Shown here: positions 1 to 64,000 of the stretch, in pieces
Numbering within the stretch: position 1 is the first letter of the stretch
How the letters are laid out: the number at the start of each line of letters is the position of its first letter
Source of the DNA: an uncultured archaeon
GTDB taxonomy: Archaea; Thermoproteota; Nitrososphaeria; Nitrososphaerales; Gagatemarchaeaceae
Length of the DNA: 64,000 bases
Assembly (NCBI GenBank): GCA_963817525.1
Contig: CAWFOU010000007.1
Coordinates: 800,001-864,000, forward strand
Direction: 5' to 3'
Program-made: the position numbers and the translations under genes
The notes under the pieces: model-generated
What the model was told of the DNA's origin: nothing
Seen by the model: only the letters and a program-made list of their open reading frames with translations
Database searches by the model: none

Positions 1-285
1 GTGCTCGGGTACCGCCTGCTGGGCGTGGAGGACGCCTTCATCGCGCGGAGGGAGGACTCGCAGAAGGTGCTGATGGACTTGTTCAACTCGAACGAATACG
101 GCCTCATAGTGGCCGGGAACGAGGTCAGGAAGGGCCTCTCGGTGTCTGCCAGGGACAAGCTCGAGGCGTCGATAGTGCCCCTCGTCGTCTTCATGCCTCC
201 CCTCGACTCGGCCGCCCCGGCTGAGGAGTCGCTCTCCAGGCTGGCGAGGCGCGTCCTCGGCGTAGACCTCAAGGTGAGCGCATGA
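1..285 (+). CDS. atpF: A/V-type ATP synthase subunit F (possibly 5'-truncated by window edge)
   Basis: GYRLLGV motif, C-terminal ARRVLGVD, about 95 aa, directly upstream of subunit A. Confidence 0.85.
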   Translation: MLGYRLLGVEDAFIARREDSQKVLMDLFNSNEYGLIVAGNEVRKGLSVSARDKLEASIVPLVVFMPPLDSAAPAEESLSRLARRVLGVDLKVSA

Positions 286-2051
286 TGAAAGAAGGGAGAA
301 TCATCAGGGTAACCGGGCCTGTCGTGACCTCGGAGGGGCTCGAGGGCGCCAGGATGTTCGACGTCGTCAGGGTCGGCGACCTTGGCCTAGTGGGCGAGGT
401 CATCAAGCTCGAGGGCGAGACCGCGACCCTGCAGATCTACGAGGACACGACCGGCGTGAGGCCGGGGGAGAAGGTCATCAACACCGGCCAGGCCCTCTCC
501 GTGGAGCTGGGCCCGGGCCTCCTGACGTCGATCTACGACGGAATCCAGAGGCCGCTCAACATCCTCAGGGAGCAGAGCGGCGACTTCATCAGCAGGGGTC
601 TCGTCATCCCCGCACTGGACGAGAGGAAGAAATGGGACTTTGTCCCCACGAAGAAGAAGGGAGACAAGGTCGCGCCGGGCGAGATAATCGGGACCGTCCA
701 GGAGACTCAGTTGGTCTCCCACAAGATAATGCTCCCCCCCGGAGTGAGCGGCGAGCTCAAGGAGATCAAGGAGGGCCAGTTCACGATCAGAGAAGTCGTC
801 GCGAAGGTGAAGACCTCCGGCGGGGACGTCGACGTCTACCTCGCGCACAAGTGGAGGGTCAGGACGCCGAGGCCGATTTCGCGCAAGCTCGCGCCCGACT
901 CGCCCCTCCTCACAGGCCAGAGGGTCATGGACACCTTCTTCCCTGTGGCAAAGGGAGGGACGGCGGCGATGCCGGGGCCTTTCGGCTCTGGCAAGACGGT
1001 GGCGCAGCAGCAGCTCGCAAAGTGGAGCGACAGCCAAATCATCGTCTACGTCGGGTGCGGTGAGAGGGGCAACGAGATGACGGAGGTCCTCGCCACCTTC
1101 CCCGAGCTTGAGGACCCCAGGTCGAAGAGGCCACTCATGGAGAGGACGATACTAGTCGCGAACACCTCTAACATGCCCGTCGCGGCCAGGGAGGCGAGCA
1201 TCTACACTGGCATCACGATAGCGGAGTACTACAGGGACATGGGGTACGACGTCGCGCTCATGGCCGACAGCACCTCAAGGTGGGCCGAGGCCCTCAGGGA
1301 GATCTCTGGCAGGCTCGAGGAGATGCCCGGTGAGGAGGGCTATCCCGCGTACCTCGGCAGCAGGCTGGCGGAGTTCTACGAGCGCGCGGGGAAGGTCGTC
1401 GCGCTCTCCCCCGAGGAGAGGGTCGGCTCTGTCACTGTCGTCGGCGCGGTCTCGCCGCCGGGCGGAGACTTCTCAGAGCCGGTGTCGCAGAACACGCTCA
1501 GGGTTACCAGGGTCTTCTGGGCGCTGGACGCGAGCCTGGCGGCGAGGAGGCACTTCCCGTCGATCAACTGGCTCACGAGCTACTCGCTCTACATCGACGC
1601 GCTGCGTGGCTGGTACCAGGCGAACGTCGCCCAGGAGTGGCCCGACATGCGGAGGGAGGCCCTCGGCATCCTCCAGAAGGAAGCCGAGCTCCAGGACATC
1701 GTCCAGCTGGTGGGCTACGACGCCCTCCCAGAGTCCGAGAAGGGAGTGATGGACGTCGCGAAGAGCATCAGGGAGGACTACCTTCAGCAGAGCGCGTACG
1801 ACGCCGTCGACACCTACACCTCCGTCCGCAAGCAGTACCTGATGCTGAACACGATACTCACCTTCGGGAGGAAGGAGGCGGAGGCGATAAAGTCGGGGGC
1901 CCAGGCGACGGAGATCGCTGCGCTCCCCGTCAAGACGAAGATAGGACGCATAAAGTGGACGCCTGAGGACCAGACCGAGGCCCTGATCAAGGAGATCGGG
2001 GGCGACATGGACCAGCAGTTCGGCGCCCTAATCCAGGAGGTACAGGTCTGA
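282..2051 (+). CDS. atpA: A/V-type ATP synthase subunit A
   Basis: Walker [40 protein letters not shown]; no intein. Confidence 0.98.
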
Positions 2052-3439
2052 TGCAAGAGCCCGTCTCCTACAAGACCGTCTCGCAGGTAGCCGGCCCCCT
2101 CATATTCGTGGAGAAGGTCGGGAACGCCGCCTACGGGGAGATGGTTGAGGTCACAAACGCCCTGGGGGAGAGGGTCCGCGGGCAGGTCCTCGACACGAGC
2201 TCGGGCCTCGCGGTCGTGCAGGTCTTCGGCTCGACCCTCGGGCTGAGCACCACCGGAACTTCGGTTCGCTTCCTGGGGGAGACTGCGAGGATCTCCGTGT
2301 CCGACGAGATGCTCGGGAGGGTCTTCAACGGCCTTGGGAACCCGCGCGACAGCGGCCCTGGAATAGTCTCGAAGACCAAGGTGGAGATAGTCGGCTCTGC
2401 AATGAACCCCTACAGCAGGGAGGAGCCCTCCGAGTTCATCCAAACTGGCATCTCGACCATCGACGGCATGAACACCCTGGTCAGGGGCCAGAAGCTCCCG
2501 CTCTTCTCCGGGTCGGGGCTTCCCCACAACCTCCTCGCAGCCCAGATTGCGAGGCAGGCCAAGGTCCTCAACTCTTCGGAGAACTTCTCGGTCGTCTTCG
2601 CCGCGATGGGCATCACCAGCGAGGAGGCCAACTTCTTCATGCGTCAGTTCGAGGAGACCGGAGCCCTCGAGAGGACCGTCCTCTTCCTGAACCTCTCCTC
2701 CGACCCCTCGATGGAGAGGATCCTCACCCCCAGGCTAGCGCTCACGACAGCGGAGTACCTCGCCTACGAAAGGGAGAGCCACGTCCTCGTCATACTCACC
2801 GACATGACCAACTACTGCGAGGCCCTGAGAGAGATCTCCGCGGCGCGCAGCGAGGTCCCAGGGAGAAGGGGATATCCCGGCTACACCTACACCGACCTCG
2901 CGACCATCTACGAGAGGGCGGGGAAGATCAAGGGAAGGAAGGGCTCTATCACGCAGATTCCGATCCTCACCATGCCCGCGGACGACAAGACCCACCCCAT
3001 CCCCGACCTCACGGGCTACATCACCGAGGGGCAGATCTACGTCAGCAGGGACCTCGACAGGTCGGGCGTCTACCCGCCTATCGACGTCCTCGAGAGCCTC
3101 TCCAGGCTGATGAACCAGGGCATCGGACCTAAGAGGACTAGGGAGGATCACAGGGGACTGGCGGACCAGCTCTACGCGTCGTACGCGCAGGGCAAGGACG
3201 TCCGCGCCCTGTCCGCCATCGTCGGCGAGGAGGCGCTGAGCGACGCCGACAGGAAGTTCCTCAAGGTGGCCGAGAGGTTCGAGAGCATGTTCGTCAAGCA
3301 GGGCGTCAACGAGGACCGTAGCATCGAGGAGACCCTCGACATAGGGTGGCAGGTCATAGAGCCGCTCTCCGACAGCGAGATCAAGAGGATCAAGCCCGAG
3401 CTCATCCAGAAATACAGGAGAAGAACCGCGCCGCAATAG
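2051..3439 (+). CDS. atpB: A/V-type ATP synthase subunit B
   Basis: [39 protein letters not shown]. Confidence 0.98.
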
Positions 3440-3458
3440 ACGGGGACCTCGAAGAGAA

Positions 3459-4118
3459 TTGCCAGCAGCGATAAACGTCAAGCCCACACGGATGGAGTAC
3501 CTCAAGACCATCCGCAGGATCGCCCTGTCCCGAAAGGGGCTCAAGCTGCTGAAGCTGAAGAGGTCCGCGCTCATCTTCGAGTTCTTCAAGATGAGCAAGA
3601 CCGTCGCTGACCTGAGGAGCGGGCTCCAGGCGAAGCTCATCAAGGGCTACGAGGGCATTCACGCCACCGAGATGTTCGTGGGGCCTCTGCGGCTCGAGTA
3701 TGAGTCGATGCGCATCCCCCGGATCCACGAGCTTTCCCTCAGGACCAAGAACGTGATGGGAGTGAAGATACCAGAGATCACCGAGAGTTCGGGGGGCTCC
3801 GGGAGCACTGGGCAGGAGTACCTGCTGGAGATCCCCGCGGCGGTCAACCAGGCGATAAAGGCGTTCCAGGAGGTCCACCAGATGGTCCTCGACGTGGCCG
3901 AGAAGGAGACCGCGCTGCGGAAGCTCCTCTTCGAGATAGAGAAGACCAAGCGCAGGTCCAACGCCATAGAGAACGTGCTAATCCCGAGGCTCCAGGCGAA
4001 CGCGAGGTACATCAAGTTCAGGTTCGACGAGATGGAGAGGGAGAGCTTCACCAAGCTCAAGACCGTCAAGAAGAAGATAGCGGAGCGCGAAGAGGAAGAG
4101 GCGAAGAAGAATGAGTGA
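3459..4118 (+). CDS. atpD: A/V-type ATP synthase subunit D
   Basis: KPTRME...LLKLKRSAL, EIEKTKRRSNAIE...IP; TTG start. Confidence 0.95.
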   Translation: MPAAINVKPTRMEYLKTIRRIALSRKGLKLLKLKRSALIFEFFKMSKTVADLRSGLQAKLIKGYEGIHATEMFVGPLRLEYESMRIPRIHELSLRTKNVMGVKIPEITESSGGSGSTGQEYLLEIPAAVNQAIKAFQEVHQMVLDVAEKETALRKLLFEIEKTKRRSNAIENVLIPRLQANARYIKFRFDEMERESFTKLKTVKKKIAEREEEEAKKNE

Positions 4119-4305
4119 AAAGTCCGAGAAGAAGCCGCTGGGCATCCCTCCCTTCTACTGGGCCAAGCCCCCCGCCAGGGTGAAGCCTGCGAACGGCTTC
4201 GTCAACAAGCAGCAGAAGCAGTTCTACTGGGTGCTGACGGCCTTCAACCTCGCCAAGATAGCCGCCGCGGCGGCGGTCGCGCTCCTGATAATCGGGATGA
4301 TTTGA
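4111..4305 (+). CDS. small membrane protein inside ATPase operon
   Basis: 64 aa, overlaps atpD stop, C-terminal hydrophobic helix, host-like codon usage. Confidence 0.65.
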   Translation: MSEKSEKKPLGIPPFYWAKPPARVKPANGFVNKQQKQFYWVLTAFNLAKIAAAAAVALLIIGMI

Positions 4306-4309
4306 GAGA

Positions 4310-4642
4310 TTGTCGACCAACTACACCGAGACTCTGAAGAGGATCAAGGACGCGGAGGAGGCGAGCAACAGGGAGGTAGCCGAGAAGAAGAAGGACCTCG
4401 AGGCCGAGCTCCTCACCCTCGAGCAGGCGGCGGACAAGTCGATCGAGGCGGCGAGGAAGGACGCCGAGCTCTACGTGGAGAGGGCCGCCGAGACCGCGAG
4501 GGAGGCCGCCCAGCGAGAGGCCGACGCCCTCCTGTCCACGGCGCAGAAGAACGCCCAGGAGCTCTCCTCGAAGAGGCTGGGCAAGAAGGAGTTAGGCAAG
4601 ATAGCGGACGGCATAGTCTTCTCAGAGTTCAAGGGTGAATAG
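4310..4642 (+). CDS. atpH: A/V-type ATP synthase peripheral stalk subunit H/G
   Basis: 110 aa E/K/A-rich coiled coil (LKRIKDAEE) just before subunit I. Confidence 0.8.
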   Translation: MSTNYTETLKRIKDAEEASNREVAEKKKDLEAELLTLEQAADKSIEAARKDAELYVERAAETAREAAQREADALLSTAQKNAQELSSKRLGKKELGKIADGIVFSEFKGE

Positions 4643-4645
4643 CGG

Positions 4646-6718
4646 TTGCTGAAGCCTGCAGCGATGCAGAGGGTAGCGGCGGTGGGGCTGCGCGAAGACA
4701 GGCAGCGCGTGGTATCGCTCCTCTACGACCTCGGCGTCGTGCAGATAGAGCCCCTGTCCAAGAGCGTCGCCGCCGTCCTGCACGCGGAGACGGACAACGA
4801 GGCTTCCAAGGACGTCTCCGAGGAGCTGCTGAGGGTGAGGGCGCTGATGTCCGCGCTCCCTCCCACCAACGCGGTGGACAGAAGGGGCTTCTCCTCCCTC
4901 TCCGAGCTCATCGACGCCTCCAAGGCTATCGGCATAGACAAGGAGGTGGCGGCGCTGAGGCAGAGCCAGGAGAGGCTGAGCTCCCAGATAGACGACCTGA
5001 AGAACAGGGCGGCCCTCGTCCGCAACCTGGACTTTTTCGGTGGAGACCTCAGCGTCCTCGACCTGGAGAGCGCCACGGCCTTCTTCGGGATCCTCTCCCC
5101 CGAGGCCTATGAGCGGCTGAAGAAGGGGATCGCGACCATCCAGGACGTGATGGTCCAGCCCTACGGTACCGACCCCGTCCGCCTGGTGGTCATCGTCCCC
5201 AGGTCGCAGCTCGAGAAGTTCGGCGCGGTCATCCAAGCGGCGGATGCCAAGCTGGAGCGCATCCCGCCGATGAAGGGCACCGCCATGGAGGTCCTCGAGA
5301 GCCTCGAGAAGGAGAGGGCGGACAAGGAGTCGGAGCTGAGCCAGGCGAACGACGGCCTCCTCCGGATCTCGGAGAAGTACTACGGGGCGCTCTCGTCCGT
5401 GGAGGAGCAGCTCTCCATAGAGGCGAGGAAGGTCGAGATAATCAACAACTTCGGGTTCACGGAGAGCAGCTTCGTCCTAGAGGGCTGGGCCCCGAAGAAG
5501 AGCGTCCAGGGCCTGAAGGACGCGCTCGCGCGTCACAGCAGCTCCACCATCCTCTTCGAGATCGGCAGCGAGTCCAAGCCACCCACGCTCATGGAGACCC
5601 CGAAGAGGCTCAGGTTCTTCGAGTCCTTCGTGAGGTTCTATTCGATGCCCCAGTCCAACGAGTTCGACCCCACGATAATCTTCGCGTTCACGTTCCCCCT
5701 CTTCTTCGGGCTGATGCTAGGAGACGTGGGCTACGGCGTGGTCATCCTCCTGATAGCGATCTGGATAATCAGGCGGGTCGAGTCTGGCATGCAGGGAAAG
5801 ACCCTCGTCCCCGCGGCGCTGCGGCGCTTCGCGAAGAACATCTTCCAGCCAGCCCAGTTCCGCAAGCTCGCCATGGCGATGGTGCCCGGTTCGATACTCG
5901 GGATAGTCTTCGGGTTCGTCTTCAACGCCTACTTCGGCTTCCACCTCAACCAGTACCTCTTCAGGGACCTCAACTCGGCGCTCAGCCTCCATCTGCCGCA
6001 GAGCCTGCTCACCAATGGGGCCATCCTCGACCCGATATCCTCAAGGGGCCTCAAGACCCTCCTCCTCCTGAGCGGCTACATCGGGCTCTTCGAGGTCTCG
6101 CTGGGCCTGGTCATGGGCATGGTCAACAAGTACTGGGAGGGCGAGACGAGGCACATCTTCGGCAAGCTAGGCTGGCTCTTCGTCGCGTGGGGGATCGTCC
6201 TCATCGGCCTGACCGTGCTCCACCACGGGACCGTGAGCCCGGAGGCCAACCCGCTCGCCGGGGTCTACATCGCCCTCGCGGTAGCCGGGATAGGGCTGAT
6301 AGGCTACGGGGAGGGCGGGCAGGCGCTCATCGAGCTCCCCTCGATAGTCAGCCACATCCTCTCATACACCAGGCTCGTCGGCATACTCCTCGCCTCCGTC
6401 GCCCTCGCGCTCGTGGTCGACACGCTGTTCCTCGCCGACGTCGCCGCGGGGCCCGCACTCGCGATAGTGGGCGTCCTGATACTCGTCGTCGGGCAGCTCT
6501 TCAACCTGGTACTCGCGCTCTTCGAGCCGGGCATCCAGGGGGCGAGGCTCATCTACGTCGAGTTCTTCTCCAAGTTCTATCATGGGCAGGGCAGGCCCTT
6601 CACTCCCTTCAGGGGGAAGAGGACGCACACGCTCAGCGAGATGGAGCTGATGGAGAAGGAGGCCGAGGCCGCGCCTCAGCGGGCCGCCGCGCCCGTCCCA
6701 GTCGTCCAGAACGCCTAA
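4646..6718 (+). CDS. atpI: A/V-type ATP synthase subunit I (a)
   Basis: PPTL, FFGLMLGDVGYG, SHILSYTRL, RLIYVEFFSKFY. Confidence 0.97.
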   Translation: MLKPAAMQRVAAVGLREDRQRVVSLLYDLGVVQIEPLSKSVAAVLHAETDNEASKDVSEELLRVRALMSALPPTNAVDRRGFSSLSELIDASKAIGIDKEVAALRQSQERLSSQIDDLKNRAALVRNLDFFGGDLSVLDLESATAFFGILSPEAYERLKKGIATIQDVMVQPYGTDPVRLVVIVPRSQLEKFGAVIQAADAKLERIPPMKGTAMEVLESLEKERADKESELSQANDGLLRISEKYYGALSSVEEQLSIEARKVEIINNFGFTESSFVLEGWAPKKSVQGLKDALARHSSSTILFEIGSESKPPTLMETPKRLRFFESFVRFYSMPQSNEFDPTIIFAFTFPLFFGLMLGDVGYGVVILLIAIWIIRRVESGMQGKTLVPAALRRFAKNIFQPAQFRKLAMAMVPGSILGIVFGFVFNAYFGFHLNQYLFRDLNSALSLHLPQSLLTNGAILDPISSRGLKTLLLLSGYIGLFEVSLGLVMGMVNKYWEGETRHIFGKLGWLFVAWGIVLIGLTVLHHGTVSPEANPLAGVYIALAVAGIGLIGYGEGGQALIELPSIVSHILSYTRLVGILLASVALALVVDTLFLADVAAGPALAIVGVLILVVGQLFNLVLALFEPGIQGARLIYVEFFSKFYHGQGRPFTPFRGKRTHTLSEMELMEKEAEAAPQRAAAPVPVVQNA

Positions 6719-6724
6719 CGCCCG

Positions 6725-6982
6725 TTAGCCCTTCATCGCCTTCTCTTGGATGATGTCTATCTGCTTCTGCCTTATCTCTGTGTAGAGGTTGCACCAGTCG
6801 CGCCCGGAGACCAGCAGCTCGAAGGCCTTGAGCTTGGGGTGGACGCACATCCCCCGCTCCAAGATGTCGGCGTTGAGCGGGTCGTTCGGTGAGAACCAGA
6901 CGCACGCGAGGCAGTTCTCGTACTGCCAAGTCAGCCGCTTCAGGCTCTTCTGGGGTTCGGGCTCGTCCTTTCCGCTGCTCAT
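6725..6982 (-). CDS. small Cys-containing protein (possible Fe-S or metal binding)
   Basis: 85 aa, CxxCxxF...GxC...WC pattern. Confidence 0.65.
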   Translation of the reverse strand: MSSGKDEPEPQKSLKRLTWQYENCLACVWFSPNDPLNADILERGMCVHPKLKAFELLVSGRDWCNLYTEIRQKQIDIIQEKAMKG

Positions 6983-7008
6983 GCCTTCATCAGGGTGGGC
7001 GAGATTAC

Positions 7009-7437
7009 TTAAGCGTGAGTCCGCTGCCCCGTTAGCTCGGTCTCGCCGCCGGAGGAGAGCCTCTCGAGCGCGTGGACGGTCCCGCTCCTAAAGTGTCCCG
7101 CGGTCCTCCCCGACCCGATCTTGAGGAGCCCGTGGAACTCGATGTCCCACCTCGCCTCCAGCCTGTTGCCCGCGACCCTCACGGTCTGGGTCCCCGTGAA
7201 CGGGCCCGAGAGAAACCTATGGAAGAGCGTCTTGCTCGCGGGGTCGGCGGATATCTCAACCCTCCCCGACCCGCCGAAGGCGAACCTGGCGTCAGCGACG
7301 ACCTTGCCGCCCTGCCTATTCAGGACCTTGAGGGCCTTGGTCCCGTGCCAGTACTCCGGGATCCTCTCCACGTCGGACAGCCTTCCCCACACCGCCTCGG
7401 GGTCGCCCGGAAAGTCCAGGCTCGCCTCTATGAGCAC
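7009..7437 (-). CDS. SRPBCC/START-like family protein
   Basis: PEAVWGRLSDVERIPEYW N-terminal signature, 142 aa. Confidence 0.75.
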   Translation of the reverse strand: MLIEASLDFPGDPEAVWGRLSDVERIPEYWHGTKALKVLNRQGGKVVADARFAFGGSGRVEISADPASKTLFHRFLSGPFTGTQTVRVAGNRLEARWDIEFHGLLKIGSGRTAGHFRSGTVHALERLSSGGETELTGQRTHA

Positions 7438-7503
7438 GAAGGACAGCCAGAATGTCTTCGCCTATAACGGTTATTAGAGCCATGACCTCCCCGAATTCTC
7501 GGA

Positions 7504-7971
7504 ATGGTGCTCGTCCCCGTCCGCTACACGTTCAGCCAGAAGTTCTCGGTGCCCGTGGACGAGGCGTTCGCCTGGTCGATAGACTACGACCCGAACGACT
7601 TTTCCCTGATGGGCCAGGAGGGCAAGAGGAAGATCAACAAGCTCTCGGAGGACACTTTCATCCTCGAGGACGCCAGGCGGACCCCCGAGGGCATCGTCGA
7701 GAAGACGCGCCTCATCAGGGTCAACCACGACAAGCGCTCCTTCACCAACACTCACATCTCGGGCCCTACTCTCCACTCCCAGTTCTGGTACGAGTTCTTC
7801 CCCGAGGGCAAGCGGACGTCTAGGCTCGAGTTCACAGGGCTCCTGCTACTCCCGAGCGACAAGAAGCTGAGCACGAAGGAGGTGGCCGCCATCGCGGCCG
7901 CCGAGAAGAAGGGGGACTCGGCGATCTGGAGGCGCCTGGCGAAGGCCATGGAAGCCGAGCTGGGGAGGTAG
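7504..7971 (+). CDS. hypothetical SRPBCC-like protein (paralog 1)
   Basis: VPVDEAFAWSIDY; colinear similarity to next ORF. Confidence 0.7.
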   Translation: MVLVPVRYTFSQKFSVPVDEAFAWSIDYDPNDFSLMGQEGKRKINKLSEDTFILEDARRTPEGIVEKTRLIRVNHDKRSFTNTHISGPTLHSQFWYEFFPEGKRTSRLEFTGLLLLPSDKKLSTKEVAAIAAAEKKGDSAIWRRLAKAMEAELGR

Positions 7972-7976
7972 TCACG

Positions 7977-8453
7977 GTGGCCGTCGTCACAATGAGGTAC
8001 GAGTTCTCCCAGCGCTTCCGCGTCCCCGCCGCCGAGGCCTTCAAGTGGCTGACGGACTACAGCCCGCGCGACCACGCGCTGATGGGTCACAAGGGCACGA
8101 GGAAGGTCACGCGGATCTCCGACGACACCATGATCCTGGACGACACGGTCTACCCCGGCGGCAGGGCTGTCCACAAGAAGAAGCTCATCAAGACCGACCA
8201 AAGGAAGCTGTGCTACTACAACGTCCACCTGACAGGCTCGACCAAGAACTCCATCTACACCTACAGGATAGTGCACGAGGGCGCGGGCGAGTCAAGGCTG
8301 GACTATACCGGGTACGAGATCTTCTACCCGAGGAAGGCCCCCACTGAGATGCAGCTCGCCGCCCAGGCGGCTGACGAGGAGGTCAACTGGACGAGGGAGT
8401 GGGGCCTCCTAGCCGAGGCGATGGAGAGCGACTTGCGCTCGAAGCGCGGCTAG
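7977..8453 (+). CDS. hypothetical SRPBCC-like protein (paralog 2)
   Basis: VPAAEAFKWLTDY...LAEAMESDL; similar to previous ORF. Confidence 0.7.
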   Translation: MAVVTMRYEFSQRFRVPAAEAFKWLTDYSPRDHALMGHKGTRKVTRISDDTMILDDTVYPGGRAVHKKKLIKTDQRKLCYYNVHLTGSTKNSIYTYRIVHEGAGESRLDYTGYEIFYPRKAPTEMQLAAQAADEEVNWTREWGLLAEAMESDLRSKRG

Positions 8454-8459
8454 CCCCGG

Positions 8460-8491
8460 TCACTCACACTTGTCATAGCCGCAATTCGTGC
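8460..8491 (-). pseudogene. stranded original 3' end of nrdJ (TNCGYDKCE*)
   Basis: Minus strand reads ACG AAT TGC GGC TAT GAC AAG TGT GAG TGA, matching the nrdJ C-terminus TNCGYSKCE* at 9026-9055. Confidence 0.9.
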
Positions 8492-9095
8492 TGGATGGGC
8501 CGATAAATACGGCGAAGCTCTGCTATAACGTTGGCTTCTCTGAGACTCTGCAACAGGTGCAAGCGGGAATTACCGATTTGTGAATTCTATACTCAGCCAT
8601 CTGGAATCCGTCGCATCTGCAAAGAATGCGATAATGAATACTCGAGAAACTATCACAAAACACACCCCGAATACGATAAGCGATATGAGAAGGAATACGC
8701 GAGGAGGAACCCGAAGAGAAGATGGGCAACGGCTTGCTTGTCAGGCCATCGTAGAAATGGATACATCACCGAAATCACATCTAAGGAACTCTACCAGATT
8801 GCCTGCAAAACGGAACTTTGCTTCATCTGTGGATGTCAGATAGACTGGCAGCTGGGTAACAAGGGTCACATGCACAACAAGAGTCCAACCCTAGACAGGC
8901 TGGACAACGGAGATACGATTAGGAGCGGTAACGTCCTAATCATGTGCTACCAATGCAACGCGACGAAGCGCGACAGAACCTTGAAGGAGTTCCTAGACTA
9001 TTGCAGGGTCGTTACTGCAAATTTGCTACTCACACTTAGAATACCCGCAATTGGTACATTTATAGCAACCGCTTTCGAAGATTATTGCATTCTCG
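8492..9095. mobile_element. HNH endonuclease cassette carrying a replacement nrdJ 3' end
   Basis: AT-rich island bounded by the stranded nrdJ end and an AT-rich recoded nrdJ terminus; right boundary approximate. Confidence 0.8.
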
Positions 9096-9202
9096 TTGCA
9101 GTCGGGGCAAGTGCCTCCGCGCATCAGGGGTACGGACGACTCCTTGTTGACCTTGCCCGAGGTGAGGACCTCGAGCGCCTTGGCCACCGCGTCAGGGATT
9201 GA
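8531..9202 (+). CDS. HNH (His-Me finger) zinc-binding endonuclease, phage-like
   Basis: CNRC/CKEC N-terminal zinc finger, CFIC, SPTLDRLD...GNVLIMCYQCNATK; AT-rich codons; reads through antisense into nrdJ. Confidence 0.85.
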   Translation: MASLRLCNRCKRELPICEFYTQPSGIRRICKECDNEYSRNYHKTHPEYDKRYEKEYARRNPKRRWATACLSGHRRNGYITEITSKELYQIACKTELCFICGCQIDWQLGNKGHMHNKSPTLDRLDNGDTIRSGNVLIMCYQCNATKRDRTLKEFLDYCRVVTANLLLTLRIPAIGTFIATAFEDYCILVAVGASASAHQGYGRLLVDLARGEDLERLGHRVRD

Positions 9203-11317
9203 GAGCAGCTGGACCCCCTCCTCCCAGGAGACGTACTTGCCGCGGATGCCCTTTAGCATCTTCACGACGCTCTGGATGTCCCCGCCGTGCTGGAGGTAGA
9301 GGCTGATGAGCCTGCCTATAGCCTCGGCGTCGGCTTTCTCGTCGCCCCCTAGCTTGCCCAGGGTCACGAAGACCTCCTTCAGGGTGCCCGCCTCGTCCGA
9401 GTTGGCGGTGACGTAGAGCCCTCCCTGGGGCAGCTTGAGCTTCAGCGTCCGCCCGGTCATCACCTTGGGCCTCTCGAAGGCCGTGGGCGCCTCCTGCTTC
9501 GGCTCGGCCCTAGCGGCCGCCGCGCCCGCCTCCTTCTTCTTGTCGACGTTGGCCGTCTCGAGGATGCCCTCCCTGCTCCCCTCCCTGTAGACCGTGATGC
9601 CCTTGCACCCGAGCTTCCACGCCTGGAAGTAGATCTTGGCGACCTCCTCCGTGGAGGTGTCCTGGGCGAGGTTCACCGTGCTGGAGATGGCGGTGTCGAT
9701 GTGCTTCTGGATCGCGGCCTGCATCTTCACCCTCATCTCGGGCTTGATCTGGTGGGCCGTCACGAAGTACGAGGGCAGGGAGTTCTCGTCGGTGATGCGG
9801 AATACGCGCATGTACTCCTTCACGAGCGGGTGCCAGACCTTGAACTCGCCCTCGCTCAGCGACTTGCTCCTCCTCGTGTAGTATAGCGCGAAGACCGGCT
9901 CGACCCCGCTGGACGACCCCACGAAGATGGAGCCAGACCCGACCGGGGGCACCGTCGTGAGCGCAGAGTTCCTGATCCCCTGCGCCCTGATCTTGTCCTT
10001 GACCTTCGAGTCGAGCCTCTTGATGAAGGGCTGCGCCAGGTGCTTGTCAGCGTCGAAGGCGGGCGCCGGGCCCTTCTCCGTCGCGAGGTCGGTGGAGTAG
10101 TCGTAGATGATGTTCGTGATCCTGCTGAAGAGGCTGTCGACGAAGTCGACCGTCGCCTCGTCGTCGTACTTCATCCCCAGCTTGATCAGCATGTCCCCTA
10201 GCCCCGTCGTCCCGACGCCCACCCTCCTGGACCACAGGGAGGCCTTCTTCTGCTGGGGGAGCGGGTGCTTGTCGGCGTTGTAGTCGAGGACGTTGTCGAG
10301 GAACCTCGTGGCGTGCTGAGCAGCCATGGTGAGGCCGCTCCAGTCTATGCTGGCGCGGTCGGTGAACGCGTCCTTCACGAACGAGCTCAGGTTTATCGAG
10401 CCCAGGCAGCAGCAGCCGTAGTTCTCCAAGGTCTGCTCGCTGCACGGGTTGACGCCCTCCACCGCCATGCCGTTGTACTCGGTCGTCGAGTCCCTCTTGA
10501 TGGTGTCCCAGAAGATCAGGCCGGGCTCGTCGCTCTGCCAGGCCGCCTTTACGAGCTGATTCCAAACGTCCCTGGCGCGGACAGTCTTCTCGAACTTCAC
10601 CTTCTCGTTCTGGAACCTGAGGGTGAAGTCGGAGTCCTTCTCCACCGCGTTCATGAACTCGTCGGTGATCTTGACGGAGATGTTCGCATAGTTGACCTTC
10701 TTCAGGTCCTTCTTGACGTTGATGAAGTCGAAGATGTCGGGGTGGTCTACGCGCAGCGTGATCATCAGGGCGCCCCTCCTGCCCGCCTGCCCTATCGTCC
10801 CCGTCGTGGTCGATAGGAGCTCCATGAACGAGACCGAGCCGGAGCTGAAGATCGCCGAGTTGTTGACGGGCGTGCCGCGCGGCCTCAGCAGGGAGATGTC
10901 CGTGCCGACTCCGCCGCCGAAGCTGTAGGTCCTCGCCGCCTCCTTGCACCAGTCGAAGATGCCCTCTATCGAGTCTTCCCTGATCTTGAAGAAGTAGCAG
11001 TTGAGGAGCGTAGACCGCCTGGGCTGGCCTGCGCCGAACATTATCCTTCCGCCGGGTACAAATTTGAAATCGTCAAGTAGCCAATAGAACTTCTCCGTCC
11101 ATTCGTTCCTCTTCTCGTCGTTTACCTCAACCGAGGCGAGCTCGCGCGCCACCCTCCGCCAGAGCTGCTTCGGGGTCGTCTCGACCTGCTTGCCTGACTC
11201 GTCCCTCAGCGCGTACTTTTCGTAGAAGACCCGCGACCTGAGCTCGTCGCCGCCGAAAGCCTCGAGCGTCTCCTTTGGTAGGACGACCTCGGGCGCCTTC
11301 TGGAGCTGCTGCTCCAT
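9026..11317 (-). CDS. nrdJ: class II (B12-dependent) ribonucleotide reductase with C-terminal TSCPD-like and zinc-ribbon domains
   Basis: FVPGGRI, LNCY, GGGVG, RRGALM, NISV, EPG, NPCSE, CCLGSINL; no ATP cone. ATG at 11317 chosen for its RBS; ORF is open to 11428. Confidence 0.93.
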   Translation of the reverse strand: MEQQLQKAPEVVLPKETLEAFGGDELRSRVFYEKYALRDESGKQVETTPKQLWRRVARELASVEVNDEKRNEWTEKFYWLLDDFKFVPGGRIMFGAGQPRRSTLLNCYFFKIREDSIEGIFDWCKEAARTYSFGGGVGTDISLLRPRGTPVNNSAIFSSGSVSFMELLSTTTGTIGQAGRRGALMITLRVDHPDIFDFINVKKDLKKVNYANISVKITDEFMNAVEKDSDFTLRFQNEKVKFEKTVRARDVWNQLVKAAWQSDEPGLIFWDTIKRDSTTEYNGMAVEGVNPCSEQTLENYGCCCLGSINLSSFVKDAFTDRASIDWSGLTMAAQHATRFLDNVLDYNADKHPLPQQKKASLWSRRVGVGTTGLGDMLIKLGMKYDDEATVDFVDSLFSRITNIIYDYSTDLATEKGPAPAFDADKHLAQPFIKRLDSKVKDKIRAQGIRNSALTTVPPVGSGSIFVGSSSGVEPVFALYYTRRSKSLSEGEFKVWHPLVKEYMRVFRITDENSLPSYFVTAHQIKPEMRVKMQAAIQKHIDTAISSTVNLAQDTSTEEVAKIYFQAWKLGCKGITVYREGSREGILETANVDKKKEAGAAAARAEPKQEAPTAFERPKVMTGRTLKLKLPQGGLYVTANSDEAGTLKEVFVTLGKLGGDEKADAEAIGRLISLYLQHGGDIQSVVKMLKGIRGKYVSWEEGVQLLSIPDAVAKALEVLTSGKVNKESSVPLMRGGTCPDCNENAIIFESGCYKCTNCGYSKCE

Positions 11318-11627
11318 CACCTCTCCTTCTTTTTTAGATTCAACCTCAGTTGTCAAATGTGAAATCGCGCACTCTCTCCAATCCTGACCTTTATCTGGTT
11401 CTTGGTGGACGATTCCTTCACCAGACATACCCTTAAATGTTATTTCGAGCGTGTGTTTCTCAAGAAAGCTACCGTTACCCGCGGCTTACGCTCATCATTT
11501 CATCGGTGAAGGAAAGATACTGGCATGCCCGAGTGAAAACTGGGGCCGGAGCCTTGGCGGGCTCACGTCAAACTCTGGCGGCGCTGGGGTCCTGGGAGTG
11601 ATCCGGGCGGTCCAAGAATCCCGATCG

Positions 11628-11655
11628 CATCCTGTCAACTCTAGTTGACAGGATG
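11628..11655. repeat. perfect 13-bp inverted repeat (operator or hairpin)
   Basis: CATCCTGTCAACT-CT-AGTTGACAGGATG between the regulator-like gene and nrdJ. Confidence 0.8.
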
Positions 11656-11674
11656 TCAAACTGTTTTTGCTAAA

Positions 11675-13762
11675 TTATTCCGCTGTCGAATATTGCGCGG
11701 TGGCGGTCGACCTGCACTTGGTGCACCTCTCGGTCTTCGCGGGCAATTTTGACCCGCAGTTGCGGCAGAACGACACTATCTTCTCGATCCCGAAGAACTC
11801 GAGCTTGGCAGTCGCGCCCATCGTGAGGTTGTATATCCCGCGCATGTCGAGCGACGTCGCGTCGAGGTAGACCGACAGCCCTGCCGCGGCGCCCTGGCTG
11901 AGCTTCGAGATGTAGCCCATCGTCTCGGCGTTGTTGAGGTCCTCCATCGTCAGCCTGGCTGCCTGCGAGTATCCCCTCTTCTCCAGGCTCTGGAGGTTCG
12001 CCCTGCCATACCTCTCCGAGTCGAGTGCGGCCAGCCTCCCCGCCCCCTCCGCCTCGATGAGCGCTATCCCCAGGCGCTCGCTTTTCCCCGACCTCTCGGC
12101 TGCGGACTGCGCGGCGGTCCCCAGTACCTTCGCGGCGAGCTCCGCCCTGGCGCCGGGGGCTGCGTCCTTGCTCAGGCCGAAGAGGGCCTCGTCGAGCCCC
12201 ACCAGGTTCATCACTAGCGGCATCTCGTCGGAGCTCACGTTGTCCGACCCGAAGCTCAGCGCGGGCAGCAGCCCCTTGTTCATCACCCTCTCCAGGAGGC
12301 GCCTTCGCGTGATCAGCGCGTCCGACGCGACTCCCATGAGCATGGATAGCTTCGCCCTGAAGTACGTCTCGTCCTGGTTCGACTCGTAGGAGAGCCTCGG
12401 GAGGTTGATGCTCAGGTTGTGCAGGACGCTGACGTTGTCGGCCTGGTGGTCCGCCGGGAGGATGTCGAGGTTGATGCCCAGGGAGCTCCTCTTCTGCCCT
12501 GAGGGGAAGAACGCGACCTTCCCGCCGTGAAACGCTATCGCCGCCGCGTCCTTGAGGTAGGAGCTGTCTTCCGACTTGTTCGGTTTCGCCAACAGGAGGC
12601 GGACCTCCGGCCTCGGGACCTGCTCGACGTAGTCCCTGTATGCGTCGAGGGTCGCGGCGAGGGTCTTCTCCATGAGCTCCCGCCCCGCGTCGTCCTTGGC
12701 GTAGATGTCCAGCTGCAGGGTCACCGAAGGCCTCTGGGTGGGCTGGAGCACCGAGGAGACCTGGTCGAAGAACTTGACGAGCGCGTCTGCCACGTCGCGC
12801 TTCGTCCTCGACCTGGTGAACTGCGCGAGGTACTGGAGGAAGTTCCTGTAGACAATCTCCTGGTTCGCCTCCTTCTTGATGAGGGGGGTGATGTTTGAGA
12901 TGACGTTGATGGCCTCCTCCAGGTTCCCGGGGCTCTGGAGCATCGGGACGCCGGGAAGCCTCCCCTTAGGGTTGAACCCCGACGCGCGGACTGAGAGGAG
13001 GTCGAGGAATATCGTGTCGGGGAGGAGCGCCCACGTCCCCGCCTCCGAGATGTGGATGTCCCCGTTGAGGTGGGCGTCAGAGACGTCCCTGGGGAGCTGC
13101 TCGAGGAGGAGGTACTCGGAGAAGACGGACTTGCCCGTCTGGTGCAGCAGGGACTCCGCGTCCCCGCCGTCGCCCCCCGCCTTGGCGAGGAGCTGGGTGA
13201 CGTCGAACACGGGGAGGCCGAGTCGCGTGAGCTTGTGCCTGTACTCCTCGAGGTTCTGCTCGACGAGGAGCGAGTTGACCATCTCCCTGATGAGGGGGGC
13301 GGTCAGGTACTGGGTCTGGAACTTGTAGAGGCGGGACTCCGTCTCGCTGGTGATCTTCTGGGCGAGCTCGACGGGCATCCCCGCCTCCTTGACCAGCGAC
13401 TGGAGGATCTTGTCCGCGTTGAACTCCTCCATGGCCTGGCGGGTAGTCCTGACGTAGAGCTTCCCGCTCTCGATGAGCGACTGCTCCTCTATCTGCCGCG
13501 TGAGGTTGAGGACGAGCCTCCCGAGGTTGGTGACCGTGTACTTGCGCTCCTGCCTGTTGAGCTGGATGAGGAGCTGGCGGACGAGCTTCCTCAGGTGGTA
13601 GGCGAACTTGCCCGACTCCTTCTTCGACTTGAATCCGGCGAGCGACTTTAGCGCGCTGTAGGTGAGAGGGCCCTTGACGTTGAGTATCTTTAGGATCTCC
13701 AGCCTCTGCGGAGAGGCGATGACGCTGTAAATTGTCCTGACACGGCGAGGAGCGGCTTGCAT
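11675..13762 (-). CDS. ArsR-type HTH + ATP-cone + NrdD-like domain protein
   Basis: N-terminal RLEILKIL...AYHLRKL HTH; EEFNADKI...LVKEAG ATP cone; AHLNGDIHI and SINLPRL NrdD-like motifs; ends at CxxC...CxxC without a glycyl-radical motif. Confidence 0.85.
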   Translation of the reverse strand: MQAAPRRVRTIYSVIASPQRLEILKILNVKGPLTYSALKSLAGFKSKKESGKFAYHLRKLVRQLLIQLNRQERKYTVTNLGRLVLNLTRQIEEQSLIESGKLYVRTTRQAMEEFNADKILQSLVKEAGMPVELAQKITSETESRLYKFQTQYLTAPLIREMVNSLLVEQNLEEYRHKLTRLGLPVFDVTQLLAKAGGDGGDAESLLHQTGKSVFSEYLLLEQLPRDVSDAHLNGDIHISEAGTWALLPDTIFLDLLSVRASGFNPKGRLPGVPMLQSPGNLEEAINVISNITPLIKKEANQEIVYRNFLQYLAQFTRSRTKRDVADALVKFFDQVSSVLQPTQRPSVTLQLDIYAKDDAGRELMEKTLAATLDAYRDYVEQVPRPEVRLLLAKPNKSEDSSYLKDAAAIAFHGGKVAFFPSGQKRSSLGINLDILPADHQADNVSVLHNLSINLPRLSYESNQDETYFRAKLSMLMGVASDALITRRRLLERVMNKGLLPALSFGSDNVSSDEMPLVMNLVGLDEALFGLSKDAAPGARAELAAKVLGTAAQSAAERSGKSERLGIALIEAEGAGRLAALDSERYGRANLQSLEKRGYSQAARLTMEDLNNAETMGYISKLSQGAAAGLSVYLDATSLDMRGIYNLTMGATAKLEFFGIEKIVSFCRNCGSKLPAKTERCTKCRSTATAQYSTAE

Positions 13763-13802
13763 GTCTTCACACGCATGGAGTCTAAACTATATAATGATGA
13801 CA

Positions 13803-14154
13803 TCACCGAGAGTCAAATAAAATCCACTCCCTCTGATGGAATGGCCGACGATATCGTAAGATTGGGCATAGTGTAGATTTCGCCCGCAGCACACGATGCT
13901 TACTTGACGAGTTCTTCCTCAGCTTGCTAAATGACCGAAGATTCTCAACCAGCTCCCAGAACTCATCGTAGCTCCTGCCTCTACGATAGACCTGCAAGAG
14001 CTGCTTGACAAGATCACTTTCGATTTCTGCTAGTTCTTCGGCCAGAGCGTTTCTTTCCTCCCGACTTACCAATAATCGCTTCCACCGCTTTCTCCGCTAG
14101 CTTCCGTCGCTCCTCTTTGGACAAGCTGGAAATCTTCTCCTCGTCGCTTAGCAT
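13803..14154 (-). CDS. two overlapping short AT-rich ORFs (14014-14154 and 13803-14072), possibly one frameshifted gene
   Basis: GGAGGAG before ATG at 14154; related motifs SKEERRKLAE and SREERNALAE. Confidence 0.4.
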
Positions 14155-14218
14155 TCTTCAAGCTCCTCCTTCCCGCCTATTACTCGTGCTCGATATTTAA
14201 ACGGCATCGGCGTGAATT

Positions 14219-14371
14219 TGGTGGGGTCGCCCGGATTTGAACCGGGGGTCTCAAGCGCGCTCGGACTAAGCAAAAGCGATTTTGCCGTAGTCTCCCAAGG
14301 CTTGAAGCCTAGACCAGACTAGCCCCGCGACTCGAGCAGCAGCCCGATTATGCGGCCTAGCCGACGACCCC
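14219..14371 (-). tRNA. tRNA-Pro(UGG) with two introns (15/16, 38 nt; 37/38, 36 nt), CCA encoded
   Basis: GGGGTCG/CGACCCC acceptor stem, CAAGC/GCTTG anticodon stem, TTCAAAT T-loop; canonical BHB at 37/38 (CTTG/CGAG helix, GACTA/TAGTC inner stem); relaxed BHB at 15/16. Confidence 0.92.
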
Positions 14372-14389
14372 CGGCGTCCGCATGGATGG

Positions 14390-14402
14390 TTTTTATTAAA
14401 AC
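14390..14402. promoter_or_regulatory. AT-rich TATA element, likely bidirectional (tRNA-Pro and LAGLIDADG gene)
   Basis: TTTTTATTAAAA about 20-30 nt from the tRNA 5' end and just upstream of the endonuclease ORF. Confidence 0.6.
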
Positions 14403-14416
14403 GATTCTAATCTATC

Positions 14417-14959
14417 GTGCGGGCTGTTTCAATACGCAGTTCCAGAATCGCAATAATGGCCTATCTAATCGGATTATTTGATGGCGAAGGCTGCCTGACA
14501 ATAAACGTCGAGAAAGACAAGAGGAAAGGAGCTATTTCAGAAGTCGGAGCATGGAGAATAATCCCATGCGTCCAATTCACCAATTCGGATAACGCCCTCG
14601 TCTTGGCGATTGACAGAATGCTCAAGACTCTTGGTCAGCATCCCACTATCCAAAGATATCCAAATGGGTCGGCTCACGTTAGACTCTGGCGTGCAAGTGA
14701 AATCGAGGCATTTTGTAGAGAAGCCATGATGTTTTCGAATGGCGCCAAATCGGCGCAGCTCTCCATATTCATCAACAAACTAATCCCCATTTTCGAATCT
14801 CGTCCTCTCATGGGCAAGAGAGGAGGAAGGATTTGGACCACGACGCTGTTTCTCCAAGCAATGACTCTGATAGATGAGATTAATCAATTCAAGAGAAGTC
14901 GAAGGACGGCTCGTCGTTACAGCCGGGCATACTTCGCAGCGCTCTGGAATTTGCAGTAG
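14417..14959 (+). CDS. single-motif LAGLIDADG homing endonuclease
   Basis: YLIGLFDGEGCL motif, VQFTNSD, 180 aa, AT-rich codons. Confidence 0.9.
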   Translation: MRAVSIRSSRIAIMAYLIGLFDGEGCLTINVEKDKRKGAISEVGAWRIIPCVQFTNSDNALVLAIDRMLKTLGQHPTIQRYPNGSAHVRLWRASEIEAFCREAMMFSNGAKSAQLSIFINKLIPIFESRPLMGKRGGRIWTTTLFLQAMTLIDEINQFKRSRRTARRYSRAYFAALWNLQ

Positions 14960-14964
14960 CCTCG

Positions 14965-14981
14965 GACTAGCCGACGACCCC
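14965..14981 (-). repeat. stranded duplicate of tRNA-Pro 5' end
   Basis: Minus strand GGGGTCGTCGGCTAGTC equals nt 1-17 of the spliced tRNA-Pro; lies 5 nt past the LAGLIDADG stop. Confidence 0.9.
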
Positions 14982-15009
14982 TACGCCCCCCTCTCCGCCC
15001 ATTCGTTAG

Positions 15010-15591
15010 TTATGCATTCCTCTTTGAGACGAAGGGACTCCCCTCGACGAAGAAGCGCCACGGCAGCTCCTTCGCCTTGCTTATCCCTATCCTGGCCGAC
15101 GCCTTGACGGGCACGACCCCCTCCTTATCGACGACGTAGATCCTCTTGGAGGTCACCAGGTCCTCACCGTTGAAGCCCCCGTCGATCTCGAGGGCCTGCG
15201 TGAGGTTTCCCGGCCCGTTGGCGAGTCTCTGGAGCTCGGACACGCCTCGGTTTCTCATCATCTTCTCGACCCCCTCCATCGGCTCCAAGGCCCGGATCAA
15301 GATCCCCCCGGGCTCCCCAGGCTTCTCGGCGGTGAAGTTCAGGCACCAGTGGTTCCCGTAGGAGAAGAACATGTAGACGTGCCCGGCCTCCCCGAACATG
15401 ACGGCGCTCCTCTTGGTCGCCCTCCGATACGAGTGGCTCGCCGGGTCGTCGGTGCCCCGATAGGCCTCCGCCTCCACGATCCTCCCCGAGAGCACGCTCC
15501 TCCCCACCCTTCTCACGAGCACGCACCCCAGGAGCTCCCGCGCGACGTCGAGAGTGTATCGAGAGTAGAAGCTACGGCCGAGGCGGTCCAC
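15010..15591 (-). CDS. mpg: 3-methyladenine DNA glycosylase (MPG/AAG family)
   Basis: VARELLG, GRIVEAEAY, DPASHS, YGNHWCLN, GILIRALEP, NGPGNLTQAL, RIGI. Confidence 0.93.
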   Translation of the reverse strand: MDRLGRSFYSRYTLDVARELLGCVLVRRVGRSVLSGRIVEAEAYRGTDDPASHSYRRATKRSAVMFGEAGHVYMFFSYGNHWCLNFTAEKPGEPGGILIRALEPMEGVEKMMRNRGVSELQRLANGPGNLTQALEIDGGFNGEDLVTSKRIYVVDKEGVVPVKASARIGISKAKELPWRFFVEGSPFVSKRNA

Positions 15592-15616
15592 ATGGCCCCC
15601 CGAGCTCGCCTGCTTA

Positions 15617-16192
15617 TCAGGCCTGCTTGTTGCTCAGGGGGTTGAGCCTCCAGACAAAGCGCATGGACACGGCGTACGTCACAGGGTAGGAGAGGATCGC
15701 TCCCACGATGCTCCCGAAGATCGGCGACAGGGCAATCGCCGCGAGCAGGACGAGCTGGACCAACACGATTATGATATTCCCCAGCAGCTTGGCGAGCTGG
15801 TACTTGACCCACCTCATCGACCAGCTGGCGGTGGTCCTCGAGTCGAGCTTCGTGACCGTGACCCTCTCGTTCACCAGGAAGGCCACCGTGGAGCCCGCGC
15901 CGAGGGCGAGCGCGTCGAGCCCCAAGATCGTAGGGGAGTCCGAGATGCCTGGCACCCCGATGGCGTGGTAGAGGACGAAGACCCCGAGGATAAGTATCCC
16001 CTCGGCGAAAATGAACCCGAGCCCGGTCGCGATCGCGAACTTGATTATCCTGAGGACGGCGAACCTCTCGACGAACCCGGGACGGGAGCCCTCCGTGTTC
16101 AATGCGCCCCCTGAAGACTCGCCGGGAATAAGGGTTGGGTATGCAGGATTCTCCTCCTTTTTCGAGGTCAAGAGGAGATACCTGGATTCCAT
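15617..16192 (-). CDS. GtrA-like membrane protein
   Basis: IIKFAIA...FLVNERVT...MRFVW, four TM helices; start uncertain. Confidence 0.7.
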   Translation of the reverse strand: MESRYLLLTSKKEENPAYPTLIPGESSGGALNTEGSRPGFVERFAVLRIIKFAIATGLGFIFAEGILILGVFVLYHAIGVPGISDSPTILGLDALALGAGSTVAFLVNERVTVTKLDSRTTASWSMRWVKYQLAKLLGNIIIVLVQLVLLAAIALSPIFGSIVGAILSYPVTYAVSMRFVWRLNPLSNKQA

Positions 16193-16235
16193 AAACTCTT
16201 TACGCCTCCGGAGCCTCGCGCGGGCACGTGAGAGC

Positions 16236-16844
16236 GTGAAGGGCCTGGCGGCAGTCGTCATAGTGTTCTTCGTCGCCGTCGCCGGGGCGTCCGCCTATGG
16301 CATAGCCAGCTCCGTCGCCTACACGCCTCCCTCCGCGACCCCCCCGGCGACGAACCCGGGGGCGGCCGCTGCCGAGGGCCAAAACAGCAGCGGCGCGAGC
16401 CCGTCGTGCACGGAAAAGTTGGCGAAGACCGTCAATAGCCAAGGTTACGAGCTACAGACGTTCCTCCCCTCCACGTCGGCCAAGAAGGGCGACGTCGTGT
16501 GCATCAACGTCGTCCTCCTCAACATCTACGGGAGGAACCTGACCCTCGGGTCCCATTCGGGGTACGTCACGTCCTACAACATAACCGAGAGCGACGGCGC
16601 GGTGGTCTACCAAAAGTCCTGCACCACGACGCCGCCGGTGGTCTCCTCCGGAAATGCCTCCAACTCGGGAAGCCCGATAGGCTCCTGGAGCTGCGCCGGC
16701 TATTGGTCTACGGGCATGGCCTACGACGGGATGGTCCCGAGCGCCGGGACCTACGACGTCGTGGTGACCGCCTTCGTGCCGGAGATGGTGGGGCTGGCGC
16801 AGTGGGAGGTCGGCTCCACTACCACCATCACGCTCTCCGGCTGA
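16236..16844 (+). CDS. membrane-anchored extracellular protein
   Basis: N-terminal hydrophobic helix, P/T/S linker, beta-rich domain ending GTYDVVV; start inferred. Confidence 0.6.
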   Translation: MKGLAAVVIVFFVAVAGASAYGIASSVAYTPPSATPPATNPGAAAAEGQNSSGASPSCTEKLAKTVNSQGYELQTFLPSTSAKKGDVVCINVVLLNIYGRNLTLGSHSGYVTSYNITESDGAVVYQKSCTTTPPVVSSGNASNSGSPIGSWSCAGYWSTGMAYDGMVPSAGTYDVVVTAFVPEMVGLAQWEVGSTTTITLSG

Positions 16845-16882
16845 GGCTCGAGCGCGCCGATCCTCGCCCGTCGGCTTGTTTA

Positions 16883-17542
16883 TTGCCGACCCCGCTCCAA
16901 GAGCGGCGAAGGACTGAGACCACGGCCTTCGCGAGCAGAGCGCTGACAGCGGTCCTGGTTGTCGTCATCTTGGCCATTGCCGGCGCGTTTGGGATATACT
17001 ACGCCAGCACGTCAGCCACCCTCTCCGCCCAGGGGCAGTCGATTTCCGCCCTCGAATCGACCGCCAGCTCTCTCGCGTCCCACCCCGTCACCTCGACCGC
17101 CACCAGCGTCTCTACGCAGACAGAAACGACCACCTCCGTCTCGACCACCCGGACTGTGATCGGGATCACAACCACCCAATTCCCGGGCCTGCCTTGGCCC
17201 AGCGCCATTTTCCTGACCTCTTCGGATGGGGGCTGCAACGGGATCTGTCTCACCACCAGCTTGAGCGGAGCGATCGTCTTCATCTGCCCTAACCCAATCA
17301 CGACGGCTACGCAAAGTTGCCCGGTCACCTTTTACAGCACCTTAGGCGAGGAAAACATGTCTATTGTCGTCACGTACCCCGAGTACAACCAGACCAACGA
17401 GATGCCCGTCGACAACTGCGAGTACGACGCCCATTGGCTTCCGAGCGGGACGCTTGTGGCCGCAGGCCAGGGCTACGATTTCTGCCTCCAGGTCGGGTCG
17501 AACGCGCTTGTGGTCGCGCAGCAGGCCCCTGGCCCAGTCTAA
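16883..17542 (+). CDS. membrane-anchored S/T-rich extracellular protein
   Basis: TM helix, Thr/Ser linker, Cys-containing C-terminal domain; start uncertain. Confidence 0.55.
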   Translation: MPTPLQERRRTETTAFASRALTAVLVVVILAIAGAFGIYYASTSATLSAQGQSISALESTASSLASHPVTSTATSVSTQTETTTSVSTTRTVIGITTTQFPGLPWPSAIFLTSSDGGCNGICLTTSLSGAIVFICPNPITTATQSCPVTFYSTLGEENMSIVVTYPEYNQTNEMPVDNCEYDAHWLPSGTLVAAGQGYDFCLQVGSNALVVAQQAPGPV

Positions 17543-17574
17543 TTATCCAAGACTGGCGCAGTTTATGGAAAAGA

Positions 17575-17714
17575 TGGTGGGGACGGCCGGACTTGAACCG
17601 ACGGATCACAGGTATCGCCGCTCCGATGGGAAATCATCCACGCAAGCGTGTCATCAAACTTTTTGTCGTTTGACCACTGGAGCCTGTTGCCATGCCTGTC
17701 TAGGCTACGTCCCC
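17575..17714 (-). tRNA. tRNA-Trp(CCA) with about 63-nt intron at 37/38
   Basis: GGGGACG/CGTCCCC acceptor stem, ACAGG-CT-CCA-G...A-CCTGT, TTCAAGT T-loop, ACCA end. Confidence 0.9.
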
Positions 17715-17800
17715 CCATCGAGACCGCCGAGACAGGGCGGGGATTAAAAGCTCAACGCAGGCGTTACGAAGAATCTTCCGAAGGGCCCCTGATTTGATTG

Positions 17801-18298
17801 TCAGGAAGTCGCCGCAACCATGCATATCAGGATGGCTATCAGCAGCACCAGCCCTATCCCGGCCGATATCTTCAGCCTCATCGCGAGCCTCTGCAGACCG
17901 GGCGGCGGAGCTGTCTGATTCTTCACGAACTCTTTGGTGATACCGATGATCTTTCTTCCAGTGGGATACGCCACCCCGAAGAAGACCGCCCAAGTCACGA
18001 GCGAGAGGAAGGCTCCCGCCGAGATGAACATCCCGTACGTCGTGGTGGGGGCGAGCGCGCTCATGCCCCCGGGGGCTGAGAACACGGTGAGCAACCCCAG
18101 TATGGGCGTCAAGCCGACGAAGATCATCATGTATCGGAGTATCCTTGGCAGCATCTTGATCACGACCTCCCCGCTGGTCGCCGGGGTGAAGTCGCCGATC
18201 GTGGGCCCCACGACCACTGCGAAGAGCAGGACCCCACCGAACCAGCTCGCTCCGCTGAAAATGTGGAGGAAAAGCAGCGCTGTGTTTAGTGTGACCAC
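17801..18298 (-). CDS. four-helix membrane protein (CopD/DUF2269-like)
   Basis: LFLHIFSGASWFGG N-terminal motif. Confidence 0.65.
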   Translation of the reverse strand: MVTLNTALLFLHIFSGASWFGGVLLFAVVVGPTIGDFTPATSGEVVIKMLPRILRYMMIFVGLTPILGLLTVFSAPGGMSALAPTTTYGMFISAGAFLSLVTWAVFFGVAYPTGRKIIGITKEFVKNQTAPPPGLQRLAMRLKISAGIGLVLLIAILICMVAATS

Positions 18299-18348
18299 GA
18301 GGACCTTCCGCCTTCTGAACTTATGAACCTATTCGGCTATCCGTCGCC

Positions 18349-18495
18349 TCAGACCAGCCTTGAGCCGCAGTTGGGACACGACTCTCCAAACTTGGCGCTG
18401 CAGCTCGGACAATAGTGCAAGCCGCAGCCCGTGCAGGTCCTGAAGCCAACCCCGAGCTTGTGGCAGCCCGCGCATCCCGCGGGGAAGCTGACCAT
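18349..18495 (-). CDS. small Cys-rich zinc-finger protein (48-50 aa; not in ORF track)
   Basis: MVSFPAGCAGCHKLGVGFRTCTGCGLHYCPSCSAKFGESCPNCGSRLV*, four CxxC; alternative ATG at 18501. Confidence 0.75.
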   Translation of the reverse strand: MVSFPAGCAGCHKLGVGFRTCTGCGLHYCPSCSAKFGESCPNCGSRLV

Positions 18496-18548
18496 CCCCA
18501 TGGCCGGTGGCTGTAGCCCGCAGATGAAAACGCTTTCCGTCCGTCGCC

Positions 18549-19118
18549 TTAGTGGACTTCGGCCGAGAGCATGTCGATCTTCGTGACTATCCCATCAACC
18601 TTGTCGCCCGTCGCGACCAGGACCGCGGGTACGAACTTGAAGAGGGAGAACAGCGCCTCGATCGGCGTGTCCGTGCTCACTATCGGGAAGGGCGGCTGCA
18701 TCACGCTCGAGATGGGCTTGGAGAGGATGGTCCGCGGGTCGTCCAGCCCGCTGAGGAGGGCCACTATCTGGTTCTCGGTTATCGAGCCCGCCAGCTTGTT
18801 GCCGGAGTAGACAGGGATCTGCGAGATGTTGCTCTTCCTCATCAGGTTGATGCTCTCGGATATCGACACCGACGATTGGACGGAGACGACCGGGGACGAC
18901 ATTACGTCCGAGGCCTTCTTCCCCTCCATCCTGATGTGGGACCTGAGGGCCTCCGAGATGGACTTCATCGTGCTGAACGAAGGGTCTACGAGGCCTGACT
19001 CGAGCTTGGCGATGAGCGACTGGCTCACGCCCGCTGCCTTTGCGAGCTCTGATTGCGTGATCCCGAGCTGGACTCTAATCTTCTTGAGCTGCTTGGGGTC
19101 TATTGTGGAGACGGACAC
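18549..19118 (-). CDS. XRE-HTH + CBS-pair transcriptional regulator
   Basis: GITQSELAKAAGVSQSLIAKLESG plus two CBS domains. Confidence 0.9.
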   Translation of the reverse strand: MSVSTIDPKQLKKIRVQLGITQSELAKAAGVSQSLIAKLESGLVDPSFSTMKSISEALRSHIRMEGKKASDVMSSPVVSVQSSVSISESINLMRKSNISQIPVYSGNKLAGSITENQIVALLSGLDDPRTILSKPISSVMQPPFPIVSTDTPIEALFSLFKFVPAVLVATGDKVDGIVTKIDMLSAEVH

Positions 19119-19164
19119 AAGGAACCCGTCTTGACATTCATATATGAATTTTTTGACGCCCCGT

Positions 19165-19440
19165 TTATGAGAGGTTTACGGGCTTCCCAGCCGTCAGCGT
19201 CTCCTTGGGAAGACGGTCCTTCCATTTGCTGAGGAACTCCATGTCCTCCCTCCTGCTGCGTAGCTCGTCGGGGAGCATCACCGGGATTTCGTCGATGATC
19301 GGGTAGAACCTGCCGCAGGCCTCGCAGAGAAGCGCCCCGTCCACCACGACGTCGGGCACCTTCGCGGAGAACTCGAGGAGCTGGAGCGGATAGTGCTTGT
19401 CGATCGGGCAAGCAAGGATGTCGAGGAGCTTTCGTCGCAT
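19165..19440 (-). CDS. trm112: Trm112 methyltransferase activator
   Basis: LLDILACPIDK...LLCEACGRFYPIIDEIPVMLPD. Confidence 0.9.
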   Translation of the reverse strand: MRRKLLDILACPIDKHYPLQLLEFSAKVPDVVVDGALLCEACGRFYPIIDEIPVMLPDELRSRREDMEFLSKWKDRLPKETLTAGKPVNLS

Positions 19441-19487
19441 TCGTTTTCCCCGGCCTCTCGGTTTGATATAACGCTTGCCGAGCGCCG

Positions 19488-20165
19488 CTAGCGCTTGTCT
19501 CCGGTGACGAGCGCGACGGCGAACCCGTCGTACCCCTTGCCGCTCACCGTCTGTATCACGGTCGCGCTGACCCGCGGGTCCTTGTGGATGAGCTCGACGA
19601 GGCGGCGCACTCCGACCACGTTGGGGTCTCGGCTCTTGGCGTCGACCACCTCGCCCTCGCGCACGACGTTGTCCACGACGATGAGGCTGCCGGGGCGCGA
19701 GAGCCTGAGGGCCCACTCGAAGTAGTCGGGATTGCTGGGCTTATCGGCATCTATGAACGTCAGGTCGAACGGGCCCTCGCGGGACGCGGCGAGCTTGGGG
19801 AAGGTCTCAAGCGCCGGTCCAAGGCGGACCTCGACAGTGTCGGAGAGCCCGGCCCGTTTGATGTTTGCGCGGGCGACCTTCGCCGCGTTGGGGTCGACCT
19901 CCAGCGAGAGCAGGCGGCCTCCAGCAGGCAGTGCGCTCGCCATCCAGATGGCGCTGTACCCGCCCAGTGTCCCTATCTCGAGGATCTTGCGCGCCCCCTG
20001 CACGCGGGCGAGGAGCCATAGCAACCTCCCCTGGCTGGGGGTGACGTTGATCGGGGGCAGGCCCGCCGAGGAGCTCGCCTTGAGCGCGGCGTCCATCGCG
20101 GGGTCCGCGGGTATGAGCAGCCCGTCAAAATACCGCTCGACCTCGGTCCACAGTTTCGTTGCCAT
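19488..20165 (-). CDS. SAM-dependent O-methyltransferase (caffeoyl-CoA OMT-like)
   Basis: ILEIGTLGGYS, FDLTFIDADK, IVVDNV. Confidence 0.9.
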   Translation of the reverse strand: MATKLWTEVERYFDGLLIPADPAMDAALKASSSAGLPPINVTPSQGRLLWLLARVQGARKILEIGTLGGYSAIWMASALPAGGRLLSLEVDPNAAKVARANIKRAGLSDTVEVRLGPALETFPKLAASREGPFDLTFIDADKPSNPDYFEWALRLSRPGSLIVVDNVVREGEVVDAKSRDPNVVGVRRLVELIHKDPRVSATVIQTVSGKGYDGFAVALVTGDKR

Positions 20166-20209
20166 GCCCCGGAGGGCGCCTCCACGACATATATGGTTGG
20201 CCGTCCCGG

Positions 20210-21898
20210 CTAGCGGCTTGTCCGGCCCCAGTAGTGGCGCACCAAGGCCGCAGCCGCCAGCAGGACCATGATTATCCCGGTGAACATCACGGAGGCGGCG
20301 GCGACCGCTCCGAACACCGACGTGTCCGAGTTGTAGTATTGCAGCAGGAGGGTCGTGAACGTGGGCGTGGCCGCGGTAGCCAGGATCACGACGCCGCCCA
20401 GCTCGCGCATCGAGTCGATGAGCGTGTAGACGAAGCTGTTGAAGAGGCCCTCCTTGATCAGGGGCATGAGGATTCTCGTGAACGTCCTGGTGAACCTCGA
20501 CCCCGCGACCTGGGACGCGTCCTCCAGGTCGTTGGAGATCTGCACCATGTTCGACGAGACTATACGCGTCGAGAACGGGAGGCGTATGAAGACCAGGGCT
20601 ATCACGAGGGGCCATATGGTCCCGTAGAGCACGCTCAGGCCCGGGATGAGGAGGAACGTCCAGAAGAGGGCCACCCCGTAGACCACCCCTGGGAAGGCGA
20701 GGGGCACCGCCGAGATGAAATCCGCGAACCTCGCACCCCTCGTCCTGCTCTTGAGGGCCATGTAGGAGAGCAGGGCGCCGATCATCGTCGCCAGCGCCGC
20801 GGCTATGAGGCCGAACGACAGCGTCGTCCGCAGAGAGTCAAAGAGAAAAGGTATCTTGAGGGCGACGAGGTAGAAGGCAGGGAAGTTGACCTGGACGCTG
20901 TTGAGGTTGGAGGCGAATATCTTCGCGCTCGAGATGAAGACCAGGCCCCCGAACGGGAGGATGAACTCGAAGAACAGGATGGCGAAGCAGACCAGGGCGG
21001 CCAAGTACCTGTAGGAGCCTAGCCTCTGGAGCCGAGCCGTCGCTGACCGGCCAGTCACGACCTGGAACTTGAAGGACTGCCGGGTGGACAGGATGTAGGC
21101 GCTCACGCAGACGATGGTGATTGCCGCGTAGAGGACGCTGACGTCCCCCGCGCTCCCGTAAGCGGGAGGGATCCTCTGCTCCGCGTAGAAATAGACCTCG
21201 GTGGCGAGGAAGCGGAGGCCTCCAGGCTCCCCGAGGACGAAGGGGAACTCGAAGGCCCCGACCCCCCCGATTATCGCGAGGATGAAGGCCGACAGGACGG
21301 CGGGCCTTACGAGCGGGACGGTCACCCTCCCGAAGGTGCTGAGCACGCCCCTGCCGGATACCCTCGAGGCCTCCTCGAGCGACGAGTCGAACGACTTCAT
21401 CGCCGCCAGCGTGATGAGGTAGACTATCGGGACGTTCGTGAACGACTGGACGAATATCAGTCCGGCCATCGTCTCTATGTTGATCACCGGCGCGCCGGGG
21501 CCGAAAGCCAGCTTCAGCAGGGAGTTGATTACCCCCGAGTTGGGGTTCAGCATGAAGTCCCACGAAAAGGCCTTGAACAGCAGGGGGACGCTCAGGCCCA
21601 GGATGGGGAGAAGCTCGAGGACGCGCTTCCCGGGGACGTCGGTCCTGGCGACCAGCCAGGCGTAGGTCGTCGCGAATATGGTGGTGAAGATGGCGCTGAC
21701 TATGCTGAACTCGAGCGTGTTCTCAATCTCGTTGAGGGTGCTCGGGAGGGTGATGTAGCGCCAGAACGTGAAGGTTGACGTGCCCAGTAGAGGGAAGAAC
21801 GAGATCCCGACGACGAGGGCGAAGACGGGGATGACGAGGAGGATGAACACGACCAGGGATATGGCGAGCAGGGTCCTGGTCCCGTACACCCGGTCCAC
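20210..21898 (-). CDS. ABC transporter permease, Fe3+/thiamine family (duplicated TM domain)
   Basis: two EAA loops (SLEEASRVSG, DLEDASQVAG). Confidence 0.88.
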   Translation of the reverse strand: MDRVYGTRTLLAISLVVFILLVIPVFALVVGISFFPLLGTSTFTFWRYITLPSTLNEIENTLEFSIVSAIFTTIFATTYAWLVARTDVPGKRVLELLPILGLSVPLLFKAFSWDFMLNPNSGVINSLLKLAFGPGAPVINIETMAGLIFVQSFTNVPIVYLITLAAMKSFDSSLEEASRVSGRGVLSTFGRVTVPLVRPAVLSAFILAIIGGVGAFEFPFVLGEPGGLRFLATEVYFYAEQRIPPAYGSAGDVSVLYAAITIVCVSAYILSTRQSFKFQVVTGRSATARLQRLGSYRYLAALVCFAILFFEFILPFGGLVFISSAKIFASNLNSVQVNFPAFYLVALKIPFLFDSLRTTLSFGLIAAALATMIGALLSYMALKSRTRGARFADFISAVPLAFPGVVYGVALFWTFLLIPGLSVLYGTIWPLVIALVFIRLPFSTRIVSSNMVQISNDLEDASQVAGSRFTRTFTRILMPLIKEGLFNSFVYTLIDSMRELGGVVILATAATPTFTTLLLQYYNSDTSVFGAVAAASVMFTGIIMVLLAAAALVRHYWGRTSR

Positions 21899-21953
21899 CC
21901 GCTTCTACGCAGAGCGGCGGGTCCGTCGCCCATCAGGATAATGGGGCACGGAG

Positions 21954-23216
21954 TTAGTAGCCCAAGAAGATGTTCTCAAAGGTGTCGCTCCAGGACCCGG
22001 GGTTCCGGAAGAGTGTGGTGTTTGAATATGTCGAAAACGCGTCGACGAGCTTGTAGTCAGCCGGGAGGTATTGGAGGAGCGGCGCGCCGACCGCAGTCTG
22101 GTATGGGAGGTGGTTGGTCTCGTAGGTGGCCTGCTGTCCTTGCGGGGAGATCAACCAGGACTCGACGAGCTTCGCCATCGCGGGATGCGGCGCGTTGGTC
22201 GTTATCGCCACCACTCCCGGGGCATACACTAGGGGCTCGATGTCGACCAGCTTGAGAGGCGCGTTCGGGTCGCCCTTGAGCGCGGTCACGTAGCTGTCCA
22301 GCGTGTCGACCCCTATCGCCGCCTGCCCGTTGAGGACGTCCGACTCGGCCGTCCCCGCAGTGCCTGGGAGGTCGGGGTGGTTCTTTGAGATGCCCTGCAT
22401 GAGGCTCGTCCACTGGCCTGATGTGTTGCCCATCGTCTCGTAGAGGTAGTAGAACTCCGACCCCGTAATGTCTAGCGCCGCCGGATTTTGGAATGACAGC
22501 TTGTTGTTGTAGATGGGGTTGTCCAGGGCCGCCCAGCTGGTGGGGACCTCGTTGGCCGGCACGAGGGTCGGGTTGTAGATCATGAAGACGATTGCGAGGT
22601 CCGTGGTGACCCAGGCCGGGCCCACGGCGTCGGCCGTGTAGTTCATGAACTGCACCTCCGGGCTCGTGTAGTTCATGAGCGCGCCGCCCTGGTAGTCAGG
22701 GATCAGCGTGGCGAGGGCGCCCGTCACGAGGTCAGCGTAGACGTTGTGGGTCTGGTAGTTGGAAAGGATGTCCGTGGTCTCGTCCGAGGCCGAGAGGCTC
22801 GTATAGGTGACCTTGCCTGCGGCCCAAGGATACTGCTGGTCGAACAGAGGCCCATAGTACTCCGCCCAGTTGCCCGCGTCCTGCGTGGTGTAGATGGTGA
22901 GGCAATTCGCCTGCCCCGAGCACTCCGCCTGCGCCGCCGCAGCTAGGCTCGCCATCACGGCGGTCTGGTTCGCACCAGAAGAGGAACTGGAGGCCGCCGA
23001 GGAGCTGGATGAGCTGGACAGGGCGCTCGAGAAGATGCTGGAGGTCGCCGCGCTGCTACTGGTCAAGCTCGAAAAGGCCGAGCTGCTCGTGGAGGTGCTC
23101 GAGGCAGACGAGCTTGTGCCCGACAGGAAGTACCCGCCGACCCCGGCGATGGCAAAGGCGATGACGATAACCACCGCTGCGACGGCCGTCGAGATCCCTG
23201 TCCTCGAAGGGCGCAC
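21954..23216 (-). CDS. ABC substrate-binding protein, Fe3+/thiamine-like
   Basis: N-terminal anchor, Ser linker, IYNPTLV...PTSW, APHPAMAKL...SPQGQ. Confidence 0.85.
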   Translation of the reverse strand: MRPSRTGISTAVAAVVIVIAFAIAGVGGYFLSGTSSSASSTSTSSSAFSSLTSSSAATSSIFSSALSSSSSSSAASSSSSGANQTAVMASLAAAAQAECSGQANCLTIYTTQDAGNWAEYYGPLFDQQYPWAAGKVTYTSLSASDETTDILSNYQTHNVYADLVTGALATLIPDYQGGALMNYTSPEVQFMNYTADAVGPAWVTTDLAIVFMIYNPTLVPANEVPTSWAALDNPIYNNKLSFQNPAALDITGSEFYYLYETMGNTSGQWTSLMQGISKNHPDLPGTAGTAESDVLNGQAAIGVDTLDSYVTALKGDPNAPLKLVDIEPLVYAPGVVAITTNAPHPAMAKLVESWLISPQGQQATYETNHLPYQTAVGAPLLQYLPADYKLVDAFSTYSNTTLFRNPGSWSDTFENIFLGY

Positions 23217-23302
23217 GGCTCAAGACCCCCCGCGACGAGGATTCATGCCGGCCAAACCGCGCTCGAAGATACTTAACTCTTGGGCTGGAATCTGTCCCCA
23301 CC

Positions 23303-24247
23303 TCAACCCGTGACGTTTACCGTTCCTTTCATTCCCGAGTAGATGTTGCAGATGTACGTGAACGTGCCGGGGGTGTTGAACGTATAGCTGAACACGCTGC
23401 AGGCGTCCGGCCCAAACGAGTCGATCACGCAAGGGTTGAGCACCGGGGACGTCACGCTGATGTTGTTGAAGACCACGTTATACTGCCCGTCCGCCGCGTC
23501 GGTGGAGGTGTCTATCCAATAGACCGTCGAGCCCGCCGTGACGTTGAGGTCGCCCGGGAAGAACGTGTTGAGGTTGACCGTGACCAAGTATTTGACCACC
23601 TGGACGTTGAACGAGTAGCTCGATGAAAATGTCCCAGACGACGAGTCGATCGTGAAGGCGTAGAGGCCGGGCGTGACGCTGGATGCCGCGTTTATCACCA
23701 GCTCCAAGCTCGTCGGGAAGCCGACCTCGACTTCGGTGTAGATCGTGCTGGTCGTCAGGTTGCTCCCAAAGAAGTGAAGGTCAAAGCCGCTGGGTGCCGT
23801 GGCGTTCACGGCGACCAACTCGTCGCCGGCTCCCACGTTCAGGCCCGCACCAGCGCCTTCGGCGGTGCTGGGGAGCGGCGTGATGATGAAGTTAGGGTAG
23901 ATGATCGTGTAATTCGCCGTCATCAATATCGTCCCCGGACCGCTGGAGACGGTGAAGTTGAAGAACGGGGGCGCCGCCGGAGGTGGGGTCTGGGTCGTGT
24001 TAAGGCTGGCAGAGCTCGACGCGACGGAGGACGTCGATGTGGCGCTCGAGGACGCAGTGACGCTCGACTGCGAGGTCGTGCTGGTCGCGGAGGTACTGGG
24101 CGTGGTCGTGCTGGTCACGCTAGTGGTCGTTGACTTGGACCCCTTTGGGACGGAGAACCCAACAACACCTCCTATGACTATGACGACAATGACGATGACC
24201 GCGAACGCCGTCGTGCTCAGACCCGGACGGCCGTTCCTGGGGGACAC
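23303..24247 (-). CDS. membrane-anchored protein with C-terminal cupredoxin-like domain
   Basis: TM + S/T linker; FxPGDLNVTAGSTV, PGTFTYICNIYSGMKG; start inferred. Confidence 0.7.
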   Translation of the reverse strand: MSPRNGRPGLSTTAFAVIVIVVIVIGGVVGFSVPKGSKSTTTSVTSTTTPSTSATSTTSQSSVTASSSATSTSSVASSSASLNTTQTPPPAAPPFFNFTVSSGPGTILMTANYTIIYPNFIITPLPSTAEGAGAGLNVGAGDELVAVNATAPSGFDLHFFGSNLTTSTIYTEVEVGFPTSLELVINAASSVTPGLYAFTIDSSSGTFSSSYSFNVQVVKYLVTVNLNTFFPGDLNVTAGSTVYWIDTSTDAADGQYNVVFNNISVTSPVLNPCVIDSFGPDACSVFSYTFNTPGTFTYICNIYSGMKGTVNVTG

Positions 24248-24404
24248 GATTCTTCCTCCACGTCTGGCCGCACTGTCTCTCTTAACCGTTCCGAGTGCGC
24301 GCCGGGAGCTCGGGTAGAGCATCCACCACCCCCTTGCAAAGCTAGGGAAGGCGTGGCGACTCACTGGGAAAGGGTTAAATTGCCTTGCGCGTGAGCGAGT
24401 CTCA

Positions 24405-24517
24405 GCCGGCCATAGCGTGTGGGTCCGACCTGGACTCGTCCGATCCCAGAAGTCAAACCACATGTCGTCACTGTGTTAGTGAGGTGCGAGAGCTCTCGTG
24501 AAGCAGTGATGTCGGCA
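24405..24517 (+). rRNA. rrf: 5S rRNA (stand-alone)
   Basis: GCCGGCCATAGCG...CCCAGAAGTCAAACC...TTAGTG...GCGAGAGC...GTCGGC with pairing ends; GTTAAAT TATA about 25 nt upstream. Confidence 0.85.
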
Positions 24518-24739
24518 CCCATTCATCCACCACCTACCCTGTTTTCCTCGAATATTCTTTTCTTGTATTCCCGGAGCCCTAGAGACCATCCAGGCATAGA
24601 ATCCTATACCGTAAGCGTATTTGAGCACACATGAGCCTAAGTGCAGGCGCCTATTTCTCTCCAAAACGCTTTGATTCCCGTCGAAGTCGAATTCGGTAAA
24701 ATGTTTAAGTCCAGGCCCTAGGGGCGTGTTGTTTACCCA

Positions 24740-25858
24740 ATGCCTGTACTGGCGAACATGACCCTCCAATTCGGGAGCGACGTGACCGGCCTCATCAACG
24801 TAGTGTGGCTGCTGTCGTTCTTCGTCTTCATAGTGTACGGGCAGCGGATCCAGGTTTACATAGTTGGAAACGACATTTCCAGAGCGCTCAACCGTCTGAA
24901 GCTCATGAAGGACAAGTCGAGGAAGGAGGCGGTCGACTACTTTGTGGGAACAGGAAAGACCAGCGCGGACCCGGCGACTAAGATCGACGAGTTCCTCGAG
25001 TACGTCACGATAATGCCGGTCGACCTCGACCCGCAGGGGATCGTCGGCAAGATAGAGCACATCACCGAGACCCGGGACGACAGGGTCAGGGGCGAGGTGA
25101 AGAAGATGCTCCCGAACGCCGAGCCCATCAAGGTCTCGGTGGCCGAGAACATTCTGGAGATCGCGAGCTCCCTGAACATGATCCACAAGATAGTCAGGCA
25201 CTACTATCTGCTTGGGAAGAAGACCAACTCCTACATCCTCCTCGTGCAGCTGCAGATGATAATGCCCCAGGTCCTGATGGAGGCCGACGCGCTCATCAAC
25301 GCGGTGGACACATTCAAGCTCGGGCAGCCCGTCGGCGACGGCATTGGGCCGATAATCGCGTCCAAGTACATGGTGAACCTTCCCAAGCAGACGGTCGCGA
25401 AGGACACGGTGATGTCCGTCACGGAGTACAAGGGGCGGACCCTCTACGTCCTAAAGGCGGAAGGCCCGATGGGATACGTGGGCGAACCCGGCCTCGCGAT
25501 CCAGAAGGTGATCGAGGAGATGAACATCCCTCTCAACGCCATCATCATGGTCGACGCCGCGCTGAAGCTCGAGGGCGAGAAGACGGGCGACGTGGCGGAA
25601 GGAATCGGCGCGGCCATCGGCGGGATCGGGACCGACAAGTTCCGCATCGAGGAGGTCTCGTCCAAGCACAAGGTGCCGGTCTACGCCATCCTGGTGAAGC
25701 AGAGCATCCTGGAGGCGATCACGGTCATGAGGAAGGACATCACCGACGCCAGCGACAGGGTGCACACCCTCATCGGGAACCTCATCGAGGAGCAGACGAA
25801 GGAAGGGGACAAGGTCCTCCTCGCTGGCATCGGCAACTCACTGGGGGTCGGGCAGTAG
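24740..25858 (+). CDS. DUF1512-like conserved archaeal protein
   Basis: PVDLDPQGI, GDGIGP, IMVDAALKLEGE, GIGNSLGVGQ. Confidence 0.8.
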   Translation: MPVLANMTLQFGSDVTGLINVVWLLSFFVFIVYGQRIQVYIVGNDISRALNRLKLMKDKSRKEAVDYFVGTGKTSADPATKIDEFLEYVTIMPVDLDPQGIVGKIEHITETRDDRVRGEVKKMLPNAEPIKVSVAENILEIASSLNMIHKIVRHYYLLGKKTNSYILLVQLQMIMPQVLMEADALINAVDTFKLGQPVGDGIGPIIASKYMVNLPKQTVAKDTVMSVTEYKGRTLYVLKAEGPMGYVGEPGLAIQKVIEEMNIPLNAIIMVDAALKLEGEKTGDVAEGIGAAIGGIGTDKFRIEEVSSKHKVPVYAILVKQSILEAITVMRKDITDASDRVHTLIGNLIEEQTKEGDKVLLAGIGNSLGVGQ

Positions 25859-25859
25859 G

Positions 25860-26081
25860 ATGAGCACCGCGCCCGCGCCGCAGCCCCAGCAGCAGCAGAA
25901 CCAGGCCAAGGCCAAGTTCACGGTCTACACCATCGAGGAGTGCCCCGCGTGCGGCCAGAAGACCAAGCGCGCGTTCCAGGTGGGCGACTACATCACGAAG
26001 GACGGCGCGGTCTGCAGCAAGTGCGGAAACGTGACCAAGATCACCCTGATCTACGCCGAGCCCGTGGTCAAGGCTAAGTAA
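25860..26081 (+). CDS. small zinc-ribbon protein
   Basis: CPAC...RAFQVGDY...CSKC. Confidence 0.75.
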   Translation: MSTAPAPQPQQQQNQAKAKFTVYTIEECPACGQKTKRAFQVGDYITKDGAVCSKCGNVTKITLIYAEPVVKAK

Positions 26082-26973
26082 GAATAACCAGCGAGTTCCC
26101 TTCCAGCTTCATCGTGTGCTCGAACTGCGCCACTGGAGCGTTCGACGCCTCGACGAGCGTCGGGTAGCCGCGCACTATCCTCCGACTCTCCAGCTCCGCC
26201 AGCAGCTTCGGTAGCCTCTCGCGCCCGAACTCCTTCGTGAACCACCTCGGGGTGAAAGGCAGGCTCTTCCTCGCGCCCCAGATGTGGTCGACGAGCCGGT
26301 CCAGCTCCCCTACCCCCGTCCTCTTCCGCATGATGAGAGAGTAGATCGTGACCCTCGTGTCCTTGGGGTCGTCCATCACGTACCCGGCGGCGGTGCCCAG
26401 CGTGAGGAAGGGCTCGATGGCGAAGACGTCGTCCTTCCTCAGGACGGGCTGGTTGGGCGCGTAGACGTTGGGGATGCTCTTCCCCGCGTGGACGGTGTAC
26501 TGCTCCAGCGTGTGCCCGCTCAGGTTGCTGATCGTCTTGAACCCCTCCTTGCGCGCGGCCGCCTCTATCGCCTTCCCGATCTCTCCCGTCCTAGGGTCCT
26601 TTTTGACCACGGCGATGGCCGCCTCCAGCGCCCTCTTCGTCGTCTCGAGGAGGAGCTGGTACTCGTTGTTCTCCGTGACCGTCACGGCGGTGTCGGCGAT
26701 GTAGCCGTCGAAGTGCACCCCGTAGTCTATCTTCACCACGTCCCCGCTTCCTATCCGGGTCAGGTCGCCCTCCTGGGGTGCGAAGTGCGCTGTGACGCCG
26801 TTGATGCCGATCCCCGTGGGGAAGGCGGGCTGGCCTCCCCTCCTGGCTATCTCGTCCTCGATGCTGGTCGCTATCTCCAGGCACGTCTGGGGGACCGAGA
26901 CGTTCTGGAGTATCCACTCGCGCATCTCCCTCGCGAGCCTCCCCGCCTTCACGTACTGCTCAGGAACGCCCAT
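26074..26973 (-). CDS. map: methionine aminopeptidase type II
   Basis: AFP, TAHF, DYGVHFDGYIADTA, NLSGH, AIEPF, AQFEHT. Confidence 0.95.
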   Translation of the reverse strand: MGVPEQYVKAGRLAREMREWILQNVSVPQTCLEIATSIEDEIARRGGQPAFPTGIGINGVTAHFAPQEGDLTRIGSGDVVKIDYGVHFDGYIADTAVTVTENNEYQLLLETTKRALEAAIAVVKKDPRTGEIGKAIEAAARKEGFKTISNLSGHTLEQYTVHAGKSIPNVYAPNQPVLRKDDVFAIEPFLTLGTAAGYVMDDPKDTRVTIYSLIMRKRTGVGELDRLVDHIWGARKSLPFTPRWFTKEFGRERLPKLLAELESRRIVRGYPTLVEASNAPVAQFEHTMKLEGNSLVILT

Positions 26974-27034
26974 GGGCCCTACACCTAGCCCCGACCGGAG
27001 CGATTATTATCTCCGACCCGCCCCGACCCGTGAC

Positions 27035-27541
27035 GTGGCGACCCCCTACCCAAAGTTCCCGAAGGTCGCGACAGGCGGGACCTTCGACCAGCTCCACGCG
27101 GGGCACAGGCGCCTCCTCGAGAAGGCGTTCGAGGTCGGGGACGAGGTCGTCATAGGCCTGACCTCCGACGAGTTCGCGAAGAAGGAGGGCAAGTCCCCGA
27201 AGCACCCCTACGCGACGAGGAGGGCCGACCTCGAAGCGTTCCTCAAGGCGAGGTTCCCCGGCAGGCGCTACACCATCGCGAAGCTCGACGACTACTTCGG
27301 GCCGGGGATTGCCAGCAAGGACGTCGTCGCCCTGGTCGCCAGCCCCGAGACGGGGAAGAAGGTCGACCTCGCCAACAAGACGAGGGCCCAGCGGGGCTTC
27401 CCCCCGCTCCAGCTCGCGATAGTGGACTGGGTCCTGGCCGAGGACGGGAGGCCTATCTCCTCCACCAGGATCAAGAAGGGCGAGATAGACATGGAAGGGA
27501 GGCTCATCGAGCGCAAGAGGCCAGGCGGCAGGTCGAGATGA
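27035..27541 (+). CDS. coaD: phosphopantetheine adenylyltransferase (archaeal type)
   Basis: GGTFDQLHAGH, GLTSD, SPET, ISSTRI; start inferred. Confidence 0.9.
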   Translation: MATPYPKFPKVATGGTFDQLHAGHRRLLEKAFEVGDEVVIGLTSDEFAKKEGKSPKHPYATRRADLEAFLKARFPGRRYTIAKLDDYFGPGIASKDVVALVASPETGKKVDLANKTRAQRGFPPLQLAIVDWVLAEDGRPISSTRIKKGEIDMEGRLIERKRPGGRSR

Positions 27542-27604
27542 CGACCAAAGGCCCATCCAGGGGACAGAGGAATTAATAATCCGACCCGGCGAGTCGAGCC
27601 CAGC

Positions 27605-28735
27605 TTGGAGAAAGACAGGCTCGACCCCTGGGGCGAGACCTTCATCGGGAACTACGAGCGCCTCCACAAGGAGTTCGGGATCGAGCGGATGGACTCCATC
27701 CTGCCTAGGTTCAAGAAGCCGAGCCTCCACATCCGGCGGGGCATCGACTTTGGGCATCGGGACCTCGGGAGGGTCCTCGACGCCGTGGACAACAACAAGG
27801 ACTTCGCGGTGATGAGCGGAATCAAGCCCACGGGGAACTTCCACCTGGGCACGAAGATGACCGCGGACGACATGGTCTACTTCCAGTCCCTCTCGAAGAA
27901 GGCGACAGTCTTCTACTGCATCGCCGACGTCGAGGCCTATAACGACAACGGGCTCTCCTTCGCCGAGAGCTCGAAGATAGCCGTCCAGAACGTGGCGGAC
28001 ATCCTCGCGCTGGGGCTCGACCCTGAAAGGGCCGTCGTCTACAAGCAGAGCGAGGAGGTCAGGGTGATGAGGCTCTCCGCCATCTTCGGGAGCAGCGTCA
28101 CCAACAACATGCTCAGGGCGATCTACGGGGAGAGGCAGATAGGCCTCTACATCTCGGCGCTCATCCAGGTCGGGGACATACTCATGCCGCAGCTGAAGGA
28201 GTTCGGCGGGCCCAAGCCCGTGCTCGTCCCCGTAGGGGCGGACCAGGACCCGCACCTCAGGCTCGCCCGGGACATCGCGAACGCCTACCACCAGGACTTT
28301 GGGTTCATCCCGCCCTCGTCGATATATCACAAGCTCCTCAAGAGCCTGGACGGGAGCACCAAGATGTCGAAGAGGAGCGCCGCGTCGTCCTTCACTCTCG
28401 ATGAGCTGCCCGCCTCCGCCGCGAAGAAGGTGATGTCGGGCTTCACCGGAGGGAGGGCGAGCGTAGAGGAGCAGAGGAAGCTCGGCGGGGAGGCCGACAA
28501 GTGCCCCATCTACGACCTCTACCTCTTCCACTTTGCCATGGAGGACGAGTACGCGAAGAGGGTCTACGACGAGTGCTACAAGGGCGTGAGGATGTGTGGC
28601 GAGTGCAAGCAGGAGCTCGCGACGATCGTCAAGCGCTATCTGGAAGAGCATCGCCGCAAGCGCGACTCCCTGATGAAGGACGCCGAGGAGCTTTTGAAGA
28701 GCAGCAAGAAGAGGCTGGCCGCCCTAGCGAGCTAG
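27605..28735 (+). CDS. trpS: tryptophanyl-tRNA synthetase
   Basis: PTGNFHLG, VPVGADQDPH, KMSK, FTGGR. Confidence 0.95.
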   Translation: MEKDRLDPWGETFIGNYERLHKEFGIERMDSILPRFKKPSLHIRRGIDFGHRDLGRVLDAVDNNKDFAVMSGIKPTGNFHLGTKMTADDMVYFQSLSKKATVFYCIADVEAYNDNGLSFAESSKIAVQNVADILALGLDPERAVVYKQSEEVRVMRLSAIFGSSVTNNMLRAIYGERQIGLYISALIQVGDILMPQLKEFGGPKPVLVPVGADQDPHLRLARDIANAYHQDFGFIPPSSIYHKLLKSLDGSTKMSKRSAASSFTLDELPASAAKKVMSGFTGGRASVEEQRKLGGEADKCPIYDLYLFHFAMEDEYAKRVYDECYKGVRMCGECKQELATIVKRYLEEHRRKRDSLMKDAEELLKSSKKRLAALAS

Positions 28736-28740
28736 TTCAC

Positions 28741-30240
28741 ATGGAGAAGACCCCGCTTCACCCGATCGAGCGCAAGGTCCTCGCCTCCCTCACGGACGGC
28801 CCCAAGGTCTTCGACGCGCTCGTCTCCTCCTCTGGCCTGCTCGCGGACCAGGTGAGGCGCTCCATCTCCTGGCTCTCCTCGAAGGGCCTGGTCACCACGA
28901 CGGATGTCTCGAGCGTGGAGCTCAAGCTGGTCACTTCCCCGCCCGAGCTCGTCTTCCTGGAGAGCCTGCGCGAAGGCGGCGGCGAGTCGTCGGTCGCGCG
29001 ACTCAGGAACGTACTCGGCGAGGACCGCGGCTTCTCCGCCGCGATGGGGCGGGCCGTCTCGGCGGGCTGGGTCGAGGTGAAGGACGGGATGATGGGGCAG
29101 ACTGTGATCCTAAAGGACAAAGAGGCGGGGAGGGACCTCGAGCGCTTGGCCTCGCTCCTCAAGAAGGCCGTGGACGAGGCGAGCGTCAAGGAGGCGCAGA
29201 GGGCCACCGTCGCGGACCTCGTCAAGAGGGGGCTCGTCGAGAGGAAGGAGTCCAAGACTGTGAGCGTCACGATTACCCCCGATGGGGTCGAGGCGCTGAG
29301 ATCGGCCGATGACCAGGGCTTCGAGAGGCTCACCCCTGAGATACTCTCGTCCCTCAGGGCGACCGGGATCGACGTGAAGCTGAGGCCCATCGACGTGAGC
29401 GCAGAGGCCCCCACCTTCCACCCAGGGAGGAGGCACCCAGTCAAGGAGCTCATCGCCGAAGTGAGGGAGGTCTACGTCTCTATGGGGTTCCAGGAGATAA
29501 CCGGGGAGTCGGTCCAGTCCGCGTTCTGGAACTTCGACGCGCTCTTCACGCCGCAGAACCACCCCGCGCGCGAGCTGCAGGACACCTTCTACGTGAAGGG
29601 CATGAGCGACCAGAAGATCTCTAGGACGGGGGTCGTGGCGGACGTCGCGGCCGCGCACGAGGCGGGGTGGCAGACGGGGAGCAAGGGCTGGCGATACAAG
29701 TGGAACGTGGAGGAGGCGCGACGTCTAGTCCTCAGGACCCACAATACCGCGGTCACCGTCCAGGCTACGCGGGATTCGGGCGGCGCCGAGACCAGGGTCT
29801 TCAGCGTGGCGAGGGTCTACCGGAACGAGAGCCTCGACTACAAGCACCTCGCGGAGCTCCACCAGATGGAGGGGATAGTCATCGGCGAGGGCCTGAACCT
29901 CCGCCACCTCATGGGCATCCTCACCAAGTTCTACGGGAAGCTGGGGATGAGCGGCGTCAAGCTCTGGCCCTCCTACTTCCCGTACACGGAGCCCTCCATG
30001 CAGGTGATGGTGTACTACGACAAGGTGGGCAAGTGGCTGGAGATGGGCGGCTCGGGGATCTTCAGGCCCGAGGTGACGTGGCCTCTGGGCGTCAAGAAGC
30101 CCGTTATAGCGTGGGGCTGCGGCCTCGAGCGCCTCCTTATGCTGAGGCTCGGCATGGAAGACATCAGGGAGCTCTACAACAACGACCTAGGCTGGCTGAG
30201 GGAGAGAAAAGAGATTGCCGGTACTCAAGATATTCTTTAG
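28741..30240 (+). CDS. pheS: phenylalanyl-tRNA synthetase alpha subunit
   Basis: WNFDALFTPQNHPARELQDTF, YRNE, YFPYTEPS, GLERL. Confidence 0.95.
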   Translation: MEKTPLHPIERKVLASLTDGPKVFDALVSSSGLLADQVRRSISWLSSKGLVTTTDVSSVELKLVTSPPELVFLESLREGGGESSVARLRNVLGEDRGFSAAMGRAVSAGWVEVKDGMMGQTVILKDKEAGRDLERLASLLKKAVDEASVKEAQRATVADLVKRGLVERKESKTVSVTITPDGVEALRSADDQGFERLTPEILSSLRATGIDVKLRPIDVSAEAPTFHPGRRHPVKELIAEVREVYVSMGFQEITGESVQSAFWNFDALFTPQNHPARELQDTFYVKGMSDQKISRTGVVADVAAAHEAGWQTGSKGWRYKWNVEEARRLVLRTHNTAVTVQATRDSGGAETRVFSVARVYRNESLDYKHLAELHQMEGIVIGEGLNLRHLMGILTKFYGKLGMSGVKLWPSYFPYTEPSMQVMVYYDKVGKWLEMGGSGIFRPEVTWPLGVKKPVIAWGCGLERLLMLRLGMEDIRELYNNDLGWLRERKEIAGTQDIL

Positions 30241-31852
30241 ACGGTTCGAGCGGCTTACGGGGCTCTCGAAGGACAAGATCCTCGACAGGCTCCCCTACCT
30301 GGGCCTGGACATCGAGGGCACGGAGGAGGACTCCGTCAGGGTGGAGTACAACCCCAACAGGCCGGACTTTTCCACCGACTATGGAATCGCGAGGGCGATG
30401 AGGGGGCTCGTCGGGAAGGAGGTGGGGTTGGAGCCCTACCGCGCCCACGCGGGGAAGGGGAAGGTGCTCGCGGACAAGAGCCTGGCCAAGGTGAGGCCGT
30501 TCATCGCCTGCGCGGTGGCTAGGAAGCTCAAGCTCGACGAGGAGACCATCAGGCAGCTCATCTCCATGCAGGAGGACCTCCACAACGGGCTGGGGAGGAA
30601 GAGGAGGACGGTCGCCATCGGGCTCCACGACCTCGCCGCCGTGACGTTCCCCGTCTACTACGCCGCGAAGGACTCCGCGTTCGCGTTCACTCCCCTAGGC
30701 TCGGACGAGCAGATGACCGTCGCGGACATCCTCCAGAAGACGGAGACGGGGCAGGCCTACGGGCACGTACTCGCGGACACCTCGGCGTACCCCTTGCTAT
30801 ACGACTCGAAGGGGGTCGTCCTCTCGTTCCCCCCGATAATCAACGGCACCGAGACCAAGGTGGAGACCACGACGCGCGACCTCTTCGTCGACATCACCTC
30901 GACCGACGCAAGGCTCGGGGACGAGGCGCTCGCCATAGTCTGCTCGGCCCTCGCGGACGCCGGCGGAGAGCTCGAGACTGTGACGGTGAGCTACGGGAAG
31001 AAGAAGGTCGTCACGCCCTCCCTCGCGCCCTCGAAGATGAAGTTCGACCCGGAGCTTACCGAGGCGCTGACTGGCCTCCCCCTCACCAGGAAGGAGATGA
31101 AGGACTCGCTGAGGAGGAGCAGGCTCGACCTCGACGCCAAGGGCTTCGCCGTCATCCCGAGCTACAGGGTGGACATCCTCCACCAGGTGGACCTCGCGGA
31201 GGAGGTGGTCATCGGCTACGGGCTGGACAAGATGACGGCCTCATACCCGCCGAGCGCCGACGCGGGGCAGGCCGCCCCAAGCATCGAGTTCCTCGAGGCC
31301 CTGTCCCTGACGATGGCCGAGTCGGGCTTCGACGAGACGATGGGCTTCGACCTCGTGGACGCCCCCACGCTCTACGCCAACTTCGGGAGGGTCGCGGACG
31401 CCAAGCTCGAGGTGGACAACCCGCGGACCGCGGAGCACAGCCTCCTGCGCGACTCCCTCCTCCCCTCGCTAACCTCGGTCCTGGGGCGCAACACCAAGAA
31501 CGAGTACCCGCAGCGGGTCTTCGAGGCGGGGAAGGTCTTCGCGAGGGGCGAGTCGGGCGTCGTCGAGGGCTTCTCGATCGCTGCGCTCTCCGCGCACACG
31601 TCCTCCTCCTTCACCGAGGCGAAGAGCTACCTCGAGGCGCTGGTCAAGAAGCACTTTGGGCAGGAGGCTGACACGCGCCCCGGGTCGCACTGGGCCTTCG
31701 CGGAGGGGAGGTGTGCAGAGGCGCTCATCAAGGGGGTCTCGCTAGGCTATCTGGGAGAGGTGAAGCCGAGCGCCCTTGCGGCCTTCGGGGTCGACGTCCC
31801 CGTCTGCGGGTTCGAGCTCGACCTCTCGAAGAGAAGCAAGCCTCGGGCATAG
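30215..31852 (+). CDS. pheT: phenylalanyl-tRNA synthetase beta subunit
   Basis: NRPD, QEDLH, SFPPIING, RVDILHQVDLAEE. Confidence 0.95.
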   Translation: MPVLKIFFRRFERLTGLSKDKILDRLPYLGLDIEGTEEDSVRVEYNPNRPDFSTDYGIARAMRGLVGKEVGLEPYRAHAGKGKVLADKSLAKVRPFIACAVARKLKLDEETIRQLISMQEDLHNGLGRKRRTVAIGLHDLAAVTFPVYYAAKDSAFAFTPLGSDEQMTVADILQKTETGQAYGHVLADTSAYPLLYDSKGVVLSFPPIINGTETKVETTTRDLFVDITSTDARLGDEALAIVCSALADAGGELETVTVSYGKKKVVTPSLAPSKMKFDPELTEALTGLPLTRKEMKDSLRRSRLDLDAKGFAVIPSYRVDILHQVDLAEEVVIGYGLDKMTASYPPSADAGQAAPSIEFLEALSLTMAESGFDETMGFDLVDAPTLYANFGRVADAKLEVDNPRTAEHSLLRDSLLPSLTSVLGRNTKNEYPQRVFEAGKVFARGESGVVEGFSIAALSAHTSSSFTEAKSYLEALVKKHFGQEADTRPGSHWAFAEGRCAEALIKGVSLGYLGEVKPSALAAFGVDVPVCGFELDLSKRSKPRA

Positions 31853-31882
31853 GATATAAGGGGCCGCGGGCGTCCCGCGATC

Positions 31883-31984
31883 GGCTTCCGTCCTACTGCA
31901 CGCAACAAACGGCCACCCGCGAAGGCGACCAAAAGTTGCTATCATGAACGGATGGTTTACCCAGTCGTGCTACAGACGGAAGCC
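31883..31984 (+). ncRNA. candidate structured small RNA
   Basis: 10-bp closing stem GGCTTCCGTC/GACGGAAGCC, inner GCACG/CGTGC and GCAAC/GTTGC, TATAAG 25 nt upstream, T-run downstream. Confidence 0.55.
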
Positions 31985-32013
31985 ATTTTAGAGACGAAGG
32001 GAGGGTCGGGCTC

Positions 32014-32085
32014 GGCCCGCATTAAGAGGCTCGGCAACGGCGGCGAGAGCCGCAGGATGAGTCGGACCGTCAGAGGCGGGCCACA
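32014..32085 (+). ncRNA. candidate guide sRNA (C/D- or H/ACA-like)
   Basis: GGCCCGC/GCGGGCC stem followed by ACA; internal AGGATGA and CAGA box-like motifs; GAGA-capped hairpin. Confidence 0.45.
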
Positions 32086-32120
32086 TAACGGTTAGAAGCA
32101 CGGCGGCTGTCCTCCCCCCG

Positions 32121-32555
32121 TTGCGCCCCGCCGACCCGCTGAGGGAGGAGAGGAGGTACGGGGAGTTCGCCTCCTTCCTCCAGGAGCTCGTCAAGGAGCT
32201 AAACGACCTCTCCGAGGAGGGGGCCGCTGTCCTCGTCGAGGGCAAGAGGGACGTCGCGGCGCTCAGGGGGCTGGGGTACACGGGCCCGCTCTTCACCGTC
32301 TCCATCCTCACCTCGACCGCGGCCGCGAGGGAGAAGCTCAGGAGGGAGGTGAGCGCCATGGTGATCCTGACGGACCTGGACACCGAGGGCCGCCGCCTCG
32401 CATCCCGATACATCAAGTTCCTCTCCCACGAGGGCGTCTCCGCATCCCTGGCTCAGAGGAGGCGGCTGTCCAAGGCCTCGCGGGGGGCCTTCATGCACAT
32501 CGAGAACCTCCGGAGGTTCAAGCTCGACGAAGCGCGGTTGCCCGACTTAAGATGA
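32121..32555 (+). CDS. small TOPRIM-domain protein
   Basis: VLVEGKRD, ILTDLDTEG. Confidence 0.85.
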   Translation: MRPADPLREERRYGEFASFLQELVKELNDLSEEGAAVLVEGKRDVAALRGLGYTGPLFTVSILTSTAAAREKLRREVSAMVILTDLDTEGRRLASRYIKFLSHEGVSASLAQRRRLSKASRGAFMHIENLRRFKLDEARLPDLR

Positions 32556-32632
32556 GTTTAAATAAAGGCCAACTCGCGAGTGTCCAAGTTAAGCTAAACT
32601 AACGTTAACAGCTAACAACGAGTTGAAATAAT

Positions 32633-33910
32633 CTGCCTGATTCGGCGATAGTAAAGTACCTCGTCAAACTGAGGTTCGACGTAGATGGTGTGGTTGAGAA
32701 GGCGGACTTGATTGGCGCGATCTTCGGCCAGACCGAGGGCCTTTTCGGCCCCGAGATGAATCTAAACGAGCTCCAGAAGACGTGGAAAGTCGGACGCATA
32801 GAGATCAATCTAGAGTCCAAGAACGACAAGACGTGGGGCGCGATCCTCATCCCTATGTCCACCGACGTGAGCACGGCAGCGCTGATCGCGGCCGCGGTGG
32901 AGAGCGTCGACAAGGTCGGGCCTTGCTCCGCGAGGGTCGTCCTCGAAGGCATTGAGGACGTCAGGGCCTCAAAGAGGGCGCAGATCGCGGAGCGCGCCAA
33001 GGACATCATGAAGGAGTGGAGCTCGCGCACGCTCAGCGAGGGGGAGAACGTCCTCAAGGACGTCCAAGAGTCCACCAAGAGGGCGCGCGTGGTAAACTTC
33101 GGGGTAGAGAACCTTCCAGCCGGGCCTGGCGTCTACACCGCTGACGGGGTGTACGTCGTGGAGGGGAGGGCGGACGTGGTGCTTTTCCTCAGGGCAGGCA
33201 TCGAGAACGTGGTGGCGGTAGAGGGGACAAGCATACCCCAGGCAGTGATAGATCTCAGTAGGAAGAAGAGGATCATCGCGGTCCTAGACGGCGACAGGGG
33301 CGGAGACCTGATCGAGAAGGAGCTCGCGCAGGTCATGAAGGTAGAGAAGGTGATCAGGGCGCCAGACGGGAAGGAGGTCGAGGACCTTACCCCGATCGAG
33401 GTCCACCAGATGCTCAGGGGCGAGCTCCCAGGCCGCGGCTCGAAGGAGCCGAGGCAGGAGCGGTCAGAGCGCTACGAGAGGCGCGAGCGGCCCGAGAGGC
33501 GGGAGAGATTCGAGAGGGCTGAGAGGTCGGAGAGGGCTCCCAGGTACGAGAGATACGAGAGGGCGCCTAGGCCTGACGCAGCGCCGGCGGCCCCAGCGAC
33601 GCCGCCCGTCCCAGCCCCGGTGGTTGACAAGGTGAAGGAGGTCTTCCCCTCGATAAACGGCACCCTCGAGGCGATGCTGCTCGACGACGGCATGGGCGAG
33701 AAGGGGCGCATGCCGATAAGCGAGCTGGTGGCGAAGCTTGACGGCTCTGGGGCGAGCTACCTCGTCTTCGACGGGATAGTAACGCAGAGGCTCATCGACG
33801 CAGCCGGCAAGGCCAAGGTCAAGGGGATAATCGGGCACAGGATCGGCGAGATCAAGAACATGCCCGATGGCTTGAGCGTAGGCACATTCAGAGACCTAGC
33901 GCTCGAGTAG
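32633..33910 (+). CDS. dnaG: archaeal DnaG (bacterial-type primase, exosome-associated)
   Basis: GAIFGQTEGLFG, VVEGRADV, DGDRGG, FDGIVTQRL; conserved-looking N-terminus extends to CTG at 32633. Confidence 0.92.
   Translation: MPDSAIVKYLVKLRFDVDGVVEKADLIGAIFGQTEGLFGPEMNLNELQKTWKVGRIEINLESKNDKTWGAILIPMSTDVSTAALIAAAVESVDKVGPCSARVVLEGIEDVRASKRAQIAERAKDIMKEWSSRTLSEGENVLKDVQESTKRARVVNFGVENLPAGPGVYTADGVYVVEGRADVVLFLRAGIENVVAVEGTSIPQAVIDLSRKKRIIAVLDGDRGGDLIEKELAQVMKVEKVIRAPDGKEVEDLTPIEVHQMLRGELPGRGSKEPRQERSERYERRERPERRERFERAERSERAPRYERYERAPRPDAAPAAPATPPVPAPVVDKVKEVFPSINGTLEAMLLDDGMGEKGRMPISELVAKLDGSGASYLVFDGIVTQRLIDAAGKAKVKGIIGHRIGEIKNMPDGLSVGTFRDLALE
33455..33572 (+). repeat. ERx tripeptide low-complexity repeat within dnaG
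   Basis: ERSERYERRERPERRERFERAERSERAPRYERYERAPR. Confidence 0.8.
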
Positions 33911-33917
33911 GTCCCGC

Positions 33918-35006
33918 TTGATAGTAAGCGAGTTCATACCAAAGCAGGGACTCTGCAGGCTCACCGTAGAATCTCCGGACGACCTCTGGACCCTCCGCAG
34001 GCTCCTCGCGCCCGGCGACGTCGTCGTCACCAAGAGCTCGAGGGTCTTGAAGAGGGAGGGCGACTACACGAGGCCCGACAAAGGGGAGCGCATCAAGGTC
34101 ACCATAGCCCTCGAGGTGGAGGGGATCTCCCTCGATAGCAGCGTCGGGAGGGTCAGGATACGTGGGAGGATAGTGGAGGCGAGCGACGAGAGCGTCACCA
34201 AGACCGGCTCCCACTCGATCATCATCTCCCCCGGCCAGGAGCTCACCATCAGGAAGCAGCGCTGGACCTCCTCCGACACAAGGATACTCAACTCCTCGAC
34301 CGCCACGGAGCGCAGGTTCCTCCTCGTCGCGGTGGACAGGAGGGACGCGGGGGTGGGACTCCTCGCTGGTTCGCACCTCACCATCGTCTCCACCTTGGAG
34401 TCGGGCGCCTCCGGGAAGGGCGGGTCGAACCAGAAGGAGGTCGACATGCAGCCCTACTTCAGGAAGGTCGTCGACCTACTAAAGGCCACCTGGCGCGAGG
34501 GGGACGTCGTGGTTGTCGCGGGGCCTGGGAACACCAAGCTCCCCCTGGAGAACCTCATCAAGAAGGACCCCGACCTGAGGAAGAACGAGGTCCTGGTGGA
34601 GGGGTTCGACCTCTCGGGGTCCGATGGCGTCCGAGCCCTTGTAAAGTCCGACGGGTTCAGGAAGGTCGCCAGGGACAGCGTCCTCGTCGAGGTCCAGGAG
34701 GCCGTGGAGGAGGCCATCAGGAGGATCTCGCGGGGCGAGAGGCGGGTCGCCTACACGCTTCCCCGCGTCTCCGAGGCCGCGAGGGCCGGCGCCGTAGAGA
34801 CGTGCGTCGTCTCGGACGACGTCTTCTCTAGCAGCGTCGACGAGAACCAGCTCGTGGCGACGCTCAACCTGATCGAGGAGAAGGGAGGGAAGGTCTTCCT
34901 CTGCGACTCTTCCCTGGAGACGGGCAAACAGGTCTCCGCGCTGGGAGGGATGGTCGCGATCTTGCGCTACGACCTCTCGAACGCGCTCTCCGGCTCTAGC
35001 CGATGA
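33918..35006 (+). CDS. pelA: pelota/aDom34 mRNA surveillance protein
   Basis: ESPDDLWTL, RIRGRI, GSHS, AGPG, LGGMVAILRY. Confidence 0.9.
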   Translation: MIVSEFIPKQGLCRLTVESPDDLWTLRRLLAPGDVVVTKSSRVLKREGDYTRPDKGERIKVTIALEVEGISLDSSVGRVRIRGRIVEASDESVTKTGSHSIIISPGQELTIRKQRWTSSDTRILNSSTATERRFLLVAVDRRDAGVGLLAGSHLTIVSTLESGASGKGGSNQKEVDMQPYFRKVVDLLKATWREGDVVVVAGPGNTKLPLENLIKKDPDLRKNEVLVEGFDLSGSDGVRALVKSDGFRKVARDSVLVEVQEAVEEAIRRISRGERRVAYTLPRVSEAARAGAVETCVVSDDVFSSSVDENQLVATLNLIEEKGGKVFLCDSSLETGKQVSALGGMVAILRYDLSNALSGSSR

Positions 35007-35331
35007 CCCCGGTGACCGCGGGTATCACGAACTCGGTGATGACTACGAGGAGCACCCCTCCGATGATGAGGTCCTTGCCGAGCCTGCGCCCAAGGTGGGT
35101 GTAGTAGAGCAGGACCCCGACGAGCAGGCAAGTGACATAGGCGACCCGGACGATGTCTATCACGGCCGTGTTGATGCTCGTCAGGACGGCGGCCGTCTCG
35201 CTCGCGAACTGGCCCGCGAACTGCTGGATGCCCGTCGCGACGTCTGGAGGCGAAGGCGAGTCCAAGATTGGGAGCCCAATCGCGGAGGCGACCGCGGGGA
35301 GCAGGAGGAGCAGGGACGGGGTCATCCCCAC
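34996..35331 (-). CDS. small membrane protein
   Basis: signal-like N-terminus plus two TM helices around RRLGKDLIIGG. Confidence 0.55.
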   Translation of the reverse strand: MGMTPSLLLLLPAVASAIGLPILDSPSPPDVATGIQQFAGQFASETAAVLTSINTAVIDIVRVAYVTCLLVGVLLYYTHLGRRLGKDLIIGGVLLVVITEFVIPAVTGVIG

Positions 35332-35365
35332 AGAAGCGCGTCCGGCTATTTATTCGTCCACGCGG

Positions 35366-36667
35366 TCAGGACGGCACGAGGGCGCTGAGGTAAGGCCCCG
35401 CGATGAGGGCGAAGAGCGCGAAGAGAAGCAGGAACGTAATGCCCGTCGTAAGCCTCCGCGCGAGCATCTCGCTGATCTTCCCCCTTCCCACGCCTCTGAG
35501 GAAGATCTCGAATGCCTGCCCCCCGTCCATGATGTAGATCGGGAGGCTGTTGAAGATAGCCAGGTTGAAGTTCACGAAGAAGAGCCAGAACAGCGCGTTC
35601 GCCACAGCCGCGGTCAAGGGGCCGAGGGGAGAGGTGTAGAAGCCCGAGAGGTCGTCGGAGAACGGGACCAAGAGCTCGACGCGCTGGAAGGTAGGGATGT
35701 AGGATATGTACGCCAGCGGAGTGCTCTTGTACAACGTGGCGTACCCCGTCGCCGTGTCCTGCAGCGCAGCGTAGCTCGCCTCGTCGACGCCCAGGAACGG
35801 GTAGACCACCGTGGTGCTCTTGCCGCTCGTCTCGTTGACCGTGGTCACGGTGTAGTTGCTGAGGACTATGGGGACGACCCTTGTCGTGCCGTCGTGCCAG
35901 ATGGTCATGTTGACCTTCTCACCCACGGAGAAGCTCCCGTTGCGCAGGACGCTCAGGTCGGTGACGCTGCCGCCGTTGATTTGAGTGACAAAGTCGCCCG
36001 GCTGGATCCCTGCGAGGTAGGCCGGCGAGTGCAGCGTCGGGGAGTCGGGGACGACCCCGTAGATGGCCGCGCCCTTTGCGGCCGGCGTCATCGAGCCGAC
36101 AGTGACGATAAGCAGGAGCAAGCACACGATGCCGACGACGAAGTTTATTCCAGAGCCGGCCGCGAGGACCCTGAGCGAGTCCCTGCTCCTCGCCTTTTTG
36201 AGCTCCTTGTCGTCCACCTCCACGAACGCGCCTATGGGCAGGAACGCTAGGAGGACGACGCCTGCCGCTTTGACCCTCATCCCGACGTTGCGCGCGACTA
36301 TCCCGTGGGAGGCCTCGTGGATGAAGACCGCGACAACTATCGCGAGCCACACGCTCAGGGGGAGGTAGGGGTTGATCCCCGGGAGGAGGAAGTTGGCGAG
36401 GGGCGAGATTGTGCGGACGTTGGAGACCAGCGCCGGGCCCTGCGGCGAGAAGTAGAGGGCCCCCACCAGGAAGAACACGACGTAGAGAGCCACCCCGGCG
36501 GCAATCGGCATCAGTATGAGCATGAGCCACCCGAGGGGCCTGCTTATCCTCCATTTCCCGAGCCTGTCAAGCAGGTTGAGCCCCTTGCGCGTCCTCACCA
36601 TGAATATAATGAACCACCTTGTGATGGCCTTGTACTGCTCCTCGTCGCTTTGGGGTGGATCGGACAA
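35366..36667 (-). CDS. site-2 (M50) metalloprotease with PDZ domain
   Basis: HEASH, AAGSGIN, SPAYLAGIQPGD, NSLPIYIMDGG. Confidence 0.92.
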   Translation of the reverse strand: MSDPPQSDEEQYKAITRWFIIFMVRTRKGLNLLDRLGKWRISRPLGWLMLILMPIAAGVALYVVFFLVGALYFSPQGPALVSNVRTISPLANFLLPGINPYLPLSVWLAIVVAVFIHEASHGIVARNVGMRVKAAGVVLLAFLPIGAFVEVDDKELKKARSRDSLRVLAAGSGINFVVGIVCLLLLIVTVGSMTPAAKGAAIYGVVPDSPTLHSPAYLAGIQPGDFVTQINGGSVTDLSVLRNGSFSVGEKVNMTIWHDGTTRVVPIVLSNYTVTTVNETSGKSTTVVYPFLGVDEASYAALQDTATGYATLYKSTPLAYISYIPTFQRVELLVPFSDDLSGFYTSPLGPLTAAVANALFWLFFVNFNLAIFNSLPIYIMDGGQAFEIFLRGVGRGKISEMLARRLTTGITFLLLFALFALIAGPYLSALVPS

Positions 36668-36747
36668 GCGGTAGCGCCTTTTTCGTCGTGCTCGACGAGA
36701 ACCCTTTAAGGTTTGACCCGATGCGACCCCGTCCGGGCTGAGATATT

Positions 36748-37716
36748 TTGGGGGTCTGCTCGAGGTGCGGCGAGGCGGCCTCGTATTACACGAGGAGGTA
36801 TTCAGGAGAGAGCCTCTGCGCGCCCTGCTTCCAAGAGTCCACCGTGGAGAAGGTCAGGCGCACCATCTCGAAGTACGGCATGCTGCGCAGGGGAGAGAGG
36901 ATGGGGGTCGCCGTCTCCGGCGGGAAGGACAGCCTCTCCCTCCTCAAGATACTGCACGAGCTCAACAAGGGCGAGGGCGAGCTGGTGGCGCTCACGGTGG
37001 ACGAGGGCGTCAAGGGGTATCGCGACGAGGCCATCGAGCACGCCCGCGCGCTCTGCGAGCAGCTGGGCGTCGAGCTCGTCCTCGTCTCCTACAGCGAGCT
37101 CTTCGGGTTCAGCCTGGACCAGGCCCTGGACTGGAAGGACGAGCGGGAAGTCTCCTCCTGCAGCATGTGCGGGGTCTTCCGCAGGAGGGCCATCGACGAG
37201 GCCGCCCTGAAGGCGAAGGTCGACGTCGTCGCCACCGCGCACAACCTGGACGACTACGTCCAGACCTTCATGATGAACCTCCTCCACGGCGACGTCGAGC
37301 GGATCGGCTGGCTCGACCCCGCCTCCCACGACGACAGCTTCCCCATCAGGAGGGTCAAGCCCCTCACCGAGGTTTACGAGGAGGAGGTCGCCCTCTACGC
37401 CTACCTCTCGAAGATCCCCTTCCAGAGCGCCAGCTGCCCCTACATGCACGAGGCCCTCAGGAGCGAGGTGCGCGACTACCTGAACGAGCTTGAGGCGGGG
37501 CACCCGGGCATGAAGAACGTGCTGCTGGCCTCCGCGCTGGACGTGACCTCGAGGCTTTCGAGGGACGCTCGCGGGGGCGGCGGGGTGGCCAAGGCGACCG
37601 TACCCTGCGAGAAGTGCGGGAAACCCTCCTCGAGGGGAGTCTGCGGCGTCTGCAGAATGACCAAGATGGTGTGGCAACACACTGGACTCTCACGCGAGCC
37701 GCCCGCCGCGCCCTAG
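36748..37716 (+). CDS. tRNA 2-thiolation protein, TtuA/NcsA (TIGR00269) family
   Basis: N- and C-terminal zinc fingers, AVSGGKDS PP-loop, CSMCG.FRR, TAHNLDD, CPY. Confidence 0.92.
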   Translation: MGVCSRCGEAASYYTRRYSGESLCAPCFQESTVEKVRRTISKYGMLRRGERMGVAVSGGKDSLSLLKILHELNKGEGELVALTVDEGVKGYRDEAIEHARALCEQLGVELVLVSYSELFGFSLDQALDWKDEREVSSCSMCGVFRRRAIDEAALKAKVDVVATAHNLDDYVQTFMMNLLHGDVERIGWLDPASHDDSFPIRRVKPLTEVYEEEVALYAYLSKIPFQSASCPYMHEALRSEVRDYLNELEAGHPGMKNVLLASALDVTSRLSRDARGGGGVAKATVPCEKCGKPSSRGVCGVCRMTKMVWQHTGLSREPPAAP

Positions 37717-37802
37717 TCAGACGGCTGGAGTCATCCTACTGTATTTTCTCTGGTAACTGTATTCGGTCATCCGTTTTACCATCTTTCCTAATATCATGTG
37801 AA

Positions 37803-38231
37803 TTGGAATCCTGGGGCGGCGGTCTCTTCGCCTTCATCAGCCGCAACAAGCTTCTCGTAGTGCTGGCTTCCTCTCTCGTCGCGACCGAAGCCCTAGTGTC
37901 CGTGGCGACCTGGTACGGCGTGGCCGTGCTGGGAGGCCGTGAGCTGAACTGGGTCTACGGATACTCTACGTCCATCGAGGTCGGCAGGCCGATGCTCGCC
38001 CTCTTGTTTGCAGTGCTCCTGGCGGCGTTGTTGGACAGTCCGCGCCAGAGGCTGGTCGGGGTCAGCTGCCTGCTGGGCATGTCGGTCGCAGACCTGATGT
38101 ATGATTCGGTCTACATCGCCACCGGCGGAGAGCTGCTTGGGATGGCGACAGCTGCCTTCGTCGCGTGCGCAATCCCGGCCATCTTCGCGACACGGGCAAT
38201 CCAATTGTCCAGGGCGGGCACCGCGGCCTGA
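37803..38231 (+). CDS. hypothetical membrane protein
   Basis: four hydrophobic segments; TTG start inferred. Confidence 0.5.
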   Translation: MESWGGGLFAFISRNKLLVVLASSLVATEALVSVATWYGVAVLGGRELNWVYGYSTSIEVGRPMLALLFAVLLAALLDSPRQRLVGVSCLLGMSVADLMYDSVYIATGGELLGMATAAFVACAIPAIFATRAIQLSRAGTAA

Positions 38232-38304
38232 AGAGAGGCAGTGGCGTAGCGTGGACAAACAAGAATCGACAGGCATTTAAGAGGCGGTCGTGTTGCGGTC
38301 CTTC

Positions 38305-38620
38305 GGTGGCAGGTAGGGAAGGAAGGCTAGCCGTCTTCTCGAGACTCAAACCGGCTTTACGGAGTGCCAGTAACCGTCGGGTAAAGCCAGCTCTCCTCTT
38401 TCCTACGCGTCCGGGCGGGATGATACCACGCCGGGGCAGGCGGTCGCGAGGTGCGGGCCCCTCGAAGGAGGGGTCCTGACTCTTGATTGCCGAACTGGGT
38501 GAGGTCCGGGAGGGAGCAACCCTAAGGTGACACGGCCACGTTGCTCCGTCTACGTGAAGGACCGTTCGGTGCGCGCGATTGGGAGAGGTCGGGCTGGTGA
38601 ACGCCGGCGGGTCTGCCACC
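38305..38620 (+). ncRNA. ffs: SRP (7S) RNA
   Basis: helix-8 motif GAGGTCCGGGAGGGAGCAACCC, helix 1 GGTGGCAG/CTGCCACC, about 316 nt, TTTAAG TATA upstream. Confidence 0.88.
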
Positions 38621-38691
38621 ATAAATGAAGAAGTCCCGCCAGGGCGATGCGCGCGGTCGATGTAAGCGCAAGACGAGCTCGGGTTGATTAT

Positions 38692-38882
38692 TCAATATGC
38701 GATGAAATCCTCGACCTTGTTCAGCCGCCTGGTCGTTGGATCGACCTCCAGACCTAGGCCCTCGAGCGAATCCACCCCGAGAACTTCCGCGTCTCCTAGA
38801 TGCTGCCGGTGTCCACCGTCAGCTCTATCTCCTCGGTCGCCTTCGACCCGCTTATTCTAAGCTTCGCAAGAGTCAATCCCAT
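38692..38882 (-). pseudogene. internally deleted clan AA (retropepsin-like) aspartic protease
   Basis: MGLTLAKLRISG...LTVDTGSI* joined out of frame to GDAEVLGVDSLEGLGLEVDPTTRRL...*. Confidence 0.75.
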
Positions 38883-38983
38883 GGACTGAGAGGTCGGGTC
38901 GCGTATTAAGCGTGTTCGCCACCATAAGTGGACGCAGTAGCCGGTGATGGGCGATGCCGTCTAGTTGACCGATGACAGTGTCG

Positions 38984-39427
38984 TCAAGGCAGAAGGCTTC
39001 GACTTTCGGTTGAATCCGCACCCTGATGAGCCGCGGGGTCCAATGTGCTCGAACCGCCTTGTATCGGGCGTATCCTGCTCAGCTTGCCCGCGAAGACCTT
39101 TTTGAAGAAATACGCGGTCGCGAGGTTCCCTGAGAACATCAACAAGACCGTGATCGGCTCGCTGAAAGGGATGAAGCTTTGGGGAGCGATGACACGGACC
39201 ATACTCTGAATCCCTGTGAATATTGGAATCGAATCCAACCTGAAGGTCCCCAGGACCGTGAAGACCAGGGCATATTGAATCCCGGCGAAGATCCAGACTA
39301 CCGCGGTCAATACTGACGTGAACTGGACGGGCATGAAGGGCAGCATCAAGAAACCGAGCATCGCACAGAAGAAAGTCCAATGTTTGGAGACAGGGTGAAT
39401 GGCAGCATTAGCGACGGCTCGCTTCAT
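38984..39427 (-). CDS. hypothetical membrane protein
   Basis: hydrophobic 147 aa ORF with TTAAAT TATA upstream; lower GC. Confidence 0.5.
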   Translation of the reverse strand: MKRAVANAAIHPVSKHWTFFCAMLGFLMLPFMPVQFTSVLTAVVWIFAGIQYALVFTVLGTFRLDSIPIFTGIQSMVRVIAPQSFIPFSEPITVLLMFSGNLATAYFFKKVFAGKLSRIRPIQGGSSTLDPAAHQGADSTESRSLLP

Positions 39428-39575
39428 GACATCTTGCTGGAAGGATTTTCTAGCATGAAGATTTAAGCGATGTGAAGGATAGCTTCTCCCGGTACATCCC
39501 CCGGAGTTAGAACCTCAAAGAATCTTCTGGACGCGACTGCGTAAAATGCTTTAGCCGTCGCGCAATCCCAAGGGC

Positions 39576-40211
39576 ATGAGACTCGAACAGCGGAGCACCG
39601 CACTCTCCACGACAGCGGGAGCAGTAATAGTTATGGCTGTGATCATCATCGCCGGACTTGTGATCTATGCTGGGACTCGGACGAACACGCCTTCGGGCCT
39701 CTCATCAAGCGGCAGCGTCAACAGTTCGCTCACGAGCGCGCTATCAAGTTGTTCTTCTGCTGGAGTCCCCGCTTACGGGTGCTCGAGCACGGTTACCTCC
39801 GTCTCGAGTAGCTCCACCACCTCCTGCGTACCATCGGTAGCCTACACATGCGCGAGTTCATCGACTAACTCCTCTTCGTCAACATCGGCCGTCGGGGCCG
39901 CTGTAACAATCCCCAAGGGAACTGGCGCAGGGCCTTCCGCAGCACCCGGTTACTCGCCCGATACGATCACGGTCGTCATCGGCATAAACAACACAGTGAC
40001 GTGGACAAATAACGACACGGTCGACCACACGGTCGCCTCGAGCAGCGTCCCTGCCGGTGCAGCCAACTTCACGTCTCCTATGATCGCGCCGGCCGGCACT
40101 TACACTTACACCTTTACCGTATCCGGGACATACAGCTACTACTGCACCCTGCACGCTTGGATGACAGGCACGGTCATCGTGAAGGCTGCAAGCAGCGCGC
40201 CAGCGGCTTAG
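39576..40211 (+). CDS. membrane-anchored blue copper (plastocyanin/azurin-like) protein
   Basis: YSPDTITV, WTNNDTVDHTV, GTYSYYCTLHAWMTG (His, Cys, His, Met ligands). Confidence 0.88.
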   Translation: MRLEQRSTALSTTAGAVIVMAVIIIAGLVIYAGTRTNTPSGLSSSGSVNSSLTSALSSCSSAGVPAYGCSSTVTSVSSSSTTSCVPSVAYTCASSSTNSSSSTSAVGAAVTIPKGTGAGPSAAPGYSPDTITVVIGINNTVTWTNNDTVDHTVASSSVPAGAANFTSPMIAPAGTYTYTFTVSGTYSYYCTLHAWMTGTVIVKAASSAPAA

Positions 40212-40372
40212 GGCTCCCACGACGACGAGCCTTACATTTTCCCTAGAGGCCGAGGAGGTGCGACTCGTCCCCTCTCCGGGGGTGACCGCGCATGGACTTC
40301 TCTCGCCAGAGACGGCGGCCCCAAGCCCGTCGAGGAATTGTCTGACTTGCTACTCACAATCCTAGAAATCGA

Positions 40373-41110
40373 TTACTTGATCGCGCCCGTTATCGCCTTC
40401 CGGTTCGTGTATCCCGCTGCTTCTACCAATAGGGCAATACCCAGAATGACGGAAGAGAGATAGAGCACATCAGCATTTGTGAACCAAGCCACGCCCGTCA
40501 GCACCTGGATGTCAGAGGCGTGTATGTCGAACTCAAAGCGATCGAAAAAGAATATTTCAAGACCCAGTGGAAGAATGGTCAGAGAGGTAATTTCAAACGC
40601 CCGAAGCACGGCAACTCTGATTCCCCTCCTTTGAAACAGGAATAGCGAGACAGCAAAAACCGCAAGCGTGAACAAGACAACCTCGGTGTCGATGAGGTAC
40701 TTCAGTGCGAGAGAGTTGGGCGAAGCAAAAAAGGGAGGTCCGCCGCCTCCGCCCAAGAATGGCGGCGGCGCTTGCCCTACTGGCGTGGCCACGGGGCCAC
40801 CACCGCCATTGGGAGCGCTCCTGCGTGCCAGGTTCGTGAAGAAAGAGGAGAGCCCCGGTATCCCTAGCTGGATTCTTGCGAAATCGTTGACCTCGCTGAC
40901 GAGGAATGAGCGCAGAGGAGTGCTACTGCCACCAGAGAGGAATCCTCTCCCTGCCGCCGCCCCGACGTGCGACGTCCACGCAAAGTAGATGTTGAGCTGT
41001 ATTGTGAGGAAAGACAGCACGCCAGCAAGAGCGAAGAACCTGACCGAGATTTTTCTGGACGAAATCAATGCGGGGGAACTCTCCCGTGGAGAGCCGGATG
41101 CCGTGGGCAA
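40373..41110 (-). CDS. hypothetical membrane protein
   Basis: four TM segments with a Gly/Pro loop. Confidence 0.55.
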   Translation of the reverse strand: MPTASGSPRESSPALISSRKISVRFFALAGVLSFLTIQLNIYFAWTSHVGAAAGRGFLSGGSSTPLRSFLVSEVNDFARIQLGIPGLSSFFTNLARRSAPNGGGGPVATPVGQAPPPFLGGGGGPPFFASPNSLALKYLIDTEVVLFTLAVFAVSLFLFQRRGIRVAVLRAFEITSLTILPLGLEIFFFDRFEFDIHASDIQVLTGVAWFTNADVLYLSSVILGIALLVEAAGYTNRKAITGAIK

Positions 41111-41216
41111 CGGATGCGAAGCGACTAATAAAATTTGTTCAACAATCCCCTGGCATGCTTCCTCCTTGGACTTGGGCCGCGAACGCTAATTAGTGGCGCG
41201 GTCGCCTTGGGCTTCC

Positions 41217-41372
41217 ATGCCGGGCGCGACCGACGGCGGCGGCGAAAAGAGGCTGGAATGGAAAGACTACCTCGCCCTCTTCATCGCCCTCCTCCAGACG
41301 GTGGCCCTCCCAATGGTCTTGCTGATAGTCGCTATCCTTGCGACGCTCGTGATCTTCAGGCTATTGAACTGA
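41217..41372 (+). CDS. small membrane protein (51 aa; not in ORF track)
   Basis: LEWKDYLALFIALLQTVALP..., host-like codon usage. Confidence 0.55.
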   Translation: MPGATDGGGEKRLEWKDYLALFIALLQTVALPMVLLIVAILATLVIFRLLN

Positions 41373-42383
41373 TGAGACGGGCAGCTCGCGCTGGGTCTTC
41401 CTGGTGAAGTCGATGTCGTAGAGGCACTCGGCGAACTGGTCGGGGGCCATCTCCATGGCGGGAGGGAACACCTCGGCGCACCTCTCTGTGGCGTACGCGC
41501 ACCTGGTCCTGAACCTGCACCCCGACGGGATCGTGACAGGGCTGGGCACATCCCCCTCCAGCGGGGCCAGCAGCCTCCGCTTCGTCGGGTCGGGGAGGGG
41601 GACGGACGACAGCAGGGCCTCGGTGTAGGGGTGCCTCGGCCGGCCGAACAGCGACTCGGTCGGCCCTACCTCCACCAGCCGTCCCAGGTACATCACGCCC
41701 GTCCTCGAGCACATCTGCCTCACCACCGCGAGGTTGTGCGAGATGAATAGGTAGGTCAGCCCGAACTCCTTCTGCAGGTCCCTAAGAAGGTTGAGGATCT
41801 GCGCCTGGACCGACACGTCCAGCGACGACGTCGGCTCGTCCAAGACGAGGAACTCGGGGTTGACCGCGAGCGCCCTGGCCACGGCGATCCTCTGTCTCTG
41901 CCCCCCCGAGAACTCGTGCGGGAACCTCGAGAGATGGTCAGGGTTCAACCCGACCACGCGTATGAGCTCCGCGGCCCTCTTGTCCGCCTCATCCTTCCCG
42001 GAGACGATGTGGTGGATGTGCATGGGCTCCGTGAGGGCGGACTTCACGCTCTGCCGGGGGTCCAGCGAGGCGTACGGGTCCTGGAAGACGATCTGCATCT
42101 TGCGGCGGAAGGGCTTCAGCTTGGCACCCTTGAGCTTGCAGATGTCGGTCCCGTCGAAGAGGATCTTCCCAGCCCGAGGCTCCACGAGCCGGACGATCGT
42201 CCTGGCGAGGGTGGTCTTCCCGCATCCCGACTCGCCCACGATCCCGAGCGTCTCCCCCCTCCTGACCGTCAGGCTCACGCCGTCCACGGCCTTGACGTAG
42301 GCCTGCGTCCTTCCCAGGATCCCTCCCTTTATGGGGAACCACGTGAAGACGTCCTCCGTCCTGAGAAGCTCCGGGTCCTGCAT
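41361..42383 (-). CDS. oppF: oligo/dipeptide ABC ATPase
   Basis: GESGCGKT, FSGGQRQR, HPYT, GCRF.TRC. Confidence 0.92.
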   Translation of the reverse strand: MQDPELLRTEDVFTWFPIKGGILGRTQAYVKAVDGVSLTVRRGETLGIVGESGCGKTTLARTIVRLVEPRAGKILFDGTDICKLKGAKLKPFRRKMQIVFQDPYASLDPRQSVKSALTEPMHIHHIVSGKDEADKRAAELIRVVGLNPDHLSRFPHEFSGGQRQRIAVARALAVNPEFLVLDEPTSSLDVSVQAQILNLLRDLQKEFGLTYLFISHNLAVVRQMCSRTGVMYLGRLVEVGPTESLFGRPRHPYTEALLSSVPLPDPTKRRLLAPLEGDVPSPVTIPSGCRFRTRCAYATERCAEVFPPAMEMAPDQFAECLYDIDFTRKTQRELPVSSVQ

Positions 42384-42388
42384 CTCTC

Positions 42389-43510
42389 TCAGCCTCCGTA
42401 GAGGAAGCACTCGACGTAGTGGCCCGGCCGCGCCTCGACCAGCGGCGGCTTGGAGAGGGGGCACTTCTCGAAGGCGGACGGGCAGCGAGGATGGAAGCGG
42501 CAGCCGCTCGGCGGGTAGATGAGGTTCGGCACCGACCCCTTGATGGTGCTCAGCTCCCCCTTCACCGCGTCCGGCCGGGGTATCGCGGCGAGAAGGCCCT
42601 GGGTGTAGGGGTGAAGAGGGTTCTTGAAGAGCTCGCCGACCTCCGCGACCTCGACGATGTTCCCGGCGTACATCACGGCCACCCGGTCGCACACCTCCGC
42701 CACGACCGCTAGGTCGTGGGTGATTAGGAGGATCGACGCGTCGATCTTGGTCTTGAGCTCCGTCAGCAGCTTGAGGATCTGAGCCTGGACGGTCACATCG
42801 AGCGCGGTCGTTATCTCGTCGGCGATAAGGAGTGCCGGCCTCCTGACGAGCGCCATCGCTATCATCGCCCTCTGGCGCATCCCGCCGGACAGCTCGAAGG
42901 GATACGTCTTGAACATCCTCTCGGGCTCGGGCAGCCTGACGGTTCCCAGGATCGCGACGGCGTACGCCTTTGAGAGCCTCTTGAACTCCCCCCTGCTGAG
43001 GGCTTCGTGGGATGGAAGGGCCTCGAGCTTGTTCTTTTCCCGGCTCTCCTCCTCCGTCAGCGACCCGCCTTGCGCTGCCTTCTCGAGCGCCTCCAGCCTC
43101 GCGGCGACGACCACGGGCGTGAAGACACGCCGGTCGGTCTCTAGGATCTCTATTATCTGGGAGCCCACAGTGAGGACAGGGTTCAGGTAGGTCAGGGGGT
43201 CCTGGAAGACCATCGCCATCTCCCTGAGCCTGGCCATCCTGATTTCGCCCTGCTTCTCCGTGAGGAGGTCCTTTCCGTCCAGGAATATCTCCCCGCCGAC
43301 CACCTCCGCGTTCGGAGGTAGGAGTCCTTCTATGGACAGGGCGGTGACAGACTTGCCCGAACCGGACTCGCCCACTAGCCCGAGGACCTCTCCCCTCCTC
43401 ACGGAGAGATTCACCCCATCCAGGGCCTTCACCTGCCCCGCGAACGTTTGGAAGTTCACCTGGAGGTTCTTGACCAGGAGGATCTCCCCGCCGGAGTGCT
43501 GAGAGCTCAT
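42389..43510 (-). CDS. oppD: oligo/dipeptide ABC ATPase
   Basis: GESGSGKS, LSGGMRQR, HPYT, GCRFHPRC. Confidence 0.92.
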   Translation of the reverse strand: MSSQHSGGEILLVKNLQVNFQTFAGQVKALDGVNLSVRRGEVLGLVGESGSGKSVTALSIEGLLPPNAEVVGGEIFLDGKDLLTEKQGEIRMARLREMAMVFQDPLTYLNPVLTVGSQIIEILETDRRVFTPVVVAARLEALEKAAQGGSLTEEESREKNKLEALPSHEALSRGEFKRLSKAYAVAILGTVRLPEPERMFKTYPFELSGGMRQRAMIAMALVRRPALLIADEITTALDVTVQAQILKLLTELKTKIDASILLITHDLAVVAEVCDRVAVMYAGNIVEVAEVGELFKNPLHPYTQGLLAAIPRPDAVKGELSTIKGSVPNLIYPPSGCRFHPRCPSAFEKCPLSKPPLVEARPGHYVECFLYGG

Positions 43511-44427
43511 CTCCTCAGCCTCGGGTCGAGGATGTCCCTCAGGCCGTCCCCGAGGAGGTTGAAGCCGAGCGAGATGAGGAGTATCGTGAGTCCAGGGAAG
43601 ATTATGAGCCACGGCGCGGTGAAGAAGTACTGGCTCCCGAGGCTGGCCAAGTTCCCGAGCTCGGGCAGGAGGGGGCTCGGGCTGAGCCCTATGAATGTCA
43701 GCGCGGAGACCGTCAGGATGACGCTCCCGATGTCCAGGGTCGCCTGCACCATGAGCGGGTAAATCGAGTTCGGGACGATGTGCCTGAACAGGATCCTGAG
43801 CCTGCCCGCGCCTATGGACCGCAGGCTCTCGACATACGGCCTCTCCTTCTCGCTCAGCACCTGCGACCTGACGAGCCTCACATACGTCGGCCACCAGATC
43901 AGGACCACCGCGGCGGTGAGGACGGGGAGCGTCCTCCCGAAGACCACCATGAAGACTATCGCAAGGAGTATCCCCGGGACAGCCAGGAATATGTCGGTCA
44001 CACGTAGGATCGCCTCGTCGACTATCCCGCCGGCGTATGACGCTGTCGCCCCGAAGACGATGCCTATCGTGACGGCGGAGAGCACAACCTCGAGCGCGAT
44101 CTGGAGGTCGACAGGGATGGCGAGGACGATCATCTGGAGGAGGTTCCTCCCGTAGGAGTCCGTCCCCAGAGGATACTGGGTCGGGCACCTTGCGATGTTC
44201 GCGTTCCCCCAGCCGAAGAGCGGGTTGTTCCAGCAGTTCTTCAGGCTCGGGTGCGTGAGCTGCCAGAGCGCCGGGTTTACCAGGACGTGGGACAGGAGCG
44301 CGGTCGCGATGCTGCCCACGGAGAGCACCAGACCTGCGAGGACCAACGGGTTCTTACCTAAGAGGTGGAGCGCGTACCTGAGGTCGGCTGACCGCTTTAC
44401 GTCGGTGGCTGGCTCGGTTTCTGTCAT
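43507..44427 (-). CDS. oppC: oligo/dipeptide ABC permease
   Basis: LGTDSYGRN, GDGLRDILDPR. Confidence 0.92.
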   Translation of the reverse strand: MTETEPATDVKRSADLRYALHLLGKNPLVLAGLVLSVGSIATALLSHVLVNPALWQLTHPSLKNCWNNPLFGWGNANIARCPTQYPLGTDSYGRNLLQMIVLAIPVDLQIALEVVLSAVTIGIVFGATASYAGGIVDEAILRVTDIFLAVPGILLAIVFMVVFGRTLPVLTAAVVLIWWPTYVRLVRSQVLSEKERPYVESLRSIGAGRLRILFRHIVPNSIYPLMVQATLDIGSVILTVSALTFIGLSPSPLLPELGNLASLGSQYFFTAPWLIIFPGLTILLISLGFNLLGDGLRDILDPRLRR

Positions 44428-44437
44428 GGCTCTCGGC

Positions 44438-45553
44438 TCAATAGCGGATCCGCGGGTCCAGCTTCGCGTAGATTATGTCGACGGCGAGGTTCGTCACCAC
44501 GATGATGAGCGCGGTCACGAGGACGTAGAGTTCGATGAAGTTGATGTCAAACACGTTGACCGCCTGGAGGGAGGTGTATCCGACGCCGGGAAGGTCGAAG
44601 ACAATCTCGATTACGACGACCCCTCCGAAGAGGAAGGCCGTGAGGAGACCCGCGACGGTGACGGCGGGCAGGAGGGCGTTCCTCAGGGCGTGCCTGTAGA
44701 CCACCACGCGCCCCTGGAGCCCCTTCGATTTGGCCAGCAGGATGTAGTCCTGCTTCAGGACCTCTAGCATGCTCGACCTGACTATCCTGGTGAGCGCCCC
44801 GATCGACGTTATCGAGAGGGTGATGGCCGGGAGGATCATCGCCACGAAAGAGTCCCAGGCGTAGTGCAGGTTACCCGAGACGATGCCGTCGATGATGGGC
44901 GCCCCGGTCACCGCCTTGACCGTGCCCGGGTTGTGGAAGCATATGGCGCAGCCGACGGCGAGCGCGCCACTCCCCGGGAGGAGGCCCAGGCCGCCGACGC
45001 GCACATAGAGCACGAAGATGATCAGGAGGACGTAGCCGAACCAGAACTGCGGTATCGAATAACCCCCGAGCGAGACTATGCGCGAGATGTGGTCGGGCAG
45101 CTTGTTGTTGTGGGTGGCAGAGACGATCCCCAGAGGGATGCCGATTGCGATGGTGAGTATCGCTCCCATCACGGCGAGCTGGGCCGTGAAGGGAAACCTG
45201 CTGAAGAAAACGGAGACAGTCTTCTGCCCCGTTATCGAGGGAAGGAGGGTGTAGCCCCAGTTCCCCTTCAGGACGTTGGTGAGCCAGGCTATGTACTGGG
45301 ACCAAACGGGCACCAGGCAGCTATGCTGGAGGGCCGAGAACGCCTGAAAAGAAGGGCAGGAGTTGGTCGCGACTCCGAGCGACTGGGCGAGCACGAGCTT
45401 CTGCTGGGCGTCCATCCTTGGGGTGATGTAAGGAGCGAGGGCAAAGCTGGGAGGAAGAAACCCTCGCGTGAGGTAGAACATCATGAGGCTGATTCCGAAC
45501 AGTACGAGTCCCATCAGGAGTATCCTTCTGATGGCGTACTCGTAGAGCTTCAA
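44438..45553 (-). CDS. oppB: oligo/dipeptide ABC permease
   Basis: RSSMLEVL..DY..AKSKGL, HALRNA, LDPRIRY. Confidence 0.92.
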   Translation of the reverse strand: MKLYEYAIRRILLMGLVLFGISLMMFYLTRGFLPPSFALAPYITPRMDAQQKLVLAQSLGVATNSCPSFQAFSALQHSCLVPVWSQYIAWLTNVLKGNWGYTLLPSITGQKTVSVFFSRFPFTAQLAVMGAILTIAIGIPLGIVSATHNNKLPDHISRIVSLGGYSIPQFWFGYVLLIIFVLYVRVGGLGLLPGSGALAVGCAICFHNPGTVKAVTGAPIIDGIVSGNLHYAWDSFVAMILPAITLSITSIGALTRIVRSSMLEVLKQDYILLAKSKGLQGRVVVYRHALRNALLPAVTVAGLLTAFLFGGVVVIEIVFDLPGVGYTSLQAVNVFDINFIELYVLVTALIIVVTNLAVDIIYAKLDPRIRY

Positions 45554-45692
45554 TTGCTATAATCGCCGTTTTCGAATATTTGAGGATTCGCGGGAGGCCG
45601 CGGAATCCCGGGTCGCCGCGAAGAATAGGGTGGAGGGGCCGCTCAGCGCGGCCCCGAAGTTCGCCACAACTAAGCGGAGGGCCCCTCCCTCT

Positions 45693-47855
45693 CTAGTAGA
45701 GGGTGGCGAAGTACTCGGGCCCTACGCCGTTGCCTGCAGCGCTGCCTAGGCTCGTGTTCCAATACATGCCTTGGACGTTGGAGGTCATCGTCACGAAGTT
45801 GACGACGTTGAAGGTCCAAAGGTACATGACCTCCTTGTTCGAGAGCGCGTTCATCTGGTCGCTGTACTGGATGAGCGCTGGAAGGTTGTTCGAGGCGCTG
45901 GCGTTGAGGCTCTGCTGGTAGAGGGCGTTCATGGCGGGGAAGTTCATCCCCGACGTCCCTGGATAGGTGCCCGGATACGCTAGCATGTTGCCTGTGAAGT
46001 CGAGGACCCACGGGTAGTCGTCAATCCATCCGAGCGCATACATGTAGAGGTGGGTAGGCTCCGAGAACGCCTCTGTGATCATCTGCCCTGTCGGGAGAGG
46101 CTGCACCACGACGTTCAGCCCCATGTTGTAGGTGGTGCTGATGTTGTTGATGGTGCCGGCCATGTCGTTGAAGATGGCCTCGTCAGCTGTGTCTCCCGAC
46201 CCGTAGACCAGCGCGACCGTTTGGGACACCGGGCCCGCGCACACCCCGTTAGCAAACGTCTTGCATCCGAATGTGTTGTTGAAGAGTCCCGCGGGAGCTC
46301 TAGTCCCGTTGACGAAGTTGAAGGACGTGATGGGGTTTTGCATAGCCTGTATCAGGAGCTGTGCGGCTGCGTCCGGGTTGTAGCTGTAGGCCGGCGTTAT
46401 GCTAGAGTTGTAGACTCCGGCAGGGGGTAGTCCAGGCGGAACCACGTTATCGGCGACCTTGCCCAGGTTGTCGTTGTTGGAGATGAGCTCTTGGGTCATG
46501 TTGACCGCGTCCGAGAAGGCCAACCTGATCCTCTGGTCAGCGAAAGGCTGCCACGAGTAAAAGGCGCCGGTCAGCGGGCTCGAGACGTTGGTGCCGTAGG
46601 GGTCGAACAGGGTGGAGAGGAAGGGATAGGGCCCGTATAGGGATACTCCTGGGAGGCTGGACGTCAGGTTCCCAGTGCTCAGCCATGTGCTCTTCGAGGC
46701 CACGTCGTAGAGGTTCGTGCCCTCGACGTCTATCGCCATCGCCTGCCCGGGCGTCTTGGCGGCGTTCTGGAGGTCGATCTCACGGGTCGTCTGGTCCGCC
46801 ACGTACTTGAAGACGACAGTCTTGATCTGCGCCTCTATCTTCTGGCCACCAGCGAACTGGTAGGGGGCGCCCCAGTAGCTCGGGTTGGCCTGGAGCGTGA
46901 TTGTGTTCGTCGAAAGGTCATCGCCCGTCATCGTGTATGGCCCGGTTCCTGCCGTGGAGCCCTGGGTCGAGGTGTTGAGGTAAGTGCCTGCGCATCCCGA
47001 GGGGGTCGAACCTGAGTTGCAGGTCGCCGACATGTCGTCGAAGTATTCGATAGCCTTCTGCGTGAAGTTCCCGGTCAGCGTCGTATAGGGCAGCGTGTAC
47101 CCGGCGCTAGCCGCGGTCCAAAGGCCGAGGTCGTGCTGCTCCACATAGCCCGGCGCCAGCTGGTCGACGATCGGGTTGGAGAACAAGTAGGGGAACGCGG
47201 CGTTAGGGTTCTCCACGTTAACGTTGAAGGTGTACTGGCCGGTGACTTGGACGAAGTTCTGGGCCAGCCACTCGTTGACATAGGCGGTCCCATATGTCTG
47301 GGCCCCGCTGAAGAACGTGCTGAGGGACTGGTTCGAGAGCTGCTGGATGAGCCAGCTGGACTGGGTGCCGTGGCCCACCGGAGTGCTGCCGTCGAGTATC
47401 AGCGCCCTGTTGAGGTTGAACCAGACCACCGAAGAGTTAAGCTGCTCGCTGTCGGCGAAGCTTATCCCTGACCTGAGCGTGAAGGTGTACTGCGTCCCCG
47501 CGGTGTTCCCCGAGTAGCTCGATGCCAGCCATGGGATGACGCACGTGGCGCACGAGGAGTTGTACCAGAGAATAGGCTCGTAGACGTTCTGCATCACGTT
47601 GTAGTCATACGAGTAATAGGAGACCGCCGGGTCGAGATACTGCGCAGTCTCTCCCGCCTCGTACGTGATCGAGGCTGGAACGGCTCCCGATGTGGTTGCC
47701 GTGCCTGTGCCGGTCGAGGACATCGACGTCGTGGTGGAGCTCGAGCTCTTCGAGCTGAGTTCTACGGCCGCTATCGCTGCGACCACCAGGATTACCAGGA
47801 CCGCGGCTATCGTCACATTCCTCGAGATTGCATGCCTATTGGGGTTGGTTTCCAA
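45693..47855 (-). CDS. oppA: family 5 ABC substrate-binding protein
   Basis: LDPA, NVYE, PWLA, YTFTLR.GI.F.D, GTGPY, ANPSYWG. Confidence 0.88.
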   Translation of the reverse strand: METNPNRHAISRNVTIAAVLVILVVAAIAAVELSSKSSSSTTTSMSSTGTGTATTSGAVPASITYEAGETAQYLDPAVSYYSYDYNVMQNVYEPILWYNSSCATCVIPWLASSYSGNTAGTQYTFTLRSGISFADSEQLNSSVVWFNLNRALILDGSTPVGHGTQSSWLIQQLSNQSLSTFFSGAQTYGTAYVNEWLAQNFVQVTGQYTFNVNVENPNAAFPYLFSNPIVDQLAPGYVEQHDLGLWTAASAGYTLPYTTLTGNFTQKAIEYFDDMSATCNSGSTPSGCAGTYLNTSTQGSTAGTGPYTMTGDDLSTNTITLQANPSYWGAPYQFAGGQKIEAQIKTVVFKYVADQTTREIDLQNAAKTPGQAMAIDVEGTNLYDVASKSTWLSTGNLTSSLPGVSLYGPYPFLSTLFDPYGTNVSSPLTGAFYSWQPFADQRIRLAFSDAVNMTQELISNNDNLGKVADNVVPPGLPPAGVYNSSITPAYSYNPDAAAQLLIQAMQNPITSFNFVNGTRAPAGLFNNTFGCKTFANGVCAGPVSQTVALVYGSGDTADEAIFNDMAGTINNISTTYNMGLNVVVQPLPTGQMITEAFSEPTHLYMYALGWIDDYPWVLDFTGNMLAYPGTYPGTSGMNFPAMNALYQQSLNASASNNLPALIQYSDQMNALSNKEVMYLWTFNVVNFVTMTSNVQGMYWNTSLGSAAGNGVGPEYFATLY

Positions 47856-47859
47856 ATAG

Positions 47860-47883
47860 AATCAGGGCTACTTAGCCCTGATT
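47860..47883. promoter_or_regulatory. 11-bp inverted repeat between TATA and oppA start
   Basis: AATCAGGGCTA-CT-TAGCCCTGATT. Confidence 0.6.
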
Positions 47884-48076
47884 TTAGGCAAATCTAGTAT
47901 AAGAACGTATCCAAACGGATGCTTGTTATATTGCGCGGCTATGTTAAGTGAAAATCGGAAAGCTTCGGGCTTTACGATTGTGAGAGAGGCAATCGATCCC
48001 TGTCCTTGGTGGCAGGCAGACGGAGTGTAAGGCTGCCACCGTTTTTTTATATTGGCGAGAGACGGGCCGTGCCTAG

Positions 48077-48195
48077 GCGGGGGTCGCCTAGCCTGGTAGG
48101 GCGAAGGATAGGATTAGGGTGTCACAGCCCAATCCCCTGAGTGCTAATCCTTTGTCCGCAAGGACCCGTGGGTTCGAATCCCACTCCCCGCGCCA
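48077..48195 (+). tRNA. tRNA-Ser(GCU) with 32-nt intron at 32/33 (48110-48141)
   Basis: AAGGA-T^T-GCT-AA-TCCTT after removal of a GGATT/AATCC-closed intron; long variable arm GTCC-GCAA-GGAC; discriminator G; CCA. Confidence 0.85.
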
Positions 48196-48224
48196 GCCGA
48201 TACACCCAGAGGACTCGCCGGTCC

Positions 48225-49096
48225 TCATCTCGCAGACTCGCGTCTAGCGAGGCGGGCGTTCTTCCTTAGTATCGTGAATCCGATTATTCGCGTAAATCGT
48301 GGAAGGCTCCTGGCTCTCACATATATTTCGTAGCAGTCAGATTTCCTAATGTACGTCTTCTTCCCTTTGACGAGTATGCTTCCCTTCCTGGTCTTGATCC
48401 TTGGACCCGTTGTTTCCACGCCAACTCGTGCTAGGAGCGTGCGTACATATTCCAAAAGGTCCAGGTTGGTGTTAGATGCAGTGACAACTCCCTTCTCGTC
48501 GACGCATCCTTCAGAATCGAAGAAGCCCCTTAGGAAGGCAGACATGCATTTGACATCGTACTCGATCCAGGCCCTTAAGTCATGGAGAGGTCTCCTGAGG
48601 AATCTGTAGAGGAGGTAACTACTAACATCTAGCTGATAGTCGTTCGTTTTGGAATCCTTCCAATCTTGTGCCGAGGTGTCTGAAGAATGTGCGAAAGACA
48701 CCGGTTGAACTCCTGAACAAAATCGAGATCGTTTGCCTTCAGGCGAATCCTGTAGTTATAGTGGTTGAGGTTTAGCGAGCCATCTCCCGTTTGAACGCCG
48801 ATTATGTATGCTAATTCTGGACAAAATGTGGCTTTGAACCTTCGAACTCGACCAGCAGGTGAGTGTTTGCGATTCACCCAGTCGGATACGATAGATTTTG
48901 ATAGTCTCACCCCGCACTGTCGATCAATCTCCCTGATGATTTGCGAATATGTGAAGGACTTCTCGCGAAGCGATAGCACGAGGTGGTAGAGCGAGGTTTG
49001 CGATTCCAGAGTTCTGTGCTTCCTTGGGCGAGGATTGAACCGGTCTCGCTTGGCAAGGTCGTAGACGTGTAGCTTGGATGATTGTTGACTCTCCAC
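48225..49096 (-). pseudogene. double-motif LAGLIDADG endonuclease with N-terminal HTH, frameshifted near 48663
   Basis: LAYIIGVQTGDGSL in ORF 48629-49096, AFLRGFFDSEGCV in ORF 48225-48701; frames join at HKI/WKD with 1 nt missing; AT-rich. Confidence 0.85.
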
Positions 49097-49199
49097 AAAG
49101 AGCTATGGATGAATGATATTTAGTCGGCCATGGTCTGGTGTGAAGGGCCGAAAAGAACCTAGCGAAGACAAATGGCGCTCCGCGCTCTGACCTTCTCTC

Positions 49200-49529
49200 C
49201 TACTCCAGCTTGCTGAAGAAGCAGGAGTGCTTGCCCGTGTGGCAGGCGGGGCCGACCTGGTCGACCACGTAGAGCAGCGTGTCGTTGTCGCAGTCCACGA
49301 GCACCCGCCTCACCTTCTGGATGTGCCCCGAGGTGTCCCCCTTCTTCCAGAGCTCGTTCCTGCTCCTGCTCCAGTAGGTCGCGAGCTTGGTCTTCATGGT
49401 GGCCTCGACAGCCTCGCGGTTGGCGTAGGCGAGCATCAGGACCTTCCCTGTCTTGGCCTCCTGGGTCACCACTGGGACGAGCCCGTTCCCCTTTGCAAAG
49501 TCGATCTCGTCGATCTTCGACGCTTTCAA
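49200..49529 (-). CDS. hisI: phosphoribosyl-AMP cyclohydrolase
   Basis: [34 protein letters not shown]. Confidence 0.93.
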
Positions 49530-50284
49530 GGTCTGACTACGACCCCTTTCGCTTCCAGATAATCTTTCACCTGCCTGACGGTGAGCTCGCGGTAGTGGAA
49601 GAGCGACGCGGCGAGCGCGGCGTCGCAACCCGCCTCGCTGAGAGCCTGGTAAAAGTGCTCGAGCGTCCCCGCCCCGCCGCTCGCTATCACGGGGACCCTC
49701 ACCCTCTGGGTGATCGCCCTCAGCAGCTCCACGTCGTACCCCGCCTTGGTGCCGTCGCGGTCGATGGAGGTGACCAGGAGCTCGCCCGCGCCCAGGTCGG
49801 CGGCCTTCTGCGCCCAGGCTACCGCGTCCACGTCGGCTGTCCTGGTGGCGGAGTGACTGAAGACCCTGTAGCCTTCCTCCGTCCTCTTCGCGTCTATCGC
49901 GACGACCACGCACTGGGAGCCGAAGACGTCGGCCAGCTTCGTGATGAGAGCGGGCCTCCTGAGGGCTGCCGTGTTCACCGCGACCTTGTCCGCCCCGCTC
50001 GCCAGGGCGAGCCTCGCGTCGGCCATGCTCCTGATCCCGCCGCCCACCGTGAAGGGGATGTCCAGGCTCGCCGCGACGCTTCTCACCAGGGAGCGCATCG
50101 TCGCCCTCTTCTCGAGGCTCGCAGTGATGTCGAGGAAGACCACCTCGTCCGCCCCCTCGTCCCTGTAGCGGGTCGAGAGCTCCACCGGGTCGCCCGCGTC
50201 CCTTAGCCCCTCGAAGTTGACCCCCTTCACGACCCTGCCCGCCTTCACGTCCAGGCAGGGGACGATGCGCTTCGCGAGGGTCAT
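49526..50284 (-). CDS. hisF: imidazole glycerol phosphate synthase cyclase subunit
   Basis: [35 protein letters not shown]. Confidence 0.97.
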
Positions 50285-51012
50285 GCCCTCCCACCCTCCA
50301 GGGCTGCTCCGGTCTCCCCCAGGCGCACCCCGCCGTCGTATAGCGCTCGCCCTATGACCGCCCCGGCGGCCCCTCGCCTCTTGATCTCCCTGAGGTCATC
50401 GGCGTTCCTGATCCCCCCTGATGCGATGACCTTGAGCCTCTTCCCGGCGACGCAGAGCGCCTTGAGCGTCTTCAGGTCGGGGCCTTTCGCCATCCCGTCC
50501 TGGCCTACGGCCGTTGCCAGGAGGTTGACTACGCCCGCTGCCTCGAAGCTCTTGGCGGCCTCGAGCACGCTCACGCCTTGGCTCTTCGTCCAGCCGCTCG
50601 TCACCACCTTCCCGTCGAGATAGTCCGACGCGACCACTATCTTCTCGGCGCCGTGCTTCCGAAGGAGCGCGGCGAGCGTCTCAGGCTCCCTGTAGGCGAG
50701 CGTCCCGACTATCACCCTCTCCGCCCCCGCCTCCAGCCACGAGTCCACGGCCGCGCTAGACCTAACGCCTCCCCCCACCTCGACGGGGATCTTCGCCTTG
50801 CTCACTATGCCCAGGATGGTCTCCCGGTTCGACCCCTTCCCGAAGGCCGCGTCGAGGTCGATGATGTGCAGCCCGTCGGCGCCCTCTCGCTCCCACCTCG
50901 CGGCGACCTCCGAGGCCTTCTCCCCCCAGCTCGTCTTCATCTCCTCCTTCCCCTGCTTCAGGGTCACTACTGACCCGGAGAGGAGGTCGATCGCAGCCCA
51001 GAGTTCAAGCAA
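50281..51012 (-). CDS. hisA: ProFAR isomerase
   Basis: [29 protein letters not shown]. Confidence 0.93.
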
Positions 51013-51019
51013 AGGCGCC

Positions 51020-51616
51020 CTACCTCTTCACCGCTCGCAGGAAGTTGAGCAGTATCTTCCGGCCAGCCTGCCCCGACTTTTCCGGGTGGAACTGGGCGCC
51101 ATAGACGTTCTTCTCGCTGACTAACGCGGGAAACTCGACGCCGTAGTCCGTCGTGGCGACGACCCACTCCCCCTTGGTGGCGGGGTAGTACGAGTTGACG
51201 TAGTACACCCACGCCTGCTCTTCCAGCCCCCCGGTCAGCTCCGACTCCCTCTTCACCGTGAGCGTGTTCCAGCCTATCTGCGGGACCTTCACCCCGGAGG
51301 CGCGGAACTTCTTGACCTCGCCCGGGAAGAGCGCCAAGCCCCGCCCAGGCCCCTCCTCGCTCTTGGAGAAGAAGAGCTGGAGACCGAGGCACACCCCAAG
51401 CAGGGGCTTCCCGGAGTCGACCGCGTCGCGTATCTTCCGCATCGGAAGCACCTTGGCCGCCTGGTTGAAGCTCCCGACGCCGGGAAGGACTATGGCGTCC
51501 GCTTCCTTCAGCCCCTTCCCGTCCTTCGTGAGCGACGTCTTCGCCCCCTCCTTCTTGAAGGCCGCCTGGATGCTGAAGAGGTTGCCTGCGCCGTAGTTGA
51601 ATATCTCTATGCGCAT
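51020..51616 (-). CDS. hisH: IGP synthase glutamine amidotransferase subunit
   Basis: YGAGNL, LPGVG, GVCLGLQ, PQIGWN, QFHPEKS. Confidence 0.96.
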   Translation of the reverse strand: MRIEIFNYGAGNLFSIQAAFKKEGAKTSLTKDGKGLKEADAIVLPGVGSFNQAAKVLPMRKIRDAVDSGKPLLGVCLGLQLFFSKSEEGPGRGLALFPGEVKKFRASGVKVPQIGWNTLTVKRESELTGGLEEQAWVYYVNSYYPATKGEWVVATTDYGVEFPALVSEKNVYGAQFHPEKSGQAGRKILLNFLRAVKR

Positions 51617-51625
51617 GCCCTTAGC

Positions 51626-52213
51626 TCACATCGACCCCTTCGACGAGGGAGGGCCCTTGATGTTGGCGCGCCGCGGGTCCGGCGCGGCCGCCTCCCTGAA
51701 GGCGAGCGCGAAGGCCTTGACCCCTGCCTCGAACTTGTGGTGGTCGTTGCTCCCTTCGAGGACCTTTACGTGGACAGTGGCCTCGAGAGCTTGCGCTAAG
51801 GAGCCGAAGAAGTGCTCAAGGTCCTCCTTCGGAGCATCCTCGAGCATCACCCTCTGCAGCTTCAGGTCCAGTACCGAGTACGGGCGCTTCACCAGGTCCA
51901 CCGCGGCCAGGGCGAGGGCGTCGTCCATTGGGACTATCGCGTCCCCGAACCTGCGTATCCCCACCCTGTCGCCGAGCGCCTTCGAAAGGGCCTTGCCGAG
52001 CGTGATCGCGACGTCCTCCACGATGTGGTGCTGGAGGTCTCCCGTCGCCTTCACCGTCAGGTCCAACAGGCCGTGCGTGGCCAGGGAGTGTAGCATGTGG
52101 TCGAGGAACGCGATCCCCGTCCTCGCCTCGACCTTCCCGGTCCCGTCGAGCCCGACGCGGACCGTGATGTCAGTCTCCTTCGTCTTCCTGGTGACCTCCG
52201 CTACTCTCTTCAT
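51626..52213 (-). CDS. hisB: imidazoleglycerol-phosphate dehydratase
   Basis: RKTKETDI, FLDHML, HHIVED, PMDDA, NDHHKFE. Confidence 0.96.
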   Translation of the reverse strand: MKRVAEVTRKTKETDITVRVGLDGTGKVEARTGIAFLDHMLHSLATHGLLDLTVKATGDLQHHIVEDVAITLGKALSKALGDRVGIRRFGDAIVPMDDALALAAVDLVKRPYSVLDLKLQRVMLEDAPKEDLEHFFGSLAQALEATVHVKVLEGSNDHHKFEAGVKAFALAFREAAAPDPRRANIKGPPSSKGSM

Positions 52214-52215
52214 CG

Positions 52216-53340
52216 CTATCTGCCCCTCTCGCTTCCAGGCGGCAATAACCCTGACGGGATCTGGTTCACCGTCTCGACGACGAGGTCGGAGCCCTCCCTC
52301 TCGAAGAATGAGGCTTGGTCCCTCTGCACGGGTGACGTCTGGTAGACCCCCGCGAAAAGGAAGCCATCGAGCCCCCTCGCCCTGGCCTTTTGGACCATCA
52401 TCAGGTCCTCTGCCGAGTCCCCAACGTAGAGAAGCGTCTCCGAGGAGAGCCTCTCCTTGGCCCTGACGAGGGCCTCCGGGCTCGGCTTCCTGAGCTTGTC
52501 GTACTCCGTTCGCAGGTCCAGGTCGATGTCCGCGTCCCCGATGAAGACGGACGCCTCCTTGTCGAAGTAGCGCATGAGCCTCCCGAGGGAGTGAGCGGTC
52601 CCGACGAACGGCCTCCCGGTGATCATCGCGAGCCTCGGGCCGCCCAGCTTCTTCTGGAGAGTCTCGAGCGTCTTCCTGTCGACGAGAATCCTCTCCAGCT
52701 CGATGAGCCCCTTGGTCCGGGTGCTCGACTTGACGCCGTGGACCTTCTCGAAGAGCGACGCCCCGAAGTACAGCTCGTCGAACAAGGTCGTCATCCTCCC
52801 CTCCGGCGGCGTCCTGGGGTACTCCAGGAACTCCCGCGACCTGTCGAGCCTCCCCTTCATCGAGGGGAACTGCGACGTCAGGAAAGAGTCGACCGCCTCC
52901 TGACCCCTCTCCCTCAGGGCCGCCCCGAACCCGGCCGTGATCCTCGTCAGCGCCTCCACAGCCCCGGTGGCCTTGAGGCCGCTCCTGTCCTTCCGCTGCT
53001 CTAGGGCGACGACGGAGAAGAGCGAAAGAGCGTAGCTGGTGTCCCAGTCGCTGTTGAACCCGCCCGTCCTCCTGACCATGGAGATGAGCCTGGGGGCGAC
53101 CCTCGCAAGGCGCAGCCTCACCCCGGTCATCCCCTCGACCATCGTCTCTACGACCATCGTGATCGTCGCGTCGTAGGACTTGCGGGCGTCGATGAGCACC
53201 CCGTCGCAGTCGAAGGCCACCGCGTCCACATTGCCTAGAGCTTCCGTCGACGACCTGTTGACTGCGAGCCCTATCCTCCCGCCAGGGGGGGTTACGCGGA
53301 TGTAGCGCTCCTGGAGCGCTCCTCTGCTGCTCTGCCTCAT
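52216..53340 (-). CDS. HAD-superfamily hydrolase (candidate histidinol-phosphatase)
   Basis: FDCDGVL, GGFNSDWD, ITGR, KPSP, YVGDSAED; inside his operon. Confidence 0.8.
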   Translation of the reverse strand: MRQSSRGALQERYIRVTPPGGRIGLAVNRSSTEALGNVDAVAFDCDGVLIDARKSYDATITMVVETMVEGMTGVRLRLARVAPRLISMVRRTGGFNSDWDTSYALSLFSVVALEQRKDRSGLKATGAVEALTRITAGFGAALRERGQEAVDSFLTSQFPSMKGRLDRSREFLEYPRTPPEGRMTTLFDELYFGASLFEKVHGVKSSTRTKGLIELERILVDRKTLETLQKKLGGPRLAMITGRPFVGTAHSLGRLMRYFDKEASVFIGDADIDLDLRTEYDKLRKPSPEALVRAKERLSSETLLYVGDSAEDLMMVQKARARGLDGFLFAGVYQTSPVQRDQASFFEREGSDLVVETVNQIPSGLLPPGSERGR

Positions 53341-54647
53341 CGCTCTCTGAACCTCGACTCGGCCGACAGGTAGTGGTTGGGGAGACCCTCCGCCGTCGCA
53401 AGCTCCTTGAGCGACGGGAGCAGCGCCTTCAGGCCCTGCTTGGTGCCCCCCACGACCCAGTTCACCTTCACAAAGTCCAGGGCGGAGAGCCCCGCGCGGA
53501 GGCTCGCCTCGCCCTCGGTCGGGAGCACGTGGTCGGTCCCGATGCAATAGTCGCTCGCCGCCCCGGGGGCGTAGACGCCCGTCAGTATGAGCCCGGCGTT
53601 GGAGACCGAGTCGGCCATCTCTTGGCCGTCCCCCACCATCAGCTCCAGGTGCTCGGGGGCGAGGGAGTTCACCAGCTCGATCGCGACCTCGCGGTCCTTG
53701 CAGACCGCCGCGAACCCGCGCCTCAGGCACCCCTGGACGTACTCCCTCCTCTCCAGGGTGGGTGAAATCTTCCCGACCTCCCTCCTGACGTCCCTCGCGA
53801 AGCGCTCATCCCACGTCACCAGGCCGCAGACGCTGTCCTGCCCGTGCTCGGCCTGCGCCATGAGGTCCCACGCGGCCAGGCGCGCGTCCGTCCTCCCGTC
53901 CCCGACCACTACCATCTCTGTGGGTCCCGCGAGGAAGTCGATGGGGACGTCGGCGGAGACGACCTTCTTCGCCGCGGAGACGTACAGGCCCCCCGGCCCG
54001 ACTATCTTCGAGACCCTTGGGATGCTCTCGGTCCCGTAGGCCAGGGCCGCTATCCCCTGGGCGCCCCCGACCCTGTATACCTCGTCCACGCCACAGAGCT
54101 TCGCCGCCGCCAGGATGGCGTCGCTGACAGCGCCGGTCCCCCGAGACGGGGGCGTGCAGACCACGACCCTCTTCACCCCTGCCAGCTTCGCGACCCCCGC
54201 GGTCATCAGCACGGTGCTCGCGTACGCAGCCCTCCCCCCGGGGATGTAGCACCCCACCGACTCGAGCGGGCGCGCGACGCAGCGGAGCGAGTACCCGTCG
54301 GCCACGTATGAGAACGAGAGCCTGGAGAGGAGCTGCCCCTGCGTCCTCTGGATCCTCTTCAGCGCGAAGCGCATCGCGTCAAGCAGCTTCGGGCTTATCC
54401 TCTCCGAGGCCGCCGCTATCTCCTTCTGCGTGACCTGGAGCCCGCTGGCGCGGATGGCGGCGCCCTCCAGCTCCTTGGAGTATCGGACCAGCGCCACGTC
54501 TCCCTGGGTCCTCACAGCGCCGACGATGTCCTCTGCGCCCTTGATAGCGGCTGAGAGTCCGTCCGATCTCGCCCTGATTCTTCCGGCGACCTTCTTTGCG
54601 TCCGATTTCTTTTCGACTCGAATCAGGGGGAGTAGCTCGCTACTCAT
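53337..54647 (-). CDS. hisD: histidinol dehydrogenase
   Basis: YIPGG, GGAQ.IAALAYGTE, GPG, AGPTE, QAEH, APEHL, HVLPT. Confidence 0.96.
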   Translation of the reverse strand: MSSELLPLIRVEKKSDAKKVAGRIRARSDGLSAAIKGAEDIVGAVRTQGDVALVRYSKELEGAAIRASGLQVTQKEIAAASERISPKLLDAMRFALKRIQRTQGQLLSRLSFSYVADGYSLRCVARPLESVGCYIPGGRAAYASTVLMTAGVAKLAGVKRVVVCTPPSRGTGAVSDAILAAAKLCGVDEVYRVGGAQGIAALAYGTESIPRVSKIVGPGGLYVSAAKKVVSADVPIDFLAGPTEMVVVGDGRTDARLAAWDLMAQAEHGQDSVCGLVTWDERFARDVRREVGKISPTLERREYVQGCLRRGFAAVCKDREVAIELVNSLAPEHLELMVGDGQEMADSVSNAGLILTGVYAPGAASDYCIGTDHVLPTEGEASLRAGLSALDFVKVNWVVGGTKQGLKALLPSLKELATAEGLPNHYLSAESRFRER

Positions 54648-55623
54648 TCCCTTCCCCGAACTCCTCGAGGGAGAGGATGTTCTGCGGCTCGTGGATCACC
54701 AGGCCCTGGGCCAGCTTCTTCAGGGTCGGGAGCATCGCGTGCAGGTCCTTCTTGGTGATCACGGTGTTGACGTCGTACCACCCCTTCTCGGAGAGCGGGC
54801 TGACGGTGGGCCTCTTGAGGGCCGGCAGCTCCTTGAGGAGCTTGTCGAGGTTCTTCTCCTTGACGTTCACGAAGATGTGCAGCCGCTTCTGGCCCTCGAC
54901 CACGCCGCTAAGCATTATCTTGAGGTCCTTGATCTTCTCCCTCTTCCAGGGGTCCTTCATCGCGTCCCTGTTCGCGACGAGGCGCGCCGTCGACTTCATC
55001 AGCGTGCCTATCTGCTTGAGGTTGTTCTGCTCGAGCGTAGTCCCTGTCTCGGTGACGTCCACTATCATGTCGACTATCTCCGGGGGCTTGGCCTCCGTAG
55101 CGCCGAACGAGAGGTAGACCGCGGCCTTTTGGTTCTCCCCCTTGCGCCACCACGGGGTGATTATCATGGGCTCCTTCTTGCCGAAGCGCTTCTTGTACGC
55201 GGGCTGGGACTTTAGGTAGTCCGCTGTGATGTTGAGGTACTCAGCGGATATCCTGAACTCCTTCCCCTTACTCCAGAAGCTCTCCGCGAGGTCGTTGACC
55301 GTGTCGTACGGCTGTGACTTTGGGGTCGCCCCGACAAGCTTGACCCCGCCGAACTCCAGGTCCAGGATTTCCTCGACGTTCGCTCCCGTCTCCGTTATCC
55401 AGTCGATGCCCGTGATGCCCACGTCCTGGATGCCGTCGGCGATGTAGAGGGGTATCTCCTGGGGCCTGAGGACCCTGAGCTCGACGTCCGGGTCGCTGAA
55501 GCCGGGGCGGTAGCTCCTGTCCTGCCCGGAGATCTTGTAGTACGCCTTTTGGAATACGTCTATGCTCTTCTGGCCCAGGTGGCCGTTGGGTATCGTCAGC
55601 TTCAGCTTCTTGCTGCTAGGCAC
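54640..55623 (-). CDS. hisG: ATP phosphoribosyltransferase (long form)
   Basis: RPQEIP, DVGITGIDW, SFGATE, IVDVTETGTTL, PTVSPL. Confidence 0.96.
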   Translation of the reverse strand: MPSSKKLKLTIPNGHLGQKSIDVFQKAYYKISGQDRSYRPGFSDPDVELRVLRPQEIPLYIADGIQDVGITGIDWITETGANVEEILDLEFGGVKLVGATPKSQPYDTVNDLAESFWSKGKEFRISAEYLNITADYLKSQPAYKKRFGKKEPMIITPWWRKGENQKAAVYLSFGATEAKPPEIVDMIVDVTETGTTLEQNNLKQIGTLMKSTARLVANRDAMKDPWKREKIKDLKIMLSGVVEGQKRLHIFVNVKEKNLDKLLKELPALKRPTVSPLSEKGWYDVNTVITKKDLHAMLPTLKKLAQGLVIHEPQNILSLEEFGEGNE

Positions 55624-55849
55624 TGGGCGACCACCCTCTACCCACTACAGCGGTGGTAGAAATTCTTGAGCGTGCGGAGAATCTTTCTGGGAGCCTTACG
55701 CGTGGGCCGAGGAGGCTACTGATGAACAGAACCAGCTCCAACGACCGTGAACTCCAACGCCTTCCATTTGCTCCACTAGATTTTTCGGGTCTGAGAATCG
55801 TATTTAAGGATTTGTAGGTCTGGATTCTGTAAAGCCTTTTGCACGATTC

Positions 55850-56149
55850 TCAGGGCAAGGTAGCTACGGAACTTGGGCAGCCAAACTGATATGAGACGTT
55901 GTGCTGGAATACCGTCCTCCCGTAATACAAGCCCTGACCGAACGCAGCACAACTTAGTGATTCCCAATTTGGATACGTTGGATAGCTAGATGAATGCAGG
56001 GCGCCATACTCAGTCGTAGGCGTATAGACCACTGGAGCGAAGACAAAAAAAACGAGAACGAGGCCGGCCACAGCGGCAAGAGCCACTCTCTTCCTCATTT
56101 CTGCCACCATTCCATGAACGCAGATTCCTTTTGTTCTTTTTGTTCCCAT
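55850..56149 (-). CDS. small exported hypothetical protein
   Basis: basic + hydrophobic N-terminus (MRKRVALAAV...); AT-rich. Confidence 0.4.
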   Translation of the reverse strand: MGTKRTKGICVHGMVAEMRKRVALAAVAGLVLVFFVFAPVVYTPTTEYGALHSSSYPTYPNWESLSCAAFGQGLYYGRTVFQHNVSYQFGCPSSVATLP

Positions 56150-56177
56150 CCTCCCTTTGGTGATTGCGCCGGCGGCC

Positions 56178-56672
56178 TCAGGCGGGCTGCATCAGGGTCG
56201 AAAGCGGGACGGAGACGTCTCCCTCCACCTTGGAGATATGGACCAGGTTGCCGTCCTTCCCCTTCACCATGTGCCGGGTAGACTTTGGCGGGAGCTTCGG
56301 GCCTTTGGTCGCGGCCCTGATCACGGCATCCTTCGGGAACTGCGTCTTGCGGTCCTTGCCGAGGACCACCACCCCCTCGTCCGAGTAATCGACGAGCCAG
56401 GCCGGGACTCTGGCCGCCCCGAGCTTCTGCAGGGCGCTCAACCTGTGGACGCCGTCCAGGACCACCATCGACTTCTCGTCGACCACTATCGCCTTCCTCA
56501 CCACCCCCGTGGACTGCATCTGCCTCATGACCCTCCTCACCCTGTCATGCTCGGCCTTCTCGTGGGTCTTCAGGCCGCTTATCGGGAGCAGCGCGAAGCG
56601 GGCTGTGACCAAACGCGATCTCGTGGGCATGACGCCTTGGAGGCCGTAATAAGGCATCATCGACGCGACCAA
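56178..56672 (-). CDS. ParB/Sulfiredoxin N-terminal domain protein
   Basis: LKTHE, VVLDGVHRLSAL, LVDY, LPPKSTRH. Confidence 0.8.
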   Translation of the reverse strand: MVASMMPYYGLQGVMPTRSRLVTARFALLPISGLKTHEKAEHDRVRRVMRQMQSTGVVRKAIVVDEKSMVVLDGVHRLSALQKLGAARVPAWLVDYSDEGVVVLGKDRKTQFPKDAVIRAATKGPKLPPKSTRHMVKGKDGNLVHISKVEGDVSVPLSTLMQPA

Positions 56673-56710
56673 TCCAAGATTTATTAGCGGCTCGGCCAGA
56701 CCGAAATTCT

Positions 56711-56818
56711 GGGCCGGTCGTCTAGCACGGTTAGGACGTCAGAGAAATCCGTCAAGCCCTTACACGGCGAAAGAGTTGGATTCCGCCACGGTCCCCAGTT
56801 CAAATCTGGGCCGGCCCA
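56711..56818 (+). tRNA. tRNA-Val(UAC) with two non-canonical introns (28/29: 56741-56755; 44/45: 56772-56789)
   Basis: GGGCCGG/CCGGCCC acceptor stem; BHB helices GACG/CGTC and GGCG/CGCC; spliced TCGCC-CT-TAC-AC-GGCGA. Confidence 0.88.
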
Positions 56819-56881
56819 CTCCTTTTCCCCAGACGACTTTCTGCGCTGAATCATTATTAGGGGCAGCACCTCGCAACAGCC

Positions 56882-59218
56882 GTGACCAACTTCCTCTTCG
56901 TCTCGATCGAGGCGCTCTCGACCGACCTAGCATGGCAGCTGACCAAGGCGGGCCACTCTGTAAAATTCTTCACGAAGAGCCAGGGCGAAAAGGACGTCGG
57001 AGACGGCTTCGTCGAGAAGGCAGACGCCTGGGAGCCTCTCAAGGACTGGGCCGAGGTCATTGTCTTTGACGACATCGGGTTCGGCGAACTGGCGCAGAGG
57101 CTAAGGGCCGAGGGAAAGGCGGTGGTCGGAGGCTCGGTCTACACGGACCGGTTGGAGAACGATAGGGAGTTCGGTCAAACAGAGCTGAGCGGCGCTGGGG
57201 TCAATACGCTGTCCAGCTGGAACTTCACGTCTTTTGACGAGGCGGTCGAGTTCGTGGAGAAGAACCCTGACAGGTATGTGATCAAGCCCAGCGGGAACGC
57301 GCAAAACGAGAAGGAGCTCCTCTACGTCGGGCAGGAGGAGGACGGCAAAGACGTGGAGCAGGTCCTGGTCCACTACAAGATGAAGTGGTCAAACAAGATC
57401 AAGGTCTTTCAGATCCAAAGATACGAGACCGGGGTAGAGGTGGGAATCGGGGCGTTCTTCAACGGCTATGACTTCGTCTACCCGATCAACATCAACTTCG
57501 AGCACAAGCGGCTCTTCCCAAAGAACATCGGGCCTTCCACTGGCGAGATGGGGTCGAGCATGTACTGGACGAAGAGCAGCCCGCTCTTCGAGAGTACCCT
57601 CCTGAAGGCGAAGGAGAGGCTCGCGGAATCGAGATACGTGGGGTACATCGACCTTAACTGCATCGCGAACGCTAGAGGCATTTTCCCGCTCGAATGGACC
57701 TGCTTCGATCTCGAGACTGAGATTCTGACTGGTGAAGGATGGAAGGGTTACGCAGACGTGAGCGTCGGTGATGAGGCTCTATCGATTAACCCTGAGACCA
57801 AGGAGCTGGCTTGGAAAACCGTGACTGGAAAGATTGTAAAGAATCACAAGGGTCGTATGATTCGAATCGGAGCGAAATCAAAATCGCACACTGCTCTCGA
57901 CGCTCTCGTGACGCCCGACCACAACCTTCTGATCGAGTATTCAGGGCGAATCAAATTCGCGAGGGCCGATGCTATCCCAATCCACGAAACCAAGGTCGTC
58001 CGAACAGGCTTATTCAAGGGAAAGACGATCGAGTCAATCGAAGTACCGGAATATGTGGAAACGCACTATCTAGGTAGGCACAAGACTGCCATGCAGATAC
58101 TTCACCCAGCAATAAAGGTAGAAGCGCACCATTTCATGTCATTCTTGGGCCTGTACCTCGCCGAAGGCTCAATGGGCGACCACATCCTATCCATATCCCA
58201 GAGTCCGGCAAATGCCAAGAGGGCGCAGATTCAGAAGGTCCTTGATTCCACCGGACTCAAGTATACCGTACAGAAGAACGGAGCGTATCAGTTTAGCTCC
58301 AAGCAATTGTGCAAGTTCTTCGAGAAGCTAGGCCTATCGCACGTCCTTGCGGGTCGAAAGTTCCTGCCAAAAGAATTCAAAGAACTTTCGCCCGACCTGC
58401 TCGAATCATTCCTCCACGGTTACGCACTGGGCGACGGGAACAGGCACACGACCAGGGGGAACCAGCTCACGTTCGGGACCAGTTCGAAGAGGCTCGCAGA
58501 TGACGTCCAGGAGTTGCTTATCAAATGCGGGAAGGTCGCCAACATCCGAGTCCAAAAGCTGAAGGGCACGACTTCGATTGGCGGATACACGAGGAACGAG
58601 GACATGTACGTCGTTTCTGTTCGGGAAAAGAAGATGGACTACTCTCTTGACAAGAGGGCGATATCGGAGGAGAGCTACGAAGGACTCGTATGGGATGTGG
58701 AAGTAGACGGATGGCATACGATGCTCGTAAGGAGAAGGGGCAAGCCTTTCTTTTCCGGAAACTGTCGCTTTGGCTACCCCACAATCAGCATCCAGATGGA
58801 GGGCGTGACGAGCGAGTGGGGCGCCTTCTTAGGCGACATCGCCCAGGGGAAGGACGCCCAGCTCAAGACGAAGAAGGGCTACCAGGTCGGAGTGGTGGTG
58901 GCCATCCCTCCGTTCCCCTTCGAGGACGACAAGGCGTTCAGGAAGTACTCGGAGGACGCCACGATTCTCTTCAGGAAGCCCAACCTTAACGGTGTCCACA
59001 TAGGCGAAGTCAAGCTCGTCGAGGGCGACTGGCACGTGGCCGGCAGGTCAGGGTATGCGCTCGTCATCACGGGCTCAGGGCCCTCCATGCTGGACGCCAT
59101 CAACTCCGCGTACCAAGCCGTGAAGAACGTCATGATCCCGAACATGTTCTACCGCGACGACATCGGGCAGCGCTGGTTCAGGGACGTGGACCTGCTGCTG
59201 AGTTGGGGCTACCTCTAA
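56882..59218 (+). CDS. purD: PurD-like phosphoribosylamine-glycine ligase (ATP-grasp), intein-containing
   Basis: LENDR.F, VIKP, EHKRLF..NIGPSTGEMG, LEWT^CRFGYP; about 424 aa extein. Confidence 0.8.
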   Translation: MTNFLFVSIEALSTDLAWQLTKAGHSVKFFTKSQGEKDVGDGFVEKADAWEPLKDWAEVIVFDDIGFGELAQRLRAEGKAVVGGSVYTDRLENDREFGQTELSGAGVNTLSSWNFTSFDEAVEFVEKNPDRYVIKPSGNAQNEKELLYVGQEEDGKDVEQVLVHYKMKWSNKIKVFQIQRYETGVEVGIGAFFNGYDFVYPININFEHKRLFPKNIGPSTGEMGSSMYWTKSSPLFESTLLKAKERLAESRYVGYIDLNCIANARGIFPLEWTCFDLETEILTGEGWKGYADVSVGDEALSINPETKELAWKTVTGKIVKNHKGRMIRIGAKSKSHTALDALVTPDHNLLIEYSGRIKFARADAIPIHETKVVRTGLFKGKTIESIEVPEYVETHYLGRHKTAMQILHPAIKVEAHHFMSFLGLYLAEGSMGDHILSISQSPANAKRAQIQKVLDSTGLKYTVQKNGAYQFSSKQLCKFFEKLGLSHVLAGRKFLPKEFKELSPDLLESFLHGYALGDGNRHTTRGNQLTFGTSSKRLADDVQELLIKCGKVANIRVQKLKGTTSIGGYTRNEDMYVVSVREKKMDYSLDKRAISEESYEGLVWDVEVDGWHTMLVRRRGKPFFSGNCRFGYPTISIQMEGVTSEWGAFLGDIAQGKDAQLKTKKGYQVGVVVAIPPFPFEDDKAFRKYSEDATILFRKPNLNGVHIGEVKLVEGDWHVAGRSGYALVITGSGPSMLDAINSAYQAVKNVMIPNMFYRDDIGQRWFRDVDLLLSWGYL
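57701..58762 (+). mobile_element. intein (354 aa) with LAGLIDADG endonuclease
   Basis: block A CFDLETEILT, block B VTPDH, LGLYLAEGS, FLHGYALGDG, block F VWDVEV, terminal GN followed by Cys+1; lower GC. Confidence 0.95.
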
Positions 59219-59297
59219 CCCCAGATTGGACGTCTGGACCTACCATACCGAGGGTTAATACGGGACTGGGGCCTCCCTAACCCAAGAGTAGATTCCA

Positions 59298-59507
59298 GTG
59301 GGAAGCGACTACCTGTGGAAGTCCGACGGCCAGCTAAACCGGGTCGCACAGGTCCGCTACGCGCGCGGCGGCGAGCTGGAGGGGATACCGGGGGTCACGG
59401 GGGTCGGAATAGGCAAGGACCACATCATAGTATACGTGTCCAGCGAGTCCGTCGTGGTGCCTGCCCAAATCGACGAAGTGCCGATAATTAAGATTCGTAG
59501 GTCATAG
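59298..59507 (+). CDS. small hypothetical protein
   Basis: 69 aa, PGVTGVGIG...IIVYV...PAQIDEVPI. Confidence 0.55.
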   Translation: MGSDYLWKSDGQLNRVAQVRYARGGELEGIPGVTGVGIGKDHIIVYVSSESVVVPAQIDEVPIIKIRRS

Positions 59508-59584
59508 AAGGCACAGCTACGTTTAATTAGGAATGGCGAGCCCCGAGGCTCCACTGAGGAACTTGCAGTAGTGGGTGAATATGG

Positions 59585-59953
59585 ATGAGTTATGGAAATC
59601 GAAGTGGAGGAAGGGGCGGATACGGCAGTAGCAGAGGCGGAGGCTACGGCGGATCCGGCGGAAGAAGCAGCAGCAGCAGCGGCGGCTTCGGCAGTTCCTT
59701 CAGACCAAAGCCGGTTGAGGTCGGTAAGGAGTACGACGTTACTATCTCCGACACCAGCAGGCGAGGTGAAGGCATTGCGAAGATCGACGGCTTCGTCATC
59801 TTTGTCGCAGGCGCGAAGCAGGGCCAGAGCGCAAAGATCAAGATCACCCGAGTCACTGACCGCTTCGCGACCGGTGAGGTCGTGACAGGGTCGGCCGCGG
59901 GTGGGACAGAAGCAGCTTCCGAGACAGCAGGCGAAGAGCAGCCCGAAGCGTAA
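59585..59953 (+). CDS. TRAM-domain RNA chaperone with G/S/R-rich N-terminus
   Basis: KPVEVGKEYDVTI...RRGEGIAKIDGFVIFV. Confidence 0.92.
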   Translation: MSYGNRSGGRGGYGSSRGGGYGGSGGRSSSSSGGFGSSFRPKPVEVGKEYDVTISDTSRRGEGIAKIDGFVIFVAGAKQGQSAKIKITRVTDRFATGEVVTGSAAGGTEAASETAGEEQPEA

Positions 59954-60234
59954 GAGCTAGGCTCTCCAAACCCATCCTGGTTGCCCATCCGGGCGCCAGG
60001 TGCCACTTTTTGTTATCCGATTTGCAGAAGTTCCACTCGCGTTTCCGTACTGAGCATCCCCTCTCCGCGACGGCACTGGAAGGCCTTAAGTGCGACATTC
60101 GAAGGGCGGGATTCATCTCCACGAAGTGATTCCCCTGTGCTGCACTCCTCCGTAGACCCTCAAGATTTTGGCCTCCCCGGGCCCCGTAGCAGCCCTGCCC
60201 GCCTCACGCTCCTCCCCGAGTCGGCGGTGGCTCG

Positions 60235-60963
60235 ATGCTGGTGACGACCGAGGCTGAGCAGACGGCGATTATCTTCGACTCTGTGACCAAGGCCTACACG
60301 ACAAAGGCCGAGTCCGTGAAGGCCCTCGACGCCATCTCCTTCCAGGTGGAGAAGGGCGGGATCGTCGCCGTGGTGGGCCCTTCGGGGAGCGGCAAGACGA
60401 CCCTCCTCAACATGGCCTCCGCGCTGGACTTTCCCACCCAGGGGACTGTGAAGGTTGCGGGCCAGGTGACGTCGGCCCTGGGGAAGGACGACCTGCAGAA
60501 GTTCAGGAACGAGACGGTCGGCGTCGTCTTCCAGCAGTTCTTCCTGATCGGCCACATGACGGTGTTCCAGAACGTGATGATCCCGCTCATCCCGAGGCAC
60601 ATCTCGTCAGCCGACAAGACGAAGATGATCCTCGACTCGATCGCCGACGTAGGCCTCGCCGACAAGGCGGGTCGGCTCCCCTCAGAGCTATCGGGGGGAG
60701 AGCTCCAGCGCGCCGCAATAGCGCGAGGGATGGTCGGCGGGGCCCCCGTGATCCTCGCCGACGAGCCCACTGGGAACCTCGACCACAAGAAGGGCACCGA
60801 GGTGATGGACATCCTTGTGGAGGAGAGCCGCGAGAGGGGCAAGACCGTGCTCATCGCGACTCACGACCTCCGGCTTCTGGACCGGGTGGACGGGATCGTA
60901 TATCTGGAGGACGGGGAGATAACCAAGGTCGAGGGGAGGCGAGTCCAAAAGAATGGCCCGTAG
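60235..60963 (+). CDS. ABC ATPase, LolD/MacB/FtsE type
   Basis: GPSGSGKT, LSGGELQR, ADEPTGNLD, ATHD. Confidence 0.92.
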   Translation: MLVTTEAEQTAIIFDSVTKAYTTKAESVKALDAISFQVEKGGIVAVVGPSGSGKTTLLNMASALDFPTQGTVKVAGQVTSALGKDDLQKFRNETVGVVFQQFFLIGHMTVFQNVMIPLIPRHISSADKTKMILDSIADVGLADKAGRLPSELSGGELQRAAIARGMVGGAPVILADEPTGNLDHKKGTEVMDILVEESRERGKTVLIATHDLRLLDRVDGIVYLEDGEITKVEGRRVQKNGP

Positions 60964-61471
60964 ACGCAGGCCGCTCCGCGGCGTCTCACTGGTCTTCGCG
61001 GGGTTCGTCACGATCGTGGTGCTCTCCCAGCTCTCCGCGCACTTCTTCGCCGCGGCCATCCCGAAGCACCTCCTGGCCAAGGAGGCGGCCGTGGTCTCGG
61101 GCGTCCAGCAGACCTCGACGGAGCTCGCCCTTGCCGCCGCAGCCCTGGGGCTCGTCTTCGCGGGCGCTGTCCTCCTCATCACGAGGCCGATGATCGCTGC
61201 GGACATCGACGTCTACAGGGCGGCGGGCCTCCCGTCCTCCTCCGCCTTCTTCCGCGTGCTCAGGTCTCACTCTGCGGGGCCGTTGGCCTGGGTCGCAGGC
61301 GCCGCCGCCGTGACCGCCCTGGTCGATGTCGAGTTCGGCCTCGACGCGTACTATCCCCTCGGCCTCGCGGTCTGCTTCGCCGCCCTCCTGATCGCCTGGC
61401 TGGCCATGCTAACTTCCACGTCGTTTTCACAGAGGGGGTTCGGACGCGGGTCGGGAGGTAAGGCGGGTTGA
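60953..61471 (+). CDS. membrane protein, putative ABC permease
   Basis: four TM helices, DIDVYRAAG (FtsX-like), overlaps ATPase stop. Confidence 0.6.
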   Translation: MARRRRPLRGVSLVFAGFVTIVVLSQLSAHFFAAAIPKHLLAKEAAVVSGVQQTSTELALAAAALGLVFAGAVLLITRPMIAADIDVYRAAGLPSSSAFFRVLRSHSAGPLAWVAGAAAVTALVDVEFGLDAYYPLGLAVCFAALLIAWLAMLTSTSFSQRGFGRGSGGKAG

Positions 61472-62016
61472 AGTCGGTGTCGACCAAGGTCCAGAGCCTC
61501 CTGACGATCGAGCTCGAGTCCCACGCACCAACCGTGATAGTGAGCTGCGTCGCCATGGCCTTCGCCGGCTACCTCGCGACCTTCTTCGAGAGCGCCTCGT
61601 GGGTGGCCGCCGAGGCCGCAGGGACCACCTCGCCCTCGTTCGCGCCGTCGGCGATCCTCGTCGTGATGGCCACGCTGCCGTCCATCTTCGCCGTCCTTGG
61701 GGTCTACGCCTTGCTGGACGCCAACGAGGAGGCGCTGAGATACGAGGTCGGCGTGTTCACCAGCCAGGGGATAGACGGCGACACCGTGGTCGACGTCTGG
61801 TCTGCCCTTTACGGCTGGCTTCCCATAACCGCCTATTTCCTGGGTCTGCTGGCGTACCTCTTCTTCACTCCGGGGGTGATAGCCAACCTCCAGAACGGCC
61901 TGCCCGACATCATCAGCGGCCTCTTCTTCATCACCGGGTTCGCCACCCTCGTCATGATCCCCTACAAGCTCAACGGCGTCCTGAAGACCTCGCCGTACAC
62001 CGTTGTCAGGTCCTAG
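61468..62016 (+). CDS. membrane protein, putative FtsX-like permease
   Basis: four TM helices, RYEVGVFTSQG, C-terminal SPYTVVR. Confidence 0.6.
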   Translation: MKSVSTKVQSLLTIELESHAPTVIVSCVAMAFAGYLATFFESASWVAAEAAGTTSPSFAPSAILVVMATLPSIFAVLGVYALLDANEEALRYEVGVFTSQGIDGDTVVDVWSALYGWLPITAYFLGLLAYLFFTPGVIANLQNGLPDIISGLFFITGFATLVMIPYKLNGVLKTSPYTVVRS

Positions 62017-62118
62017 CCGGCGGGCCTTTTCACGACGTTTTCATTCATCAATTCCTTATATAGGGCGTCTGCGGCTTTCCTAATAGGACCAAGGTAAATC
62101 CTAGACACGTGATTTGGT

Positions 62119-63063
62119 ATATCAAGCGCTTACGCGAGAGACCCTGGAAGACAGAGACGCTTTGAGAGTGCATCGGATAGGTGCCCTCGATGCGGCAAGA
62201 CCACGATGGTGACGGACAACCCGAGAGGGGAAGTCTACTGCACCAGTTGCGGCTTCGTGGTCAAGGAGAACGTGATAGAGACCGGCCCCGAATGGCGGTC
62301 GTTCTCGAACGAGGAGAAGGACGAGAGGAGCAGGACGGGCCTTCCCACCTCGGTTGCGATACACGACATGGGCCTCGCGACCATCATCGGCGGCGAGAAC
62401 AAGGACGCGGCAGGAAGGTCGCTCTCTGGCGCCATGAAGTCGAGCGTCGAGCGGATGAGGACCTGGGACAGGAGGAGCCAGGTACACGAGTCCCAGGACA
62501 GGAACCTGAAGCAGGCGTTTAGCGAGCTGCGCAGGCTCTCCGAGAAGCTCTCCGTCTCCGAGGCGGTTACCGAGAGAGCGGCCTACATCTACAGGAAGGC
62601 CCTCGAGAGGAACCTCGTCAGGGGCAGGTCGATCACCGCGATTTTAGCCGCGTCGCTCTACGCAGCGTGCAGGGACAGGGAAGTGCCAAGGACGCTGAAG
62701 GACGTCGCGGCCGTGGGCTTCATCAAGAAGAAGGACCTTGCGAGGTCCTACAGGCTGCTACTCAAGGAGATGGACATCCAGATGCCGGTCGTCGACCCCA
62801 TGAAGTGCATGTCGAAGATCGCCTCCAGGGCGAACGTCAGCGGCAAGACCCAGAGGAGGGCAAGGGAGATCCTCCTGAGGGCTGAGCAGGCGCGCATCTC
62901 CGCCGGCAAGGACCCGATGGGGATTTCCGCCTCGGCGCTCTACGTCGCATGCATCCTCGAGGGGGAGAACATGACCCAGAGGGACATCGCGGACGCCGCT
63001 GGGGTCACCGAAGTCACGATCAGGAACCGCTACAAGGGCCTCAGGCTCGCGCTCGGAATCTAG
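62119..63063 (+). CDS. tfb: transcription initiation factor IIB
   Basis: CPRC...CTSC zinc ribbon, GPEWRSF, RGRSI, PRTL, GKDP, TQ..IA..AGVTEVTIRNRY; start uncertain (first ATG at 62206 is inside the ribbon). Confidence 0.93.
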   Translation: MSSAYARDPGRQRRFESASDRCPRCGKTTMVTDNPRGEVYCTSCGFVVKENVIETGPEWRSFSNEEKDERSRTGLPTSVAIHDMGLATIIGGENKDAAGRSLSGAMKSSVERMRTWDRRSQVHESQDRNLKQAFSELRRLSEKLSVSEAVTERAAYIYRKALERNLVRGRSITAILAASLYAACRDREVPRTLKDVAAVGFIKKKDLARSYRLLLKEMDIQMPVVDPMKCMSKIASRANVSGKTQRRAREILLRAEQARISAGKDPMGISASALYVACILEGENMTQRDIADAAGVTEVTIRNRYKGLRLALGI

Positions 63064-63079
63064 CCGACGAGCGCCTTCC

Positions 63080-63643
63080 CTAGCTGCGGATGATGCCGGA
63101 CAGTATCCTCTCCGTCAGCCCCCAGATGACGAGGCTGCGGTGGACTATGGCAGTGAACGGGATCTGCCCCCCGCTCCTTGGGATGAGGTAGGAAGGGCGG
63201 GACGCCTCCCCGGCCAGCTCCGAAAGCGACGCCCACTCATAGGCGGCGACCTCCTTGTTCGGCTTCACCTCGGAGGACCCCACGAGCTTGAAGACCGAGG
63301 GGACGACCATGACGTCCTTCGTGTGCGCCTTGAACTCCCGCATGTATCCCAGAAAGAACGCCGCCCCGCCCGAGAGGTCGACACCGACCTCCTCCATGGC
63401 CTCCCTCCTCGCTGTCTCCTTGAAGGTCTTGTCCGATGAGCTCACCATCCCGCCCGGGAACGCGGCCTGTCCGGACCACGGGTCGTCCTTCCTCTCCGCC
63501 CTCCTGATGAGGAGGACCTCCGGGCTCGCCTGCGCGTTCCGGAGTATCACGGCGACGCTCGCGCTCTTCTTGGGGGCAAGGCGAGAGCGGGTCTCCGGAG
63601 AGAGCTTGGTCGCCAACGAGTCGAGGATGCTGGGGGTCGCCAA
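63080..63643 (-). CDS. Nudix hydrolase (CoA pyrophosphatase-like)
   Basis: DPWSGQAAFPGG, TARREAMEEVG, IWGLT. Confidence 0.9.
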   Translation of the reverse strand: MATPSILDSLATKLSPETRSRLAPKKSASVAVILRNAQASPEVLLIRRAERKDDPWSGQAAFPGGMVSSSDKTFKETARREAMEEVGVDLSGGAAFFLGYMREFKAHTKDVMVVPSVFKLVGSSEVKPNKEVAAYEWASLSELAGEASRPSYLIPRSGGQIPFTAIVHRSLVIWGLTERILSGIIRS

Positions 63644-63699
63644 GTCAACACAATCTCCCGGGAATATTAAAATACGCTTTTCGATTCAATGCAGAGGAT

Positions 63700-64000
63700 T
63701 TGTCCGATTCTGAACTTGATAAAATTCTTGCAGATAAGGCTAAGCGATTGGTTTCCGAGAGTTCCGCGCACGGCCACGTCGTCGAGCTGACCGCGACCAA
63801 CTTCGACAAACTTGTCAACGGCCCGAAGCCGACCTTCGTCGACTTTTGGGCGGTGTGGTGCGGCCCGTGCAGGACGATGGAGCCCGTGGTCGAGCGCCTC
63901 GCGGCCAAGTTCGGGGGGTCTGTGAACTTCGCGAAGCTCAACGTCGACGAGCACCCCAGCATCGCGACCAGGTACGAGGTCCAGTCCATCCCCACCTTCA
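63700..64000 (+). CDS. trxA: thioredoxin (3'-truncated by window edge)
   Basis: VDFWAVWCGPC, KLNVDE, VQSIPT. Confidence 0.93.
   Translation, partial: MSDSELDKILADKAKRLVSESSAHGHVVELTATNFDKLVNGPKPTFVDFWAVWCGPCRTMEPVVERLAAKFGGSVNFAKLNVDEHPSIATRYEVQSIPTF

What the first reader, a model, noticed from the sequence alone, without database searches (positions are those of the whole stretch)
8460..49096. Free-standing homing endonuclease cassettes that replace the end of their target gene with a resistant copy
Seen: two unrelated AT-rich nuclease genes share one architecture. An HNH gene lies between two versions of the nrdJ 3' end, and a LAGLIDADG gene lies between two versions of the tRNA-Pro 5' end. 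In both cases the copy joined to the gene body is altered at the breakpoint (codon recoding for nrdJ, a BHB intron for the tRNA), and the other copy is a stranded stub. A third LAGLIDADG gene abuts another tRNA with a non-canonical intron. Known: homing endonucleases usually ride in introns or inteins; free-standing and 'collaborative' homing is described in phages, and gene-end duplication in fungal mitochondria. Inference: this is a chromosomal archaeal class of minimal selfish elements (nuclease + promoter + immune gene end) with no integrase or transposase. I do not know of it being described in archaea, but I could not search the literature.
Basis: partly seen in the sequence, partly recalled or inferred. 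Interest (0 to 1): 0.92.

Follow-up and report, generated by a model that had tools for sequence, protein, structure and literature searches.

The report
Homing nuclease cassettes that replace gene ends
In a soil archaeon, small selfish nuclease genes sit beside a ribonucleotide reductase gene and several tRNA genes, bring their own altered copy of the gene end and leave the old end as a dead stub, an arrangement so far described mainly in fungal mitochondria.

Summary
(1) An HNH nuclease gene (8531..9202 +) lies between the working, recoded, AT-rich 3' end of nrdJ (stop at 9026) and a 30-nt stub of an nrdJ end (8460..8489). Of 21 congeneric genomes examined, 9 carry the HNH at this site and 12 do not. 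All 9 occupied alleles end in TCN..TGT codons, and stubs in relatives carry the AGC..TGC codons typical of empty alleles. (2) A LAGLIDADG gene (14456..14959 +) lies between two exact 15-nt copies of tRNA-Pro(UGG) exon 1. The duplication ends exactly at the insertion site (15/16) of a bulge-helix-bulge intron in the working copy. A metagenome contig with a 60%-identical nuclease has the same layout. (3) A third, frameshifted LAGLIDADG gene is a clean 1004-nt insertion between tRNA-Ser(GCU) and hisI, with no stub. The "new archaeal class" claim is only partly right. The gene-end replacement layout is known from fungal mitochondrial mobile ORFs, and the D-arm intron also occurs in 9 relatives without the nuclease. 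New here are the archaeal chromosomal setting, tRNA 5' ends as the replaced part, and the link to non-canonical tRNA introns. In this genome 8 of 9 free-standing LAGLIDADG genes abut tRNA genes. Cleavage was not tested.

The parts
8460..8489 (-). Stub: stranded copy of the last 9 codons plus stop of nrdJ (TNCGYDKCE*)
   Evidence: Translation. G022's nrdJ end aligns twice to G000, once to the working end and once to this stub. Equivalent stubs lie at the same place in G020, G006 and G019 and in L099 and L098.
8490..8530 (+). HNH promoter spacer with a TATA-like box (gataaata, about 8504-8511) abutting the stub
   Evidence: Sequence. The conserved TATTTAAC-type box sits in the same position in relatives. 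Promoter function is inferred, not tested.
8531..9202 (+). HNH nuclease ORF (223 aa from a TTG start). The conserved part ends near 9040. In this genome the stop codon is lost and the frame runs on, antisense, into nrdJ.
   Evidence: PHROG 1035 E 3.9e-25. Orthologues at 55-77% identity end a few nt after the nrdJ stop. Fold closest to PacI and Gme HNH. GC 47.5% against 61.8% for the window.
9026..9100 (-). Recoded, AT-rich (40% GC) working 3' end of nrdJ, carried with the cassette
   Evidence: GC 0.40 against 0.62 for the gene body. TCN and TGT codons in 9 of 9 occupied alleles; TGT in 1 of 12 empty alleles. G016 and G004 are 97% identical up to about 34 nt before the stop and then diverge.
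9026..11428 (-). nrdJ (B12-dependent ribonucleotide reductase), the host gene
   Evidence: Pfam Ribonuc_red_lgC, Ribonuc_red_lgN and TSCPD.
14219..14371 (-). Working tRNA-Pro(UGG) gene. Exon 1: 14357-14371. D-arm intron: 14319-14356 (38 nt, site 15/16). Exon 2: 14294-14318. Canonical intron: about 14258-14293 (36 nt, site 37/38). Exon 3 with CCA: 14219 to about 14257.
   Evidence: In-silico intron removal gives tRNA-Pro(UGG). Exon parse against 17 relatives. Strict hBHBh' motif for the canonical intron and relaxed HBh' for the D-arm intron, both at the right junctions. Pre-tRNA fold z = -3.4.
14372..14455 (.). AT-rich spacer with a TATA-like box (about 14391-14402) between the divergent tRNA and LAGLIDADG genes; probably a bidirectional promoter
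   Evidence: Sequence. A comparable TATA-like box sits upstream of the inner exon 1 in contig L102. Inferred.
14456..14959 (+). Single-motif LAGLIDADG nuclease gene ('LAG1', 167 aa from the ATG; the frame is open from GTG 14417)
   Evidence: Pfam LAGLIDADG_3 and LAGLIDADG_1 above cut-off. Motif LIGLFDGEG. GC 47%. A 60%-identical orthologue in the same layout in L102.
14965..14981 (-). Stub: stranded copy of tRNA-Pro exon 1 (15 nt exact, plus 2 nt that match exon 2), still behind the native promoter and the MPG gene
   Evidence: Exact repeat. The upstream GCATAACTAACGA... sequence is shared with the native tRNA-Pro upstream region of G018, G020 and G022. MPG confirmed by Pfam. Logan contigs cover both junctions without differences.
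48077..48195 (+). tRNA-Ser(GCU) with a 32-nt intron (48110-48141) between nt 32 and 33
   Evidence: ARAGORN in intron mode. Intron-less relatives G008, G022, G018 and G014 define the exon junction.
48196..49199 (.). 1004-nt insertion between the tRNA-Ser 3' end and the hisI stop codon (cassette 3), with no duplication
   Evidence: In G020, G009 and G022, homology stops at the tRNA end and resumes 1-5 nt later at hisI. hisI confirmed by Pfam PRA-CH. No stub in 9 of 9 carriers tested.
48225..49096 (-). Double-motif LAGLIDADG gene ('LAG2'), broken by a frameshift into 48629..49096 and 48225..48701
   Evidence: LAGLIDADG_3 E 7e-15 on the second half. An intact 280-aa paralogue lies at C7:269607-270449 in one frame.

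Best explanation
The window holds three free-standing homing-endonuclease cassettes in the chromosome of a non-ammonia-oxidising Nitrososphaeria (Thaumarchaeota) MAG.

Each nuclease is proposed to cut the allele of the neighbouring gene that lacks it. Repair then copies the cassette from an occupied allele.

For the HNH and LAG1 cassettes, the founding insertion appears to have been one-sided. One side was repaired by homology inside the gene. The other broken end was simply joined to the far end of the cassette. The piece of the gene beyond the cut survived as a stub: the last 30 nt of nrdJ, and the first 15 nt of tRNA-Pro. The working gene is completed by the end that came with the cassette.

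That imported end differs at the presumed cut site. In nrdJ the difference is synonymous recoding (Ser AGC to TCN, Cys TGC to TGT). In tRNA-Pro it is a bulge-helix-bulge intron sitting exactly at the break (15/16). Occupied alleles would therefore no longer be cut.

The third cassette sits in the few-nt spacer after tRNA-Ser, so it needed no replacement end. It is already decaying.

Shown here: the anatomy, nuclease family membership, presence/absence polymorphism, recoding, stubs only in occupied alleles, decayed and lost forms, and the intron geometry. Inferred: cleavage, its position, immunity and the repair route.
For: nrdJ/HNH:
- 9 of 21 genus genomes carry the HNH gene convergent with, and abutting, the nrdJ stop. 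Two of these are decayed: G017 has stop codons and G016 keeps a 62-aa remnant. The other 12 genomes are empty.
- The Cys codon TGT is in 9 of 9 occupied and 1 of 12 empty alleles. Ser TCN is in 9 of 9 occupied and 4 of 12 empty alleles.
- Stubs are present in 4 of 9 occupied genus alleles and in 2 more, plus 1 degenerate, among 3 further occupied genomes. The stubs in G020, G006 and L099 have the empty-type AGC..TGC codons.
- No stub in 12 of 12 empty alleles.
- G016 and G004 are 97% identical in their flanks but differ by a 109-nt HNH remnant plus recoding of the last ~34 nt.
- G001 against its sister G011: 10 synonymous differences in the last 51 nt, 2 in the previous 45.
- Empty G022 has the AT-rich upstream tract of occupied alleles joined to a stub-type end. 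This is what recombination between the working end and the stub would leave.

tRNA-Pro:
- Two exon-1 copies occur in 3 of 18 genus loci (G000, G018, G010). All 3 flank a LAGLIDADG ORF. None of the 13 nuclease-free loci has two copies.
- G018 and G010 carry an unrelated LAGLIDADG family on the other strand, with different break points.
- Metagenome contig L102 repeats the G000 layout with a 15-nt stub ending at the same nucleotide.
- Intron-less alleles exist at the 15/16 site in 8 of 18 genomes.
- The D-site inserts fit an HBh' motif at the correct junction in 10 of 11 sequences.

tRNA-Ser:
- A clean 1004-nt indel.
- A LAG2 homologue lies at the same place in 10 of 18 genus loci.

General:
- The nuclease genes are 47-49% GC in a 62% GC window.
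- 8 of 9 free-standing LAGLIDADG frames in G000 lie within 110 nt of, or inside, an ARAGORN tRNA call. My estimate of the chance expectation per gene is about 0.5%.
- The same association holds for 3 of 7 such frames in G007 and at least 5 of 8 in G018.
Against: - No cleavage, cut site or mobility was measured.
- The HNH tree (7 sequences) broadly agrees with the nrdJ tree. The patchy distribution can therefore be explained by old insertions plus losses, and there is no proof of recent transfer.
- LAG1 has no orthologue in 22 congeners and only one in the metagenome scan, so its homing cycle is not seen directly.
- The D-arm intron is present in 9 genus genomes without LAG1 and in the paralogous tRNA-Pro(CGG). 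It therefore need not have come with the cassette.
- Empty G021 has the occupied-type nrdJ end.
- In G000 the HNH has lost its stop codon and LAG2 is frameshifted, so at least part of the set may be inactive here.
- The tRNA stub is only 15-17 nt long.
- 5 of 9 occupied nrdJ alleles in the genus show no stub.
Confidence: 0.68

Rival explanations
1. Cassette 2 is better read as a nuclease-bearing bulge-helix-bulge intron at tRNA position 15/16, like the LAGLIDADG-bearing rRNA introns of Crenarchaeota. On this view the outer 'stub' is the original exon 1 behind the native promoter. Everything up to exon 2 is one long intron that later gained an internal promoter and a second exon-1 copy. Both transcripts could then yield tRNA-Pro.
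For: - The stub is exactly exon 1 and ends exactly at the intron site in two lineages.
- The central helix of the HBh' motif uses exon-1 nt 10-13, which the stub also has.
- In G000, 3 of the 4 inner-helix pairs could still form from the stub context. This is my manual reading of the sequence.
- The native promoter sequence is retained upstream of the stub.
Against: - The nuclease ORF is antisense to the tRNA.
- The inner exon-1 copy has its own TATA-like box, so the long transcript is not needed.
- The other tRNA cassettes cannot be introns. In tRNA-Val at C1:676k the stub has a different acceptor stem. In the LAG-B cassettes of G018 and G010 the stubs cover positions 1 to about 29-42.
- No RNA data are available.
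Confidence: 0.15
2. These are old, immobile relics. The nucleases inserted once in ancestors of the clades, were inherited vertically and are being lost. The recoded ends and stubs are fossils, and there is no present-day homing.
For: - The HNH tree is congruent with the nrdJ tree.
- HNH orthologues are only 55-77% identical while the nrdJ C-termini are 80-95% identical.
- Decayed copies exist in G016, G017 and, for LAG2, in G000.
- The HNH in G000 has lost its stop codon.
Against: - Most HNH and LAG1 frames remain open over long divergence.
- The exon-1 stub is identical (15 of 15 nt) in two lineages whose nucleases share 60% identity. This fits recent entry into fresh alleles.
- Very close genome pairs differ in occupancy.
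- The same tRNA gene was invaded by two unrelated LAGLIDADG families.
Confidence: 0.15
3. The duplications are assembly or binning artefacts, or the insertions are small integrase-type islands that target tRNA genes.
For: The MAG has an estimated 8.75% contamination. tRNA genes are classic integration sites (recalled).
Against: - The same layouts recur in independent MAGs and contigs: the nrdJ stub in 6 genomes and the tRNA-Pro layouts in G018, G010 and L102.
- Logan contigs from 4 runs of one study, which may include the source sample, cover both tRNA-Pro junctions with 0 differences.
- No integrase or transposase family was found in the flanking ORFs checked.
- The inserts are only 0.55-1.0 kb.
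Confidence: 0.02

Closest known systems
Mobile endonuclease ORFs (mORFs) with C-terminal duplication in fungal mitochondria: Glomus atp6/atp9/cox2/nad3 and Allomyces macrogynus atp6 (PMC3630166, passages read; the Allomyces work is known to me only through that paper and from recall)
   Same: A LAGLIDADG or GIY-YIG ORF enters the 3' part of a gene together with a foreign, mostly synonymous copy of the gene end. That copy is read in frame with the gene body. The native end stays downstream as an unexpressed duplicate that resembles relatives more than the inserted end does.
   Different: Here the setting is an archaeal chromosome. The nuclease is HNH and is convergent, not fused in frame. The duplicate is only 30 nt. 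The same logic is applied to the 5' ends of tRNA genes, with a promoter brought along.
Free-standing homing endonucleases and intronless homing in T4-like phages: seg and mob genes, SegB in the tRNA cluster, mobE next to the nrd genes (PMC2790892 and PMC2988022, listing and abstract start only; details recalled)
   Same: Intergenic nuclease genes with their own promoters are thought to cut a nearby conserved gene of the rival allele and to spread by gene conversion with co-converted flanks. RNR and tRNA genes are also favoured neighbourhoods there.
   Different: Those are phage genomes that meet in co-infection. No stub or replacement end is part of the described phage elements. Cassette 3 here is the closest match.
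Collaborative homing: free-standing F-CphI and the psbA group I intron of cyanophage S-PM2 (PMC6083498, listing and abstract start only; the mechanism is recalled)
   Same: A nuclease encoded beside, not inside, an intron-containing gene is thought to cut the intron-less allele at the intron insertion site. The intron gives immunity and travels with the nuclease. F-CphI uses an Endo VII-type motif, and the best PHROG match of the HNH here is an 'endonuclease VII' family.
   Different: The intron here is a protein-spliced bulge-helix-bulge intron in a tRNA, the nuclease is LAGLIDADG, and a duplicated exon 1 is present.
LAGLIDADG genes inside archaeal rRNA bulge-helix-bulge introns, such as I-DmoI and I-PorI (recalled; PMC4496867 seen as listing only)
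   Same: An archaeal LAGLIDADG nuclease is linked to a bulge-helix-bulge intron, and the target is the intron-less junction.
   Different: There the ORF lies inside the intron and in sense orientation, in rRNA. Here it lies outside the short intron, antisense, next to a tRNA.
Fractured genes: a free-standing homing endonuclease between split-intein gene halves (PMC2677866, abstract start only)
   Same: A free-standing nuclease gene lies within the span of a host gene without an intron or a contiguous intein.
   Different: There the host gene is split and rejoined by protein trans-splicing. Here the gene stays whole and a stub is left.

Membership tests
HNH (beta-beta-alpha-metal) nucleases | Sequence profile match | tested here: met
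   PHROG 1035 'endonuclease VII' E 3.9e-25 and eight PHROGs named HNH endonuclease. No Pfam or NCBIfam family was hit. The PDB profile search gave only a weak hit to PacI (E 0.05).
HNH (beta-beta-alpha-metal) nucleases | Fold | tested here: met
   The AlphaFold model (pLDDT 81.3, from a 6-sequence alignment) has PacI as top Foldseek match (E 1.2e-3, prob 1.00), followed by the Gme HNH nicking enzyme (rmsd 2.2 over 76 columns). TM-scores are modest (0.33-0.43 on the query).
HNH (beta-beta-alpha-metal) nucleases | Conserved catalytic His/Asn and zinc-binding cysteines | tested here: inconclusive
   Invariant columns include C7, C10, C30, C97, C100, C139, C142, H73, N110, N126, N134 and N143. I did not map them onto a solved active site.
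LAGLIDADG endonucleases | Pfam domain above the curated cut-off, with the acidic LAGLIDADG motif | tested here: met
   LAG1: LAGLIDADG_3 31.7 bits (cut-off 22.5), LAGLIDADG_1 26.3 bits (cut-off 23.1), motif LIGLFDGEG. LAG2 second half: 55.5 bits. LAG-B of G018 has no Pfam hit. It is tied to the family only through homology to a G000 ORF pair, one of which hits LAGLIDADG_3.
Homing endonuclease genes (mobile by target cleavage and repair) | Presence/absence polymorphism at one site among relatives, with precise boundaries | tested here: met
   HNH in 9 of 21 genomes. LAG2 in 10 of 18, with a clean 1004-nt indel. G016/G004 pair. LAG1 only in G000 and one metagenome contig.
Homing endonuclease genes (mobile by target cleavage and repair) | Occupied allele differs from empty alleles at the presumed target | tested here: met
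   TGT/TCN recoding in 9 of 9 occupied nrdJ ends. An intron sits at the duplication break in tRNA-Pro. That these changes prevent cutting is inferred.
Homing endonuclease genes (mobile by target cleavage and repair) | Site-specific cleavage of the empty allele | not testable with these tools
   Needs purified protein and substrates.
Homing endonuclease genes (mobile by target cleavage and repair) | Nuclease phylogeny incongruent with the host (horizontal spread) | tested here: inconclusive
   The 7-sequence HNH tree has no starred branch and is broadly congruent with the nrdJ tree.
Fungal-type mORF gene-end replacement | Inserted end in frame with the gene body, native end left beyond the nuclease ORF, and native end closer to relatives than the inserted end is | tested here: met
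   In-frame working end. Stub beyond the HNH. Stub codons AGC..TGC equal those of empty alleles in G020, G006 and L099. Expression was not tested.
Archaeal bulge-helix-bulge introns | Two 3-nt bulges separated by a 4-bp helix at the exon junctions, and removal restores a cloverleaf | tested here: met
   tRNA-Pro canonical intron: strict hBHBh' (central CUUG/CGAG, inner 5 bp, outer 7 bp). D-arm intron: relaxed HBh' (central GGCU/GGCU, inner 4 bp, outer 0) at the junction that gives tRNA-Pro(UGG). Across relatives the motif fits the D site in 10 of 11 sequences, the A site in 13 of 14 and the canonical site in 7 of 7. The scan also returns many spurious motifs (23 in the Pro precursor). It found none at the expected junctions of tRNA-Ser and tRNA-Trp.

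The most novel reading that the evidence does not exclude
Free-standing LAGLIDADG cassettes are the engine that creates and spreads non-canonical bulge-helix-bulge introns in archaeal tRNA genes.

On this reading a cassette carries an immune tRNA allele whose intron interrupts the nuclease's target. Homing installs the nuclease, the intron and a duplicated exon. Later recombination between the two exon copies deletes the nuclease. What remains is an orphan short intron behind the native promoter, which is the state seen in G008, G020 and G022.

This would explain why tRNA-Pro in this genus carries 0 to 3 introns at three sites, and why nearly all free-standing LAGLIDADG genes here abut tRNA genes.
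Probability: 0.3. Interest if true: 0.88.

Novelty: new variant of a known kind. Interest (0 to 1): 0.74.

Why it matters
- Intronless homing with gene-end replacement is documented for fungal mitochondria. This finding would move it into archaeal chromosomes and extend it to the 5' ends of tRNA genes, where a promoter is carried along.
- It gives a concrete, testable route for a long-standing puzzle: how archaeal tRNA genes gain introns at non-canonical positions.
- The cassettes are tiny (0.55-1.0 kb), recur at many tRNA loci in one genus, and show occupied, decayed, lost and empty states side by side. That makes them a good natural system for the homing cycle.
- They are also a source of new rare-cutting HNH and LAGLIDADG specificities whose targets can be guessed from the stub boundaries.
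- Practical point: tRNA finders miss or miscall these genes, so stubs and multi-intron tRNAs will be mis-annotated in such MAGs.

Tried and rejected
- The tool's ARAGORN run found no tRNA. The Rfam gathering search found only tRNA-Trp and 5S rRNA. An Rfam E-value search of 47800-49300 gave only weak tRNA-Sec and plastid hits over tRNA-Ser. I therefore used ARAGORN in intron mode in the Python box.
- I found no LAGLIDADG gene next to tRNA-Trp. Its neighbour is a membrane protein.
- No stub for the tRNA-Ser cassette: none by exact 10-mers, none by local alignment in G000 and its two paralogous loci, and none in 9 of 9 carriers.
- The match of 9 nt (TAGTCCGAG) between the G000 stub flank and the end of the canonical intron is absent from contig L102. 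I treat it as chance, or at most as a weak hint for the long-intron reading.
- Exon-1-like hits at window 34996 and at C1:530258 (1 mismatch each) lie in coding sequence and are not stubs.
- HNH against nrdJ trees gave no incongruence, so I make no claim of horizontal transfer.
- Intron presence against LAG2 presence in tRNA-Ser gave no clean association. Nine of 10 carriers have an intron somewhere in the tRNA, but so do 6 of 8 non-carriers.
- Sequencing runs: no RNA holder was listed, so nothing can be said on expression or splicing. The DNA holders were laid only as Logan contigs from one study, which may be the source of the MAG.
- Literature searches found no paper in the held library describing LAGLIDADG or HNH cassettes with duplicated gene ends in archaea. 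The Gagatemarchaeaceae genome paper has 0 occurrences of homing, intron, LAGLIDADG, endonuclease or intein. This is not proof that the arrangement is unpublished.
- Supplements were closed. Figures S1-S4 and Tables S1-S4 of PMC3630166 (native against inserted C-termini) were not seen.
- Not used: complex prediction, the search of protein representatives, the search for homologous proteins and the protein-atlas search.

Full report
**Setting**

The window is G000:C7:800001-864000 of a 2.82-Mb, 15-contig archaeal MAG. Completeness is 95% and contamination 8.75%. Window GC is 61.8%. Related loci fetched from public genomes carry titles such as Thaumarchaeota, Nitrososphaerota and 'Candidatus Gagatemarchaeum stordalenia'. 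The genus therefore belongs to the non-ammonia-oxidising soil and peat Thaumarchaeota. The genome collection holds 22 other species of the same genus.

**Cassette 1: nrdJ and the HNH gene**

nrdJ (9026..11428 -) ends ...CYKCTNCGYSKCE*. A second end, TNCGYDKCE*, is encoded on the same strand at 8460..8489.

Between the two ends lies an ORF at 8531..9202 (+):
- It has no Pfam or NCBIfam hit.
- It matches PHROG 1035 at E 3.9e-25, and several PHROGs named HNH endonuclease.
- Its AlphaFold model (pLDDT 81) is closest to the HNH enzymes PacI and Gme.
- The gene is 47.5% GC. The last 75 nt of nrdJ are 40% GC against 62% for the rest of the gene.
- A TATA-like box directly abuts the stub.

I examined the nrdJ 3' end in 21 genus genomes. 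The G012 locus, which lies at a contig start, and duplicate pieces were left out.
- Nine genomes carry the HNH, convergent with nrdJ and a few nt after its stop: G000, G006, G018, G020, G015, G001, G019, G017 (with stop codons) and G016 (a 62-aa remnant).
- Twelve are empty.
- All 9 occupied alleles end TAY TCN AAR TGT GAR stop.
- Eight of the 12 empty alleles end TAC/TAT AGC/AGT AAG TGC GAR stop. Three have TCN with TGC. One (G021) has the occupied type.

Stubs lie about 530 nt beyond the nrdJ stop, just past the HNH start.
- They are present in G000, G020, G006 and G019.
- They are also present in two further occupied genomes, L099 and L098, and in degenerate form in L095.
- The stubs in G020, G006 and L099 carry the empty-type AGC..TGC codons.
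- No empty allele has a stub (0 of 12).

Three comparisons fix the boundaries.
- G016 and G004 are 97% identical in their flanks. They differ by a 109-nt HNH remnant and by recoding of the last ~34 nt.
- G001 and its sister G011 differ at 10 synonymous positions in the last 51 nt, against 2 in the 45 nt before.
- Empty G022 joins the AT-rich tract of occupied alleles to a stub-type end, and that end aligns to both G000 copies. This is the expected product of recombination between the working end and the stub.

The HNH tree is poorly resolved and broadly congruent with the nrdJ tree. Horizontal spread is therefore not shown.

**Cassette 2: tRNA-Pro and LAG1**

On the minus strand the order is:
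1. MPG gene (15010..15591, Pfam E 3.5e-65)
2. native promoter sequence
3. stub (14981..14965)
4. LAG1 in antisense (14959..14456)
5. AT-rich spacer
6. tRNA-Pro(UGG) (14371..14219)

The 15-nt exon 1 is repeated exactly. The working gene has two introns:
- a 38-nt insert at 15/16, with a relaxed HBh' motif (central GGCU/GGCU, inner helix 4 bp);
- a 36-nt canonical intron with a strict hBHBh' motif.

A parse of 18 genus genomes plus one metagenome contig shows three intron sites:

| Site | Position | Genus genomes with an intron |
|---|---|---|
| D | 15/16 | 10 of 18 |
| A | 29/30 | 14 of 18 |
| C | 37/38 | 6 of 18 |

G006 has no intron at all. The inserts fit the bulge-helix-bulge geometry at the right junctions in 10 of 11 (D), 13 of 14 (A) and 7 of 7 (C) sequences, with varying helix sequences.

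LAG1 has no orthologue in 22 congeners. Metagenome contig L102 encodes a 60%-identical orthologue in the same layout, and its stub is the same 15 nt, ending at the same nucleotide. The duplication therefore ends at the intron insertion site. This is where an intron-associated homing endonuclease would be expected to cut an intron-less allele, and such alleles exist in 8 of 18 genomes.

The D-site intron is not specific to the cassette. Nine genus genomes have it without LAG1, and so does the paralogous tRNA-Pro(CGG) of G000.

The same tRNA gene is invaded by a second, unrelated LAGLIDADG family ('LAG-B').
- It lies on the tRNA strand, between a longer 5' stub (positions 1 to about 29-42) and a complete tRNA copy, in G018 and G010.
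- It is present without a clear stub in G002 and as a 22-aa remnant in G017.
- Two exon-1 copies occur only where a nuclease is present: 3 of 3 loci with two copies have one, and 0 of 13 nuclease-free loci have two copies.

Logan contigs from four runs of one study cover both G000 junctions without differences.

**Cassette 3: tRNA-Ser and LAG2**

tRNA-Ser(GCU) has a 32-nt intron at 32/33. Compared with G020, G009 and G022, G000 has a 1004-nt insertion (48196..49199) between the tRNA 3' end and the hisI stop. It holds a double-motif LAGLIDADG gene broken by a frameshift. Intact paralogues lie next to two other intron-bearing tRNAs in G000.

Homologues sit at the same place in 10 of 18 genus loci. 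There is no stub. The link to the tRNA's introns is unclear.

**Wider pattern**

In G000, 9 LAGLIDADG_3 matches lie in frames under 300 aa. Eight of these lie within 110 nt of, or inside, an ARAGORN tRNA call. My estimate of the chance expectation per gene is about 0.5%.

Two further G000 loci repeat the stub layout:
- tRNA-Val at C1:676k has a 5'-half stub with a different acceptor stem.
- The 'tRNA-Glu with an 838-nt intron' at C1:82k has an 11-nt duplicate of the 5' end.

In G007, 3 of 7 such frames abut a tRNA call, and in G018 at least 5 of 8 do. Three complete genomes from other families of the order have no free-standing match.

**Mechanism**

The best reading is intronless homing founded by a one-sided repair. 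The nuclease cuts the naive gene. Homology inside the gene primes copying from the donor. The other broken end is joined without homology, so the gene fragment beyond the cut survives as the stub and marks the cut site. The imported end is refractory, by recoding in nrdJ and by an intron in tRNA-Pro. Once formed, the stub and its flank provide homology for ordinary homing. Recombination between the two copies removes the nuclease again, as in G022 and perhaps in the intron-only tRNA-Pro alleles.

All steps after the anatomy are inferred.

**Comparison and novelty**

The layout matches fungal mitochondrial mORFs with C-terminal duplication (PMC3630166, passages read). It combines features of phage free-standing nucleases and of collaborative homing (listings only; details recalled). 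Six searches of the held library found no such element described for archaea.

I rate it a new variant of a known kind. The boldest reading that the evidence does not exclude is that such cassettes generate non-canonical tRNA introns.

Noticed in passing
G000:C1:676465-677360 (locus L118): tRNA-Val(CAC) on the minus strand, a 263-aa LAGLIDADG ORF on the plus strand, then a stub holding the 5' half (positions 1 to about 43) of a tRNA-Val. The stub has a different acceptor stem (GGGCCGA against GGGTCAG) and its own TATA-like box. This is the same architecture as cassette 2 but without an intron.
   Followed up: partly
G000:C1:82453-83371 (locus L119): ARAGORN calls this a tRNA-Glu with an 838-nt intron. 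It looks instead like a 5' stub (an 11-nt duplicate, CAGCCCGGTGG), a 263-aa LAGLIDADG ORF on the same strand, and a full tRNA copy with an insert right after the duplicated segment.
   Followed up: partly
L041 (G020) and L042 (G022), downstream of the MPG gene: About 380 nt are inserted between MPG and tRNA-Pro, and the last ~17 nt of MPG are duplicated (GAAGAGGAACGCATA...). In G020 the insert holds a 111-aa ORF. This is another gene-end duplication, with no recognised nuclease.
   Followed up: no
window 56882..59218 (+): The purD gene (GARS_A and GARS_C domains) is interrupted by a LAGLIDADG_3 domain, presumably an intein. Seventeen of the 26 LAGLIDADG_3 matches in the genome lie in frames of 409 aa or more, and these were not examined further.
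   Followed up: partly
G000:C7:608116-608267: tRNA-Pro(CGG), which ARAGORN miscalls as Val, has inserts at all three sites (15/16, 29/30, 37/38) and shares exon 1 and the 3' end with tRNA-Pro(UGG). No nuclease lies beside it.
   Followed up: partly
loci L064-L078 (tRNA-Ser(GCU) in the genus): In several species (G010, G015, G018, G014, G013, G019, G011) tRNA-Ser carries inserts in the T loop or T arm, in addition to or instead of the 32/33 intron.
   Followed up: no
window 8531..9202: In G000 the HNH stop codon found in relatives is lost. The frame continues for 54 codons, antisense, through the nrdJ 3' end.
   Followed up: partly
window 13803..14154 (-) and L041: Two small overlapping ORFs (46 and 89 aa, rich in Glu, Lys and Arg) downstream of tRNA-Pro are conserved in G020. 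They look like one small gene split by a frameshift in G000.
   Followed up: no
L093 (G001) and L097 (G015), beyond the HNH start: In place of a stub there is further AT-rich DNA sharing the motif GTTATCAATTGTAA, and the same motif occurs downstream of nrdJ in G016 and G004. This is possibly another small element.
   Followed up: no

What the first reader, a model, noticed from the sequence alone, without database searches (positions are those of the whole stretch)
14219..14981. LAGLIDADG cassette supplies a new promoter and an intron-bearing 5' exon to tRNA-Pro: candidate mechanism for tRNA intron gain
Seen: tRNA-Pro(UGG) has a 38-nt intron at 15/16. Upstream lie a TATA element and a divergent single-motif LAGLIDADG gene. 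Five nt past its stop is GGGGTCGTCGGCTAGTC (14981-14965), identical to nt 1-17 of the spliced tRNA and spanning the exon junction AG|TC. An ATAACTAA TATA-like element lies about 25 nt upstream of this stub. Inference: the cassette inserted at tRNA position about 15-17 of an intron-less allele, and the intron splits the nuclease recognition site while the host splicing endonuclease restores the tRNA. Caveat: only 2 nt of the match lie past the junction. The stub's next bases (T-CCG) could instead pair with the present intron's 3' CGG, so the stub could be the 5' side of an older intron or of one 600-nt intron.
Basis: partly seen in the sequence, partly recalled or inferred. Interest (0 to 1): 0.9.

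Follow-up and report, generated by a model that had tools for sequence, protein, structure and literature searches.

The report
Homing-endonuclease cassette inside a tRNA-Pro gene
A selfish nuclease gene with its own promoter and a second copy of the first tRNA exon sits inside a soil archaeon's proline tRNA gene, one case of an apparently undescribed habit of such nucleases to settle in tRNA genes and leave gene fragments behind.

Summary
tRNA-Pro(UGG) lies on the minus strand at 14371..14219. It has a 38-nt intron at 15/16 and a second, 36-nt intron at 37/38. A divergent I-CreI-like single-motif LAGLIDADG gene lies upstream. Beyond that gene's stop codon is a 19-nt copy (18/19) of the tRNA start, under the gene's original promoter.

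Relatives show that the stub is the original 5' end. There the complete tRNA starts exactly at that point, and none of them carries this nuclease.

The proposed mechanism is only partly supported. The 15/16 intron occurs in 10 of 27 nuclease-free tRNA-Pro genes examined and in 5 of 6 members of the closest locus clade. The 8 nt after the stub pair 7/8 with the present intron's 3' end. So the intron most likely predates the cassette, and a 648-nt intron spliced from the old promoter is also possible. The intron's 3' end also rebuilds the D-arm sequence, so it does not obviously split a nuclease site.

The wider pattern is new. Two further, unrelated LAGLIDADG lineages sit at tRNA-Pro and tRNA-Val genes of this Nitrososphaerales family, often between a 5' gene fragment and a complete replacement tRNA. 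Empty, filled and decayed sites all occur. I found no description of this in print.

The parts
15010..15591 (-). Methylpurine-DNA glycosylase gene, the conserved upstream neighbour of tRNA-Pro(UGG).
   Evidence: Pfam Pur_DNA_glyco, 219 bits. Found upstream of the tRNA in 11 of 13 related loci tested by tblastn.
15006..15013 (-). Original TATA-like box ATAACTAA of the tRNA gene. It overlaps the glycosylase stop codon (15010-15012).
   Evidence: Sequence. The same GCATAACTA box stands before the complete tRNA in relatives.
14967..14981 (-). Stub: the original exon 1 (tRNA nt 1-15).
   Evidence: Exact 15-mer copy. Relatives start their complete tRNA at this place, and the leader CGTA before +1 is shared with G006.
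14958..14966 (-). T + CCGAGGCT: the likely 5' end of a resident 15/16 intron. It would also be the 5' end of a possible 648-nt intron (14966..14319).
   Evidence: It pairs 7 of 8 with AGTCGCGG (14332..14325), against 4 of 8 for the inner exon copy. Only 6 of 579 cassette 8-mers reach 7 of 8.
14417..14959 (+). Single-motif LAGLIDADG homing-endonuclease gene of the I-CreI type. GTG start at 14417, or ATG at 14456.
   Evidence: Pfam. AlphaFold2 model pLDDT 85.5. Foldseek top hits are I-CvuI, I-CreI, I-MsoI and I-Vdi141I, target-normalised TM 0.71-0.82. The motif GLFDGEGC is kept in 4 of 4 homologues that cover it.
14372..14416 (.). Divergent promoter region with the AT-rich box TTTTTATTAAAA (14390-14401). 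It lies between the nuclease gene and the inner tRNA start.
   Evidence: Sequence. Promoter function is inferred from position only.
14357..14371 (-). Inner exon 1 (tRNA nt 1-15).
   Evidence: Alignment to the intron-less G006 gene.
14319..14356 (-). Intron 1, 38 nt, at 15/16. Relaxed bulge-helix-bulge (BHB) motif: central helix GGCU/GGCU, bulges AG|G and AG|U, inner helix CCGC/GCGG.
   Evidence: Alignment. The motif was read by hand from the sequence.
14294..14318 (-). Exon 2 (tRNA nt 16-37, anticodon TGG).
14258..14293 (-). Intron 2, 36 nt, at 37/38. Canonical BHB motif: central helix CUUG/CGAG, bulges GG|A and CG|C, inner helix GACUA/UAGUC.
   Evidence: Alignment. The motif was read by hand.
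14219..14257 (-). Exon 3 (nt 38 to the encoded CCA).
   Evidence: It is the only tRNA-Pro 3' end in the window.

Best explanation
A selfish LAGLIDADG homing-endonuclease cassette has settled in the 5' part of the only tRNA-Pro(UGG) gene. Along the tRNA strand the order is:
- the original promoter;
- the original exon 1 (the stub) plus about 9 nt that look like the start of the original 15/16 intron;
- the nuclease gene in antisense;
- an AT-rich divergent promoter;
- a second exon 1 with a new intron start;
- the old intron 3' end and the rest of the gene.

The 15/16 intron predates the cassette. The cassette lies in it, or recombined within it.

The mature tRNA is restored by the host splicing endonuclease. 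From the inner promoter a 38-nt intron is removed. Read-through from the old promoter could in principle be spliced as a 648-nt intron that uses the same 3' splice site.

The cassette is one case of a family-wide habit. LAGLIDADG genes of three unrelated lineages sit at tRNA-Pro and tRNA-Val genes and bring a promoter plus a replacement 5' part or a whole replacement tRNA. The resident gene is left as a fragment. Such replacements move introns between alleles in both directions.

Shown: the anatomy, the insertion, the age of the intron position, and the recurrence. Inferred: nuclease activity, the target, the way of spread (break repair or recombination through the conserved flanks), and which promoter is used.
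For: Insertion and relic:
- Relatives have the complete tRNA where the stub starts, and none of the 40 searched matches the nuclease part.
- G+C is 46% in the cassette against 62-66% in the flanks.
- The order glycosylase gene - tRNA - NrdD-like gene is conserved.

Nuclease:
- Pfam scores lie above the cut-offs, and the model has an I-CreI-like fold.
- It is rare: 4 homologues among 5.8 billion proteins. In 301 genomes of the order only G000 has it, plus two weak hits. There is one copy in the own genome.

The intron is older:
- In the locus tree, 5 of 6 clade members carry the 15/16 intron. The one intron-less gene (G006) groups with 3-intron G022 at moderate support (80/82).
- 10 of 27 nuclease-free genes have the intron.
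- The stub flank pairs 7/8 with the intron's 3' end, while 11 of 17 distinct 15/16 introns examined have 7-8 of 8 pairs in that helix.

Recurrence:
- The exact 15-mer is paired within 610-1287 nt in 5 of 97 family genomes.
- The other four carry a double-motif LAGLIDADG gene preceded by helix-turn-helix domains. All 50 listed Foldseek hits are LAGLIDADG proteins. The gene runs into the tRNA start and holds the tRNA's TATA box in its 3' end.
- 8 of 9 loci found in 185,579 species genomes have tRNA-Pro right after that gene.
- In the own genome, at C1:676300-677500, lie a tRNA-Val 5' fragment, an antisense single-motif LAGLIDADG gene (Pfam 24.9 bits) and a complete tRNA-Val with another acceptor stem.
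- That Val site is filled in G022, G006 and G019, and empty in G018, G020, G014 and G009. It is decayed in G012. In G006 and G012 both resident halves flank the insert.
- Nuclease genes broken by stop codons occur in G022, G019 and G021.
Against: - No RNA data exist, so promoter use and splicing are untested.
- No cassette-free allele of this species was seen.
- The contexts of the four homologues could not be retrieved, so this nuclease lineage has a single observed site.
- The window gene lacks the 29/30 intron that all other intron-bearing members of its clade have, and its introns are unlike theirs. That fits replacement of the whole gene better than insertion into a resident intron.
- No resident 3' fragment lies in the window.
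- A 19-nt direct repeat is within the length range of integrase attachment sites in this phylum (passages of PMC6563490).
- Nuclease-linked genes are not significantly richer in introns: 0 of 14 are intron-less against 4 of 27 without a nuclease. The sample is non-random and the genomes are related.
Confidence: 0.6

Rival explanations
1. Classical intron-borne nuclease. The working gene is the old promoter, the stub exon 1, one 648-nt BHB intron (14966..14319) that holds the nuclease gene, and then exon 2. The inner exon copy and AT-rich box are a by-product: a 19-bp duplication made at insertion.
For: The stub has the same central helix and bulge as the inner exon and a better inner helix, 7/8 against 4/8 pairs. 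The native promoter box is intact. Archaeal rRNA introns carry LAGLIDADG genes, for example I-Vdi141I and I-Tsp061I among the structural matches.
Against: The nuclease gene is antisense to the tRNA, so it cannot be expressed from the intron. An exact exon copy preceded at the right distance by an AT-rich box is unlikely as a by-product. In the four other stub cases the stub cannot be spliced to the downstream gene, yet the architecture is the same. LAGLIDADG cuts are not known to give 19-bp duplications (recalled knowledge).
Confidence: 0.15
2. The cassette entered an intron-less allele at nt 15-17 and brought the 15/16 intron with it. The intron splits the nuclease site, so intron and nuclease spread together (collaborative homing).
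For: - T16 and C17 after the stub match the intron-less gene. An intron-less allele exists in the clade (G006).
- In G018 and G319 the stub lacks the 15/16 intron that the new copy has.
- D-arm DNA is a 6/8 + 6/8 pseudo-palindrome centred where the stub ends, which would suit a homodimeric enzyme (read).
- The window's introns differ from those of its clade.
Against: - The intron position is older than the cassette and independent of any nuclease.
- The stub flank looks like an intron start.
- The intron's 3' GGCTAG restores the D-arm 18-mer next to exon 2, so only nt 1-9 are displaced.
- In G263 and G010 the replacement copy has fewer introns than the stub in the stretch covered.
Confidence: 0.12
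3. Remnant of an integrase-type element. A plasmid or virus integrated by site-specific recombination at the 5' part of the tRNA gene. The 19-nt repeats are the attachment sites. Most of the element was later lost, and the nuclease gene is a passenger.
For: Thaumarchaeal integrated elements have attachment sites of 8-25 bp (median 17), and 39 of 68 use tRNA genes (passages of PMC6563490). The Caldiarchaeum tRNA-Thr case was explained this way (PMC3293823). The own genome has a tRNA-Leu with a 60-nt 3' repeat 1.4 kb away.
Against: There is no integrase in or beside the 593 bp. The insert is bounded within 3-5 nt by the nuclease stop codon. The same architecture recurs with three LAGLIDADG lineages and no integrase. 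All but one thaumarchaeal element use the 3' part of the tRNA gene.
Confidence: 0.1

Closest known systems
tRNA-Thr(GGU) locus of Caldiarchaeum subterraneum (Sugahara et al. 2012, PMC3293823; abstract, Results part 1 and Discussion part 1 read)
   Same: A 5' tRNA fragment under the old upstream region, then an insertion with an ORF directly beside a complete tRNA, with a different intron content in the complete copy. The authors proposed that a mobile element brings the intron and scatters the fragment.
   Different: That insert is 1.87 kb. Its 271-aa ORF was called a putative recombinase from SVMProt only, and an integrase-type mechanism was proposed. Here the ORFs are LAGLIDADG nucleases, there are three lineages and two tRNA species, and empty, filled and decayed sites are seen. 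Whether that ORF is also LAGLIDADG-like was not testable here.
LAGLIDADG nucleases of archaeal rRNA introns (I-DmoI, I-Vdi141I, I-Tsp061I)
   Same: The same enzyme fold. The host splicing endonuclease removes a BHB intron. A 648-nt BHB-competent intron holding the gene can be drawn here.
   Different: Those lie in rRNA introns, in the sense orientation, without exon duplication and without their own promoter for the host gene (recalled knowledge). Here the host gene is a tRNA, the nuclease gene is antisense, and exon 1 and the promoter are duplicated.
Free-standing nuclease plus intron in phages ('collaborative homing'; Zeng, Bonocora and Shub 2009, as cited in passages of PMC6279837)
   Same: A nuclease gene outside the intron, next to an intron-bearing target gene.
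   Different: That case involves a group I intron in a protein-coding gene, with the intron shown to interrupt the site. Here the intron rebuilds the flanking sequence, and cleavage is untested.
Fungal mitochondrial nuclease genes with partial duplication of the host gene (passages of PMC6279837: C-terminal copies of cob and atp6, the cob copy with LAGLIDADG ORFs in between)
   Same: The nuclease insertion goes with a duplicated end of the host gene. One copy works and the other is a relic.
   Different: Those are 3' ends of protein-coding genes in organelles. Here it is the 5' end (or the whole) of archaeal tRNA genes, with the promoter supplied.
Integrase-type integrated elements of Thaumarchaeota (Krupovic et al. 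2019, PMC6563490; passages read)
   Same: tRNA genes as targets, with short direct repeats of the tRNA gene at the borders.
   Different: Those carry integrases and sit at 3' parts of the gene in all but one case. The text has 0 occurrences of 'LAGLIDADG' or 'homing endonuclease'.

Membership tests
LAGLIDADG homing endonuclease, homodimeric I-CreI type | LAGLIDADG motif with a conserved acidic residue | tested here: met
   LIGLFDGEGC. Pfam LAGLIDADG_3 31 bits and LAGLIDADG_1 26.7 bits, both above their cut-offs. The motif is kept in 4 of 4 homologues that cover it.
LAGLIDADG homing endonuclease, homodimeric I-CreI type | Alpha-beta-beta-alpha-beta-beta-alpha core fold, one motif per chain | tested here: met
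   Model pLDDT 85.5 with the matching order of elements. Foldseek top hits are I-CvuI, I-CreI and I-MsoI, E about 1e-7, target-normalised TM 0.71-0.82. Dimer formation was not tested.
LAGLIDADG homing endonuclease, homodimeric I-CreI type | Site-specific double-strand cleavage of an allele that lacks the gene | not testable with these tools
   Needs a cleavage assay.
LAGLIDADG homing endonuclease, homodimeric I-CreI type | Presence/absence polymorphism at a conserved site | tested here: met
   Absent from the same site in all 40 relatives searched. No cassette-free allele of the same species was seen.
Archaeal bulge-helix-bulge (BHB) intron | Two 3-nt bulges 4 bp apart that hold the splice sites | tested here: met
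   Read by hand, with exon borders fixed. Intron 2 is canonical. Intron 1 and the 648-nt reading lack the outer helix (relaxed form).
Archaeal bulge-helix-bulge (BHB) intron | Removal by the splicing endonuclease in vivo | not testable with these tools
   No RNA run is listed.
Intron-encoded nuclease (gene inside, and expressed from, the intron it moves) | Nuclease gene within the intron borders and on the strand of the host gene | tested here: not met
   It lies within the borders only in the 648-nt reading, and it is on the opposite strand.
Integrase-type integrated element | Integrase gene, with direct repeats at the 3' part of a tRNA gene | tested here: not met
   Repeats are present (19 nt), but at the 5' part. 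There is no integrase in the 593 bp.
Collaborative homing (free-standing nuclease plus protective intron) | The intron interrupts the nuclease's recognition site | tested here: inconclusive
   The site is unknown. The intron's 3' GGCTAG restores tRNA nt 10-24 as one contiguous stretch, so only nt 1-9 are displaced.

The most novel reading that the evidence does not exclude
These are a so far undescribed kind of archaeal mobile element: homing-endonuclease cassettes that target tRNA genes. They stay harmless not by sitting in an intron or intein but by carrying a spare promoter plus exon, or a whole spare tRNA gene. Their turnover would move BHB introns sideways between tRNA alleles. It would also produce the orphan tRNA halves from which split tRNA genes could arise, and would give introns at the cut sites a protective value.
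Probability: 0.45. Interest if true: 0.85.

Novelty: new variant of a known kind. Interest (0 to 1): 0.72.

Why it matters
How archaeal tRNA introns arrive, move and persist, and how fragmented or split tRNA genes arise, are open questions. A 2026 preprint on Asgard tRNA introns ends with 'how they arrive remains open' (abstract read). The only mechanistic precedent is one Caldiarchaeum locus ascribed to an integrase-type element (PMC3293823).

Here a defined enzyme class is tied to tRNA-gene disruption at two tRNA species, with three nuclease lineages. All stages are visible in related genomes: empty, filled, broken nuclease gene, and relic. The ideas 'mobile elements carry introns into tRNA genes' and 'introns shield tRNA genes' therefore become testable with a cloned nuclease and a handful of natural alleles.

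For this window alone, the sober result is that the cassette did not create the intron.

Tried and rejected
- ARAGORN and Rfam at gathering score do not see the two-intron gene. It was established through the intron-less relative instead.
- The contexts of the four homologues of the window nuclease could not be fetched. A profile scan of metagenome contigs and of genome contigs gave nothing. A scan with homologue P0003 alone returned 80 loci, but only generic LAGLIDADG matches. The best covered the protein at 28-29% identity, and higher identities were confined to the short motif stretch.
- No RNA holder is listed for the stretch.
- DNA contigs of 4 runs of one study were laid. They showed no joint that skips the cassette. 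Some bins are without cover, which shows nothing.
- MFE and co-folding of the splice regions do not display BHB motifs and were not used. The motifs were read by hand.
- The sigma-70 promoter and terminator scan does not apply to archaea.
- Sequence-only searches of PDB were weak: E 0.0095 for the window family and 0.018 for the double-motif family. Pfam on the double-motif ORF was below the cut-off. Fold searches settled both.
- The more distant members of the double-motif family are not at tRNA genes. There were 0 Rfam matches in 18 loci. ARAGORN found a tRNA in 6 of 30 loci, five of them the loci of the closest relatives.
- An association of nuclease presence with introns was looked for and is not significant.
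- Homology of the window's intron 1 with that of G309 was considered. It was dropped because the shared ends are those the splice motif demands.
- A dimer prediction was not run, since a pass would only reflect likeness to I-CreI.
- Not in print, as far as searched. Searches covered the held library. Passages of PMC6563490 have 0 occurrences of 'LAGLIDADG'.
- Supplements are closed and I did not ask for them. Figure S2 and Table S1 of PMC3293823 may show what its ORF 'b' is.
Full report
**Observation.**
The minus strand 14371..14219 reads as a 153-nt tRNA-Pro(UGG) gene with CCA encoded. ARAGORN finds no tRNA in the window. Rfam at gathering score reports only a 5S rRNA and another tRNA at 17578-17714. 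At E-value threshold Rfam sees positions 9-63 of this gene (20.2 bits, E 0.25).

The proof comes from a relative. In G006 the same locus holds a 79-nt gene that ARAGORN calls tRNA-Pro tgg. The window gene equals it exactly apart from two insertions of 38 nt (after nt 15) and 36 nt (after nt 37).

Read by hand, intron 2 has a canonical bulge-helix-bulge (BHB) motif: central helix CUUG/CGAG, bulges GG|A and CG|C, inner helix GACUA/UAGUC. Intron 1 has a relaxed motif: central helix GGCU/GGCU, bulges AG|G and AG|U, inner helix CCGC/GCGG.

The plus-strand ORF 14417/14456..14959 passes Pfam's cut-offs for LAGLIDADG_3 and LAGLIDADG_1. An AlphaFold2 model (pLDDT 85.5) matches the homodimeric enzymes I-CvuI, I-CreI, I-MsoI and the archaeal I-Vdi141I (target-normalised TM 0.71-0.82).

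The repeat is 19 nt long and 18/19 identical, with spacing 610. It is never reached in 100 shuffles. Short contigs of public soil runs cross both cassette junctions without a difference: X1 records 2 and 4, X2 records 9 and 10, X4 record 21. They come from one study, possibly the source sample.

**What the stub is.**
The 911-nt stretch was searched in 40 relatives and the loci were read. In them the order is glycosylase gene, GCATAACTA box (which overlaps the glycosylase stop codon), then the complete tRNA-Pro(UGG). The NrdD-like gene follows downstream. The tRNA starts exactly where the window's stub starts, and the leader CGTA is shared.

No relative matches the nuclease gene or the inner promoter. 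The cassette has 46% G+C against 62-66% in the flanks. The nuclease has one copy in the genome. It was found in 1 of 301 genomes of the order, plus two weak hits. It has only four homologues in 5.8 billion proteins.

So the stub with its box is the original 5' end, and the 593 bp between stub and gene are a foreign insertion.

**Age of the intron.**
The related loci show every combination of introns at 15/16, 29/30 and 37/38. I built a tree of the adjacent glycosylase from 12 rows. L009 was left out because its gene is partial, and L011 because it has none. The tree puts G000 in a clade with G020, G018, G008, G006 and G022 (support 88/94). Five of the six carry the 15/16 intron. The intron-less G006 groups with 3-intron G022 at moderate support (80/82).

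I then counted the 41 distinct tRNA-Pro genes in the loci in hand. This is not a random sample, because many loci were fetched with nuclease queries. A 15/16-type intron is present in 10 of 27 genes without a nuclease upstream and in 8 of 14 with one. Intron-less genes are 4 of 27 against 0 of 14.

The 8 nt that follow the stub's bulge (CCGAGGCT) pair 7 of 8 with AGTCGCGG, the stretch just before the intron's terminal GGCTAG. The inner exon copy's CCGCATAA pairs only 4 of 8. Eleven of 17 distinct 15/16 introns have 7-8 of 8 pairs in this helix. Only 6 of 579 8-mers of the cassette reach 7 of 8.

This fits a resident hairpin intron whose two ends are now 648 nt apart. It also means that a transcript from the old promoter could in principle be spliced.

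Against a purely resident gene, the window gene lacks the 29/30 intron of its clade, and its introns are unlike theirs. Replacement of a larger part of the gene therefore cannot be excluded.

**Does the intron protect?**
D-arm DNA GGCTAGTC-TG-GTCTAGGC is a 6/8 + 6/8 pseudo-palindrome centred where the stub ends. That would suit a homodimeric enzyme. But the intron ends in GGCTAG, so this 18-mer stands intact at the intron/exon-2 border. Only nt 1-9 are displaced. The claim that the intron splits the site is thus not supported by the sequence. It remains open, because the real site is unknown.

**The wider pattern.**
The exact exon-1 15-mer occurs in 87 of 97 genomes of the family. Two copies on one strand within 610-1287 nt occur in 5 of the 97: G000, G018, G010, G263 and G319. 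In the other four, the stub ends at about nt 31, 29 (plus 4 intron nt), 35 and 26 respectively. It is followed by an ORF in the sense orientation with helix-turn-helix domains and two LAGLIDADG-like motifs.

The model of that ORF (pLDDT 79) matches only LAGLIDADG proteins among the 50 hits listed, for example E-DreI, I-Tsp061I, I-DmoI and PI-PfuI. In 4 of 6 copies the ORF ends in the TAG formed by tRNA nt 13-15. Its last codons hold the tRNA's TATA box (GAGATAGAGTATAAA).

Stub and new copy differ in intron content in both directions. G018 and G319 gain introns. G263 and G010 lose them. In G263 the anticodon differs as well.

The same ORF sits before tRNA-Pro without a stub in G191, G196 and the window genome's own tRNA-Pro(CGG) locus, where it is frameshifted. 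G017 keeps only the cassette's last ~50 nt. A scan of one genome per species (185,579 species) found 9 loci. Eight are Nitrososphaerales or Thaumarchaeota MAGs by title, and all 8 have tRNA-Pro right after the ORF. The broader protein family occurs in 49 of 301 genomes of the order, but its distant members are not at tRNA genes.

**A second cassette in the same genome.**
I scanned the own genome for tRNA-body 14-mers repeated within 3 kb upstream. It gave three hits: the window locus, a tRNA-Leu with a 60-nt 3' repeat, and C1:676300-677500.

The C1 locus has the same architecture as the window:
- a 45-nt 5' fragment of tRNA-Val(CAC) under its own TTAAAT box;
- an antisense single-motif LAGLIDADG gene with a C-terminal helix-turn-helix (242 aa, Pfam 24.9 bits), whose 3' end overlaps the fragment;
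- a new promoter;
- a complete tRNA-Val(CAC) with a different acceptor stem.

This nuclease is not a close relative of the window's (28% identity over 40 aa).

In relatives the Val site is filled in G022 (91% identity), G006 and G019. It holds a complete resident tRNA in G018 and G020 (intron-less) and in G014 and G009 (an intron beside the insertion point). It is decayed in G012. In G006 and G012 the resident 5' and 3' halves flank the insert, which carries a whole replacement tRNA. Stop codons interrupt the nuclease gene in G022, G019 and G021.

Members of this third lineage also sit, antisense, directly upstream of tRNA-Pro(UGG) in G260, G318, G311 and G309. There they lie upstream of the native CATAACTAC promoter box and without a stub.

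**Mechanism.**
Shown: a foreign nuclease cassette lies inside the 5' part of the gene, the relic of the old 5' end remains, the intron position is old, and the architecture recurs with empty, filled and decayed states.

Inferred from established knowledge of homing endonucleases: the enzyme cuts a conserved tRNA-gene sequence. The cassette is copied in by break repair or carried by recombination through the conserved flanks. The spare promoter and exon (elsewhere the spare tRNA) keep the host viable. The nuclease gene later decays.

Which promoter feeds the tRNA, and whether the old promoter's antisense read-through damps the nuclease, is unknown.

**Comparison with what is known.**
The nearest precedent is the Caldiarchaeum tRNA-Thr locus (PMC3293823). 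It has a 5' fragment, a 1.87-kb insert with an ORF beside a complete tRNA that has one more intron, and it was explained by an integrase-type element.

Other relatives are rRNA-intron LAGLIDADG genes, collaborative homing, fungal mitochondrial nuclease genes with duplicated gene ends (PMC6279837 passages) and thaumarchaeal integrated elements (PMC6563490 passages).

None of my searches found LAGLIDADG cassettes at archaeal tRNA genes.

**Verdict.**
The kind is a new variant of known kinds.

Noticed in passing
own genome G000:C1:676300-677500 (locus L156), outside the window: A 45-nt 5' fragment of tRNA-Val(CAC), an antisense single-motif LAGLIDADG gene with a helix-turn-helix (242 aa), a complete tRNA-Val with another acceptor stem, and a decayed 3' fragment. 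Relatives show empty, filled and decayed sites.
   Followed up: yes
own genome G000:C7:608113-609400 (locus L028), outside the window: A frameshifted double-motif LAGLIDADG ORF with helix-turn-helix domains lies directly upstream of a three-intron tRNA-Pro(CGG). There is no stub.
   Followed up: partly
own genome G000:C7:392010-393513 (locus L157), outside the window: A complete tRNA-Leu(GAG), then 1.4 kb with ORFs of 285 and 124 aa that have no Pfam match at E below 0.01, then a 60-nt copy of the tRNA's 3' part with one mismatch. It looks like the attachment-site borders of a small integrated element.
   Followed up: partly
L075 4800-4830 (G018): A 3' fragment of tRNA-Pro lies 1.45 kb downstream of the complete gene, with a gene for a roughly 470-aa serine/threonine-rich protein in between. 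The G018 insert may therefore split the resident gene into two halves.
   Followed up: partly
window 14962-14970 and about 14263-14271 (minus strand): The 9-mer TAGTCCGAG stands both at the stub junction and at the 3' end of intron 2 (10 of 14 around it match). Unexplained.
   Followed up: no
window 14219, run X1 record 2: A 591-nt contig is identical over nuclease gene plus tRNA (14219-14671) but has 138 nt unlike the window right after the tRNA 3' end. This is either another context of the cassette or an assembly-graph chimera at the tRNA repeat.
   Followed up: no
window 11675-13762 (-): The first 200 aa of the NrdD-like protein are 98-100% identical in five genomes of the genus, while the glycosylase on the other side of the tRNA is only 50-71% identical.
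   Followed up: no
window 13803-14154 (-): Two small ORFs (89 and 46 aa) lie in a low-G+C stretch between the tRNA and the NrdD-like gene. They are shared only with G020 among the loci tested (67-70% identity).
   Followed up: no
window 17578-17714 (-): Another tRNA gene of 137 nt (Rfam 44.7 bits), so it also contains intron sequence. It was not examined.
   Followed up: no
L074: A homologue of the double-motif ORF (31% identity) lies in a MAG titled Aenigmatarchaeota, with no tRNA-Pro beside it.
   Followed up: no
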